Program-made: the position numbers and the translations under genes
Shown here: in pieces, positions 1-34,699 of the stretch
Position numbering within the stretch: the first letter of the stretch is position 1
Layout of the letters: each line of letters starts with the position of its first letter
Notes under the pieces: generated by a model
Database searches by the model: none
What the model was told of the DNA's origin: nothing
The model's input: the letters and a program-made list of their open reading frames with translations, nothing else
NCBI GenBank assembly: GCA_039588155.1
Contig: JBDHAI010000009.1
Location: forward strand, 1 to 34,699
Origin: Gemmatimonadota bacterium
GTDB taxonomy: Bacteria > Gemmatimonadota > Gemmatimonadetes > Palauibacterales > KS3-K002
DNA length: 34,699 bases
Direction: 5' to 3'

Positions 1-504
1 GTCGATGCCCGCGAGGTACGCGTTCTCCATCCTCCGCTCCTCGAGGAGCTCGCCCTGCTTGCCGGGGAGCGCGATGAACATCTCGACGTGGTAGTAGGCG
101 TGTTCGGAGAAGGCGCTGTCTACAACCTGCGGCGGAGGCCCCAACACGAAAAGCTCCTCGCGCCACGACACTCGCTCCGCCACACGAGCTTGGAAATCGG
201 CGGTGCTCATGCCGGATCTGGCCGTCGCTTCCTCCCGACGGGACGCGCTTTCTATCGAGTGGTACTCGGCGAAGCTTCCCATCGGGAAGAGAAGTAGCAG
301 GTCCCATTGGTCGCCCTGGCTATGTCGCATCATGAACGGACGCTCGCCATTTGCCTCGAATAGAGGCATCCGCTGCTGATAGAGGTCGATGAGCTCGAGC
401 AACTCACCCGGTGCCGCACGCACGAGCAGGGTCCGGTAGAGGTAATCGCCTTCGTTGCTGGGCGCGTGCACGGCCAGCAACGAAGCCAAGAGCAAGCAGA
501 GCAT
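1..504 (-). CDS. Secreted hypothetical protein, possibly a tandem NIPSNAP/dimeric alpha-beta barrel; 3' end runs off the window
   Basis: Not in the ORF track; translated by hand. ATG at 504 follows SD GGGGGAG and the frame stays open to position 1: MLCLLLASLLAVHAPSNEGDYLYRTLLVRAAPGELLELIDLY...RHSQGDQWDLLLLFPM...YYHVEMFIALPGKQGELLEERRMENAYLAGID. N-terminus is hydrophobic and signal-like. Confidence 0.8.
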   Translation of the reverse strand, partial: MLCLLLASLLAVHAPSNEGDYLYRTLLVRAAPGELLELIDLYQQRMPLFEANGERPFMMRHSQGDQWDLLLLFPMGSFAEYHSIESASRREEATARSGMSTADFQARVAERVSWREELFVLGPPPQVVDSAFSEHAYYHVEMFIALPGKQGELLEERRMENAYLAGID

Positions 505-534
505 GTGACTCCCCCGAAGCTAAGTGGGCTGAAT

Positions 535-1287
535 TCAGCGGTGAAGTGTCGCCACCAATCGATCGGGCCGCCGGCTCGACGTCAATACCACGCGGTCGAA
601 GCGTCGCGTCGATTCCAGGGCGGAACGGGCGGCGTCTGTCGCGAGCGCCTCGCTCTCCTCGTCATCCACCATGTTGATGACCGGCACGACCGTGGCGGTC
701 CCGGCATTCTTGAGCAGCCCGTCCTCGGCGACCAGCAACCGCGCCACGTGTCGAGGCGTAATCGGTTCACCTATTCCTACGGCGCAGACGGCTGAGACGC
801 GCTGGAGCCGGTGCGCGACCTCGTTGGACAGCGGCCGGCCGATGGCTCTGGCCGAAACCAGCGGTATCAGGGTCGTGGTCTGACGAGGGAGGAGCGGTTC
901 ATCGTCGTTAGGCGCCTTGATCCAGCGCATACGTGCGCCGTCACCTTTTACATATAGTACGTCGAAAGCTTCGGTCCGGCGGATTTCGTCGATCAGCCCC
1001 TCGTTCACCCCACCGTAGCGAGCCCTCTTGATCTCGGGGTGTGCGAAGGCGACGAGCCTATGGTTCGCGGCGGCGCTGGCGACCGCCTCCACCATCTCGT
1101 CCGCGTTCGCGATGACCGGGTGCGCTCCCAGCGTCTCGGGAAAGCGCGAGATAGGTACGGTAGATGTGATCCCGACTCGACCGGAGTGTGTGGCGGCCAG
1201 ATGGTAAAGCGTCGTCTTCTTGCCGCCGGCGCCCACGGCGCAAATCAAGCCGCTGCGAGCAGCCAGGATATCTAAGAGTTCCGACAT
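535..1287 (-). CDS. yqeC: Selenium-dependent molybdenum hydroxylase accessory protein YqeC
   Basis: N-terminal VGAGGKKTT loop, ITSTVPI, and the KGDGAR..IKAP..DEP.LP motif typical of YqeC; 250 aa. Confidence 0.85.
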   Translation of the reverse strand: MSELLDILAARSGLICAVGAGGKKTTLYHLAATHSGRVGITSTVPISRFPETLGAHPVIANADEMVEAVASAAANHRLVAFAHPEIKRARYGGVNEGLIDEIRRTEAFDVLYVKGDGARMRWIKAPNDDEPLLPRQTTTLIPLVSARAIGRPLSNEVAHRLQRVSAVCAVGIGEPITPRHVARLLVAEDGLLKNAGTATVVPVINMVDDEESEALATDAARSALESTRRFDRVVLTSSRRPDRLVATLHR

Positions 1288-1296
1288 CTCGAGCCG

Positions 1297-2297
1297 CTAG
1301 CCCTCAACCACGGTGGCGGTAACGGAGAGTATGCGCGGCAAAAAGCCCGCGATGATCTCCCAGCTGTCCCCGCCGTTCCGGCTCGCGAAGAGATGGCCGC
1401 TCGAGGTGCCGAAGTACACGCCGCATGGGTCGAGGGCGTCCGTGTCGATGGCCTCTCGCAAGATCGTCACGTAGGCGTTCTCCTGGGGCAGCCCCTGAAT
1501 CAGCGGCTCCCAGTGCGCGCCGCCGTCGCGGCTGCGATAGACCGTGATCGCGCCTCCCACGGTCGTCCGCACGTGGCTGCTCTCTTCGGGAATGACGTAG
1601 ACGGTGTCGGAATCGCTGGGGTCGGTGGCGACGGCGTAGCCGAAGTCGCTGGGAAGCCCCTCCGTGATCTCGATCCAATTCTCGCCGCCGTCATCGCTTC
1701 GATAAGTGCCGGTCGAACGCCGCGGTTCGCCGGACTCCAGGTCGACCCACCGTCATCGCTGCGATAGACGCCGCCGGCGGACACGGCCGCATACATTCGC
1801 TGAGCTTTTCGTGGATCCACGTAGATCGAGTGCAGGGCCAGCCCGCCTTTGGCCGGCTGCCAGCGGCCGCGGGTGGGGTGCTCGTTGAGGCCCGGAACGG
1901 AGTGCCAGCTATCGCCGCGATCCGCTGAAACGAACAGACCGGCCGGTTCGACGCCGGCGTACAACGTCGCAGGGTGGTCGGCATGGCCGGCGGCCAGGTA
2001 CCAGATGGCCTTGAGGTCGGATGAGTCGTTCTCGACGTGAGGGGCCGAGGGGAGAACCTCCCAGCTGTGGCCGCCGTCACCGCTGCGGTACACGTGAACC
2101 CCCCAGACCATGTGTCGGACCGCCGCGTAGGCGGCGGCTGAATCCCGGGGATCGACGATCGCGTGGTACACCTCATAACCGGCGAGGTGGGGCCCCTCTA
2201 GATGCCACTCCCGCCGTTCCCCGTCCGAGGTGGCTAGGAACAGGCCCTTTCGTGTCCCGATCAGTAAAGCGACCCGCGGTGCGTTTGAACGCCCTAT
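1297..2297 (-). pseudogene. BNR/Asp-box repeat beta-propeller (sialidase-like) protein, frameshifted and without a canonical start
   Basis: One frame reads LLIGTRKGLF...YRSGDGGHSW...SADRGDSW...YRSDDGGSTW...GVR. The protein continues in another frame from about 1713: TGTYRSDDGGENWIEITEGLPSDFG...GTSSGHLFASRNGGDSW. SD GGGGAG is followed by ATA at 2297, with no in-frame ATG/GTG/TTG before the upstream stop. Confidence 0.75.
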
Positions 2298-2457
2298 GAT
2301 AGATCTCCCCGATGGCTCCGTTACGTCTATTGGAAGCGATCAGAGAATCTCGAGCATACAGCTGCCGTATTCAAGGTGGGTGTGCCACGGGGCCGCGAGC
2401 TGGGTACCGCGGCAGACTCGGATGCTGCTTTAGAGATGAAGAACTGAGGATGCCCGG

Positions 2458-2898
2458 CTATGCGGCGGAGCAGGTGATGATACCATCACCGTTGTTCGGC
2501 ACGCCGACGACCGCCGATACGGTGCCCATGTATACCCCGCATTCGATCGCGGTCTTGCTGTGAGTGGCCTTCGCGCTCCAACCGTTACCCGCGGTCTCGA
2601 CGATCTGCACCGTCACCATGTCGGTCATATTAAATACAAGGTTGCCTACGTTGGGGGCATAGGCGGCAGTTTCGTCGAAGTACGCCTCTTGAGCCTTGAC
2701 CAGCGTTCGTAGGTCGGTCTGCATTTGCGATCGGTAGGCCTTCTCCCGTGTGCGTGCGAACCGAGGCAGCGCTATCAGGGCCAGGATGCCGATGATGGTC
2801 ACAACCACGAGCAGCTCGATCAGCGTAAAGCCCCGCCGTCGGCCTCGCCGGGTACCCTGATTGTTCGGCGGGATGTTAACTGCGGAAATGTCGACCAT
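2458..2898 (-). CDS. Type IV pilin (prepilin N-terminal cleavage/methylation domain)
   Basis: Basic leader ending RRRG|FTLIELLVVVTIIGILALIALPRF with Glu5; two C-terminal Cys; SD GAGGAG upstream. Start could instead be TTG at 2904. Confidence 0.95.
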   Translation of the reverse strand: MVDISAVNIPPNNQGTRRGRRRGFTLIELLVVVTIIGILALIALPRFARTREKAYRSQMQTDLRTLVKAQEAYFDETAAYAPNVGNLVFNMTDMVTVQIVETAGNGWSAKATHSKTAIECGVYMGTVSAVVGVPNNGDGIITCSAA

Positions 2899-2972
2899 TC
2901 TCAAAAGCGCTCCTCAGCGGAGCCGGGCGGCGACGGGTGGCCAGCCAGGCCCAGCAAACCGCCGGTACGAGG

Positions 2973-2988
2973 GGCAAGCGCCATGCCC
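2973..2988 (-). promoter_or_regulatory. Putative sigma54 (-24/-12) promoter of the pilin gene
   Basis: Minus strand GGGCATGGCGCTTGCC versus consensus TGGCACG-N4-TTGCW, with exact GG-N10-GC spacing, about 75 nt upstream of the pilin start. Confidence 0.65.
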
Positions 2989-3234
2989 TACACCACGTTC
3001 TCCTAAGCGGTGTGACCTCAGACAATTGCGAACATGTAAGATACCTTTCATGTCAGAGGCCTGCGCATATTGCACGGGTGTACGGCGGAGTGCATTCCGC
3101 CGGCCGCCGCTCATCTACATTCTGACGGCCGCGTCTAGGAATCCGCAGCGGCATGTGCAAGGTTAGCCGGGTCCAGCGTCTAAGCTGGTGAATAAGAACC
3201 GAGAGCCATGAGCTTTAATGAGAGGGAGGATAAG

Positions 3235-4455
3235 ATGCGAAAAGTGGCCCTGTTGGGAGCGGTGATCGCGCTGGCGCTTTCTCTAGCGGGGGCGGGTTCG
3301 GTTGTTGGGGGTGCGGGTGTTGAGGAGAGACCGGCGAGCCTGACGATTTACACGGGCAACCTGGCCCTGGTACGGCTCGAGGTGGATCGCGTACTCGTTC
3401 CGGGCGAGCAGACGGTTCGGATCGACGGCCTACCCACCAACATCGATCCCTCCAGCCTGACCGTACTGAACGCGGGTGTGACTTTGCTGGGCTCGCACGG
3501 GTTCCGAAGCTATCAGGACGCCGCCTCCGGCCCGGGCGCCTCGGTCGAGCTCGACCTGGAGGTCGAGCGGCAGGTCGATCGCGTGCAGCTGGCGTTCCTC
3601 ACCTCGGGGCTCAACTGGTCGGCGGACTACACGATGGTCATCGCGCGCGACGACGCGACGGCCCGGGTCGATGGGTACGCCAACTTGTCGAACGGCTCAG
3701 GCACGACCTACGAGGGCGCGGAGGTTCAGTTGCTGGCGGGTACGATACAGCGGGGGATGGCGAGTCCGTATATGGCGGATGAGCTGAGGGCGGCTCGTTC
3801 GCTCATGGAGGCGGCGGCCGCGCCGGACATGACGCAGGCGGCGTTTGGCGATTACCACCTGTACACCCTCTCGGATCCGCTGACGCTGCGGTCGGGCGAG
3901 AGCCGGCGCATCCGCATGGTCGGGGCGAGCGCGGTGACGACGAGGAAGGAGTACGTGCTGACCCACAACACCAACTACTACCAGCAATACCCGGAACCGC
4001 AGACGAGTCCGGTTTCGATCAGTTACGTCGTTGATCGGCCGCGCGACAGCGATTTCGGCAACGATCCGTTGCCGGGCGGTCAGGTGAGGATGTTACAGCG
4101 GGACGATGCGGGACGGATCCAGCCGCTGGGCATCTCTTCGATCGCGAACACGCCAAGCGGGGAGAGTATCCGTCTGGCGGTCGGCTACGCGTTCGACATC
4201 GTGGGTAAGCGGACGCAGATGGAGTACACGCGCCCCGCGAACAACGTGTACGAATCGAGCTGGAGAGTAGAGTTGAGTAACGGCGGCGACTCCGATGTCA
4301 CGGTCCAGGTGATCGAGCGCACGACGGGCGACTGGCGGATCGTGGAGTCGAGCCACGATTGGCAAAAGCTGTCGGCGGGGGCGGTGCTCTTCTCGGTCGA
4401 CGTTCCCGCTGGCGGTGAGGTCGGGCTCGAGTATCGAATCCAAGTTCGCACATGA
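3235..4455 (+). CDS. Secreted DUF4139 domain protein
   Basis: SD GGGAGGA before ATG 3235; signal peptide; LTIYTGNLALV, LPTNIDPSS, LTSGLNWSADY, N.SGTTY..A.VQLLAG, DYHLYTL, PLPGGQVR and G.AFDI motifs. Confidence 0.85.
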   Translation: MRKVALLGAVIALALSLAGAGSVVGGAGVEERPASLTIYTGNLALVRLEVDRVLVPGEQTVRIDGLPTNIDPSSLTVLNAGVTLLGSHGFRSYQDAASGPGASVELDLEVERQVDRVQLAFLTSGLNWSADYTMVIARDDATARVDGYANLSNGSGTTYEGAEVQLLAGTIQRGMASPYMADELRAARSLMEAAAAPDMTQAAFGDYHLYTLSDPLTLRSGESRRIRMVGASAVTTRKEYVLTHNTNYYQQYPEPQTSPVSISYVVDRPRDSDFGNDPLPGGQVRMLQRDDAGRIQPLGISSIANTPSGESIRLAVGYAFDIVGKRTQMEYTRPANNVYESSWRVELSNGGDSDVTVQVIERTTGDWRIVESSHDWQKLSAGAVLFSVDVPAGGEVGLEYRIQVRT

Positions 4456-4518
4456 GCCGTAGCGGACGGTCCACTGTTTGCGCCGCTGAGATGAGCCTTT
4501 CGGTCGGGTGAGTGCACG

Positions 4519-4546
4519 TTGACAGCGCTGGGTTTACACTCATATT
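4519..4546 (+). promoter_or_regulatory. Putative sigma70 promoter of rpsU
   Basis: Perfect TTGACA, 16-nt spacer, then CATATT. Confidence 0.5.
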
Positions 4547-4610
4547 TGCAGGCCTGTCGGGCGGGTCTTCGGCCGGGTATGCACCGGCAGGTGTTTTAGA
4601 AAGGAGAGTA

Positions 4611-4802
4611 ATGGTTCAGGTCACGGTCAACGAAGGGGACGATCTCGAGCGCGTGCTGCGCCGCTTCAAGCGGCAGGTACAGAAGGCCGGTATCTTCACT
4701 GACCTCAAGCGCAAGAAGCACTACGAGAAGCCCTCCGAGACGCGGAAACGCAAGCGGAACGCGGCTCGCAGGCGCAGTCGGCGAACACGGCAGCGCAGGT
4801 AA
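4611..4802 (+). CDS. rpsU: 30S ribosomal protein S21
   Basis: [48 protein letters not shown]; SD AAGGAG before ATG 4611. Confidence 0.97.
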
Positions 4803-4904
4803 TCGCCGGTCCCCTACACAGCGGTTCACTTTGCGGCTCGCGTGACAGGTCGCGCGATGCCCTCATATATAAGTCGAGCCCAGATAGGGCTCGCTAGAAT
4901 CCCG

Positions 4905-4937
4905 AGGGGTTGCTGATCACTATCTGCGACCCCTTTT
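4905..4937 (+). terminator. Probable intrinsic terminator downstream of rpsU
   Basis: AGGGGTTGC-TGAT...ATCT-GCGACCCCT stem followed by a short T run. Confidence 0.5.
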
Positions 4938-5000
4938 GATGTTCTGGCGGTGAGAACCGATTCGTGGTAGCCAGTCGGGTCGCGGCCGCTATCTTCAGGC

Positions 5001-6404
5001 ATGGGTCGCTCCACTCCCTCGCAGGTGAAACCGGCGCTAGGCCTCGGCCTGGCCGAGCGGTTTGAAGCTCACACGCGAACGAGCGGCCTGTTGCCGCGCG
5101 GAGCGGCGGTGACGGTCGCGCTCTCGGGTGGGCTCGACTCGGTCGTTTTGCTGGACTTGCTTTGCAGGCTGCAGTCCGGCTGGAATTGGAGCATCAGCGC
5201 GGCGCACTTCGATCACCGGATGAGGGAAACCAGTGGTCGCGAGGCGGAGTGGGTCGGCGAGCTGAGCGAGAGTTTGGCCGTCCCGTACGTTGTGGGGCGC
5301 TCGCCTACCGTGCCCCGCAACGAAGCGGAGGCTCGTGAGCAGCGCTACGCCTTCTTGCTCGAAGCGTGCGTGGAACTCTGCTCCGACACGCTCGCTACGG
5401 CCCACCAGGCCGACGACCAGGCGGAGACCGTTCTCTTCCGGCTTGTCCGTGGCAGCGGGCTCGGCGGCCTCGCCGGTATTCCCGCGCGGCGGCCACCGTG
5501 CGTCGTGCGGCCGCTGCTTCCATTCTGGCGCGTCGACCTGGAGGGCTACGCCGCCGAGCGTGAACTCGACTTCCTGACGGACTCGAGCAATCGCGATCTC
5601 TCGATCGCCCGAAACCTGCTTCGTCAGCGACTCATCCCCGACATCGAGGCCTCGGTAGCCCCGGATTTCCGCCTTCAGCTCCAGCGACTGGGTGGGTTGG
5701 CCGCCCGGGCCACCCGAGCGGTCGAGGGTGCAGTGGGAACGGCAGCGGCGGCGCTGGTCGAGGAGGTGTCGGAAAGCCGTATTGTAGTTGCACGTACAGG
5801 CTTTCTCGCCTATGATACTCACGTCCGGGCGCATCTCTTACGCGCACTCGCCGCGCGCGTGGGTCCACGTCCCAGCCGGGTCGGAACGCGCACCGCCTTG
5901 GAGTTTATTAATACGTGCTCCAGCGGGCGTAGGTTGGAGCTCGCCGGGGGCATCACGATCAGCCGCGAGTTCGATCGTTTGATTCTCGAGCGCCGCTCGT
6001 CTGATCTGCGGCGGCGAGATGAGGAGCTCGTCATTTCCGACCTGCGCGGTGGAGACGGACATGCGAGCATCGGCGGTGCCTGTTGGCGAGTCAGGTGGGT
6101 GCTCGGAGCGCGAGACGATCACACGGCGCCTGGCGAGCAGATCGCCTGCTTCGATCCCTCGGCGCTCCAACTGCCGCTGACGGTTCGAGGCTGGCGACCG
6201 GGCGACAAGATTCGGCTGGCAGCCGGCACTCGGAAGCTCAAGAAAGTGTTCGTCGATCGAAAGGTCGGTCGCTCCGAGCGCGCGAGCCGACCGTTGCTTG
6301 CGGATGAGGCCGGCGTGCTTTGGGTGGTTGGGTTGGCCCGCGGTGTGCGGGCCACCGATGACGAAAGCCAGGCGTTGTGCGTCCACATGCGACGAGAGGA
6401 ATGA
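5001..6404 (+). CDS. tilS: tRNA(Ile)-lysidine synthetase
   Basis: PP-loop SGGLDS, HFDH, R..RY, TAHQADDQAET.LFRLVRGSG, RPLL, D.SN...RN and C-terminal R...PGD...G.RKLKK. Confidence 0.97.
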   Translation: MGRSTPSQVKPALGLGLAERFEAHTRTSGLLPRGAAVTVALSGGLDSVVLLDLLCRLQSGWNWSISAAHFDHRMRETSGREAEWVGELSESLAVPYVVGRSPTVPRNEAEAREQRYAFLLEACVELCSDTLATAHQADDQAETVLFRLVRGSGLGGLAGIPARRPPCVVRPLLPFWRVDLEGYAAERELDFLTDSSNRDLSIARNLLRQRLIPDIEASVAPDFRLQLQRLGGLAARATRAVEGAVGTAAAALVEEVSESRIVVARTGFLAYDTHVRAHLLRALAARVGPRPSRVGTRTALEFINTCSSGRRLELAGGITISREFDRLILERRSSDLRRRDEELVISDLRGGDGHASIGGACWRVRWVLGARDDHTAPGEQIACFDPSALQLPLTVRGWRPGDKIRLAAGTRKLKKVFVDRKVGRSERASRPLLADEAGVLWVVGLARGVRATDDESQALCVHMRREE

Positions 6405-6964
6405 GCGAGGTCGCTACGTATCCGGGGTTAAAGACGATCCTGTTCGGCGAGGACGAGATCGCCGAGCGAGTGCGCGAGCTTGGAAAGAAGATCGACGCGT
6501 ATTATCCGGCGGAGGACGAGATACTCGTCATCGGCTTGTTGAAGGGCGGCTTCATGTTCACCGCCGATCTCGTGCGCGCGATCGGCCGTGCCAACTTGAA
6601 GGTCGATTTCGTGATGGCGGCGCTGTACGGGAGAGGAACGGATGCCAGCGGCGACGTCAGGCTGCTGCACGGTACCGAACTGACCGTAGCAGACCGGCAC
6701 GTTCTTGTGGTCGAAGATGTAGTCGACAGCGGCAAGACGCTGAATCGCATTTGCGACGAACTCGAGAGCGGGTCACCGCGCTCGTTGGAAGTCATCGCCC
6801 TGCTGCACAAGCGGCTCTGCACTGGGCTGAGGCATGAGCCGCGTTGGGTCGGCTTCGATGCGCCGGCCGAATGGCTGGTCGGATACGGATTAGACCTCGG
6901 GGAGCGGTATCGCCATCTGCCGTTTGTAGGTGCCGTTACTCCCGAGGATGCGAGAGGTAGATAA
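6401..6964 (+). CDS. hpt: Hypoxanthine phosphoribosyltransferase
   Basis: LLKGGFMF..DL, PRPP motif VVEDVVDSGKTL, LVGYGLD..ERYRHLP; ATGA overlap with tilS. Confidence 0.96.
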   Translation: MSEVATYPGLKTILFGEDEIAERVRELGKKIDAYYPAEDEILVIGLLKGGFMFTADLVRAIGRANLKVDFVMAALYGRGTDASGDVRLLHGTELTVADRHVLVVEDVVDSGKTLNRICDELESGSPRSLEVIALLHKRLCTGLRHEPRWVGFDAPAEWLVGYGLDLGERYRHLPFVGAVTPEDARGR

Positions 6965-6967
6965 GAC

Positions 6968-8995
6968 ATGGCGGATTCGTCTCCGAAACGCGGAGAGCCA
7001 CTGGGACGCTGGAGCCGGATGTCAAGGAGCCTGGCTTTCTGGGCGCTGATCATCCTGGTTCCGCTCATCATCATCCAGCTCTTGGGCCAGGGCCGCAAAG
7101 ATGTGCAAGAGCTCAGCTACACCGATTTCATGTCCGAGCTCGACCAGGGCAACGTGCTGAAGGTCTCCGTGATCGAAGGCAAGGAGCTCGAGGGCGAACT
7201 GCGAGCCCCTGTGGGCGCGACCGGGCAGACGACTCGCGAGTTCTGGACCAAGCTGCCCGTTTGGCACAGTGAGGATTTGCTCAAGAAGCTCGAGGAGAGC
7301 GGCATCGCTATCGAAGCAGAAGAGGCACGCCCCAACTGGTGGGGCCTGCTCGCCGGTGCCCTACCTTGGATCTTTCTTTTCGGGCTGATGCTCTTCTGGC
7401 TTCGACAGATGCAGGCGGGCGGTGCACGTGCGTTCTCCTTCGGCAAATCGAAAGCCAAGCTGCTGTCCGGCGACACACCGAAGGTGACGTTCGCCGATGT
7501 GGCTGGCTGCGAAGAGGCCAAGGAAGAGCTGCAAGAGACCATTGAGTTCCTCAAGGACCCCACGAAGTTCACGCGGCTCGGCGGCCGTCTGCCGAAGGGC
7601 GCATTACTGGTCGGGTCGCCAGGGACCGGCAAGACACTCCTGGCGAAAGCCGTAGCGGGTGAGGCCTCGCGGCCCTTCTTCAGCATGTCGGGCTCCGATT
7701 TCGTCGAGATGTTTGTCGGCGTCGGCGCTTCGCGTGTGCGCGATCTGTTCGAGCAGGGTAAAGCGCATGCCCCCTGCATCATTTTCATCGATGAGCTGGA
7801 TGCTGTAGGTCGACACCGTGGCGCCGGGCTTGGAGGTGGACACGACGAGAGGGAACAGACGCTCAACCAGCTGCTTGTCGAGATGGACGGCTTCGAGTCG
7901 AACGAGGGAGTCATTTTGGTCGCCGCGACGAACCGTCCGGATGTGCTCGATCCGGCCCTTCTGCGTCCCGGCCGCTTCGACCGACAGATCGTTGTCGATG
8001 TGCCGGACGTGAAGGGCCGTGAGGGTATCCTCAAGGTCCACACTCGGAAGATACCGCTGGCAGACGACGTCGATCTCGCCAAGCTCGCCCGTGCGACGCC
8101 GGGCATGAGCGGCGCCGACTTGGCCAACATGGTCAACGAGGCTGCCCTCCTAGCCGCGCGGAAGGAAAAGGACCGTGTCGACATGGACGACATGGAACAG
8201 TCGAAGGACAGAGTGCTGCTGGGTGCGGAACGTAAGAGCATGGTCATCAGCGATGAGGAGCGCAATCTCAGCGCCTACCACGAAGCCGGTCATGTCGTCG
8301 CCGCGCATTACACACCCGAGTGCGATCCTCTCCACAAGGTGACCATCGTTCCGCGCGGTCGAGCCCTGGGACTGACTTTCGCGATGCCGGAGGATGATCG
8401 GCACAGCTATTCCAAAGCCTACCTGCAGGCTCAACTCGTGTACGCCTACGGTGGGCGGGTAGCGGAGGAGTTAATCTTCGGCCCCGATAAGATCACCACG
8501 GGCGCCGGTAACGACATCGAGCGTGCTACGGCCTTGGCGCGTCGCATGGTCGCGGAGTGGGGGATGTCGGACAAGGTCGGCCCCATGAACGTCGGCGACC
8601 GTGCGGACGAGATTTTCCTGGGCCGCGAGATCGTCGAGCGCCGTGAGGTCAGTGAATTGATGTCGCAGACCGTGGATGAGGAAGTGCGTGGGCTCCTCGA
8701 TGACGCGTATCAGGCGGCGACCCAGATCATCAGGGCGAACCAGAAGAAGCTTCACACCCTGGCGACGGCTCTCCTCGAACGCGAGACGCTGGACTCGGAC
8801 GAGATCAACCTCGTGTTTGAAGGTAAGGAGCTACCTCCGCTGCCGGTCCCGGAGCCGGCGAAGCAAGAGAGTCAGCCCGGGGTAAAGGTGGCCGCTGATC
8901 GGTCAGCGAGCCTGGGGGCGGCGGGCAACCCGATCGAGAAGCTCAAGCCCGCCACCTCTTTCGAAACCCCGCGAGGGAAACTGCCCGAGCACTGA
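6968..8995 (+). CDS. ftsH: ATP-dependent zinc metalloprotease FtsH
   Basis: Two TM segments, Walker A GSPGTGKT, Walker [20 protein letters not shown], zinc motif HEAGH. Confidence 0.99.
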
Positions 8996-9004
8996 GACAT
9001 CGCG

Positions 9005-9916
9005 ATGAGCGAGGAACGGATGGCGACCGCAGAGTTCGCCACCATTCGTGAAACGGGAGTCGGTAAGCGCTGGCGAACTTCGCGCCGGACTATCGACTTG
9101 TCGAGTCCGGTGCTGATGGGCGTGCTGAACGTCACACCGGACTCTTTTTCGGACGGTGGGCTCTTTTTCGATCGGCAGGCGGCCGGACGGCGAATCGAGG
9201 AATTGGCGCGCGAGGGCGCTGACATCATCGATATCGGGGGCGAGTCGACGCGGCCCGGCTCGTTGCCGGTGGCCGAGGACGAAGAGGTACGCCGCGTGCT
9301 GCCGGCCATCGAGGCGGCGGCCCAGCAGGCGGGGGTCGCAGTGTGCGTTGACACCACCAAATCGGGTGTGGCGCGGCGTGCACTCGATGCGGGGGCCGAG
9401 ATCATCAACGATGTCTCCGGTCTTCGTTTCGATCCGGTGCTGGCTGGACTCGCCGCGGAGACGGGTGCCGGCCTGGCATTGATGCACATGCGCGGCGAGC
9501 CGCGAACGATGCAGGAGCGAATCCACTACGACGACTTGATCGGCGAAGTCGGCGGGGAGCTCGGCAAATCGGTCGAGGCCGCTCTGCGCGCCGGTTGTCG
9601 GCCCGACCAGCTTGTGGTCGACCCGGGGATAGGCTTCGGAAAGACGGCCCGGCAGAACCTGGCTCTCATCAACATGCTCGACCAGTTGGAGCCGGCAGGG
9701 TACCCAGTCTTGATCGGACCGTCCCGGAAGTCGTTCATTGGTAAGACGCTCGGGCTCGAAGTCGACCAGCGGCTCGAGGCTACGCTGGCGGCTTGCGTCA
9801 TCGCGTTCTTGCGGGGCGCGCGGGTCTTTCGCGTGCACGATGTGCGAGCGGCGCGACGGGCATTAGACATGGCGAAATCGATCATCGAAGAAAAGGACCG
9901 TGGGCAACTTTCTTGA
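9005..9916 (+). CDS. folP: Dihydropteroate synthase
   Basis: MGVLNVTPDSFSDGG, DIGGESTRPG, INDVSG, DPGIGFGK, SRKSFIG, RVHDV. Start may be at 9005 or 9020. Confidence 0.97.
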   Translation: MSEERMATAEFATIRETGVGKRWRTSRRTIDLSSPVLMGVLNVTPDSFSDGGLFFDRQAAGRRIEELAREGADIIDIGGESTRPGSLPVAEDEEVRRVLPAIEAAAQQAGVAVCVDTTKSGVARRALDAGAEIINDVSGLRFDPVLAGLAAETGAGLALMHMRGEPRTMQERIHYDDLIGEVGGELGKSVEAALRAGCRPDQLVVDPGIGFGKTARQNLALINMLDQLEPAGYPVLIGPSRKSFIGKTLGLEVDQRLEATLAACVIAFLRGARVFRVHDVRAARRALDMAKSIIEEKDRGQLS

Positions 9917-10772
9917 ACGAATCGCGTTCCTGAGGCCGGATCTCGGGGACCTGCTCCAGATGGCGGTGGTAGCGTACATCTTCTATCGCCTCCTGCTTCT
10001 GTGGGCGGGCACTCGGGCCATCCAGATGCTTCTGGGCCTCATCGTGCTCTTCGCCGTCTATGCCCTCGCCGAGGTGTTGCAGCTGGAATTGATCCGCTAC
10101 CTGCTGCAGATCGTCTTCACCTGGGGCGTGGTGGCGGCCGTCGTCATCTTCCAGCCCGAGTTGCGCAGCGCCCTGACCAAGTTGGGGCAGAACCGTTTTT
10201 GGCGCTTCTTCTCCCGCTCGGAGAAGACGTCCGAGGCGCTGCTGGAGCTGGCTCACGCCGTCGAAGTTCTCGCTCGCAAACGCATCGGCGCGATCCTCGC
10301 CGTCGAGCGTGAGGTCGGTCTAGAAGAGTACGCGCGGAAGGGGACGCCGATCCAGGCGCCGATCTCCACCGAGTTGCTCGAGAGCATCTTCACCCGCTAC
10401 GGCCCCCTCCATGACGGAGCCGTCGTCGTGCGCGGTGAGACGATGATCGCCGCGCGCTGTATCCTCCCGTTGACGCAATTCCCCGTGACCGACCGAAGTC
10501 TCGGCACGCGCCACAGGGCCGCCATCGGGCTGTCCGAGGAAACGGATGCCCTAGTCATCGTCGTCTCGGAGGAGACTGGCCACATCTCGCTAGCGCAACG
10601 GGGCCGTCTAGAGCGGAACGCCAGTGGCGATCGGTTGCGCGAGGCGCTGGGGATCATGCCCGCCGCCCGCGAACCGGCTGCCGCCCCGGTCCAACTGGCC
10701 GCCCCGCTCCAGTCGCCAGAGGCTGCCCCGGGCGAGCTGAGCCTCGTTGACAGAAGCTCTTCCGGGCCCTAG
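9900..10772 (+). CDS. cdaA: Membrane diadenylate cyclase CdaA/DacA (c-di-AMP synthase)
   Basis: Three N-terminal TM helices, IFQPELR, catalytic LHDGA and GTRHRAA motifs, VVSEETG. Confidence 0.94.
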   Translation: MGNFLERIAFLRPDLGDLLQMAVVAYIFYRLLLLWAGTRAIQMLLGLIVLFAVYALAEVLQLELIRYLLQIVFTWGVVAAVVIFQPELRSALTKLGQNRFWRFFSRSEKTSEALLELAHAVEVLARKRIGAILAVEREVGLEEYARKGTPIQAPISTELLESIFTRYGPLHDGAVVVRGETMIAARCILPLTQFPVTDRSLGTRHRAAIGLSEETDALVIVVSEETGHISLAQRGRLERNASGDRLREALGIMPAAREPAAAPVQLAAPLQSPEAAPGELSLVDRSSSGP

Positions 10773-10775
10773 TGT
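10747..10775 (+). promoter_or_regulatory. Putative sigma70 promoter of exbB-exbD-exbD-tonB, inside the cdaA 3' end
   Basis: TTGACA (10747-52), 17 nt, TAGTGT (10770-75); overlapped by the palindrome TGTTA-N9-TAACA (10773-91). Confidence 0.6.
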
Positions 10776-10833
10776 TAAATGATACATAACATTCCAAGAG
10801 GGCTGGCCACCACCTAGCAACTGTGAGGTTCGC

Positions 10834-11475
10834 TTGCAACAGGAAGCCCAATACGCTCTCCTGCAGCTCTTCAGGGACGGCGGCTTCATGATGTATGCTC
10901 TGGTGCTCTGCTCACTGCTGGCGCTGGGCGTCATCATCGCGAAAGCCTATATCCTCATCGTCGCTCACCGTGATAGCCAGCGACTTCTCGCCCAGCTGCA
11001 CGATATGCCGAAGGCGAACGTGGACTACAACGCGACCATCGAGCTGGCCGATGAGACTCAGGGGCCGGTGGCGGCGATCGTTTCGTCCGCGCTGCGCCGT
11101 GTGCGCGAGCGGGGTCACAGTGACGCCGACATTGAGAAGGCAGTAGCTACGACCGGAGCGATCGAGCTCGGCTTCCTCGAGCGGGGACTGGTGGTTCTCG
11201 CCACCGTGGCCAACGTGGCGCCGATGATGGGGTTCTTGGGCACGGTCGTGGGGATGATCGCCGCCTTCGGGGCGGTAGCGGAGGCGGGACAAATCGAAGC
11301 GACGCTGGTTGCCGGCGGAATCAAGGTGGCGTTGATCACGACGGCCACGGGGCTGACGATCGCGATCCCGGTCAACATCGCTTACAACTTTTTCGTGACT
11401 CGAATCGATCAACTCATTCTCGATATGGAGAAGGGGACAGAGGAAGTGATGGACATGTCTCCTCCCGCGCCGTAG
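10834..11475 (+). CDS. exbB: MotA/TolQ/ExbB proton channel protein
   Basis: APMMGFLGTVVGMI and GIKVALITTATGL.IAIP motifs; TTG start after GAGG. Confidence 0.9.
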   Translation: MQQEAQYALLQLFRDGGFMMYALVLCSLLALGVIIAKAYILIVAHRDSQRLLAQLHDMPKANVDYNATIELADETQGPVAAIVSSALRRVRERGHSDADIEKAVATTGAIELGFLERGLVVLATVANVAPMMGFLGTVVGMIAAFGAVAEAGQIEATLVAGGIKVALITTATGLTIAIPVNIAYNFFVTRIDQLILDMEKGTEEVMDMSPPAP

Positions 11476-11518
11476 CGTCCAGGTGGAGCGTAGATCGAGG
11501 AAGAAGGTGTAAGAGGCC

Positions 11519-11944
11519 ATGGCAATTCTTCAGAGAAAAAGCCGGGTTAGCGACGAGATCCCCACGGCGTCGATGGCGGATATCGCGTTTCTACTGCTCA
11601 TCTTCTTCTTGACCACGACCGTATTCGAAGAGGAGAAGGGGCTGCCCATCGTTCTGCCCGAGGCCGCCGCCGAGCAGGTCGAGGTCTCACAGAAGAACAT
11701 CATCCACTTCCTGGTTCAGGAAGATGGGGCGATCGTCATCCGCCGCGGTGAGAGCACGGCCGAGCAGGTGGTCGCTTTCAGCCAGATCGAGGGCATCATG
11801 CGGCAGGAGATCGGCTCCAACCCCGAGATCATTGCGGCTGTAAAGACGGCACCGAACGCGCCGTATCGACACATGATCAATGTGCTTGATGAGCTGCAGT
11901 CCGCGAACGCACAGCGTATCTCCTTGCAGCTATGGGAGAGATAG
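11519..11944 (+). CDS. exbD: ExbD/TolR protein (copy 1)
   Basis: EIPTASMADIAFLLLIFF TM segment with the conserved Asp; periplasmic domain ending APY..MINVLDEL. Confidence 0.9.
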   Translation: MAILQRKSRVSDEIPTASMADIAFLLLIFFLTTTVFEEEKGLPIVLPEAAAEQVEVSQKNIIHFLVQEDGAIVIRRGESTAEQVVAFSQIEGIMRQEIGSNPEIIAAVKTAPNAPYRHMINVLDELQSANAQRISLQLWER

Positions 11945-11947
11945 ACA

Positions 11948-12397
11948 ATGGCAAAAAAGGGTGGACCGTTCGAGCGGAAATCGAAAGTCGGGGCCGAGAT
12001 ACCGGCCGCGTCGATGGCTGATATCGCTTTCTTGCTTCTGATCTTCTTCATGGTGTCGACGACGTTTAGACGCGAGCAGGATCGACACTTGACCTTCCCG
12101 AAGGCCGAGGCGACGCAGAAGCAGGATGAGAAGCGCAAGAACATCCTGCACATCTGGATCGAACCGGACGGGCAGGTGTATATAAATGACAGGTTGGTGC
12201 CGATGGAGATGGTGGCCGAGGTCGTGTTGCCGCTCTATCGAGCCAGTGACCGCCGTCTGTTGATCGCCCTACGCGGCGATCGCGACGTTCCGTACCGATA
12301 TGTCAACTCGGTCACGGAGCAGCTGCGCGAGGCGAACGCGGTGCGCGTGTTCTTCCACACGGACCTCGAGAGCCGGCTGACGCGCGAGAGGAGGTAG
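11948..12397 (+). CDS. exbD: ExbD/TolR protein (copy 2)
   Basis: EIPAASMADIAFLLLIFFMVSTTF; LRGDRDVPY..V. Confidence 0.9.
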   Translation: MAKKGGPFERKSKVGAEIPAASMADIAFLLLIFFMVSTTFRREQDRHLTFPKAEATQKQDEKRKNILHIWIEPDGQVYINDRLVPMEMVAEVVLPLYRASDRRLLIALRGDRDVPYRYVNSVTEQLREANAVRVFFHTDLESRLTRERR

Positions 12398-12403
12398 GCT
12401 GCT

Positions 12404-13087
12404 ATGGCAGAAACGGGTGCAGGCGCGAGCGGCGGCGTTATTCGCTGGACCGCCAACGACAATTTCAAGCGATCGTCGGGGGCCTGGCTTTGGGGCGGTG
12501 TGATCGTGGCCACGGTCTTTCATTTCGGCCTCTTCAAGTTCTTCCCCGAGCTGACGGCCTCGGACGTGAGCTTCGGCGTGAACGAGTTCGAAGCGATCGA
12601 GCTACCGCCGGAAGTCGATATCCCGCCACCTCCAGAGCAGATCTCGCGGCCGGCCGTACCTGTCGTAGCCGCGACCGAGCTGGAAGAGGACATCACCATC
12701 GCGCCGACGACTTTCGAGGAGAACCCTGTCGAGAACCTGCCGCCGCCGCCATCCGACGCGAGCCGTCTCGGCGATCAGCCGGTGTTCACACCTTATACGG
12801 TGAAGCCCGAGCTGAAGAACCGCAGGGAAGCTCTGCGCATCGTTGAGCGCAATTACCCCAAGCTCCTAAAGGACGCCGGAATCGGTGGGACCGTACTGGT
12901 GTGGGTGTTCATCGACTCGAACGGCGCCGTGAAGAACGCTCAGGTGCAGAAGGGTTCCGGTAACTCCTCTCTCGACGATGCGGCTCTGAAATCGGCGAAT
13001 GTTTTCAGCTTCACGCCGGCCCTCAACAGGGACAAGAGAGTGCCGGTGTGGATCGCGATTCCGATTACGTTCGCGGTGAAGAACTAG
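12404..13087 (+). CDS. tonB: Energy transducer TonB
   Basis: N-terminal TM with His, Pro/Glu-rich linker, C-terminal YP...GIGGTV.V...ID..G.V...LDDAAL...FTPA domain. Confidence 0.92.
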   Translation: MAETGAGASGGVIRWTANDNFKRSSGAWLWGGVIVATVFHFGLFKFFPELTASDVSFGVNEFEAIELPPEVDIPPPPEQISRPAVPVVAATELEEDITIAPTTFEENPVENLPPPPSDASRLGDQPVFTPYTVKPELKNRREALRIVERNYPKLLKDAGIGGTVLVWVFIDSNGAVKNAQVQKGSGNSSLDDAALKSANVFSFTPALNRDKRVPVWIAIPITFAVKN

Positions 13088-13107
13088 GCCTCCGCGGCTG
13101 ACGTCTC

Positions 13108-13145
13108 GGCCCGGCATCGCGGTGGCGGTGCCGGGCCTTCTTATT
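13108..13145 (+). terminator. Intrinsic terminator after tonB
   Basis: 13-bp GC stem GGCCCGGCATCGC-GGTG-GCGGTGCCGGGCC followed by TTCTTATT. Confidence 0.85.
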
Positions 13146-13180
13146 GGGGTCTGGAATGGTTAAATGCGTCCCGCGTTAGC

Positions 13181-13209
13181 TTGCTTGTGGTTTACCGGAC
13201 TCGTAACTT
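13181..13209 (+). promoter_or_regulatory. Putative sigma70 promoter of the yggS-divIVA-PNP-ileS operon
   Basis: TTGCTT, 17 nt, TAACTT; lies just downstream of the tonB terminator. Confidence 0.55.
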
Positions 13210-13218
13210 TGCTTGATT

Positions 13219-13920
13219 ATGTATCTTGAGCGACTCGAGCGCGCTTTGCCCGTAGTCCAACGGCGGATCGAACGGGCTTGCGAGCGGGCCGAGCGCTCCG
13301 ATGCACGTTCCATTACGCTCGTGGCCGTCACCAAAGGCCACCCGCTCGAGGCTCTGCGGGCCGCTCGGCAAGTCGGTCTGAGCGTGATCGGTGAGAATCG
13401 CGTTCAGGAGGCTCGATCGAAGTGGGCGGAGGCGGGGAATCTCGGGCTCGCCTGGCACCTGGTTGGGCATCTACAGCGAAACAAGGCGGGTCAGGCGCTC
13501 GGCATGTTCGACCTCATCCACTCAGTGGATTCGCTGCGCTTGGCGCGCACTCTCGATAAGGAGGCCGAAAAGTCCGGCCGAGCGGCGTCGATTCTGGTTC
13601 AGATCAACGCCAGCGGAGAAGAGTCGAAGTACGGATTAGATGCCGGGGCGGCGTTTTCTGTGCTGCGCGAGATCTGCCAGCTGTCCGGCCTGCGGGTCTC
13701 GGGGTTGATGACGATGGCGCCGTTCACCGATGAGGAATCGATACTACGGAGGACGTTCCGTGGGATGCGGGAGCTCTACGAGCGATGCCGCGATGAGCTG
13801 GAGCGATTCGAGGCCCGGCATCTATCGATGGGAATGACGAACGATTTTGAAATAGCGATCGAGGAGGGCAGCACGATGCTGCGGCTCGGTACGGTGCTGT
13901 TTGGGGAGCGGGGACAATGA
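13219..13920 (+). CDS. yggS: PLP homeostasis protein, YggS family
   Basis: LVAVTK (PLP Lys), GENRVQE, WHLVGHLQRNK, GLMTM, LSMGMTNDFEIAIEEGST.LRLG. Confidence 0.96.
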   Translation: MYLERLERALPVVQRRIERACERAERSDARSITLVAVTKGHPLEALRAARQVGLSVIGENRVQEARSKWAEAGNLGLAWHLVGHLQRNKAGQALGMFDLIHSVDSLRLARTLDKEAEKSGRAASILVQINASGEESKYGLDAGAAFSVLREICQLSGLRVSGLMTMAPFTDEESILRRTFRGMRELYERCRDELERFEARHLSMGMTNDFEIAIEEGSTMLRLGTVLFGERGQ

Positions 13921-14441
13921 TCGATCTAACGCCACTCGATGTAAGAAAAAAGAAGGGCGACTTCCGGCGCGCGGTGCGTGGCTACGATCACGAGCTCGTC
14001 GATGACTTCCTCGACATTGTCGCCGAGCTGTTGGAGGAGCTCGTTAAGCAGAACGAGGCATTGGTCACAGCTCAGCAACTCCGCACCGAGGCGCAGGCGC
14101 AAGCCGACCGGGAAGCGGACCTCGTGCGGCGCGAGGCGCAGAGCCAGGCGGAGCGCATCGTCGAGGAGGGCCAACGATCGCTCCGCGAACTGGCGCGTCA
14201 GATCGAGACCCTTCAGACCAGAAAGGCGCAATTCGTGCGCGCCTTTCGCACACTGCTCGAGCGGTACTACTCCGAGCTCGAGTTGGAGGAGGAGCGGCGC
14301 GAGGAATCCCGGCCGGCCGTTGCCCCGCCGCCGATGCCTTCCGAACCACCTCCCGAGGTGCCTGAGGAAAAGATCGAGAATTCGAGCTCCGATTGGCTGT
14401 CGTCGCTCGTAGCGGAAAGGGAGCAGGAGGAGGCGACCTGA
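13917..14441 (+). CDS. divIVA: DivIVA domain protein
   Basis: LTPLDV...FRRAVRGYD...VDDFLD.V N-terminal domain, then a coiled coil that appears internally shortened. Confidence 0.88.
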   Translation: MIDLTPLDVRKKKGDFRRAVRGYDHELVDDFLDIVAELLEELVKQNEALVTAQQLRTEAQAQADREADLVRREAQSQAERIVEEGQRSLRELARQIETLQTRKAQFVRAFRTLLERYYSELELEEERREESRPAVAPPPMPSEPPPEVPEEKIENSSSDWLSSLVAEREQEEAT

Positions 14442-15280
14442 TGTCAGAGCGGGGCGCTGACCTGCTGCTTCAGCGGATCCGCTCGGCCTCCGAGGCAATC
14501 ACCGAACGCGTGACCGTCACGCCGCGTATCGCGATCATCTTGGGTACCGGGCTCGGGGCCCTGGCCGAAGAGATCGAGGCCGAGGCGACCATCCCGTACG
14601 AGGAGATCTCCGATTTCCCCGTCCCGACAGTAGAAAGTCATAGCGGTCGCCTGCTTGTGGGCCACCTCTCCGGACAGCCGGTCGTGGCCATGCAGGGTAG
14701 GTTCCACCGCTACGAGGGCTACACTCTTCAACAGGTGACATTCCCCGTGCGAGTGATGCGCGACCTCGGTGCGGAGACTCTGATCGTCTCGAACGCGTGC
14801 GGCGGGATGAATCCGATGTGGGACGTCGGCGATCTGATGCTGATCGCAGACCACATCAACCTGCTCGGCGATAACCCGCTGATCGGCCCCAATCCGGACG
14901 AGCTGGGACCGCGCTTTCCCGATATGTCCGAGCCTTACTCGCTGGAACTTCAGCGGCTCGCCCTAGAAGTGGCGCGGGAGAAGAGAATAACACTGCGACG
15001 GGGTGTCTATGTGGCCGTACCGGGTCCTAACTTGGAGACGCGCGCCGAGTACCGCTTTCTCAGGGCGATCGGAGCCGACGTGGTCGGAATGTCGACGGTT
15101 CCCGAAGTCATCGTGGCGGTACACGGCGGCATGAGGGTGCTGGGAGTGTCGATCATCACCGATAGTTGTCTGCCGGACGCTCTGAAGCCGGCCAGCGTGG
15201 AAGATATCATTCGCGTCGCCGGCGCGGCGGAACCGAGGTTGACGTCCTTGATCAAGAACGTTGTCGCCCGTTTGGGCTAG
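14441..15280 (+). CDS. punA: Purine nucleoside phosphorylase (trimeric, family 2)
   Basis: IILGTGLG, QGRFHRYEG, SNACGG, DHIN, GPRFPDMS, GPNLET.AE, VGMSTVPE. Confidence 0.92.
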   Translation: MSERGADLLLQRIRSASEAITERVTVTPRIAIILGTGLGALAEEIEAEATIPYEEISDFPVPTVESHSGRLLVGHLSGQPVVAMQGRFHRYEGYTLQQVTFPVRVMRDLGAETLIVSNACGGMNPMWDVGDLMLIADHINLLGDNPLIGPNPDELGPRFPDMSEPYSLELQRLALEVAREKRITLRRGVYVAVPGPNLETRAEYRFLRAIGADVVGMSTVPEVIVAVHGGMRVLGVSIITDSCLPDALKPASVEDIIRVAGAAEPRLTSLIKNVVARLG

Positions 15281-15290
15281 TCGTCACGAG

Positions 15291-18200
15291 ATGAGTGAAG
15301 AGCGTTACCGAGAGATACCCGATAACCCTACCGAGCTCGAAGAAGCCGTACTCGATGCCTGGGAGGGTGAAGATACGTTTGGCAGGTCCCTCGAGCTCAC
15401 CAGCGCCGGGGAGCCGTTCGTCTTTTACGAAGGGCCACCAACGGCCAACGGTCGTCCTGGAATCCATCACGTCTTCTCCCGCACGCTGAAAGACACTTTC
15501 TGCCGGTATCAGACGATGCAGGGCCGCTCGGTCACGCGCATCGCCGGTTGGGATACGCACGGTCTGCCTGTCGAAGTGGAGGCCGAGAAGGCGCTCGGTA
15601 TATCCGGCAAGCCCGAGATAGAGAAGATCGGTGTGGAGCGATTCACCGAGGAGTGCCGGAGGCACATCTTCACCTACAAGGAGGACTGGGAGAAGCTCTC
15701 GCAGCGCATCGGTTTCTGGCTCGACTACTCGCAGGCCTACGTCACCTGCTATCCGCAGTACATAGAGAGCGTCTGGTGGGCGCTGTCCCAGTTTCACGAA
15801 AGGGGCTTGCTCTACCGGGGGCACAAGGTCGTCCCCTACTGCCCGCGGTGCGGAACCGGGCTCTCCAGCCATGAGGTCGCTCAGGGCTACGAGGAGGTCA
15901 CCGAGCCGGCGGTCACGGTAAAGTTCCCGGTGAAGGATCGGCCGGGCGAGTTTCTTCTGGCCTGGACGACTACGCCCTGGACGCTACCCGGCAACGTCGC
16001 ACTCGCTGTCAGTCCGATGATCGCCTACGTGAAAGCGCAGGTCGGGGACGAGTTTTACTACCTGGCTGAGCGCCTGGCGGACGACGTGCTCGGCGACGGC
16101 TACGAGGTTCTAGAGACGATGCCGGGCGGCAAGCTCGCGGGCATGCGCTACGAGCCCGTCTTCCCGTTCTTGAGTGATGCTGTCGGCGCGGAGGACGGGT
16201 GGTACGTGGCCACGGCGGACTTCGTCACCGCCGAGGAAGGCACCGGCATCGTCCACACGGCGGTGATGTACGGGCAAGACGACTACGAGTTGGGTATGGC
16301 CCTCGGTTTGCCCGCTCACCACCTGGTGGATGAGCAAGGCCGCTTCATCGACGAGGTGAAGCCCTGGGCCGGCGTCTTCGTCAAGGACGCGGACTCCGAG
16401 ATCATCGCCTCGTTGCGGGACTCGGGACGGCTACTCGAGTCCAAAGACCACGCCCACACGTATCCCTTCTGCTGGCGTTGCGGCACGCCGCTGCTCTACT
16501 ACGCTCGAGATTCCTGGTACCTACGCACGACCGCCGTCAAGGACAAGTTGTTGAACCACAACGCTTCGGTGAGCTGGCATCCGCCGGAGATCGGTCGCGG
16601 CCGCATGGCGGAGTGGCTGGAGAACAACGTGGACTGGGCGCTCTCGCGTGACCGTTACTGGGGCACACCCTTGCCGGTTTGGATCTGCGATCGAGACGAC
16701 AACCATATCGAAGTCATCGGAGGCTACGAGGAGTTGGGGCGGCGCTCGGGTATAGAGATCGGTTCCGATTTCGACCCGCATAAGCCCTACATCGACACGG
16801 TCGAGTGGCGTTGCGCGGTGTGTGACGGGACCATGCGCCGGACACCGGAGGTCATCGATGCGTGGTTCGATTCCGGGTCGATGCCCTTCGCTCAGTGGCA
16901 CTACCCGATCGAGCATGGGGACGAGTTCAAGGGTCAGTTCCCGGCGGACTTCATCGCCGAGGGTGTCGATCAGACGCGGGGTTGGTTCTACTCGCTGCTC
17001 GCCATCTCGACGGTGCTGTTCGATTGCGCGCCCTACAGACACGTGGTGGTCAACGATCTCGTGCTGGACGAGGAGGGCGTCAAGATGTCGAAGTCCCGGG
17101 GCAATGTCGTCGATCCCTGGGAGGCGATTCATGAGTTCGGTGCCGATGCGATTCGCTTCTACCTGCTATCGGTTAGTAATCCCTGGTTTTCCAAGCGGCA
17201 CGACCGCAAAGCGATAGCTGAGGTGCGGCGGAAGTTCTTCGGCACGCTATCGGCCACCTATCGTTTCTTCGAGCTCTACGCGAACCTGGAGAACTGGACG
17301 CCGGAAGAGCGACCCCCGATCGACAAGCGCCCGGTAATGGATCGCTGGCTGCTGTCGCGTCTGGACGGGCTCGTCGCGGCATGCCGCGCCGACATGGACA
17401 GCTTCGACGTAACACCGGCGATCAGACGCATCGGCGAATTCGTGGTCGACGACCTGTCGAACTGGTACGTGCGACGCTCCCGCGCCCGCTTCTGGGGCAC
17501 GCGGTCCGCCACCCGTGAGACGCTGGAAGCTGCGTTCGCCACGCTTTGGGAAACGCTGGTGGCGGTGTGCCGGCTGCTGGCGCCGATGACGCCTTTCCTA
17601 ACGGATTGGATCCACCGCGAGTTGACCGGGAAGTCTGTACACCTAGAGAGCTACCCGGGACTCGAAGGATACCAGAATACGGACCTGGACGCCTCGATGG
17701 ACCTCGGGCGCCGGCTGTCCGGGCTGGGTCGTGGCGCAAGGGAGTCGGCGGGTATTCGGGTGCGACAGCCGCTGCGTCGGCTCACCGCGGCGGTTCCGCC
17801 CGGCCTAGCCAGCCGCATGGATCGTGAGGTATTGGAGATCGTGCGCGATGAGCTGAACGTGAGGGAGCTCGCCTTCGTGGACGATCCCGGCGAGTTGTTG
17901 ACCTATCGGGCGGAGCCCAATTTCGCGGTGTTGGGTCCGGAGTTTGGGCCGCGCGCCGCTCGGGTGGCCGAGGCGGTACGCGGTCTCGAGGGCTCTGAAT
18001 TGGGGGCGTGGCGTTCACGGGGCGGCAAACTGTCCGTCCAGGTCGACGGTGAAGGGGTTGAGCTCCCGGCCGCGGCCGTCACCGTGGTCGAGGAGCCGCA
18101 GCCCGGCCTGGTGGTGCAGAGCGAGGCCGGGATCACCGTTGCCCTCGACGTGGTACTGGACGACGGACTGAGGTCGGAAGGGACGGCGCGCGAGCTGGTG

Positions 18201-18443
18201 AACCGCATTCAGCGGCTCCGAAAGGAAGCGGGGCTGGAACTGGACGACAGGATCCGTTTGGGTATCTTTGGGGCGCCCGAAGTGGTCTCAGCGGCGAAGA
18301 CTCATCGTAACTATATCGCCGGCGAGGTGCTGGCGGTGGAAGTGGAGGTTGGCTCACATCAGCCGCAGCGCCCCGGGTACGAGCATACGCGGGAGATTCA
18401 GCTCGAGGGGCGCGAGGCGGTGATTGCCGTCGAGGTCGGGTGA
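15291..18443 (+). CDS. ileS: Isoleucine--tRNA ligase, type 2 (IleRS2)
   Basis: EGPPTANG.PGIHH, GWDTHGLPVE, WTTTPWTLP, DWALSRDRYWGTP, EGVDQTRGWFYSL, KMSKS; C-terminal EG.ARELVNRIQ..RK instead of a zinc finger. Confidence 0.98.
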   Translation: MSEERYREIPDNPTELEEAVLDAWEGEDTFGRSLELTSAGEPFVFYEGPPTANGRPGIHHVFSRTLKDTFCRYQTMQGRSVTRIAGWDTHGLPVEVEAEKALGISGKPEIEKIGVERFTEECRRHIFTYKEDWEKLSQRIGFWLDYSQAYVTCYPQYIESVWWALSQFHERGLLYRGHKVVPYCPRCGTGLSSHEVAQGYEEVTEPAVTVKFPVKDRPGEFLLAWTTTPWTLPGNVALAVSPMIAYVKAQVGDEFYYLAERLADDVLGDGYEVLETMPGGKLAGMRYEPVFPFLSDAVGAEDGWYVATADFVTAEEGTGIVHTAVMYGQDDYELGMALGLPAHHLVDEQGRFIDEVKPWAGVFVKDADSEIIASLRDSGRLLESKDHAHTYPFCWRCGTPLLYYARDSWYLRTTAVKDKLLNHNASVSWHPPEIGRGRMAEWLENNVDWALSRDRYWGTPLPVWICDRDDNHIEVIGGYEELGRRSGIEIGSDFDPHKPYIDTVEWRCAVCDGTMRRTPEVIDAWFDSGSMPFAQWHYPIEHGDEFKGQFPADFIAEGVDQTRGWFYSLLAISTVLFDCAPYRHVVVNDLVLDEEGVKMSKSRGNVVDPWEAIHEFGADAIRFYLLSVSNPWFSKRHDRKAIAEVRRKFFGTLSATYRFFELYANLENWTPEERPPIDKRPVMDRWLLSRLDGLVAACRADMDSFDVTPAIRRIGEFVVDDLSNWYVRRSRARFWGTRSATRETLEAAFATLWETLVAVCRLLAPMTPFLTDWIHRELTGKSVHLESYPGLEGYQNTDLDASMDLGRRLSGLGRGARESAGIRVRQPLRRLTAAVPPGLASRMDREVLEIVRDELNVRELAFVDDPGELLTYRAEPNFAVLGPEFGPRAARVAEAVRGLEGSELGAWRSRGGKLSVQVDGEGVELPAAAVTVVEEPQPGLVVQSEAGITVALDVVLDDGLRSEGTARELVNRIQRLRKEAGLELDDRIRLGIFGAPEVVSAAKTHRNYIAGEVLAVEVEVGSHQPQRPGYEHTREIQLEGREAVIAVEVG

Positions 18444-18499
18444 AACGAGGCGGGCTATCGGGCTCAACACGCGTTGAAATTGGGAACCCAGGAGTAGCG

Positions 18500-18886
18500 A
18501 TGACCACGAACAAGAAAGACCGGGCGCATTTCGAGCAGCGCCTTCTTGAAGACCGGGAGCGGGTCGTCAAGCAGCTGGCGCAGTTCGACGAATCCTTCTC
18601 CAACAGTCTGCAGGCATCCGACGGCGATTTGTCGGCGTACAGCTTCCATATGGCGGATCAAGGAACCGACGCGATGGAGCGAGAGAAGGCTTTCCTGTTT
18701 GCGAGCAAGGAAGGACGGCTCCTCTATCATATCGATGAGGCATTGCGTCGACTCTACAAGTCGCCGGAAACCTTCGGAACCTGTGAGGAATGCGGGTCGC
18801 CGATCGGTTATGAACGATTGGATGCCCTGCCTCACGCTAGGCTCTGCATCGAGTGCAAAGAGCGTGAGGAGAACGGTGACGCTTAA
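18500..18886 (+). CDS. TraR/DksA C4 zinc-finger protein
   Basis: Coiled coil with an HMADQGTD tip; GTCEEC...ERL.ALP.ARLCIEC; SD AGGAG before ATG 18500. Confidence 0.9.
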   Translation: MTTNKKDRAHFEQRLLEDRERVVKQLAQFDESFSNSLQASDGDLSAYSFHMADQGTDAMEREKAFLFASKEGRLLYHIDEALRRLYKSPETFGTCEECGSPIGYERLDALPHARLCIECKEREENGDA

Positions 18887-19439
18887 CGGCTACCCGGTCG
18901 AGGAGTTGGGCAAGCCTGAAGAGCTGACGGCGGTTTCCGAACGCGGGAAGCTTGCGGCCTTTGCCGGCACGGCTGTCCTCATCCTGATGCTGGATATCTT
19001 CACGAAGTACCTGATCCAGCAAACCATGCATAAGTATGACTCGATTCCCGTACTCGGTGACTTCTTTCGCCTGACCTTCATTCACAACCCCGGAGCAGCC
19101 TTCGGGCTCCATCTCGGAGCCTACTCTCGCTTCATCTTCTTGGGCTTGGCCTTCATCGCGCTCGGGGTCCTTGTAGTCATGTACCGGCACACCTCGTCGA
19201 ACGACAAGACGAAGCTGTTCGCTATAGGCGCCATCGCCGGCGGAGCTTTGGGGAACGTCGTCGACCGCATCCGTTCGGCGGAGGGCGTGGTCGATTTCCT
19301 CGATTTCGGCGTCGGTAACCTGCGCTGGCCCGTCTTCAACGTTGCGGATACTGCGGTCACGATCGGCGCGGTGCTGCTCTTGTTTTCGCTCTGGGCGGAG
19401 GACCGGCGCCGTGACCGCGAAAAAAGTGGATCGGCTTGA
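18876..19439 (+). CDS. lspA: Lipoprotein signal peptidase II
   Basis: D..TK, HNPGAAFG, GGALGNVVDR, VVDFLD, PVFNVAD; GTG start after GAGGAG. Confidence 0.95.
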   Translation: MTLNGYPVEELGKPEELTAVSERGKLAAFAGTAVLILMLDIFTKYLIQQTMHKYDSIPVLGDFFRLTFIHNPGAAFGLHLGAYSRFIFLGLAFIALGVLVVMYRHTSSNDKTKLFAIGAIAGGALGNVVDRIRSAEGVVDFLDFGVGNLRWPVFNVADTAVTIGAVLLLFSLWAEDRRRDREKSGSA

Positions 19440-20403
19440 GAAACAGGACGGTACCGTTGTCTATCGCATTCGCGTCGAGGAACCGCCCGACCAAAGACTC
19501 GACCGCTTCCTCGCCGAACAACTGTCACTTAGCCGCTCCCATACAGCTGCTCTGATCGAAGCTGGCCGCGTTCACATCGGCGAGCACGTTCCCAAGAAAA
19601 GCTACATACCGGAACCGGGGGACATCATCATCGTCGCAGTCCCGCCCCCGCCACCCATCGCCGCCGAGGCCGAGGATATCCCGCTCGAGATCCTCTATGA
19701 AGACGACGGCTTTCTCGTTGTTAATAAACCAGCTGGAATGGTCGTGCATCCAGCCCCTGGACACCGGCGTGGCACTCTCGTAAACGCTCTGTTGCATCGC
19801 GTCGGCCAGCTCTCAACCGTGGGAGGTGCACACCGCCCGGGCATCGTGCATCGCCTCGACAAGGACACCTCGGGGCTCGTCATCGTGGCCAAAGACGAGA
19901 AGGTGCACCGCAAGCTCGCTGATGCCCTCGCTCGTCGGAAGATACGCCGTCACTACCTGGCGGCTTGCTGGGGCCACCTGCCGGACGACAGCTTGCTCAT
20001 CGAGGCCGACATCGGGCGGCACCGCCGCGACCGCAAGAAGATGGCGGTGGTGCCGGGAGCTCGACCCGCAGCCACCGAGATCCAGCGGCTGGAGCGTTGG
20101 CGCGCCGCCGACTTCCTCCGCATACGGCTGCACAGCGGCCGCACGCACCAGATTCGTGTGCACCTCCACCACATCGGCCACCCGATCGTCGGCGACCGCC
20201 AATATGGTGCGGCTTGGGAGCGGGGATTGGGGGGTGCCGGAGACCGCTGGCCCCGGGATTTTGTGAGGCAGGTGACACGGCAGTTCCTTCACGCCGCGGA
20301 ACTCGCCCTGGAGCACCCCATAACGGGAGCTAGCTTACAATTCTCGGCCCCGCTGCCCGAGGCGCTCGAAGAGGCGGCAGAATGGGCTCGCCAGACGAGT
20401 TGA
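19411..20403 (+). CDS. rluD: RluA-family 23S rRNA pseudouridine synthase (S4 plus catalytic domain)
   Basis: RLDRFL...SRS S4 domain, NKPAGMVVHP, HRLDKDTSG, GRTHQIRVH, LHA; GTG start after GGAGGA. Confidence 0.92.
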   Translation: MTAKKVDRLEKQDGTVVYRIRVEEPPDQRLDRFLAEQLSLSRSHTAALIEAGRVHIGEHVPKKSYIPEPGDIIIVAVPPPPPIAAEAEDIPLEILYEDDGFLVVNKPAGMVVHPAPGHRRGTLVNALLHRVGQLSTVGGAHRPGIVHRLDKDTSGLVIVAKDEKVHRKLADALARRKIRRHYLAACWGHLPDDSLLIEADIGRHRRDRKKMAVVPGARPAATEIQRLERWRAADFLRIRLHSGRTHQIRVHLHHIGHPIVGDRQYGAAWERGLGGAGDRWPRDFVRQVTRQFLHAAELALEHPITGASLQFSAPLPEALEEAAEWARQTS

Positions 20404-20428
20404 CCGAGGCGTTAGTCGTTATTAAACT
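20400..20428 (+). promoter_or_regulatory. Putative sigma70 promoter of the che/mgl operon
   Basis: TTGACC, 17 nt, TAAACT in an AT-rich patch; a second TATACT follows at 20429-34. Confidence 0.6.
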
Positions 20429-20487
20429 TATACTTCCGCGAGTGACTGCACTCGATCCCTCCCCCGGTTCCCACGAGTTCCAGAGGG

Positions 20488-20991
20488 TTGTTCAAGGTGT
20501 CGGACTACGCCAGGCGCCAGCTTCTCTTCGAGGTAGGCGACTACTTGTTCGCCGCCGACGCCGGTGAGGTGCTGGAGATCCTCGAACCGGTAAGCGCGAC
20601 GCCCGTCCCTGGCGCCGTCGCGGGCGTCGACGGTCTGGTCAATCTGCGCGGAAAGCTGATCGTTTCCGGCCATTTCGCGAGGCTACTCGGGTTGAAGCGG
20701 GAAGGGGTGGATGAGCCCGCGCTGGTGGTGTTCGAGCACGGAGGTCGCTCGGTCGCCCTGCAGGTCGATGGAGTCGTGGGAATGGCCCCCGCATCAGGCG
20801 GGGAGCTAGATGTGGGGGGTGACCTTCTAGCGGCGCTGGGCGCACGCGATGTCGTCCGGGGTGTGGGGCGATTCGGATCGCGGCCGTACTTCCAGTTAGA
20901 CATGGCGGCGGTCTTCGCGCGAGTGCTGGAGCGGGACGGCGAGGGTGGTCCGGGGTTAGAGCTGGGATCGACGGAAGGGCAGGTTGCATAA
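20488..20991 (+). CDS. cheW: Chemotaxis coupling protein CheW
   Basis: V.EIL...TPVPGA...V.GLVNLRG and AL.VD.V motifs. Start is TTG 20488 or GTG 20497. Confidence 0.88.
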   Translation: MFKVSDYARRQLLFEVGDYLFAADAGEVLEILEPVSATPVPGAVAGVDGLVNLRGKLIVSGHFARLLGLKREGVDEPALVVFEHGGRSVALQVDGVVGMAPASGGELDVGGDLLAALGARDVVRGVGRFGSRPYFQLDMAAVFARVLERDGEGGPGLELGSTEGQVA

Positions 20992-21353
20992 TGGGCCGCA
21001 CGGTGCTGGTTGTAGATGATGCGATCTTCATGCGCACGATGATCGGTGACATCCTGAAGCAGGCCGGCTTCGAGGTGGTGGGCGAGGCTGCATCGGGCAT
21101 CGAGGCCGTAGAGAGGTACAAGGAGCTGAATCCGGATCTGGTCACCATGGACATCGTTATGCCCGACATGGGTGGAATCGATGCGGTGCGTGCGATCATC
21201 AAAGAGGATCCAGACGCGAGAATCCTCATGTGCAGCGCGATGGGGCAACAGGGTTTGGTGGTCGAAGCGATTCAGGCGGGGGCGCGCGATTTCGTGGTCA
21301 AGCCGTTTCAGCCTTCACGAGTTATCGAAGCTGTTCAGCGCTTGTTGGGATGA
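20991..21353 (+). CDS. cheY: Single-domain response regulator CheY
   Basis: VLVVDDAIFMR, VTMDIVMPDMGG (phospho-Asp), MCSAMGQ, FVVKPF; Thermotoga/Bacillus-like style. Confidence 0.93.
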   Translation: MGRTVLVVDDAIFMRTMIGDILKQAGFEVVGEAASGIEAVERYKELNPDLVTMDIVMPDMGGIDAVRAIIKEDPDARILMCSAMGQQGLVVEAIQAGARDFVVKPFQPSRVIEAVQRLLG

Positions 21354-23011
21354 GCGAGCACGACAAGTACGCCCAGCTATTTGCAGCGGAGGCGCGCGAG
21401 CATCTTTCTGAGATGAGTCGCGCGCTCGTTGCACTGGAGGACGAGCAGCAAGGCGGCGAGGCGCTCGATTCCGTTTTTCGCTCAGTCCACACCATCAAGG
21501 GTATGGCGGGGGCGATGGGCTATGACGTGGCGTCGCGCCTAGCTCACAACATCGAGTCGTTACTGGATGAGCTGAGGTCTGAAGAACGAGAGGCGAGGGG
21601 CGACGTCGTGGACCTTCTGCTCGAGGCCACCGATGTGCTGGACGCCGTCGTCGAGGCGACGGTCGCGGGCAAGCAGCCACCGGATCCGTCAGACATCGTG
21701 GAGCGTCTCGTCCTGTGTCGGCTGGCCGATGAGGGTGGCGGCGGTCCGGAGGTCGGTCGGGCGGCGGCAAGGGAAACGAGGGCCGCTCTGCCTGGGGCGG
21801 CAGGGCCGTCGGGCATTTCCTCGATTGCGCGGGCGGGGGCGACCTCTCGCCGCGCCGACTCGAGTCGCGTTCGCGTCGACATCAGACGGCTCGATGCACT
21901 GCTGAATCTATTGGGTGAACTGACGATCGTGCGCAGTCGTCTGCGAGCGCTGGCCGATGACCTCGAGTCGGAAGGGCTATCCGAAGCTGTGGAAGAAGCG
22001 AGCAAGCTCGTCGGCGAAATGCAGATGCACGTCATTGAAAGCCGAATGGTTCCTGTCTGGCAGATCTTCGATCGTTTTCCGCGGCTCGTGAGAGACGCCG
22101 CGCGTGCAGCGGGGAAGGAAGTGGAGCTGGACATCAGCGGCAAGGAGCTGGAGCTGGATCGTTCGATGCTGGATGCGATCAGCGATCCGCTCGTTCACTT
22201 GTTGCGTAATGCGGTCGACCATGGCATCGAGTCGCCCGACGAGCGCGAGAAGCACGGGAAGCCGCGGGCCGGGCGGGTTGGACTGTCGGCGCGCCGCGAG
22301 CGGTCTCGCGTGGTCATCGTGGTGCGAGACGACGGTCGCGGTATCGACCGCGACGAAATCACGGCTCTGGCACGGCATCGAGGTCTGCTCGCCAAGAACG
22401 CCGAGTTGAGCGATCAGGAGCTGTTCCGGATCGTGGCTCGGCCTGGGTTTTCCACTGTCGAGAAGGTCACGGCGCTTTCCGGTCGCGGTGTCGGGCTCAA
22501 CGTCGTGGACGACACGATTCGCGGACTTGGCGGTTCTGTCGAGCTGCGAACCGAGGAGCGGGGCGGCACGACCGTCCGTCTCGAGCTTCCGCTCACGCTC
22601 GTCATCCTGCCGGCGCTGGTCGTGGAAGTCGGTGGCCAATTCTATGCGCTTCCAGCTACGTTCACCCGGGAGAGCTTCGAAGCGATCGAGTCGGATGTCG
22701 AGCGAGCCCACGGGCGCGAGTGGATCTGCTGGCGTCACGAGCGCGTGCCGCTCACGCGTCTGCAGAGGCTGTTTGGCAACGGCCGCGAGGCTCGCAACGG
22801 TGCTAAGCTAAAGCTGGTAGCGCTGGAATATGGTGGCGAGAAGCTGGTGGTCTCGGTGGATGGCTTCGTGCGCGAGGAGGAGATAGTGGTCAAGTCTTTC
22901 GATCCGCCGCTCGGCACGGTCCCGGTTTTCTCGGGAGCCACAGTTCGTTCGGACGGGCGGCCGGCGCTCGTTGTGGATGTCGGCAACTTAGACGGGGCTA
23001 GTTACTCGTAG
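21350..23011 (+). CDS. cheA: Chemotaxis histidine kinase CheA (P1-P3-P4-P5, no evident P2)
   Basis: FRSVHTIKG Hpt, VRVD..RLD.L.NL.GEL, HLLRNAVDHGIE, DDGRGID, PGFST, SGRGVG, C-terminal CheW domain; ATGA overlap with cheY. Confidence 0.96.
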   Translation: MSEHDKYAQLFAAEAREHLSEMSRALVALEDEQQGGEALDSVFRSVHTIKGMAGAMGYDVASRLAHNIESLLDELRSEEREARGDVVDLLLEATDVLDAVVEATVAGKQPPDPSDIVERLVLCRLADEGGGGPEVGRAAARETRAALPGAAGPSGISSIARAGATSRRADSSRVRVDIRRLDALLNLLGELTIVRSRLRALADDLESEGLSEAVEEASKLVGEMQMHVIESRMVPVWQIFDRFPRLVRDAARAAGKEVELDISGKELELDRSMLDAISDPLVHLLRNAVDHGIESPDEREKHGKPRAGRVGLSARRERSRVVIVVRDDGRGIDRDEITALARHRGLLAKNAELSDQELFRIVARPGFSTVEKVTALSGRGVGLNVVDDTIRGLGGSVELRTEERGGTTVRLELPLTLVILPALVVEVGGQFYALPATFTRESFEAIESDVERAHGREWICWRHERVPLTRLQRLFGNGREARNGAKLKLVALEYGGEKLVVSVDGFVREEEIVVKSFDPPLGTVPVFSGATVRSDGRPALVVDVGNLDGASYS

Positions 23012-23026
23012 CCAACGGTTGCTTTA

Positions 23027-23647
23027 ATGGATGAAGCACAAGATCGACGCGACCTGCAGCTCGATGCGCTGAAAGAGGTCGCGAACGTCGGGGCAGGCCA
23101 TGCGGCGACGGCGCTGAGTCAGCTAACGAATCGCCGGGTGATGATCGACGTTCCCAGTGTGCAGGTATGCGACATCGAGGAAGCGGCTGCGGGTGTGTTG
23201 AACGGGAACGGTGTGGTCGCGGCCATCCTGATGCACGTCCTTGGCGACTTAACGGGGCGCAGTCTTATGCTGTTCGACAAGGACTGCGCGTTGCAGCTCG
23301 CGGATTTGCTACTGAGCAGGGAGCCGGGTACGACCAAGGTATTCGGTGAACTCGAGCAATCATCGCTCAAGGAGACGGCCAACATTCTTACGGGTGCGTA
23401 CTTGGGTGGTCTCTCCGACTTGTTGGGGCTAATGCTCATACCTTCGGTGCCCAGTCTGGCCATCGACCTGTGTGCGGCGGTGCTGTCCACCGCCTATCTC
23501 AACTTTGGGTATGAACGGGGCATCGTGATCATTCTGGACACGCGCTTTAGGTTCGAACCCGGAGGTACCGGCATGGCCGGACACTTTGTTCTCTTGCCGG
23601 ATCCGGCGAGCCTCGACGTGATTCTGAGGGCCGCTCGGCTCACCTAG
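23027..23647 (+). CDS. cheC: CheY-P phosphatase CheC
   Basis: Two ExxN motifs: DALKEVANVGAGHAATALS and SSLKETANIL; PS.P motifs. Confidence 0.93.
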   Translation: MDEAQDRRDLQLDALKEVANVGAGHAATALSQLTNRRVMIDVPSVQVCDIEEAAAGVLNGNGVVAAILMHVLGDLTGRSLMLFDKDCALQLADLLLSREPGTTKVFGELEQSSLKETANILTGAYLGGLSDLLGLMLIPSVPSLAIDLCAAVLSTAYLNFGYERGIVIILDTRFRFEPGGTGMAGHFVLLPDPASLDVILRAARLT

Positions 23648-23651
23648 AAGG

Positions 23652-26369
23652 ATGACTGGACTAGTTCACTCTGAGGACGACCTTCGCGTACTGCGGGCTC
23701 TGGCCAATCGCATAGATCCTGGAGACGCAGGGGCGTGCAACAACCTGGGAGTCGTTTACTTCCAGAAGAGCCTGTTCGAGGAAGCGATCGAGCAGTTTCG
23801 TCGCGCGCTCGAGATCGATGGAAAGATGGAAGTCGCGCGCCGCAATCTTGAGATCGCTTACCATCAGACGGGCTACTACGATCGTCGAATCGCAGAGCTG
23901 ATTGGCCGCATTCAGGCCGACGATGATGACGACAAGGCGCGTCGCGAGTTGGCCGAATCCTTCCTGCAGGCCGGACGTGTAGACGAGGCGATCGCGCAGT
24001 ACGAGACGCTGGCGGGCAGCCACCCCGACGACTGGCGTCTCCTCATGCAACTGGGCAATGCCGAGAAGAATCGGGGCGAGCTGAAGCGCGCCAGCGAGTG
24101 GTTCGAGCGCGTGCGCGAGCTCGAGCCGAAGCGAGCCGCCGTTTACTATGCTCTAGGCGAAATCCTCTACAACCAAGGGATGAATGAAGAGGCCATCGCC
24201 CACCTGCGTAAGGCGCTGTCGCTCGATGCAGGGCTGGCGGATGCCCACCGGCTGCTCAGCTTCATCTACGGCGAGGTCGGCGAGTCGGATAAAGCGGCGG
24301 AACACGCCACGCGAGCGGTCGAGCTCAACCCAGCGGCGGCGCGTGCGCAAGTCAACCTCTCGCTGGACCGCTACAGCTCGGCTCAGTACCACGAGCTGAC
24401 CGGGGGCGAGCCGACGCCGGCGGCGCAGCCCAAGGAGGCCTTCGCGCACCTGGCCCTGGGGATCGCCTTCAGAGCGCGCGGTTTCTACGAGGAAGCGCGA
24501 CAGGAGCTCTCACGGGGACGAGAGGCCGGTGAGGACACAGCGCTGATCGACCAAGCCGAGGCCGAGCTCGCCCTGCTCGAAGGAGACGCCGAAGGTGCGC
24601 TGTCGCGGTACGATGCGCTCCTCTCGAGCCTGGACAGCAGCCCGAAGGTATGGAACGAGCGCGGTGTCGCGCTCCACCAGGTCGGCCGCTTGGATGAGGC
24701 GCAGAAGAGCTACAGCCGTGCGCTGGAGATCGATGAGAACTACGGACTGGCATGGAACAACATAGGCGTTCTGAGTGCTCACCGTGGGGATAGCGCTGCC
24801 GCCGAGGTCGCATTCAAGCGTGCGCTCGAGGTGCAACAGGATTTGGATGACGCGCGACTGAACCTAGGTCTGCTGTGGACGAAGGGCGGGCAACTCGAGA
24901 ATAGTCTGGAACTCCACGAAGAGATGCTGGAGAGCGATGCCAGTCGGGCGGATGCGTGGAACGGCCTGGGCGCGACGTTCATGTCACTGGAGCGTTTTGT
25001 CGAAGCACGTAACGCCTTCGTAAGAGCGGTCGAGCTGAATCCTCATTTTACGCCGGCCCGCTACAACTTGAGCTTCGCTCTCGCTCGACTTGGAGATCAT
25101 GAAGGAGCTCTGCGCGAGACCAAGCAGGCACTCGAGCTCGATCCGTACTACACGTCGCCGCGTTACAAGCTCTCTATCGACCTGCATTACGAAGGAAGTG
25201 AAGTCTGGGCGCCTGAATTGGCGGCGCCCGAGCGAATCGAGGCCCGCGGGCCGGCAATTCGCGACTTCGAGTTCGATCCAGCAGAACTCGAGGATGTGTT
25301 CAAGGAGCTCGACGCTCCGGGCTTGGCCGAGGCGGGAGCCGTGGAAGTGGTCGAGGAGGTCGCGGCCGTCTCGCTCGCGGCGGCACGCGAGTATCTGGCC
25401 AACGGGCTCTACGACCGCGCACTTGCAGAGGCGACACAGGCCGTTCGCGAAGGCGCGGACAGAGCGGATGGCGCGCTGTTGATCGGCGAGGTGTACACGC
25501 AGCGCGGCCTCCACGGTGAGGCGCTCGAGCGCTACGAGCAGGCTCGGCGATTGCGACCCGGTGATCCCGAGGCCCTGGCGGGAGCGGCCCGCTGCCTGCT
25601 GCGGCTCGATAGGTTGGAAGAGGCCCGCGAGTTGGCTGAAGAACTGCAGCCGCAGGCTGGTGATGATCTCGGCTACATGCTGACGGTCGGCGAGATCCTC
25701 ACGCGGTCGGGCGATGCGAAACGGGCGATGGAGGTGCTCGACATCGCTGTCCAAGCGGCGCCCCACGATCCGGTGGTGCATAGGCAGTTGGCGCGGGCGG
25801 CGCTGGCGGGCGGCAACCGTCGGCGCGCCAAGAACGCGTACTGGAAAGCGATTACAGAGGACCCCGACTACGCGGCGGCGCGGGTCGAGCTGGGACAAAT
25901 ATTGGTTGAAGAGGGCGCCTACGACGAGGCGGAAGGTGAGATTCGCCGCGCTTTGCAGCTGATGCCGACGTACACGACGGCCAATTTGGTACTTGCCGAG
26001 CTGCTCTCGCGCCAGGGAAAGACCCGGGAGACTATTAATTTGATCGCCGGCCTATTGGAGGTCGAACCCTACAATATCGACGCCCTGGTGGTCCTAGGCG
26101 AAGCTCTCGCGGCCGAGGGGCGGCAGCGCGACGCCGAGCAGGCATTTAGCCGGGTGCTGCACTTCGATTCCGATCGGTCGATCGCGCTGTTTCGATCGGG
26201 CGAGTTGGCCGCCGAGTCCGGACGTTACCGAGAGGCTCTCAGCTACTGGCGCCGTCTTTTCGAGGTCGATCCGGAAAGCGAATATGCGGCGCGGGCCCGT
26301 GTGCAAGCGCGGGCAGCGCTGGGTCTGAACATCGCCTTACAGGGCGCAGCGGCGCAGGGTGGTGGATAG
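23652..26369 (+). CDS. Large cytoplasmic TPR-repeat protein (905 aa)
   Basis: Many TPR units (e.g. ACNNLGVVYFQKSLFEEAIEQFRRALEID, VWNERGVALHQVGRLDEAQKSYSRALEID) in clusters separated by acidic linkers; no signal peptide. Confidence 0.92.
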   Translation: MTGLVHSEDDLRVLRALANRIDPGDAGACNNLGVVYFQKSLFEEAIEQFRRALEIDGKMEVARRNLEIAYHQTGYYDRRIAELIGRIQADDDDDKARRELAESFLQAGRVDEAIAQYETLAGSHPDDWRLLMQLGNAEKNRGELKRASEWFERVRELEPKRAAVYYALGEILYNQGMNEEAIAHLRKALSLDAGLADAHRLLSFIYGEVGESDKAAEHATRAVELNPAAARAQVNLSLDRYSSAQYHELTGGEPTPAAQPKEAFAHLALGIAFRARGFYEEARQELSRGREAGEDTALIDQAEAELALLEGDAEGALSRYDALLSSLDSSPKVWNERGVALHQVGRLDEAQKSYSRALEIDENYGLAWNNIGVLSAHRGDSAAAEVAFKRALEVQQDLDDARLNLGLLWTKGGQLENSLELHEEMLESDASRADAWNGLGATFMSLERFVEARNAFVRAVELNPHFTPARYNLSFALARLGDHEGALRETKQALELDPYYTSPRYKLSIDLHYEGSEVWAPELAAPERIEARGPAIRDFEFDPAELEDVFKELDAPGLAEAGAVEVVEEVAAVSLAAAREYLANGLYDRALAEATQAVREGADRADGALLIGEVYTQRGLHGEALERYEQARRLRPGDPEALAGAARCLLRLDRLEEARELAEELQPQAGDDLGYMLTVGEILTRSGDAKRAMEVLDIAVQAAPHDPVVHRQLARAALAGGNRRRAKNAYWKAITEDPDYAAARVELGQILVEEGAYDEAEGEIRRALQLMPTYTTANLVLAELLSRQGKTRETINLIAGLLEVEPYNIDALVVLGEALAAEGRQRDAEQAFSRVLHFDSDRSIALFRSGELAAESGRYREALSYWRRLFEVDPESEYAARARVQARAALGLNIALQGAAAQGGG

Positions 26370-27503
26370 ATGCCGATAGAGGGCTCGCTGCGCGAATTCG
26401 CGCTACAAGACATCTTTCAGTTGCTTCACCTGTCGCGAAAGACCGGCGAGCTGAAAGTGGTTCGCGAGCCGTCCGGGCTGCGCGGCGCAGTGATCTTCAG
26501 CGGCGGTGCCGTCGTGGATTCCGATGTGGACGAGGAGACGCCGCGCCTCGGGTACATGTTATTGAACGCCGGAAAGATCACCGAGGCGGATCTCCAGCAT
26601 GCAGGTCGAGTGCATTCGATGGATGCGAGGCGCTCGTGGACGGACATTTTTTCTTCGCTCGGCATACTCGACCAGGAAGACCTCGAGGAGTACGCGAAGT
26701 TTCAGGTCGAGGAGTTCGTCTACGAAGTACTGAGTTGGCAGGACGGACGTTTCTCGTTTGGTGAACGCCCGGTGGCAGAGTCGGAGCGCGTCACCTGGAT
26801 ACCTGTGGAGTCGCTGCTCATGGAGGGGGCCCGACGTGCGGATGAGCTGTCGGCGCTTCCGACGACTATTGACAGCCCCAACGCCGTACCGCGACTGTCA
26901 GAGAAAGCGGCCACAGACGGAGGTATGTTAGATCTCTCGCCACAGGACTGGGAGGTCATAGGCCGGGTGGACGGCGTCACGGATGTGAAGTCGCTCGCCT
27001 GGACCCTTGGGCGCAGCGAGTTCGAGGTGAGTAAGGTCATCTCGCTGCTCGTTCAGAAGGGGCTGATCGAGCTGCAGAGTCAGGAAGATGCACGCACCAA
27101 ACCCCCGCATGTGATGGCCCTTGATCGAGTCGAGCGAGAGATCGAGGCCGGCGAGCTGGATGTGGCCCGCAGGCACATAGACTCCGTGCTCAGAGCGCAC
27201 CCCGAGGAGCCCCGTGCTCACCTTTTGGCGGCGCGCATCCTCGAGCACTCCCGCGATCTGAGGGCGGCCGCGGAGTGCTACGAAAAGACACTCAGCTTCG
27301 ATCCGTTGGCGGAGGAGGCACGGCAGCGATTGGGTCTACTGAAGCTCCGACTCGGGGACGTTGACGGAGCTGCGCGAGAGTGGACGGCATACTTGAGGAT
27401 GGCTCCGAATACGCCTGACCGCCGGCGTGTTGAGCGGGCGATGGCTGCAGTCAGAGAGCTGCAAATCATACTGAGCGAGTTCGATGGCAGGGAACATCCG
27501 TAG
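26370..27503 (+). CDS. DUF4388 (PATAN-like) protein with C-terminal TPRs
   Basis: IEGSL.EF.L.DIFQLL....KTGEL, W..G.F.F, ESLLMEGARR.DE, an HTH-like segment, then about 3 TPRs. Confidence 0.88.
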   Translation: MPIEGSLREFALQDIFQLLHLSRKTGELKVVREPSGLRGAVIFSGGAVVDSDVDEETPRLGYMLLNAGKITEADLQHAGRVHSMDARRSWTDIFSSLGILDQEDLEEYAKFQVEEFVYEVLSWQDGRFSFGERPVAESERVTWIPVESLLMEGARRADELSALPTTIDSPNAVPRLSEKAATDGGMLDLSPQDWEVIGRVDGVTDVKSLAWTLGRSEFEVSKVISLLVQKGLIELQSQEDARTKPPHVMALDRVEREIEAGELDVARRHIDSVLRAHPEEPRAHLLAARILEHSRDLRAAAECYEKTLSFDPLAEEARQRLGLLKLRLGDVDGAAREWTAYLRMAPNTPDRRRVERAMAAVRELQIILSEFDGREHP

Positions 27504-28281
27504 ATCGCTGCAGGAGCTGAGCGCCGAGGTCGCGACGAACCCGAACTCGACCGCGTTCGTTGAGTTGGCTGCCGCGTATCGCGAGCGCGGCGACGCCCGT
27601 CGTGCGCTTTGGCTGTGTCTGCGGGGACTGCAGCGACATCCCACGCACGTGGAGGCTCACTTCGAGCTTGGTCGGATCTATGAAGCGCGAGGCGAGCGGG
27701 AGTTGGCGCTGGACGAATGGAACATCGTCCGGCAACTGGCGCCCGATCACCTCGCTTCGCGCCTCGCCTTGGTACGGCTCTACATCAGCGAGGGCCGACG
27801 AGCCGACGCGCAGGTCGAGCTCGAAGCCGCTCAGGAAATCTCCCAGGGGAACGCGATTATTACGGAACTCTGGGATGAGCTTGAGGACCTCGACGAGGAC
27901 AGACCCGTCGCCGCACGGGAGGGTGTCTTCGATAGTCTGGTCGCGGACTATCCCGGCACTCTGGGGATTCTGCTCATCGATCGAGACGGCCGGGTGATCG
28001 TAGGGGGGATTTCGCAGGAAGGCGTGGAGTCGGATATGGCGCTGGCCGTGAATCTCTACAGCGCCCAGGCGGAGGCGGAACGCGTGGCGTCGTACCTCGG
28101 AATGGGCGACCTGAGTGGGTTCGTTGTCGAGAGTGACTCGGCGCGGCTTACCGTTTCGCCGGTGGAAGAGAATGTGGTCGTCGTCGTGACGAGCCACGAT
28201 GTTCCGGCGGGGCGGGCGGCTCGTGTGGGTCAGAGGGCGTGGCAAGTCGCGCAAGATTACCTGAGCACCAACGGGCGATGA
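27484..28281 (+). CDS. TPR + roadblock/LC7 fusion protein
   Basis: N-terminal NPNSTAFVELAAAYRERG...HP..VEAHFELG TPRs; C-terminal GILLIDRDGRVIVG...LGMGDLSGFVVES...PAGRA roadblock fold. Confidence 0.8.
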   Translation: MAGNIRRSLQELSAEVATNPNSTAFVELAAAYRERGDARRALWLCLRGLQRHPTHVEAHFELGRIYEARGERELALDEWNIVRQLAPDHLASRLALVRLYISEGRRADAQVELEAAQEISQGNAIITELWDELEDLDEDRPVAAREGVFDSLVADYPGTLGILLIDRDGRVIVGGISQEGVESDMALAVNLYSAQAEAERVASYLGMGDLSGFVVESDSARLTVSPVEENVVVVVTSHDVPAGRAARVGQRAWQVAQDYLSTNGR

Positions 28282-28643
28282 GAGGAACTCCGTACGAAAA
28301 CACGCTGGCTCATGTGATGAGAATGCCCGGAGTGCGCGGCGCCCTGGTCGTCGCAGTCCGAGACGGCCTCGTGGTTGATGGGCGAGTGCACGTTGGCGTC
28401 CACGGAGAGGCTGTCGCCGCGCTCGCCGCATCGCTCTATCGACGTGCCTGCCGAGCGACAGGGGACGGCGAAGGCGAGGGCCGTTTCGTCGAGCTCGATG
28501 CTGAGCGGGGCCGGATCATGATCGCGGGCCAGGGCGATCTCGCCCTGATGGCCTTTGTGGAACGGCGGGCCAATGCTGGCCAGGTCCGGCTCGCCGTGCG
28601 GCGGGCGGCGCAGAGCCTCGACGCTTCGGGAGAAGTCGTCTAG
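28278..28643 (+). CDS. Roadblock/LC7 domain protein
   Basis: PGVRGALVVAVRDGLVV...AVAALAASL...ANAGQVRL; ATGA overlap with the upstream gene. Confidence 0.88.
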   Translation: MRGTPYENTLAHVMRMPGVRGALVVAVRDGLVVDGRVHVGVHGEAVAALAASLYRRACRATGDGEGEGRFVELDAERGRIMIAGQGDLALMAFVERRANAGQVRLAVRRAAQSLDASGEVV

Positions 28644-29132
28644 ATGGACCGCCTCGATCTGCGGCAGATCCAAGAGGCCTTTTCCAGTCCGCTGGAAGAA
28701 TTCGTGCGCGAGACACGAGTACGGCTCGCCGTGTTGATCAACCGCAGCGGCCAGGTCCTGGCGCAGCACGGATTCGACAAGCTCTTCGACCTGGTGGGCG
28801 TCGCCTCGCTGGCCGCGGGGATCAACGCCTCGAGTCGCGCGCTGGCTGTGCAGCTGGGTGAAGAGGAGTTCGAGCATTTGCACCACGCTGGCCGTTCCCG
28901 CCAGCTGTTCCTCGGGCACTTCGACTCCGCCGCCGGCCAGTTGATGCTGGTGACGGTGTTTGATGAGCGGTCCTCGATCGGGCTGGTGAGACTGTTTTTC
29001 GAGGAATTCGTTATGCGTCTGCGTGGGCTGCCTGCGATGGATATGGCGCGCTCGCGGATAAGCGCACAGCAATTCGAAGCCGAACTCGAGGCGAGTCTCG
29101 ACCGGTTTTTCCAAGATTTGATAGGCACCTGA
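28644..29132 (+). CDS. mglB: MglB-type roadblock protein (probable GAP of MglA)
   Basis: LINRSGQVLAQHG, SLAAG.....ALA..LGE.EF....H.G, VFDERSSIGLVRL, acidic C-terminal helix; directly upstream of mglA. Confidence 0.85.
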   Translation: MDRLDLRQIQEAFSSPLEEFVRETRVRLAVLINRSGQVLAQHGFDKLFDLVGVASLAAGINASSRALAVQLGEEEFEHLHHAGRSRQLFLGHFDSAAGQLMLVTVFDERSSIGLVRLFFEEFVMRLRGLPAMDMARSRISAQQFEAELEASLDRFFQDLIGT

Positions 29133-29134
29133 TC

Positions 29135-29755
29135 ATGTCGCTGGTCAACTACGCCACGCGCGAAATAACCTGCAAGATCGTCTACTACGGGCCCGGTCGC
29201 TCGGGCAAGACGACGAATCTGCAATACATCCACAGTCGTGTTCCGTGGGATCGCAAGGGCGAGATGGTTTCGCTGGCCACCGAAGCGGATCGCACGTTGT
29301 TCTTCGATTTCCTACCGATCAATCTCGGCGACATCTCAGGATTCACGACGCGATTTCAGCTTTATACGGTGCCTGGCCAGGTGTACTACAACGCTACGCG
29401 CAAGCTCGTTTTGCAGGGAGCGGACGGAGTCGTCTTCGTAGCGGACAGCCAGAGGTCGCAAATGGACTCGGATATCGAGTCGTTCAGAAACCTGCAACAG
29501 AACCTTCTGGAGCACGGCATCGATGTGCGGGATATCCCGGTGGTCATTCAGTATAACAAGCGGGACCTGCCTAATGTCTTCAGCATCGAGCAACTGGATG
29601 AGGAATTGAACTTCCGCGACGTGCCGAGTTATCCGGCCTCAGCGCTGATGGGTGAAGGTGTCTTCGATACGCTGCGAGCGGTCAGCGAGGGAGTATTGAG
29701 GAAGCTGGCTGGCAAGCTCGAGATTCCGAAGGGGCTAGAAGTTTCGAGGCGCTGA
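29135..29755 (+). CDS. mglA: MglA small Ras-like GTPase
   Basis: REI.CKIVYYGPGRSGKTTNL, SLATE.DRTLFFD (intrinsic Arg finger), YTVPGQ, DGVVFVADSQ, YNKRDL. Confidence 0.95.
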   Translation: MSLVNYATREITCKIVYYGPGRSGKTTNLQYIHSRVPWDRKGEMVSLATEADRTLFFDFLPINLGDISGFTTRFQLYTVPGQVYYNATRKLVLQGADGVVFVADSQRSQMDSDIESFRNLQQNLLEHGIDVRDIPVVIQYNKRDLPNVFSIEQLDEELNFRDVPSYPASALMGEGVFDTLRAVSEGVLRKLAGKLEIPKGLEVSRR

Positions 29756-30942
29756 TGGTAGCGAGCGTGATCGACCCAGGCTTGACCTTTAAGTCGTTCG
29801 TGTTGGGAGCGGAGAACCGCCTTGCCTGGGAGGCCGCACGGACCACCTCGGAGTCACCTGGCTCGGCATACAATCCCCTCTTCATCTACAGCGCGACCGG
29901 CCTCGGCAAGACGCACCTTCTCGTAGCCATAGCTAACCAGGCCAAGGAACTGCACCCGGGAATGAAGGTCGTCTACACACCGCTCGAGCAGCTGCTACGG
30001 GAATTGGAAAGCAGGGAAGAGCCCGAGGCCGATTTTCTGGGCTCGGAGATCCTGCTGATCGACGACCTGCAGTTCATTGGAAACCACAGCGAAAGCCACC
30101 AGGTGCTGTTCAACCTCCTGGATCACATGCTCATGGCCGGCAAGCAGGTGGCATTGGCGTGCGATCGGCCGCCGTTGGAGCTGGGCGCGCTCGATGACCG
30201 TTTGCTGTCCCGGTTCAGCGGCGGGCTGGTGGTCGACATCGGCCGGCCTCTGCTCGAGACGCGCCGCGCGATCCTCGAGGTCAGGCTCGCGGCCGTCGGC
30301 CAGTCACTGCGGCCTGAGGTCGTCGATGCCATCGCGCGTCTGGCGTTGGAGAACGTGCGCCAGTTGAAGGGAGCGCTGAATCGTGTACTGGCCGCCCAAA
30401 AGGCAGAAGGGCGAGATGTCGAGGCCGATGAGATCGATCGATTGCTTGCCGATGTGGTAGGCGACCCGGACATGCCCTGGCTCGATGAGGGGCGTGCGAA
30501 GACGCGCGGCGAGTTCCGCGATTTCCTCAGCGATGTGTCGACGGCCGTCGAGGAGGCTCTCGGCTCGCCGGCCTGGAGAGAGGAGCTGGCCCGGGCGATC
30601 CTCAAGTGGGAGGCCGAGGGTTACGTCACCAAGAGGCTCGAAGACTTTCTGGATGTGGAAGACACCGTCGATGCCGAGAAACTCGTCAGCAACTTCGAGC
30701 GAGACATCGCCGCACTCAAGGCGCTGGAGCGGGAGCTCGAGCGGCTCGGGGCACCGAAGCCCCGCGACCTGAGCCTCAAGGATCCCGATTGCGTTGGAGA
30801 TGTCCGGGCACTGCTCGAGCAGGTTCGCCGTGAGACGCTGGCCGTCGACGACTATTTCTTCGACTCCGAGAAGGTCGTCTGGGAGTGGCCGGTGATCGAA
30901 GAACTGCTGATCGAGGCATGGGACGATGGCGATCAAGGGTAG
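29755..30942 (+). CDS. DnaA/Hda-family AAA+ ATPase lacking DnaA domains I, II and IV, with an unassigned acidic C-terminal region
   Basis: TF.SFV.G.ENRLA, YNPLFIY..TGLGKTHLL, LLIDDLQF, CDRPP, RLLSRF.GGL, ETRRAIL, NVRQL.GAL; then an unrelated ~170-aa tail ending DDYFFDSEKVVWEWP. Confidence 0.88.
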   Translation: MVASVIDPGLTFKSFVLGAENRLAWEAARTTSESPGSAYNPLFIYSATGLGKTHLLVAIANQAKELHPGMKVVYTPLEQLLRELESREEPEADFLGSEILLIDDLQFIGNHSESHQVLFNLLDHMLMAGKQVALACDRPPLELGALDDRLLSRFSGGLVVDIGRPLLETRRAILEVRLAAVGQSLRPEVVDAIARLALENVRQLKGALNRVLAAQKAEGRDVEADEIDRLLADVVGDPDMPWLDEGRAKTRGEFRDFLSDVSTAVEEALGSPAWREELARAILKWEAEGYVTKRLEDFLDVEDTVDAEKLVSNFERDIAALKALERELERLGAPKPRDLSLKDPDCVGDVRALLEQVRRETLAVDDYFFDSEKVVWEWPVIEELLIEAWDDGDQG

Positions 30943-32557
30943 CCTGAAAGAGGCCAGTCTGCCCGACGTCTTGCAGCTCCTGACGATGGGAGGCAAGACC
31001 GGTTGTTTGTCGGTAACCGATCGTCAGAGTTTCGGCTACATCTACTTTCGTGAAGGGCGGATCATCTACGCCTCGCTGCTCAACCGGCGCGACCGGCTGG
31101 GCGACGTTTTCGTACGTGAGAATGTAATTTCGCGCCACGAGCTCGACGCAGCGATCGCGGAACAAAGCGAGAAGCGCGATGGACGGCGGCTTGGCGAGAT
31201 CCTCGTCAACCGGGAGCTCATCGATCAAGAGACGTTGGAGCGTTTTGTAAAGTACCATATCCAGGAGGCTGTCTACCATCTCTTCACGTGGAATTCTGGC
31301 ACCTTCTACTTCGAGCCGGCCAAGTCCCCGGAGCGCGAGAAGATTCTCGTGTCGATCGACCCCGAAAGTCTACTCTTGGAGGGCGCTCGCCGTGTCGACG
31401 AGTGGAGCCAGATCCGTAAGAAGGTCCCGTCGCTCGAGGTCGTATACACTCTCGATTCAGATCGCGCCGGCTCGTTATCATCGCTGGACCTCAGCCCGCA
31501 AGAAGAGAAGATCCTCCCGTACCTCGATGGAAAGCACACCGGTTGGGACCTGATTGACCAGACCGCGCTCGGTGAGTTCGAGGTCGGCCAGGCGCTCTAC
31601 GGTCTGATCTCCGCCGGCCTCGCGCGAAGGACGGGTCGGCGCGCGCGTGATACCTCGAGGTCGGAGCAAGGAGGGCGGCTCGAAGAGCACAAGAATCTCG
31701 GCGTGGCCTTCTACAAGACCGCGATGTTCGAGGAAGCGGTGAGAGAGCTGAGATTGGTGCTCGAGCTCTCTCCCAAGGACCTGGATGCGGATTTCTTCCT
31801 GGCTCTCGTGGCGTTCCGTGAGGGGGACTATCAAGCCGCCGAGGCAAAGCTGCGGCAGATCATGGAGCGAGGCGGTACGCGGCCGGCGGCGTACAACAAC
31901 CTGGCGATAGTGCTCAGCCGTCTGGGGAAGATGGCCGAAGCGTTCGCTGTCCTCGATGCTGGCCTCGAGCTCACGCCGGGACATGCGAGGCTGTGCCTGA
32001 CCAAGGGGATCCTTCAGCTGCGCGAGGCCGATCCGGCCGCCGCGAAGAGCACTCTGGAACGTTATGCGGAGCTGGTGGGCGATGAACGGTCTGCTCTCTA
32101 CTACTCGGCACGGGCACTGGCGGAAGCCATGTCGGCGGACCTCGATGCTGCCGCCAACCTGTCCGAGGAGGGGATCGCGCGACATCCGGAGTCTGCGGCT
32201 CTGGCCAACAACGCCGGCGTGGTCATGGAGCGTCGAGGGGATTACGAGCGGGCGCGCGAGCTGTATGAGATGGCGTTTGAGCACGAGTCGGCGCTTGCGC
32301 AGGCCTCCAAGAATCTGGGGGATCTGCTCTACCGAGATGGTCGTTATGAGGACGCCGCCGAAGCCTACCAGCGTGCGCTGCGCACGGAGCCCGACCTGGG
32401 TGATGACGTGTACGCCAAGCTGGGTAACGTCTATTACAAGAGTAGAGATCGGGAGCTGGCGGTCCAGATGTGGGAACGCGCCCTGAGAATGAACCCAGCC
32501 AACGAGGTGGTGCGCACGAACTTGGAATTCGTGAGGGGCACAGGCGGTGATCGCTGA
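30926..32557 (+). CDS. DUF4388 (PATAN-like) protein with an MshEN-like insert and C-terminal TPRs
   Basis: IKGSL.E.SLPDVLQLL...KTG.L, tandem RLG motifs, W.SG.F.F, ESLLLEGARRVDEW, then multiple TPRs. Confidence 0.88.
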   Translation: MAIKGSLKEASLPDVLQLLTMGGKTGCLSVTDRQSFGYIYFREGRIIYASLLNRRDRLGDVFVRENVISRHELDAAIAEQSEKRDGRRLGEILVNRELIDQETLERFVKYHIQEAVYHLFTWNSGTFYFEPAKSPEREKILVSIDPESLLLEGARRVDEWSQIRKKVPSLEVVYTLDSDRAGSLSSLDLSPQEEKILPYLDGKHTGWDLIDQTALGEFEVGQALYGLISAGLARRTGRRARDTSRSEQGGRLEEHKNLGVAFYKTAMFEEAVRELRLVLELSPKDLDADFFLALVAFREGDYQAAEAKLRQIMERGGTRPAAYNNLAIVLSRLGKMAEAFAVLDAGLELTPGHARLCLTKGILQLREADPAAAKSTLERYAELVGDERSALYYSARALAEAMSADLDAAANLSEEGIARHPESAALANNAGVVMERRGDYERARELYEMAFEHESALAQASKNLGDLLYRDGRYEDAAEAYQRALRTEPDLGDDVYAKLGNVYYKSRDRELAVQMWERALRMNPANEVVRTNLEFVRGTGGDR

Positions 32558-33350
32558 AGACGCCGCATATGCCGCGCTGCTCGCGAAGGTGGAACGCGAG
32601 CGCGGCTTTCGTGGAACACACTATCGGCAGCGATGCTTACGGCGGCGCGTGGCCGTGCGTATGCGGGCGCGTCGAGTCCAAGAGATAGCAGACTACGCAG
32701 CGCTGCTCGACGACGATCCTGCCGAGTATGACCTGCTGATGCGCGTGCTGACGATCAACGTCAGCAAGTTCTTCCGTAACCCAGAGACATGGGATGTCAT
32801 TAAGAGGGAAGTGGTTCCGGAGCTGCTGCGCCGCGAGCCGCCCCTACTCATCTGGAGCGCCGGATCGGCAGCCGGTGAAGAGGCCTACAGCATTTCGATT
32901 CTCGTGTCGGACTGGCTGGCCAGTCGGGGCGAAGCCACCCGGAACCGGGTGAGGATCATCGGGACCGACATCGACGATGAGAGCCTGAGTGCCGCACGCA
33001 GCGCCGAGTACACCGATGTGGCGCTCTCGGAGACCCCCATGTCGTTGCGCCGGCGCTGGTTCTCCAAGGCCAAAGACTGGAAGCTCAAAGAGCCCGTCGC
33101 CTCGGCGGTCGAGTTCCAGCAGCTGGATGTTCTCGAAGGACGACCGGACTTTCAGGCCGACCTGATTCTCTGCCGCAACCTGTTGATCTACCTGGATCGG
33201 CCTGCACAATCGCGGGTGTTCCAGACCTTCGTCGATGTATTGCGTCCGAGGGGGTATCTAGTACTCGGCCGAGTCGAGATGTTGGGTGCCGAAGTTCGGA
33301 CGCGCTTCGAGGCGATCAACTCACGAGAGAGGATTTACCGGAAGCTGTGA
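32547..33350 (+). CDS. cheR: Protein-glutamate O-methyltransferase CheR
   Basis: LTINVSKFFRN, WSAGSAAGEEAYS, GTDID, DLILCRNLLIY, GYLVLG..E. Confidence 0.95.
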   Translation: MIAEDAAYAALLAKVERERGFRGTHYRQRCLRRRVAVRMRARRVQEIADYAALLDDDPAEYDLLMRVLTINVSKFFRNPETWDVIKREVVPELLRREPPLLIWSAGSAAGEEAYSISILVSDWLASRGEATRNRVRIIGTDIDDESLSAARSAEYTDVALSETPMSLRRRWFSKAKDWKLKEPVASAVEFQQLDVLEGRPDFQADLILCRNLLIYLDRPAQSRVFQTFVDVLRPRGYLVLGRVEMLGAEVRTRFEAINSRERIYRKL

Positions 33351-33826
33351 GAGAATTCGTCTTGGCCGGAGAAAGTCGAGTGGGAAGAGGCGAGGGCACT
33401 CTCTCCGTTCTGGGCTTGGGCTCGTGTGTCGCGATCGTGCTGTACGATCGGCAGACGCGAGTCGGTGGACTGGCCCACGTGCTCCTGCCAGACCCGGCCT
33501 TCTCTTCGAATCCGGATCAACGCTGGCGGTTCGCGACAACGGCCATCCCCGACTTGCTGAAGGAGGTCGAGAGGGCGGGCGCGATACGTACACAGGTGAC
33601 GGCGAGGCTCGTGGGCGGAGCCTGCATGTTCCAGGAGCTGATAGCCAAGAACGGTCCTCATATCGGCAAGCGCAACGTTGCGGCGGCGCGCACGACGCTG
33701 GATGAGGGCGGCGTCAGGATAGTTGCGGAAGAAGTTGGTGGTGATTTCGGGCGTTCGGTGGACTTCGACCTCGAAAACGGGCGCGTGAGGGTCTCATCGC
33801 ACGGGCGAGATGATGTCGAAATCTGA
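33347..33826 (+). CDS. cheD: Chemoreceptor glutamine deamidase CheD
   Basis: LGLGSCVA (catalytic Cys), GGLAHVLLP (His), GGA.MF, IG.RN, VGG..GR. Confidence 0.94.
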   Translation: MREFVLAGESRVGRGEGTLSVLGLGSCVAIVLYDRQTRVGGLAHVLLPDPAFSSNPDQRWRFATTAIPDLLKEVERAGAIRTQVTARLVGGACMFQELIAKNGPHIGKRNVAAARTTLDEGGVRIVAEEVGGDFGRSVDFDLENGRVRVSSHGRDDVEI

Positions 33827-34699
33827 TCGCAGCGAAAGCGCGGCCACTGTACTTGTCGTGGACGACAGCGTGTTGATGCGACGCATCATCTCCGACATGA
33901 TCGGGCGCTACCCGGGCTATCGAGTCGTCGGCGTAGCTAGCAATGGTGAAGAGGCACTGCGTGCCATCGAGGAGCACAAACCTGACGTCGTGACTCTCGA
34001 CATCGAGATGCCCAAGATCGATGGGTTCGGTGTGCTCGAGCGGGTCATGTCGTCCAAGCCGCGGGCGTTTGTGGTGGTCTCGGCTCATACGCACGAAGGT
34101 TCGGAAGCGGCAATGAGGGCGCTCGACCTGGGGGCGGTGGAGGTGGTGCCCAAGCCGTCGGGTCAGTTGTCGTTCGACATCTGGAAAGTGGAAGCGCGCC
34201 TCTTCGAATCGTTGGAGGCGGCTCGAGTCGCGGATCTGGCGGCGCTCCTCAAAGAGCGAAGACCTTCCTTGCCGACCGGGGCGCCCGGGCGCAGCGATGC
34301 CGCCGTGGCGCTGGCCGCGTCGACCGGCGGACCTCGCGCCTTGTCCCACGTATTGAGCGCGCTCCCAGCCGAGCTCGGTGCGGCGGTACTGGTCGTCCAG
34401 CACATGCCGCCCGGCTTCACGTCCGCTTTGGCGGATCGTTTGTCCAAGGTGGCCCGAATGCCGGTGGCGGAGGCGAGCGGTGGTGAGTTGGTCGTGCCCA
34501 ACCAGATCTGGATCGCGCCAGGCGACTTTCACATGCGCGTCAGGCAAATCGATGCGGATGTCAGGATAACCCTCGACCAGAGGGATCTGATATGTGGTAC
34601 GCGCCCCGCAGCCGACGCGCTGTTCCCGACGGTCGCCGATGCCTACGGGGCGCGCTGCGTCGGTGTGGTGCTTACAGGTATGGGTCGCGATGGAGCGGC
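33810..34699 (+). CDS. cheB: Protein-glutamate methylesterase CheB; 3' end runs off the window
   Basis: Not in the ORF track; translated by hand. Receiver VLVVDDS...VTLDIEMP...PKP, then ASTGGP, VQHMPPGFT, APGDFH, RPAAD, VLTGMGRDGA (Ser-His-Asp triad). Confidence 0.95.
   Translation, partial: MMSKSDRSESAATVLVVDDSVLMRRIISDMIGRYPGYRVVGVASNGEEALRAIEEHKPDVVTLDIEMPKIDGFGVLERVMSSKPRAFVVVSAHTHEGSEAAMRALDLGAVEVVPKPSGQLSFDIWKVEARLFESLEAARVADLAALLKERRPSLPTGAPGRSDAAVALAASTGGPRALSHVLSALPAELGAAVLVVQHMPPGFTSALADRLSKVARMPVAEASGGELVVPNQIWIAPGDFHMRVRQIDADVRITLDQRDLICGTRPAADALFPTVADAYGARCVGVVLTGMGRDGA

What the first reader, a model, noticed from the sequence alone, without database searches (positions are those of the whole stretch)
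20488..34699. Candidate new system: chemosensory operon fused with an MglA/MglB GTPase module, PATAN-TPR scaffolds and a DnaA-derived ATPase
Seen: at least 15 co-oriented genes behind one promoter, all overlapping or at most 15 nt apart: cheW-cheY-cheA-cheC-[TPR-DUF4388-TPR/roadblock-roadblock-mglB-mglA-dnaA-like-DUF4388]-cheR-cheD-cheB. Catalytic motifs look intact. Established: in Myxococcus the Frz pathway signals to MglA/MglB from separate loci, whereas CheC/CheD-containing systems are best known from flagellated Bacillus, Thermotoga and archaea. Inference: a self-contained phosphorelay-to-GTPase switch for polarity, type IV pilus motility or cell-cycle/budding asymmetry. I know of no characterised system with this combination.
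Basis: partly seen in the sequence, partly recalled or inferred. Interest (0 to 1): 0.9.

Follow-up and report, generated by a model that had tools for sequence, protein, structure and literature searches.

The report
Chemotaxis operon embedding MglA polarity module
A sediment bacterium of the phylum Gemmatimonadota carries one long operon in which ordinary chemotaxis genes enclose a small-GTPase cell-polarity module, scaffold proteins and a DnaA-derived ATPase, an arrangement kept across its whole class, mostly in species without flagella, that probably steers pilus-driven surface movement.

Summary
Window 20488-34699 carries 15 co-oriented, overlapping or near-abutting genes: cheW-cheY-cheA-cheC, eight inserted genes, then cheR-cheD-cheB. 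The contig end cuts cheB. The insert is a 905-aa TPR protein, PATAN-TPR, TPR-Roadblock, Roadblock, MglB, MglA, a DnaA-domain-III ATPase and a second PATAN-TPR.

The organism is a Gemmatimonadota MAG. The same order recurs in 12 of 20 sampled loci from other families of its class, at 35-80% identity. Orthologues of CheC (252 of 401 genomes) and PATAN2 (279 of 401) usually share a contig.

It is not flagellar chemotaxis. FliG was not found in 5 of 5 close genomes, nor in most carriers. In non-flagellated carriers this CheA is usually the only one. Type IV pilus genes are present.

One relative lost every che gene except cheY and kept the module.

A complex prediction puts the ATPase's conserved C-terminal tail in the TPR groove of PATAN2 (score 0.84, best control 0.00). 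PATAN2 carries an MshEN-type c-di-GMP motif.

Best reading: a chemosensory-to-MglA polarity switch for pilus motility. This is inferred, not shown. I found no published description. I rate it a new variant of a known kind.

The parts
20400..20428 (+). Sigma-70-like promoter candidate (TTGACC-17-TAAACT) in the rluD-cheW gap
   Evidence: the only such site in 18400-34699. This is a consensus match only, and 2.2 sites are expected by chance in the region.
20488..20991 (+). cheW (coupling protein); its start may be the GTG at 20497
   Evidence: Pfam CheW, E 4.8e-18. Sequence of the start region.
20991..21353 (+). cheY, a single-domain response regulator and the presumed output of the kinase
   Evidence: Pfam Response_reg, 2.6e-30. 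E 7.9e-51 to Thermotoga maritima CheY. 69 of 120 columns are invariant in the 15 orthologues of 120 residues, the phospho-site residues among them. It is kept in the che-less relative L006.
21350..23011 (+). cheA histidine kinase (Hpt-dimerisation-ATPase-CheW; no P2 domain detected)
   Evidence: Pfam. PDB CheA matches at 5.5e-94. It is the only H-kinase_dim match in the genome.
23027..23647 (+). cheC, a CheY-P phosphatase
   Evidence: Pfam CheC, 2e-17. NCBIfam CheC_Thtogales scores 147 bits, below the cut-off of 250.
23652..26369 (+). 905-aa all-TPR protein (TPR905); candidate MglA effector or scaffold by analogy with SgmX
   Evidence: Pfam TPR families. Conserved at 39-46% identity in the 12 full-operon loci of other families. 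The analogy to SgmX is inference.
26370..27503 (+). PATAN1: PATAN (DUF4388) domain + TPR, 377 aa
   Evidence: Pfam DUF4388, 2.8e-28, plus TPR.
27484..28281 (+). TPR + Roadblock/LC7 protein, 265 aa
   Evidence: Pfam TPR_19 (1.6e-9) and Robl_LC7 (3.5e-7).
28278..28643 (+). Small Roadblock/LC7 protein, 121 aa (second MglB-like protein)
   Evidence: Pfam Robl_LC7, 9.6e-8. Only weak PDB Roadblock matches.
28644..29132 (+). mglB-like Roadblock protein, 162 aa (candidate GAP)
   Evidence: PDB MglB of M. xanthus and T. thermophilus, 8e-12 to 4e-10. NCBIfam MglB scores 54.9 bits, below the cut-off of 200.
29135..29755 (+). mglA, a Group-1-type Ras-like GTPase; the operon-specific paralogue
   Evidence: PDB M. 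xanthus MglA, 2e-77. The paralogue tree splits operon copies from canonical copies with 100/100 support.
29755..30942 (+). DnaA-derived AAA+ ATPase, 395 aa. DnaA domain III at 5-235, a helical region at about 264-362, and a conserved C-terminal tail at 364-390
   Evidence: 8bv3_A: TMt 0.91, rmsd 1.8 A. Alignment A1. The tail is predicted to sit in the TPR groove of PATAN2.
30926..32557 (+). PATAN2: PATAN domain carrying an MshEN-type c-di-GMP motif (residues 57-109), a winged-helix-like part and TPR, 543 aa
   Evidence: Pfam DUF4388, 2.5e-39. NCBIfam NF053729 scores 46.8 bits, above the cut-off of 38. Motif alignment. Model. Single-copy orthologue in 279 of 401 genomes.
32547..33350 (+). cheR methyltransferase
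   Evidence: Pfam CheR, 8.5e-45.
33347..33826 (+). cheD deamidase
   Evidence: Pfam CheD, 2.1e-27.
33810..34697 (+). cheB methylesterase (REC + CheB_methylest), cut by the contig end
   Evidence: Pfam. Full length (359-364 aa) in relatives, followed there by a double-CheW gene.

Best explanation
This is one functional unit: a chemosensory pathway whose output is an embedded MglA/MglB polarity GTPase module rather than a flagellar switch. It most likely sets or reverses the pole at which type IV pili work during surface movement in sediment.

Proposed flow (steps marked shown or inferred):
1. Two transmembrane receptors encoded elsewhere feed the pathway. One has dCache-HAMP. The other has HAMP and sits beside a periplasmic binding-protein gene. 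(Their presence is shown; their link to this CheA is inferred, on the ground that it is the only CheA.)
2. They control CheA through CheW. CheR, CheB, CheD and CheC provide adaptation and signal removal. (Inferred from family membership.)
3. CheY-P acts on the Roadblock/MglB set or on a PATAN scaffold and shifts MglA between its GTP and GDP states. (Inferred.)
4. MglA-GTP engages the TPR proteins. The PATAN domains contact the pilus motor. (Inferred from SgmX in Myxococcus and from PatA-type regulators in Synechocystis.)
5. The DnaA-derived AAA+ ATPase is tethered by its conserved C-terminal tail in the TPR groove of PATAN2. (Predicted by a complex model with clean controls.) It may act as an ATP-dependent oligomerising scaffold or timer. 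(Speculative.)
6. PATAN2 may also read c-di-GMP. (Motif match only.)
For: Anatomy:
- There are 15 co-oriented genes with gaps of at most 15 nt and nine overlapping junctions.

Conservation:
- L003-L005 show the identical order. L007 shows the 3' part.
- Of 20 loci from other families, 12 have the full order. One more is consistent but cut by its contig end.
- The CheC orthologue is in 252 of 401 genomes and the PATAN2 orthologue in 279 of 401. Both are concentrated in the same families.
- Of the first 60 genomes after G000 in the CheC place list, 56 also had a listed PATAN2 place. In 51 of those the two genes share a contig 7.9-9.8 kb apart. In the other 5 they lie on different contigs.
- In the own family, CheA and the operon MglA lie on one contig 7.3-7.7 kb apart in 11 of 18 CheA-bearing genomes. 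In 6 of the rest the two lie on different contigs, and in 1 no operon-type MglA was found.

Not flagellar:
- FliG_C was not found in 5 of 5 close genomes.
- FliG by family: f3 32/166, f4 47/93, f7 0/5, f1 0/2. Family f10 has FliG in 13/13 but no operon.
- Of the 12 full-operon genomes, 9 lack FliG.
- In non-flagellated carriers this CheA is the only one in 4 of 5, in 4 of 4 close genomes that have a CheA, and in 18 of 18 own-family genomes with a CheA.
- Three of the 4 FliG-positive genomes that have a CheA carry extra CheAs; full operon context was fetched for three of these four, not for G071.

Pili:
- PilM is found in 5 of 5 genomes and PilB/PilT-type ATPases in 5 of 5.

Module identity:
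- MglA matches M. xanthus MglA at 2e-77 and keeps the P-loop, the intrinsic arginine and TVPGQ.
- It is a separate paralogue lineage from the canonical MglA.

CheY belongs to the module:
- The complete genome G004 has no CheA, no MCP and no other che gene in the locus. It keeps cheY plus all eight insert genes at full length.
- Its CheY phospho-site residues are intact.

ATPase-scaffold link:
- The DnaA-like gene and the PATAN2 gene overlap and stay together in every locus variant, including the reduced ones.
- The complex prediction gives 0.84 (runs 0.77, 0.84, 0.86) against a best control of 0.00.
- That mark was reached by 58 of 80 solved complexes and 2 of 110 mismatched pairs.
- The runs agree in at least 52% of contacts, and the partner pLDDT is at least 70.
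- The interface is ATPase residues 364-390 against PATAN2 residues 264-495.

Precedents (passages read):
- The PATAN domain binds the PilB1 N-terminus and PilC and is the output of chemotaxis-like systems (bioRxiv 10.1101/2021.06.11.447907).
- SgmX is an all-TPR effector of MglA-GTP acting upstream of PilB (PMC7668184).
Against: - No experiment or expression data bear on the system. No RNA holder is on record.
- No contact between CheY and any module protein was tested.
- Pilus genes do not depend on the module. PilM is also found in 18 of 20 genomes of sister family f2. That family lacks CheA (0 of 20), the PATAN2 and CheC orthologues (0 of 30 each) and mostly MglA (2 of 20).
- A second, canonical MglA in every carrier could be the one that governs pili.
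- One flagellated carrier (G031) has this CheA as its only CheA. Flagellar control is therefore not excluded there.
- CheY is about 70% identical to the flagellar-type CheY of Thermotoga.
- Reduced forms exist: f6 keeps only the ATPase plus PATAN2, and G384 lacks both che genes and mglA. That pair therefore has a function independent of both chemosensing and the operon MglA.
- The window's own PATAN2 departs from the c-di-GMP motif at three key positions.
- The complex score is a model's confidence, not a measurement. It used my own 22-row alignments.
Confidence: 0.55

Rival explanations
1. The unit is one system, but its output is not motility. It would be an 'alternative cellular function' pathway that places some other polar process, such as budding or division asymmetry, adhesion or exopolysaccharide export, in response to chemical signals.
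For: - The operon is flanked by rluD on one side and, in the own family, by the mraZ-mraW-ftsI division cluster a few genes downstream.
- divIVA lies upstream in the window.
- Pilus genes persist where the module is absent.
- A canonical MglA exists elsewhere in each carrier.
- The CheC/CheD-containing Dif pathway of Myxococcus regulates exopolysaccharide (passage in PMC2577667).
- Budding-like division in Gemmatimonas is recalled, not checked.
Against: - Every characterised MglA and PATAN system read here acts on motility machines.
- The receptors are ordinary ligand-binding transmembrane MCPs with a full methylation adaptation set. That suits gradient sensing.
- The neighbouring housekeeping genes show no functional tie.
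Confidence: 0.25
2. The DnaA-derived ATPase ties the pathway to the chromosome. It would pair with the true DnaA, acting like Hda through its arginine finger, or bind single-stranded DNA or the nucleoid. Chemosensory or c-di-GMP input would then modulate replication initiation or anchor the signalling array to the nucleoid.
For: - It is 40% identical to B. subtilis DnaA domain III over residues 5-235 (1.7e-45). Walker A and B, sensor I, the box VII arginine and sensor II are kept.
- Fold match: TMt 0.91.
- In most families the protein is a tandem of two such domains.
- The ATPase-PATAN2 pair persists without che genes or the operon mglA in f6.
Against: - It lacks DnaA domains I and IV, so the double-strand DNA-binding part is missing.
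- It scores below the DnaA and Hda cut-offs (222 < 343.9; 76.5 < 194.8).
- It is predicted to be tethered to a TPR scaffold.
- Its gene overlaps mglA and PATAN2.
- No link to replication genes is seen in any locus.
Confidence: 0.12
3. Two unrelated operons, a flagellar-type chemotaxis set and an MglA scaffold set, merely sit together. The che genes serve flagella or nothing.
For: - CheY, CheC, CheD and CheA are most like the Thermotoga, Bacillus and archaeal flagellar or archaellar type.
- Both halves can occur without the other. The module occurs without che genes in G004 and G384. Other CheAs exist in flagellated members.
Against: - The che genes flank the insert on both sides with overlapping reading frames.
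- This interleaved order is kept at 35-80% identity across at least five families.
- Most carriers lack FliG.
- cheY stays with the module when all other che genes are lost.
Confidence: 0.05

Closest known systems
Frz chemosensory system acting on the MglA/MglB/RomR polarity module of Myxococcus xanthus
   Same: - A chemotaxis-like phosphorelay is coupled to a Group-1 MglA with a Roadblock GAP.
- Extra Roadblock proteins and TPR effectors take part.
- The output is pole choice for type IV pili (papers; PMC4316618 passages; PMC7668184).
   Different: - In Myxococcus the frz, mglBA and romR genes lie at separate loci (PMC4316618). Here they are interleaved in one operon.
- The che core here is CheC/CheD-type, with a plain CheA and transmembrane receptors. 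No CheA-CheY fusion or dual-receiver FrzZ was seen.
- No RomR was looked for.
- PATAN-TPR proteins and a DnaA-derived ATPase are integral parts here.
Cyanobacterial Tax/Pix chemotaxis-like operons with PatA-type (PATAN-REC) response regulators
   Same: PATAN domains are encoded inside a chemosensory operon. There the PATAN domain is the output that binds PilB1 and PilC to orient pili (bioRxiv 10.1101/2021.06.11.447907).
   Different: - There PATAN is fused to a receiver domain. Here it is fused to TPR repeats and the receiver is a separate CheY.
- No MglA/MglB or AAA+ ATPase is part of the cyanobacterial operons as described in the passages read.
CheC/CheD-containing chemotaxis of Bacillus, Thermotoga and archaea (class F1 in the Wuichet-Zhulin scheme; class name recalled)
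   Same: - The gene set is cheW, cheY, cheA, cheC, cheD, cheR and cheB.
- CheY matches T. maritima CheY at 7.9e-51.
- The best NCBIfam models are the Thermotogales CheC and the haloarchaeal CheA.
   Different: - Those systems drive flagella or archaella. Most carriers here have no FliG.
- CheA lacks a detectable P2 domain.
- Scores are below the equivalog cut-offs.
- Class HMMs were not available, so class membership is untested.
DnaA and its paralogue Hda
   Same: It has the AAA+ domain III fold and motifs.
   Different: - It has no domain I or II, and no DNA-binding domain IV.
- It carries a new helical region and a conserved C-terminal tail.
- In most families it is a tandem of two domain-III units.
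- It is encoded in a signalling operon.
MshEN c-di-GMP receptor domain (Vibrio MshE; PMC5013675)
   Same: PATAN2 orthologues carry two tandem 24-residue RLGxx..Q motifs in the helical insert of the PATAN domain.
   Different: - Here the motif sits inside a PATAN domain, not at the N-terminus of a secretion ATPase.
- The window's own copy lacks the turn glycines and has H for the second Q.
- Binding is untested.
Actinobacterial conservon (CvnA-D)
   Same: It is a conserved operon joining a histidine kinase, a Roadblock protein and an MglA-family GTPase (PMC4316618).
   Different: - It has a Group-2 MglA and a membrane sensor kinase.
- It has no CheA/CheW/MCP machinery, no PATAN domain and no AAA+ ATPase.

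Membership tests
MglA, Group 1 (Wuichet and Sogaard-Andersen 2015) | Ras-like fold with P-loop. Intrinsic arginine next to the G2 threonine. G3 motif TVPGQ. | tested here: met
   The translation shows GPGRSGKT, ADRT, TVPGQ and NKRD. E 2e-77 to M. xanthus MglA over residues 1-191. Feature definitions come from PMC4316618 passages.
MglB (Roadblock GAP of MglA) | Roadblock/LC7 fold. Gene adjacent to mglA. Sequence likeness to characterised MglB. | tested here: inconclusive
   Pfam Robl_LC7, 4.1e-8. PDB MglB, 8e-12. The gene abuts mglA. The NCBIfam MglB equivalog scores 54.9 bits, below its cut-off of 200. GAP activity is not testable here.
DnaA replication initiator | Domain I, AAA+ domain III and the C-terminal DNA-binding domain IV. 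| tested here: not met
   Only Bac_DnaA (domain III) matches. TIGR00362 scores 222 bits, below 343.9. The matches to full-length DnaA give rmsd 12-17 A, so the C-terminal part does not superpose.
Hda (DnaA inactivator) | Short DnaA-III paralogue scoring above the family cut-off. | tested here: not met
   TIGR03420 scores 76.5 bits, below 194.8. The clamp-binding motif was not examined.
PatA-type response regulator | PATAN domain fused to a receiver (REC) domain. | tested here: not met
   Both PATAN proteins carry TPR repeats and no Response_reg domain.
MshEN-type c-di-GMP binding site | Two tandem 24-residue motifs RLGxx(L/V/I)(L/V/I)xxG(L/V/I)(L/V/I)xxxxLxxxLxxQ (PMC5013675). | tested here: inconclusive
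   PATAN2 scores 46.8 bits on NF053729, above the cut-off of 38. PATAN1 scores 20.6 bits, below it. The motif is close to consensus in most of the 22 orthologues. The window copy has N and E at the two glycine positions and H at the second Q. Binding was not tested.
CheC/CheD-type (F1-like) chemosensory class | Presence of cheC and cheD with cheA, cheW, cheY, cheR and cheB. Class-specific CheA profile. 44-heptad receptors. | tested here: inconclusive
   The gene set is present. CheA_Halo scores 433 bits, below 950. CheC_Thtogales scores 147 bits, below 250. Class HMMs are not on hand, and the receptor heptad class was not measured.
Frz-type pathway | CheA-CheY fusion (FrzE), cytoplasmic receptor (FrzCD) and dual-receiver FrzZ (features recalled). 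| tested here: not met
   CheA has no receiver domain. The two receptors have dCache/HAMP or HAMP regions. No dual-receiver gene is in the operon.
Flagellar chemotaxis system | Co-occurrence with a flagellar motor (FliG). | tested here: not met
   FliG_C was not found in 5 of 5 close genomes, two of them complete chromosomes. Nine of the 12 full-operon genomes lack it.

The most novel reading that the evidence does not exclude
A replication-initiator-type AAA+ ATPase (DnaA domain III, ancestrally in tandem) has been recruited as a core part of a bacterial small-GTPase polarity switch. It is held on a c-di-GMP-reading PATAN-TPR scaffold by a C-terminal peptide. Three nucleotide signals (ATP, GTP and c-di-GMP) and a phosphorelay would then converge in one operon-encoded machine. 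In its boldest form the ATPase still talks to DnaA or the nucleoid, coupling chemosensing to the cell cycle.
Probability: 0.15. Interest if true: 0.9.

Novelty: new variant of a known kind. Interest (0 to 1): 0.72.

Why it matters
How chemosensory pathways reach the MglA polarity switch is still debated in Myxococcus, where the parts are scattered over the genome.

- **A parts list.** Here evolution has written the wiring into one operon, kept across a whole class of a little-studied phylum. It names the candidate connectors: CheY, three Roadblock proteins, three TPR proteins and two PATAN domains.
- **An unexpected component.** A DnaA-derived ATPase is an integral part, and no MglA study I found mentions one.
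- **A non-flagellar use.** A Thermotoga/Bacillus-type che core can serve a non-flagellar output.
- **Direct tests.** Several follow at once:
  - a tail-in-groove contact between the ATPase and PATAN2;
  - c-di-GMP binding by PATAN2;
  - the partner of CheY.
- **A natural experiment.** One relative kept CheY and the module but lost the kinase and the receptors.
- **Ecology.** It may explain how abundant non-flagellated sediment and soil Gemmatimonadota move along gradients.

Tried and rejected
- **Other phyla.** It returned only 5 close Gemmatimonadota loci. The genome search cannot leave the phylum. Whether the arrangement exists in other phyla was therefore not tested. The metagenome scan was not used, because it gives no taxonomy.
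- **Atlas search** on ATPase residues 240-395 gave no usable hit.
- **Fold search of the ATPase** confirmed only the DnaA-III part. The C-terminal region stays unassigned.
- **Fold search of the PATAN2 N-terminal model** (pLDDT 88) found no match better than E 0.1. Faint matches to SEA/GATOR complexes and to a winged helix are not reliable.
- **PDB profile search with PATAN2** found only TPR proteins.
- **Expression.**
  - No RNA holder is listed for the stretch.
  - The reads laid were low-depth contigs.
  - One run guessed to be RNA (X20) has small contigs bridging the TPR905/PATAN1 junction (26317-26584) and the mglA/ATPase junction (29473-29847). Its RNA nature is a guess, and contigs cannot show a transcript, so I do not count this as evidence.
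  - Holders with shares of 0.20-0.40 are marine-sediment and sediment metagenomes of 5 studies. The best one may be the source sample.
- **Pili against module.** The PilM survey of the order was meant to test whether pili track the module. They do not: f2 18 of 20.
- **Papers.**
  - The Geobacter che-cluster paper has no MglA, Roadblock, GTPase or TPR mention.
  - The ComFB paper mentions PATAN only in passing.
  - Supplementary tables of PMC4316618 list MglA neighbourhoods and may include Gemmatimonas. They are closed, so an earlier tabulation of this neighbourhood cannot be excluded.
- **Idea dropped.** I considered the insert being a mobile insertion and rejected it. GC content and skew are even across the operon, and the order is vertically conserved.
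- **Other protein pairs.** The single complex-prediction job went to ATPase + PATAN2. CheY with MglB or PATAN, MglA with TPR905, and the Roadblock pairs were not tested.

Full report
**What is there**

The window is a whole 34.7-kb contig (C9) of a metagenome-assembled genome with 437 contigs, 84% complete. Its relatives are titled Gemmatimonadota.

Bases 1-20403 hold housekeeping genes:
- tilS, ftsH, folP and a DisA_N-type cyclase;
- exbB-exbD-exbD-tonB, ylmE and divIVA;
- a nucleoside phosphorylase, ileS, a DksA-type protein, lspA and rluD.

After an 84-nt gap, 15 + strand genes run to the contig end.
- cheW, cheY, cheA, cheC;
- a 905-aa TPR protein;
- PATAN(DUF4388)-TPR;
- TPR-Roadblock;
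- Roadblock;
- an MglB-like Roadblock protein;
- MglA;
- a protein with only the DnaA ATPase domain;
- a second PATAN-TPR;
- cheR, cheD, cheB.

No gap exceeds 15 nt, and nine junctions overlap. The only sigma-70-like site in 18400-34699 lies in the rluD-cheW gap. Terminator-like sites are fewer than in shuffles. In relatives a double-CheW gene follows cheB, and then unrelated genes begin.

**The parts, one by one**

- **MglA** matches M. xanthus MglA at 2e-77 and T. thermophilus MglA at 1.7e-70. It has the Group-1 hallmarks: P-loop, intrinsic arginine and TVPGQ (definitions in PMC4316618).
- **MglB-like protein** matches solved MglB at 8e-12. The two other Roadblock proteins match nothing closer than generic Roadblock proteins.
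- **CheY** matches Thermotoga CheY at 7.9e-51. The best NCBIfam models for CheC and CheA are the Thermotogales and haloarchaeal ones, both below their cut-offs.
- **DnaA-like protein**
  - It aligns with DnaA domain III over residues 5-235 (1.7e-45), with all nucleotide motifs kept.
  - Its model (pLDDT 82) superposes on B. subtilis domain III at TMt 0.91 and rmsd 1.8 A.
  - It has no domain I or IV. Instead it has a helical region and a C-terminal tail that is conserved.
  - In other families the protein is about 640-650 aa. There it is a tandem of two domain-III units with the same tail. The window's family has lost the second unit.
- **PATAN2**
  - It passes the NCBIfam model for the MshE-related c-di-GMP motif (46.8 bits, cut-off 38).
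  - The two 24-residue motifs defined in PMC5013675 are visible in all 22 aligned orthologues.
  - The window copy departs at three key positions.
  - A confident model of its first 250 residues (pLDDT 88) has no convincing match among solved structures.

**Is the combination conserved?**

Yes.

- **Close relatives.**
  - Three (L003-L005) have the identical order after rluD.
  - A fourth (L007) has the 3' part, up to where the locus is cut.
  - A fifth (L006, a complete chromosome) keeps rluD-cheY-[eight insert genes] and has none of the other che genes in the locus.
  - That genome has no CheA and no MCP anywhere.
- **Sampling across the phylum.** I searched 401 genomes with the ATPase and fetched 20-kb contexts for 20 loci chosen from five other families.
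  - Twelve have the full order at 35-80% identity. The small Roadblock gene is below tblastn detection in three of them.
  - One is consistent but cut by its contig end.
  - One is degenerate.
  - One lacks the che genes and mglA.
  - Five, all of family f6, keep only rluD-ATPase-PATAN2.
- **Orthologue tallies.** They agree with this.
  - PATAN2 is in 279 of 401 genomes: f1 2/2, f2 0/30, f3 159/166, f4 80/93, f5 6/7, f6 22/70, f7 5/5, f8 4/4, other families 0/23.
  - The operon's CheC is in 252 of 401: f3 153/166, f4 84/93, f5 4/7, f6 0/70, f7 5/5, f8 3/4.
- **Linkage.**
  - I read the two place tables for the first 60 genomes after G000. Of these, 56 have both genes listed. In 51 they share a contig 7.9-9.8 kb apart. 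In 5 they lie on different contigs of fragmented assemblies.
  - In the own family, 18 of 20 other genomes have exactly one CheA. Seventeen have an operon-type MglA of at least 84% identity plus a canonical one of about 62%.
  - CheA and the operon MglA lie 7.3-7.7 kb apart on one contig in 11 of those 18.
- **Sister family f2.** It lacks CheA (0 of 20), the PATAN2 and CheC orthologues (0 of 30 each) and nearly all MglA (2 of 20).

**What does it control?**

Not flagella, as a rule.

- **Flagella.**
  - FliG_C was not found in the own genome or in four close ones.
  - It is in 98 of 401 phylum genomes, in a pattern that does not follow the operon: f3 32/166, f4 47/93, f7 0/5, and f10 13/13 without the operon.
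  - Nine of the 12 full-operon genomes lack it.
- **CheA counts.**
  - In non-flagellated carriers this CheA is usually the only one.
  - Flagellated carriers mostly have two or three. One (G031) has only this one.
- **Pili.**
  - PilM and PilB/PilT-type ATPases are present in all five genomes tested.
  - They are also present in family f2, which has no module. Pili therefore do not need it.
- **Receptors.** The genome has two ordinary transmembrane receptors elsewhere. One has a dCache domain. The other follows a periplasmic binding-protein gene.
- **Second MglA.** Each carrier also has a second, canonical MglA. A tree separates the two lineages with full support.

**How it may work**

The strongest hints come from natural variants and one model.

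- **cheY.**
  - It stays with the module when the kinase, the receptors and the adaptation genes are lost.
  - Its phospho-site residues are invariant in all 16 sequences printed.
  - 69 of 120 columns are invariant among the 15 sequences of 120 residues that the count compared.
  - This fits a protein with several partners inside the module.
- **ATPase and PATAN2.**
  - Their genes overlap and are the last pair standing in every reduced locus.
  - I guessed that the conserved tail is a TPR ligand and used the single complex job on this pair.
  - The score was 0.84 (runs 0.77, 0.84, 0.86) against a best control of 0.00.
  - That mark was reached by 58 of 80 solved complexes and 2 of 110 mismatched pairs.
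  - The runs share at least 52% of contacts, and the partner pLDDT is at least 70.
  - The interface is exactly tail residues 364-390 in the TPR groove, residues 264-495.
  - The model supports binding; it does not show it. My own alignments were used.
- **Precedents.**
  - PATAN domains bind PilB1 and PilC and are the output of chemotaxis-like operons in Synechocystis.
  - The all-TPR protein SgmX is the MglA-GTP effector upstream of PilB in Myxococcus.
- **Proposed chain.** Receptors, then CheA, then CheY-P. CheY-P acts on the Roadblock/MglB or PATAN proteins, which set the nucleotide state of MglA. MglA then acts through the TPR/PATAN scaffolds on the pilus motor. The AAA+ ATPase, and possibly c-di-GMP, act on the PATAN2 scaffold.
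- **What is supported and how.** Only the anatomy, the conservation and the absence of flagella are shown. The ATPase-PATAN2 contact is predicted. The rest is inferred.

**Comparison and novelty**

- Functionally the nearest system is Frz-MglA/MglB of Myxococcus. Its genes are scattered, as PMC4316618 states, and its che core is of another type.
- The cyanobacterial Tax/Pix operons share the PATAN output. There PATAN is fused to a receiver, and no GTPase is involved.
- PMC4316618 recorded Group-1 MglA in Gemmatimonadetes, occasional PATAN neighbours, and a few MglAs with two MglBs. In the text held it did not mention a chemosensory operon or a DnaA-like gene. Its supplements are closed.
- Searches combining the following terms found no description:
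  - MglA, chemosensory and PATAN;
  - Gemmatimonadetes, MglA, chemotaxis and twitching;
  - chemosensory, roadblock, small GTPase and CheA;
  - MglA, MglB and DnaA;
  - Gemmatimonadota, chemotaxis, type IV pili and CheA.
- I file it as a new variant of a known kind: a chemosensory pathway feeding an MglA polarity switch, with a new integral component.

**Limits**

- There are no expression data and no experiments.
- Other phyla were not surveyed.
- Chemosensory class HMMs were unavailable.
- Only one protein pair was modelled.

Noticed in passing
L006 (CP070722.1) 3445-12782; genome G004 = G406: A complete Gemmatimonadota chromosome with no CheA and no MCP keeps cheY plus all eight insert genes at full length in the same place after rluD. 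It is a natural 'kinase-less' version of the system.
   Followed up: partly
L039-L043 (family f6), e.g. L041 6870-10528: Reduced loci hold only rluD, the tandem DnaA-like ATPase and PATAN2. In these, the Walker A of the second AAA+ unit is degenerate (alignment A1). One such genome (G253) has FliG but no CheA at all.
   Followed up: partly
L046 9476-11425, and 17 other rows of alignment A1: Outside the window's family the ATPase is a 575-698-aa protein (mostly 640-650 aa) with two DnaA-domain-III units in tandem and the same C-terminal tail. I have not seen this architecture described.
   Followed up: partly
G000:C302:2910-3494 (- strand): A second, canonical MglA (63% identical to the operon copy) sits at a contig end. 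Its mglB, if present, lies off the contig.
   Followed up: partly
G000:C8:5842-8666 (L067 843-3667): A 563-aa HAMP-MCP gene overlaps the end of a Peripla_BP_6 binding-protein gene. This suggests ligand sensing through a binding protein.
   Followed up: no
window 30926-31675 (model m5a8481906c4a): The PATAN domain plus the following winged-helix-like part gives a confident model (pLDDT 88) with no solved-structure match better than E 0.1. The fold seems unrepresented in the PDB copy searched.
   Followed up: partly
window 29918-30052: Contigs of two DNA runs (X1, X2) show a joint that skips 133 bases inside the ATPase gene. Only 22 letters lie on the shorter side. It may be a strain variant or an assembly artefact.
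   Followed up: no
window 9900-10772: A DisA_N/CdaA-type diadenylate cyclase gene lies upstream among housekeeping genes. It is unrelated to the operon as far as seen.
   Followed up: no
L057 (G237) 8845-9450: One family-f3 genome has a strongly diverged operon MglA (34% identity, a very long branch in the tree). It also lacks TPR905 and cheR, cheD and cheB in the locus. The copy looks decaying.
   Followed up: no

Follow-up and report, generated by a model that had tools for sequence, protein, structure and literature searches.

The window that we analysed, a stretch of 34,699 nucleotides of Gemmatimonadota DNA, carries a gene for a non-initiator paralogue of DnaA, which is the second copy of DnaA domain III in the genome. 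The ATP-driven engine of the initiator seems to have been reused here for cell-polarity signalling, because the protein has no DNA-binding domain, its gene lies in a chemosensory and polarity operon, and its tail is predicted to sit on a scaffold protein. To our knowledge, the ATP module of DnaA is regarded as serving replication initiation only, and its known offshoots (Hda, DnaC/DnaI and IstB) all serve DNA transactions. What we describe is a phylum-wide DnaA-derived ATPase without a DNA-binding domain inside an MglA polarity and chemosensory operon, and we establish the identity, architecture, conservation and synteny of its gene. A literature search found no published account of a DnaA-like ATPase together with MglA, Roadblock or PATAN proteins. 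The gene and the parts of its product are as follows:

29755..30942, plus strand: DnaA-like AAA+ gene, short single-module form, 395 aa (open reading frame with PF00308 and TIGR00362 matches)
29755..30459, plus strand: AAA+ module, residues 1-235, equivalent of DnaA domain III (VIA-align, phmmer, pLDDT about 90)
29890..29913, plus strand: Walker A, S46-ATGLGKT-53 (K52 in 113/113 short-form relatives)
29983..30048, plus strand: shortened acidic initiator-specific segment, residues 77-98 (6-residue gap at E. coli positions 215-220)
30049..30066, plus strand: Walker B, I99-LLIDD-104 (D103 and D104 each in 113/113 short-form relatives)
30199..30213, plus strand: box VII, R149...R153, Arg finger equivalent (aligned with E. 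coli R281 and R285; each in 113/113)
30358..30360, plus strand: sensor II, R202 (aligned with E. coli R334; 112/113 short-form relatives)
30460..30564, plus strand: low-confidence hinge, residues 236-270 (pLDDT < 50)
30565..30837, plus strand: family-specific helical linker domain, residues 271-361 (motifs EFxxFL and ILKWEAEGYxTxRLE; helices with pLDDT 79-92)
30841..30924, plus strand: Trp-rich peptide near the C-terminus, predicted to dock, residues 363-390, ...DDYFFDSEKVVWEWPVIEELLIEAWD (sole part at the predicted interface)

The sequence-only reading had proposed that the gene starts at DnaA domain III and has lost domain IV, and both proposals hold. PF00308 (Bac_DnaA) matched residues 9-161 (E 8.4e-41, 140 bits), while TIGR00362 aligned its positions 103-339 of 437 with residues 5-235 at 222.1 bits, under the cut-off of 343.9; since both matches are confined to residues 5-235, the protein begins at domain III and ends before domain IV. 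Domains I and II are absent, model position 103 of TIGR00362 pairing with residue 5. We found no match to Bac_DnaA_C (PF08299, domain IV) in the 395-aa protein at E values up to 0.01, and structural alignments with DnaA chains containing domains III and IV end at residue 233-236 of the model. The sole PF08299 match in a whole-genome search falls on contig C227, where the true dnaA, with its domain IV, is a separate gene. The gene overlaps both of its neighbours as first read: the junction with mglA is cgcTGATGgta, in which the mglA stop overlaps the ATG at 29755, and the next gene begins at 30926, 17 nt being shared with the DnaA-like gene that ends at 30942. The protein starts with MVASVIDPGLTF and its tail finishes ...DDYFFDSEKVVWEWPVIEELLIEAWDDGDQG. 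No RNA data set is recorded as containing this stretch. Four small contigs of sequencing run X13 matched at 90% or more, one of which (375 nt, 29473-29847) bridges the mglA junction; the run is only guessed to be RNA and DNA may be present in it, so these contigs have no bearing on transcription.

The AAA+ module has the fold of DnaA domain III. When we aligned its model with VIA-align, the best structures were 2z4r_A (Z 31.2, rmsd 1.6, 233 residues aligned) and 8bv3_A (Z 31.0), domain III structures in general giving Z around 31, rmsd 1.3-1.6 and 36-39% identity, and phmmer matched 8bv3 at E 1.7e-45. The alignment with E. coli DnaA, from which the motif positions were taken, bore out the claim that Walker A (SATGLGKT), Walker B, sensor I, the box VII Arg and sensor II are all retained. 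D137, at the sensor I position, pairs with E. coli D269 and is kept in 113/113 short-form relatives, and the same catalytic and Arg residues were all present in 21/21 proteins of the named loci; the sensor and box VII labels follow the functional names of E. coli D269, R281, R285 and R334. The product thus shares with the DnaA initiator the fold, sequence and active-site motifs of domain III, and differs from it in lacking domains I, II and IV, in falling under the TIGR00362 equivalog cut-off, in its shorter initiator-specific segment, new helical linker and Trp-rich tail, and in the position of its gene in a polarity operon, beside a separate true dnaA elsewhere in the genome.

The first reading had left open an Hda-like link between polarity and replication. 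Spelled out, the protein would either insert its Arg finger into the ATP-binding pocket of the true DnaA or become part of DnaA oligomers, and the polarity or chemosensory state would thereby be coupled to initiation. Hda/HdaA (TIGR03420), which inactivates DnaA, is likewise a DnaA-related AAA+ module that has kept its Arg finger without a DNA-binding domain, the box VII arginines are invariant here, and mixed oligomers with DnaA are conceivable because the module is 38-39% identical to domain III of B. subtilis DnaA. However, TIGR03420 scored 76.5 bits against a cut-off of 194.8, the sequence match to Hda was E 1e-05 versus E 2e-45 for DnaA, and the fold match to Hda was Z 21.1 with rmsd 4.7 versus Z 31 to DnaA. 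The protein also differs from Hda in its length of 395 aa with a 160-aa tail. A QL-type motif, the N-terminal beta-clamp-binding motif of Hda (E. coli Hda shows QLSLPL), was seen neither in the N-terminus MVASVIDPGLTFKSF nor in the family consensus. Moreover, all neighbours are motility or polarity genes, in none of the loci that we inspected does the gene lie next to dnaA or dnaN, and the initiator-specific segment is shortened. We therefore regard this replication link as very unlikely.

That the initiator-specific part is short and acidic, as had been noticed from the letters, was confirmed by the alignments: six residues (E. coli 215-220) are missing from LEQLLRELESREEPEADF in comparison with DnaA and the tandem relatives described below, the gap being present in 112-113 of 113 short-form relatives per column, whereas these residues are retained in the tandem modules and in DnaA. 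Through this segment the AAA+ module might still contact RNA or single-stranded DNA, for instance in loading or remodelling, and membership of the initiator/loader clade would agree with such an action, the DnaC, IstB and DnaI structures matching the model at Z 17-19 and PF01695 scoring 29 bits. Its deletion and acidity, the signalling context of the gene and the protein's lack of any detected DNA-binding domain all count against it, and we give this action on nucleic acids hardly any credence. As for a helper ATPase of the IstB/DnaC type, we rejected this assignment, since PF01695 covers residues 45-125 only, underneath the 140-bit PF00308 match, and NF038214 scored 38 against a cut-off of 200.

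Downstream of the hinge, domain IV is replaced by a helical region with a Trp-rich end, as the sequence-only reading had it: linker helices at residues 271-361 followed by the peptide at 363-390. The linker is conserved in short and tandem forms of the family, and its family motif EFxxFL...ILRWEGEGxRTxRLE is present in the window protein (alignments A1 and A2); neither Pfam nor the PDB gave a sequence match for it. VIA-align and Foldseek matches, obtained with full-length models as queries, were confined to model residues 1-241. A search of the ESM Atlas with the tail (residues 236-395) gave no usable match, and a PDB sequence search gave none under E 0.47. In the peptide, which has low pLDDT in the monomer model, D365, F368, E372, K373, W378, P379 and E387 are conserved at 93% or more, and a search of the assembly for its DNA pattern gave a single occurrence.

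The gene encodes a single-module version of a protein family of Gemmatimonadota whose usual member is a tandem of about 650 aa. The suggestion that some orthologues might have a second ATPase domain turned out to apply to most of them: the relatives of about 650 aa contain two PF00308 modules each. The usual order is AAA1, helical linker, AAA2 and C-terminal peptide. The window lineage has deleted AAA2, but its linker and terminal EKxxWxWP peptide persist, as does an AAA1 whose catalytic residues and Arg finger are complete. Indeed, BLASTP aligned window residues 4-345 with residues 3-361 of the relative P0122, and residues 341-389 with 612-660, leaving an internal gap in the window protein where the second AAA+ module would be, and an EKxxWxW[P/L] peptide closes both short and tandem forms in the named loci. 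The tandem proteins of Gemmatimonadota MglA/Che operons thus share AAA1, linker, terminal peptide and the position between mglA and the PATAN-TPR gene with the window protein, which differs in its missing second module, in the 6-residue deletion of its clade and in the long stem of that clade. A tandem protein was modelled with pLDDT 90.4 and pTM 0.56; in such a protein the arginine of AAA2 might complete the site of AAA1 in cis.

In an IQ-TREE phylogeny of 46 rows that included 6 true DnaAs, the family stood apart from these with branch support 100/99; the window clade comprised 13 rows (support 100/100) on a stem branch of 0.71. In a separate analysis the AAA2 modules formed their own group of 45 rows (support 95). 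When all 22 short forms were constrained to one clade, the log-likelihood was 24.98 lower (AU test, p-AU 0.028), a rejection that is only weak because this group was named after the tree had been seen.

The profile of the tail was found in 134/201 genomes of the phylum and MglA in 156/201, with matching distributions across families (130/197 and 152/197 without 4 unpublished genomes), and 133/134 tail-positive genomes also have an MglA match. Among the best 80 of 208 confirmed loci, 78 are labelled Gemmatimonadota and the others 'uncultured bacterium' and 'Bacterium HR33'; where the source label of a relative names the organism, it is Gemmatimonadota only. A search with region 230-400 of protein P0121 returned 2 proteins only.

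A functionless fragment decaying from a tandem gene might come to mind, since an entire AAA+ module has been lost compared with most relatives. Among 119 close relatives (49-98% identity), however, the 112 near-full-length ones (380-402 aa, roughly 50-98% identical) that we used in alignment A3 keep all motifs, the length is steady at 392-396 aa across 20 named loci, and the coupling to both neighbours is retained. These conservation data contradict decay, to which we attach next to no probability. The gene, then, lacks domain IV, exists alongside a true dnaA and is not decaying, none of which speaks against the sequence-only reading.

The operon in which the gene lies contains the following further genes:

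20488-20991, plus strand: cheW (Pfam match)
20991-21353, plus strand: cheY (Pfam match; CheY-like open reading frame)
ORF 21230 to 23011, plus strand: cheA (Pfam match)
23027-23647, plus strand: cheC/X (Pfam match)
23652..26369, plus strand: 905-aa TPR protein (many TPR families)
26370..27503, plus strand: first PATAN(DUF4388)-TPR protein (PF14332 E 2.8e-28)
27484..28281, plus strand: TPR-Roadblock fusion protein (TPR families and PF03259)
28239..28643, plus strand: second Roadblock/LC7 protein (PF03259 E 9.6e-08)
28644..29132, plus strand: mglB, Roadblock/LC7 GAP-like (PF03259; NF052242 E 1.1e-14, under its cut-off)
29135..29755, plus strand: mglA, Ras-like GTPase (Arf/Ras-type matches; 57-87% identical copies at the same place in relatives)
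30926..32557, plus strand: PATAN(DUF4388)-TPR protein, 543 aa, predicted docking partner (PF14332 E 2.5e-39 and TPRs)
32547-33350, plus strand: cheR (Pfam match)
33347-33826, plus strand: cheD (Pfam match)
33810 to 34697, plus strand: cheB, open at the window end (open reading frame and synteny)

Relatives have the same arrangement, with mglA, the DnaA-like gene and the PATAN-TPR gene within a CheW-CheY-CheA...CheR-CheD-CheB operon. When we examined 12 loci of phylum genomes, mglA was directly upstream in 11/12 and the PATAN-TPR gene directly downstream in 12/12. Among the best 80 of 208 loci, the PATAN-TPR gene is directly downstream in 75/75 assessable cases and mglA is upstream in 70/71 (62 adjacent, 8 across a spacer of 436-699 nt). 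In Myxococcus xanthus the Frz chemosensory pathway acts on the MglA/MglB polarity module, and PATAN genes have been noted near some mglA genes (Wuichet and Sogaard-Andersen 2014, PMC4316618). The Frz-MglA/MglB system shares with the window a Che-type pathway, MglA, MglB/Roadblock and TPR/PATAN proteins, and differs from it in that the window has all parts in one operon, plus a DnaA-derived ATPase. The term 'DnaA' does not occur in the text of PMC4316618, whose supplementary table S2 may list such neighbours.

This constant company of mglA would also suit an effector or regulator of MglA, in which the AAA+ module or the linker binds the GTPase (in its GTP or GDP form) as exchange factor, co-GAP or effector, and contact with the TPR protein is secondary or absent. 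The TGATG junction, the upstream position of mglA, its near-universal co-occurrence with the tail, and a conserved linker domain that has no partner assigned all favour such a role. On the other side, the pair of DnaA-like and PATAN-TPR genes is kept where mglA is not nearby, namely in L025 (no mglA within about 9 kb) and L084 (none within 5.2 kb). We consider a role centred on MglA rather unlikely, even though it is compatible with the tethered-module mechanism that we prefer and does not exclude it. Loci L025 and L084, lacking mglA in their vicinity, count against that mechanism as well.

The neighbour found in every assessable locus is the downstream PATAN-TPR protein, onto which the Trp-rich tail is predicted to dock. 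When the full-length pair was co-folded, ipSAE was 0.83, 0.84 and 0.82, and none of 3 controls rose above 0.00, although the protein substituted for chain 1 in one control was not specified as having TPRs. The runs share at least 60% of contacts, with partner pLDDT of 70-71. The score mark is met by 116/157 solved complexes and 2/215 mismatched pairs, counts that apply only roughly here because the alignments were our own, and a pass may mirror class likeness because TPR-peptide complexes are a well-solved class. The prediction comes from one co-folding job, which covered one of the operon's four TPR proteins, that at 30926..32557. Its interface involves only residues 363-390 of the DnaA-like protein, against PATAN-TPR residues 263-495:

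31712..32410, plus strand: predicted TPR groove receiving the peptide, residues 263-495 (interface list of the co-fold)

The concave groove would be lined by Asn/Lys and related residues (N324, N325, N428, N429, Q459, K462, N463, D466), and the TPR residues at the interface are better conserved than others in the TPR region (entropy 1.29 vs 1.64 bits, 48 vs 237 residues, one-sided Mann-Whitney p 0.006). TPR domains are well known to bind C-terminal peptides, examples being Hop and CHIP, which recognise the EEVD ends of Hsp70/Hsp90, and PEX5, which recognises PTS1. An extended or helical terminal peptide along a concave TPR groove is predicted here too, but the motif is EKxxWxWP...E, the very last residues (391-395) stay outside the predicted interface, and the client is an initiator-clade AAA+ ATPase.

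Thus we lean towards an ATP-gated, self-associating DnaA-derived module tethered to a polarity scaffold, within the Che-MglA polarity module of Gemmatimonadota. The C-terminal peptide, lying in the concave groove of the downstream PATAN-TPR protein, would tether the ATPase to the scaffold. DnaA-type modules form head-to-tail contacts by way of the box VII arginine, and ATP-bound AAA+ modules may do so here, in which case the nucleotide state would set the number of clustered scaffold molecules. Together with MglA/MglB, the assembly might then answer to the chemosensory pathway encoded on either side, its target probably being a machine of the type IV pilus type. The genome (84% complete) has no FliG_C match and holds 4 T2SSE-type ATPases. 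In one relative, P0192, the C-terminus is formed by a receiver domain (PF00072 E 1.5e-11). The cellular role in polarity signalling is our inference. The idea of a repurposed initiator ATPase acting as a signalling switch gains from the second DnaA-III paralogue, its fixed position between mglA and the PATAN-TPR gene, the conserved catalytic residues, the predicted docking and this receiver domain; the Hda-like alternative offered beside it was not borne out, given the TIGR03420 score, the missing clamp motif, and a sequence and fold nearer to DnaA.

A bolder version, which we put forward as speculation with a modest chance of being right, is that an initiator-type AAA+ polymer forms a polar landmark. 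The ATP-bound modules would polymerise in the way DnaA does at an origin, with protein in place of DNA as the support and one PATAN-TPR protein per Trp-rich tail. They would build and dissolve a polar hub, controlled by the chemosensory pathway, that positions MglA and the motors of type IV pili. RomR-type scaffolds play the role of polar hub in Myxococcus, and such a landmark, if real, would take their place in Gemmatimonadota. Should the tethered module be confirmed, small-GTPase polarity systems would gain an ATP-driven component, a third nucleotide switch would stand next to the GTPase and the phosphorelay, and the initiator engine would prove redeployable for protein assembly.

The family also provides a natural comparison set. 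Besides the tandems there are single-module proteins whose catalytic residues are complete, as in the window, and others, of the Longimicrobium type, whose sensor residues are dead, and together they offer ready hypotheses on the purpose of the ATPase cycle. A point against the ATP-gated module is that in the Longimicrobium-type short forms the sensor II R, the R149 equivalent and D137 are each kept in only 2/18 proteins, so that ATP hydrolysis is dispensable in at least one lineage.

The gene between mglA and the second PATAN-TPR gene encodes a protein built on the ATPase core of DnaA.

29755-30942, + strand: DnaA-like gene, an ORF of 395 aa

Pfam places the DnaA ATPase domain (PF00308) at residues 9-161 (E 8.4e-41) and finds no match in the last 160 residues. 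Against the NCBIfam DnaA model (437 positions), residues 5-235 align with positions 103-339 at 222 bits (cut-off 343.9), and these limits indicate that the protein starts at domain III and stops short of domain IV. In an alignment with E. coli DnaA, from which the motif positions were read, Walker A is S46-ATGLGKT-53, Walker B is LLIDD-104, D137 occupies the position of D269, and R149, R153 and R202 correspond to R281, R285 and R334, respectively; the functional names of these residues are those current in the DnaA literature. The segment LEQLLRELESREEPEADF is six residues shorter than in DnaA and in the tandem relatives, where the counterparts of E. coli 215-220 are still present. The stop codon of mglA and the ATG of the DnaA-like gene share the sequence TGATG, and the end of the gene overlaps the start of the next one by 17 nt. 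The domain III start, the motifs, the shortened segment and both junctions had been described in the sequence-only reading and all hold, as does the absence of a domain IV, given the unmatched last 160 residues and the end of the DnaA alignment at position 339 of 437.

The true dnaA, which remained to be located, lies away from the window. A profile search of the assembly (3.25 Mb in 437 contigs, 84% complete) found a second and far stronger PF00308 match (236 bits) on contig C227, in a 473-codon frame that also carries the sole PF08299 (domain IV) match of the assembly, which rules out the DnaA-like gene as the dnaA of this cell. Thus, although the protein shares the DnaA-type engine, it has no domain I, II or IV and scores below the model cut-off, and the true dnaA of the genome is a different gene; for these reasons it does not belong to DnaA; the tests for membership in Hda also came out against it. 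No publication on this Gemmatimonadota family was found in the literature searched. New here are the view that the short form arose from a tandem form, a lineage contrast in catalytic residues and the predicted contact of the terminal peptide with a groove of the downstream scaffold; the cellular function of the protein is one that we infer.

An AlphaFold2 model from a 129-row alignment (mean pLDDT 80.2, pTM 0.58) is confident for residues 1-235, falls below a pLDDT of 50 at 236-270, shows a confident helical domain at 271-361 and is of low confidence at 363-395. The AAA+ part matches DnaA domain III best (2z4r_A, Z 31.2, rmsd 1.6, 233 aligned; 8bv3_A, Z 31.0, rmsd 1.3), followed by Hda (3bos_A, Z 21.1, rmsd 4.7) and by DnaC and IstB (Z 18-19). 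With chains that include domain IV, the structural alignment ends at model residue 233-236, and Foldseek alignments forced across 370-388 columns had an rmsd of 14-16 Å. Fold prediction of the tail (residues 236-395) yields a helical domain and a low-confidence end, and structure comparisons of the full-length model revealed no fold resembling domain IV.

A word-indexed search recovered 119 close relatives (49-98% identity), labelled Gemmatimonadota wherever the source names the organism, of which 112 (380-402 aa) were taken into alignment A3. More distant relatives, from an exhaustive search of cluster representatives, are mostly 560-700 aa long and carry two DnaA ATPase modules according to Pfam, so that the second ATPase domain anticipated in some orthologues is present in most of them. 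By BLASTP, residues 4-345 of the window protein correspond to residues 3-361 of the tandem relative P0122 (661 aa), that is, to AAA1 and the helical linker; its AAA+ part also aligns with residues 412-602 (AAA2), and residues 341-389 (EKVVWEWP...LIEAW) match 612-660, the extreme C-terminus. On the basis of this map, the window protein has the tandem architecture without the second module. The model of another tandem orthologue (G142, 649 aa; pLDDT 90.4, pTM 0.56) has AAA1 at 1-236 and AAA2 at 386-602, joined by the helical linker at 258-363, and its end is again of low confidence.

Three forms were found among the named loci (the best 80 of 208, found with the linker motif): that of the window's clade (392-396 aa, 20 loci, including Candidatus Kutchimonas denitrificans), that of Longimicrobium and Longimicrobiaceae (393-402 aa) and the tandem form (579-669 aa) of Gemmatimonadales and others. 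All share the end [E/D]K-x-x-W-x-W-[P/L]...[D/E]R..EE. In the metagenomic relative P0192 (738 aa), a receiver domain (PF00072, residues 613-728, E 1.5e-11) replaces the terminal Trp-rich peptide, and we count it, from its sequence, as a possible further link of the family to signalling. The gene is split or frame-shifted in the metagenome bins L044 (259 aa plus remainder), L021, L060, L063 and L085, which may reflect assembly errors or real decay.

FastTree divided 216 AAA+ modules into three groups. One holds the AAA2 modules (45 rows, support 95), another the true DnaAs together with E. coli Hda (43 rows), and the third, of 128 rows, combines the AAA1 modules with every single-module form and has a core of 116 rows supported at 97. 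The proposed tree with DnaA and Hda thus places the window module with the AAA1 and single-module group, not with the initiators. In an IQ-TREE analysis of 46 rows with six true DnaAs as outgroup, the family is supported at 100/99, the window clade (13 rows at 100/100, stem branch 0.71) stands as sister to all other members, and among these the Longimicrobium-type short forms are nested among the tandem forms, so that the short state takes two to three changes on this tree. Forcing all 22 short rows into one group, which was named after the tree had been seen, changed the log-likelihood by -24.98 units (p-AU 0.028). Since AAA2 forms one group and the peptide follows AAA2 in the tandems, the economical reading of these sequences would be a tandem ancestor that lost AAA2 at least twice, with the root inside the family not fixed. 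Seven other proteins (P0213, P0224, P0238, P0226, P0255, P0153 and P0159) show further non-initiator architectures on a DnaA-type AAA+ module, with fusions to DUF835, zinc ribbons, or MshEN with two modules (1,876-1,990 aa); they cluster with the true DnaAs in FastTree.

The three forms differ in their catalytic residues. The Walker A lysine, the Walker B aspartate pair, D137, R149 and R153 are unchanged throughout 113 window-type relatives, 112 of which also have R202; in the named loci of the window clade every catalytic position is kept (21/21). Tandem AAA1 modules keep all positions in 42/42 except the Arg finger (R in 37/42), and tandem AAA2 modules keep both arginines in 42/42 and the D137 equivalent in 6/42. 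In contrast, the Longimicrobium-type short forms (L020, L050-L054, L057 and others) retain the Walker A lysine (18/18) while sensor II R, R149 and D137 are each found in 2/18, and their second Walker B position is often E or Q. These patterns suggest that in tandems AAA2 could supply an arginine to a catalytic AAA1, that the window lineage, without AAA2, may use the invariant arginine of its single module within homo-oligomers, and that the Longimicrobium lineage could be a nucleotide-binding but hydrolysis-poor form.

The window genes form one co-directional string, in the order cheW, cheY, cheA, cheC/X, 905-aa TPR protein, PATAN(DUF4388)-TPR, TPR-Roadblock, Roadblock, mglB, mglA, DnaA-like, second PATAN-TPR, cheR, cheD, cheB.

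20991-21353: CheY-like gene, 120 aa, sharing 124 nt with the start of the longest CheA ORF
21230-23011: longest CheA ORF

Translation of cheA probably begins at a later ATG, some 120 nt after 21230, from which the protein would start with MSEHDKY. Gene order is preserved in 12 loci from phylum genomes, with PATAN-TPR downstream in 12/12 and mglA upstream in 11/12 (the exception, L025, has no mglA match in about 9 kb). Among the best 80 named loci, a set sharing at least two contigs with those 12 (L016 = L042, L017 = L056), PATAN-TPR lies downstream in all 75 assessable (five run off the contig); mglA adjoins the gene in 62, stands behind a 436-699-nt spacer in eight, all labelled Longimicrobium, is absent within 5.2 kb in one (L084), and nine were not assessable. 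The spacer is G+C-rich and without a convincing ORF (L052:4762-5284, with equivalents in L051, L053, L057, L059, L065, L073 and L076); in other lineages the two genes abut or overlap. Searches of 201 phylum genomes detected the tail in 134 and MglA, at E up to 1e-30, in 156 (130 and 152 of 197 leaving out four unpublished genomes), and the two are distributed alike across families; these counts include related genomes and are not independent samples. A single genome, G107, is tail-positive with no MglA match. Most phylum genomes have two MglA matches, and in the window's own genome a second paralogue, 63% identical, lies at C302:2913-3488 (-).

The DnaA-like protein and the downstream PATAN-TPR protein were chosen for co-folding because their linkage is the tightest and because the tail peptide, though conserved, is unstructured in the monomer. 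This one full-length pair, with alignments A4 (55 rows) and A3 (129 rows), gave ipSAE values of 0.83, 0.84 and 0.82 in three runs, against 0.00 for the best of three controls, with at least 60% of contacts in agreement and a partner pLDDT of 70-71. Of 157 solved complexes 116 reach the mark used, compared with 2 of 215 mismatched pairs; these figures are a rough guide since our own alignments were used, and the pass may partly reflect likeness to TPR-peptide complexes, a well-solved class. Although its location was not imposed, the interface involves only residues 363-376, 378-381 and 383-390, the Trp-rich peptide, which faces TPR residues 263-495; errors are smallest between E372-V375, W378, L385-I386 on the peptide and N324/N325, A425-V432, Q459-N463 on the TPR side. 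Peptide residues D365, F368, E372, K373, W378, P379 and E387 are 93-99% conserved, and the contacted TPR residues, E435, Q459, K462 and D466 among them, are more conserved than the others (mean entropy 1.29 vs 1.64 bits; one-sided Mann-Whitney p 0.006). The last five residues, 391-395 (DGDQG), take no part in the predicted interface; they are conserved because their codons overlap those for MAIKG, the invariant beginning of the next gene's product. A search of the assembly with a DNA pattern for EKxxW[D/E]WP gave a single match. The model thus predicts that the peptide sits in the TPR groove of the downstream scaffold.

As PATAN domains of cyanobacteria are reported in a preprint (bioRxiv 10.1101/2021.06.11.447907) to bind PilC and the pilus ATPase PilB1, our guess by analogy is that the output might be a type IV pilus-type machine. 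The window's genome (84% complete) has four T2SSE-type (PilB/PilT-like) ATPases and two MCP genes outside the window, and a profile search of it gave no FliG_C match. The paper of Wuichet and Sogaard-Andersen 2014 (PMC4316618) assigns Gemmatimonadetes MglA to Group 1 and reports PATAN genes close to some mglA genes, with no mention of DnaA. The stretch of housekeeping genes before the operon also carries a CdaA-type diadenylate cyclase (9900-10772) and a DivIVA homologue (13917-14441). Pieces near-identical to 28644-32557 of the window occur in marine-sediment and sediment metagenome contigs (20 runs, 12 studies; top share of sampled words 0.45).
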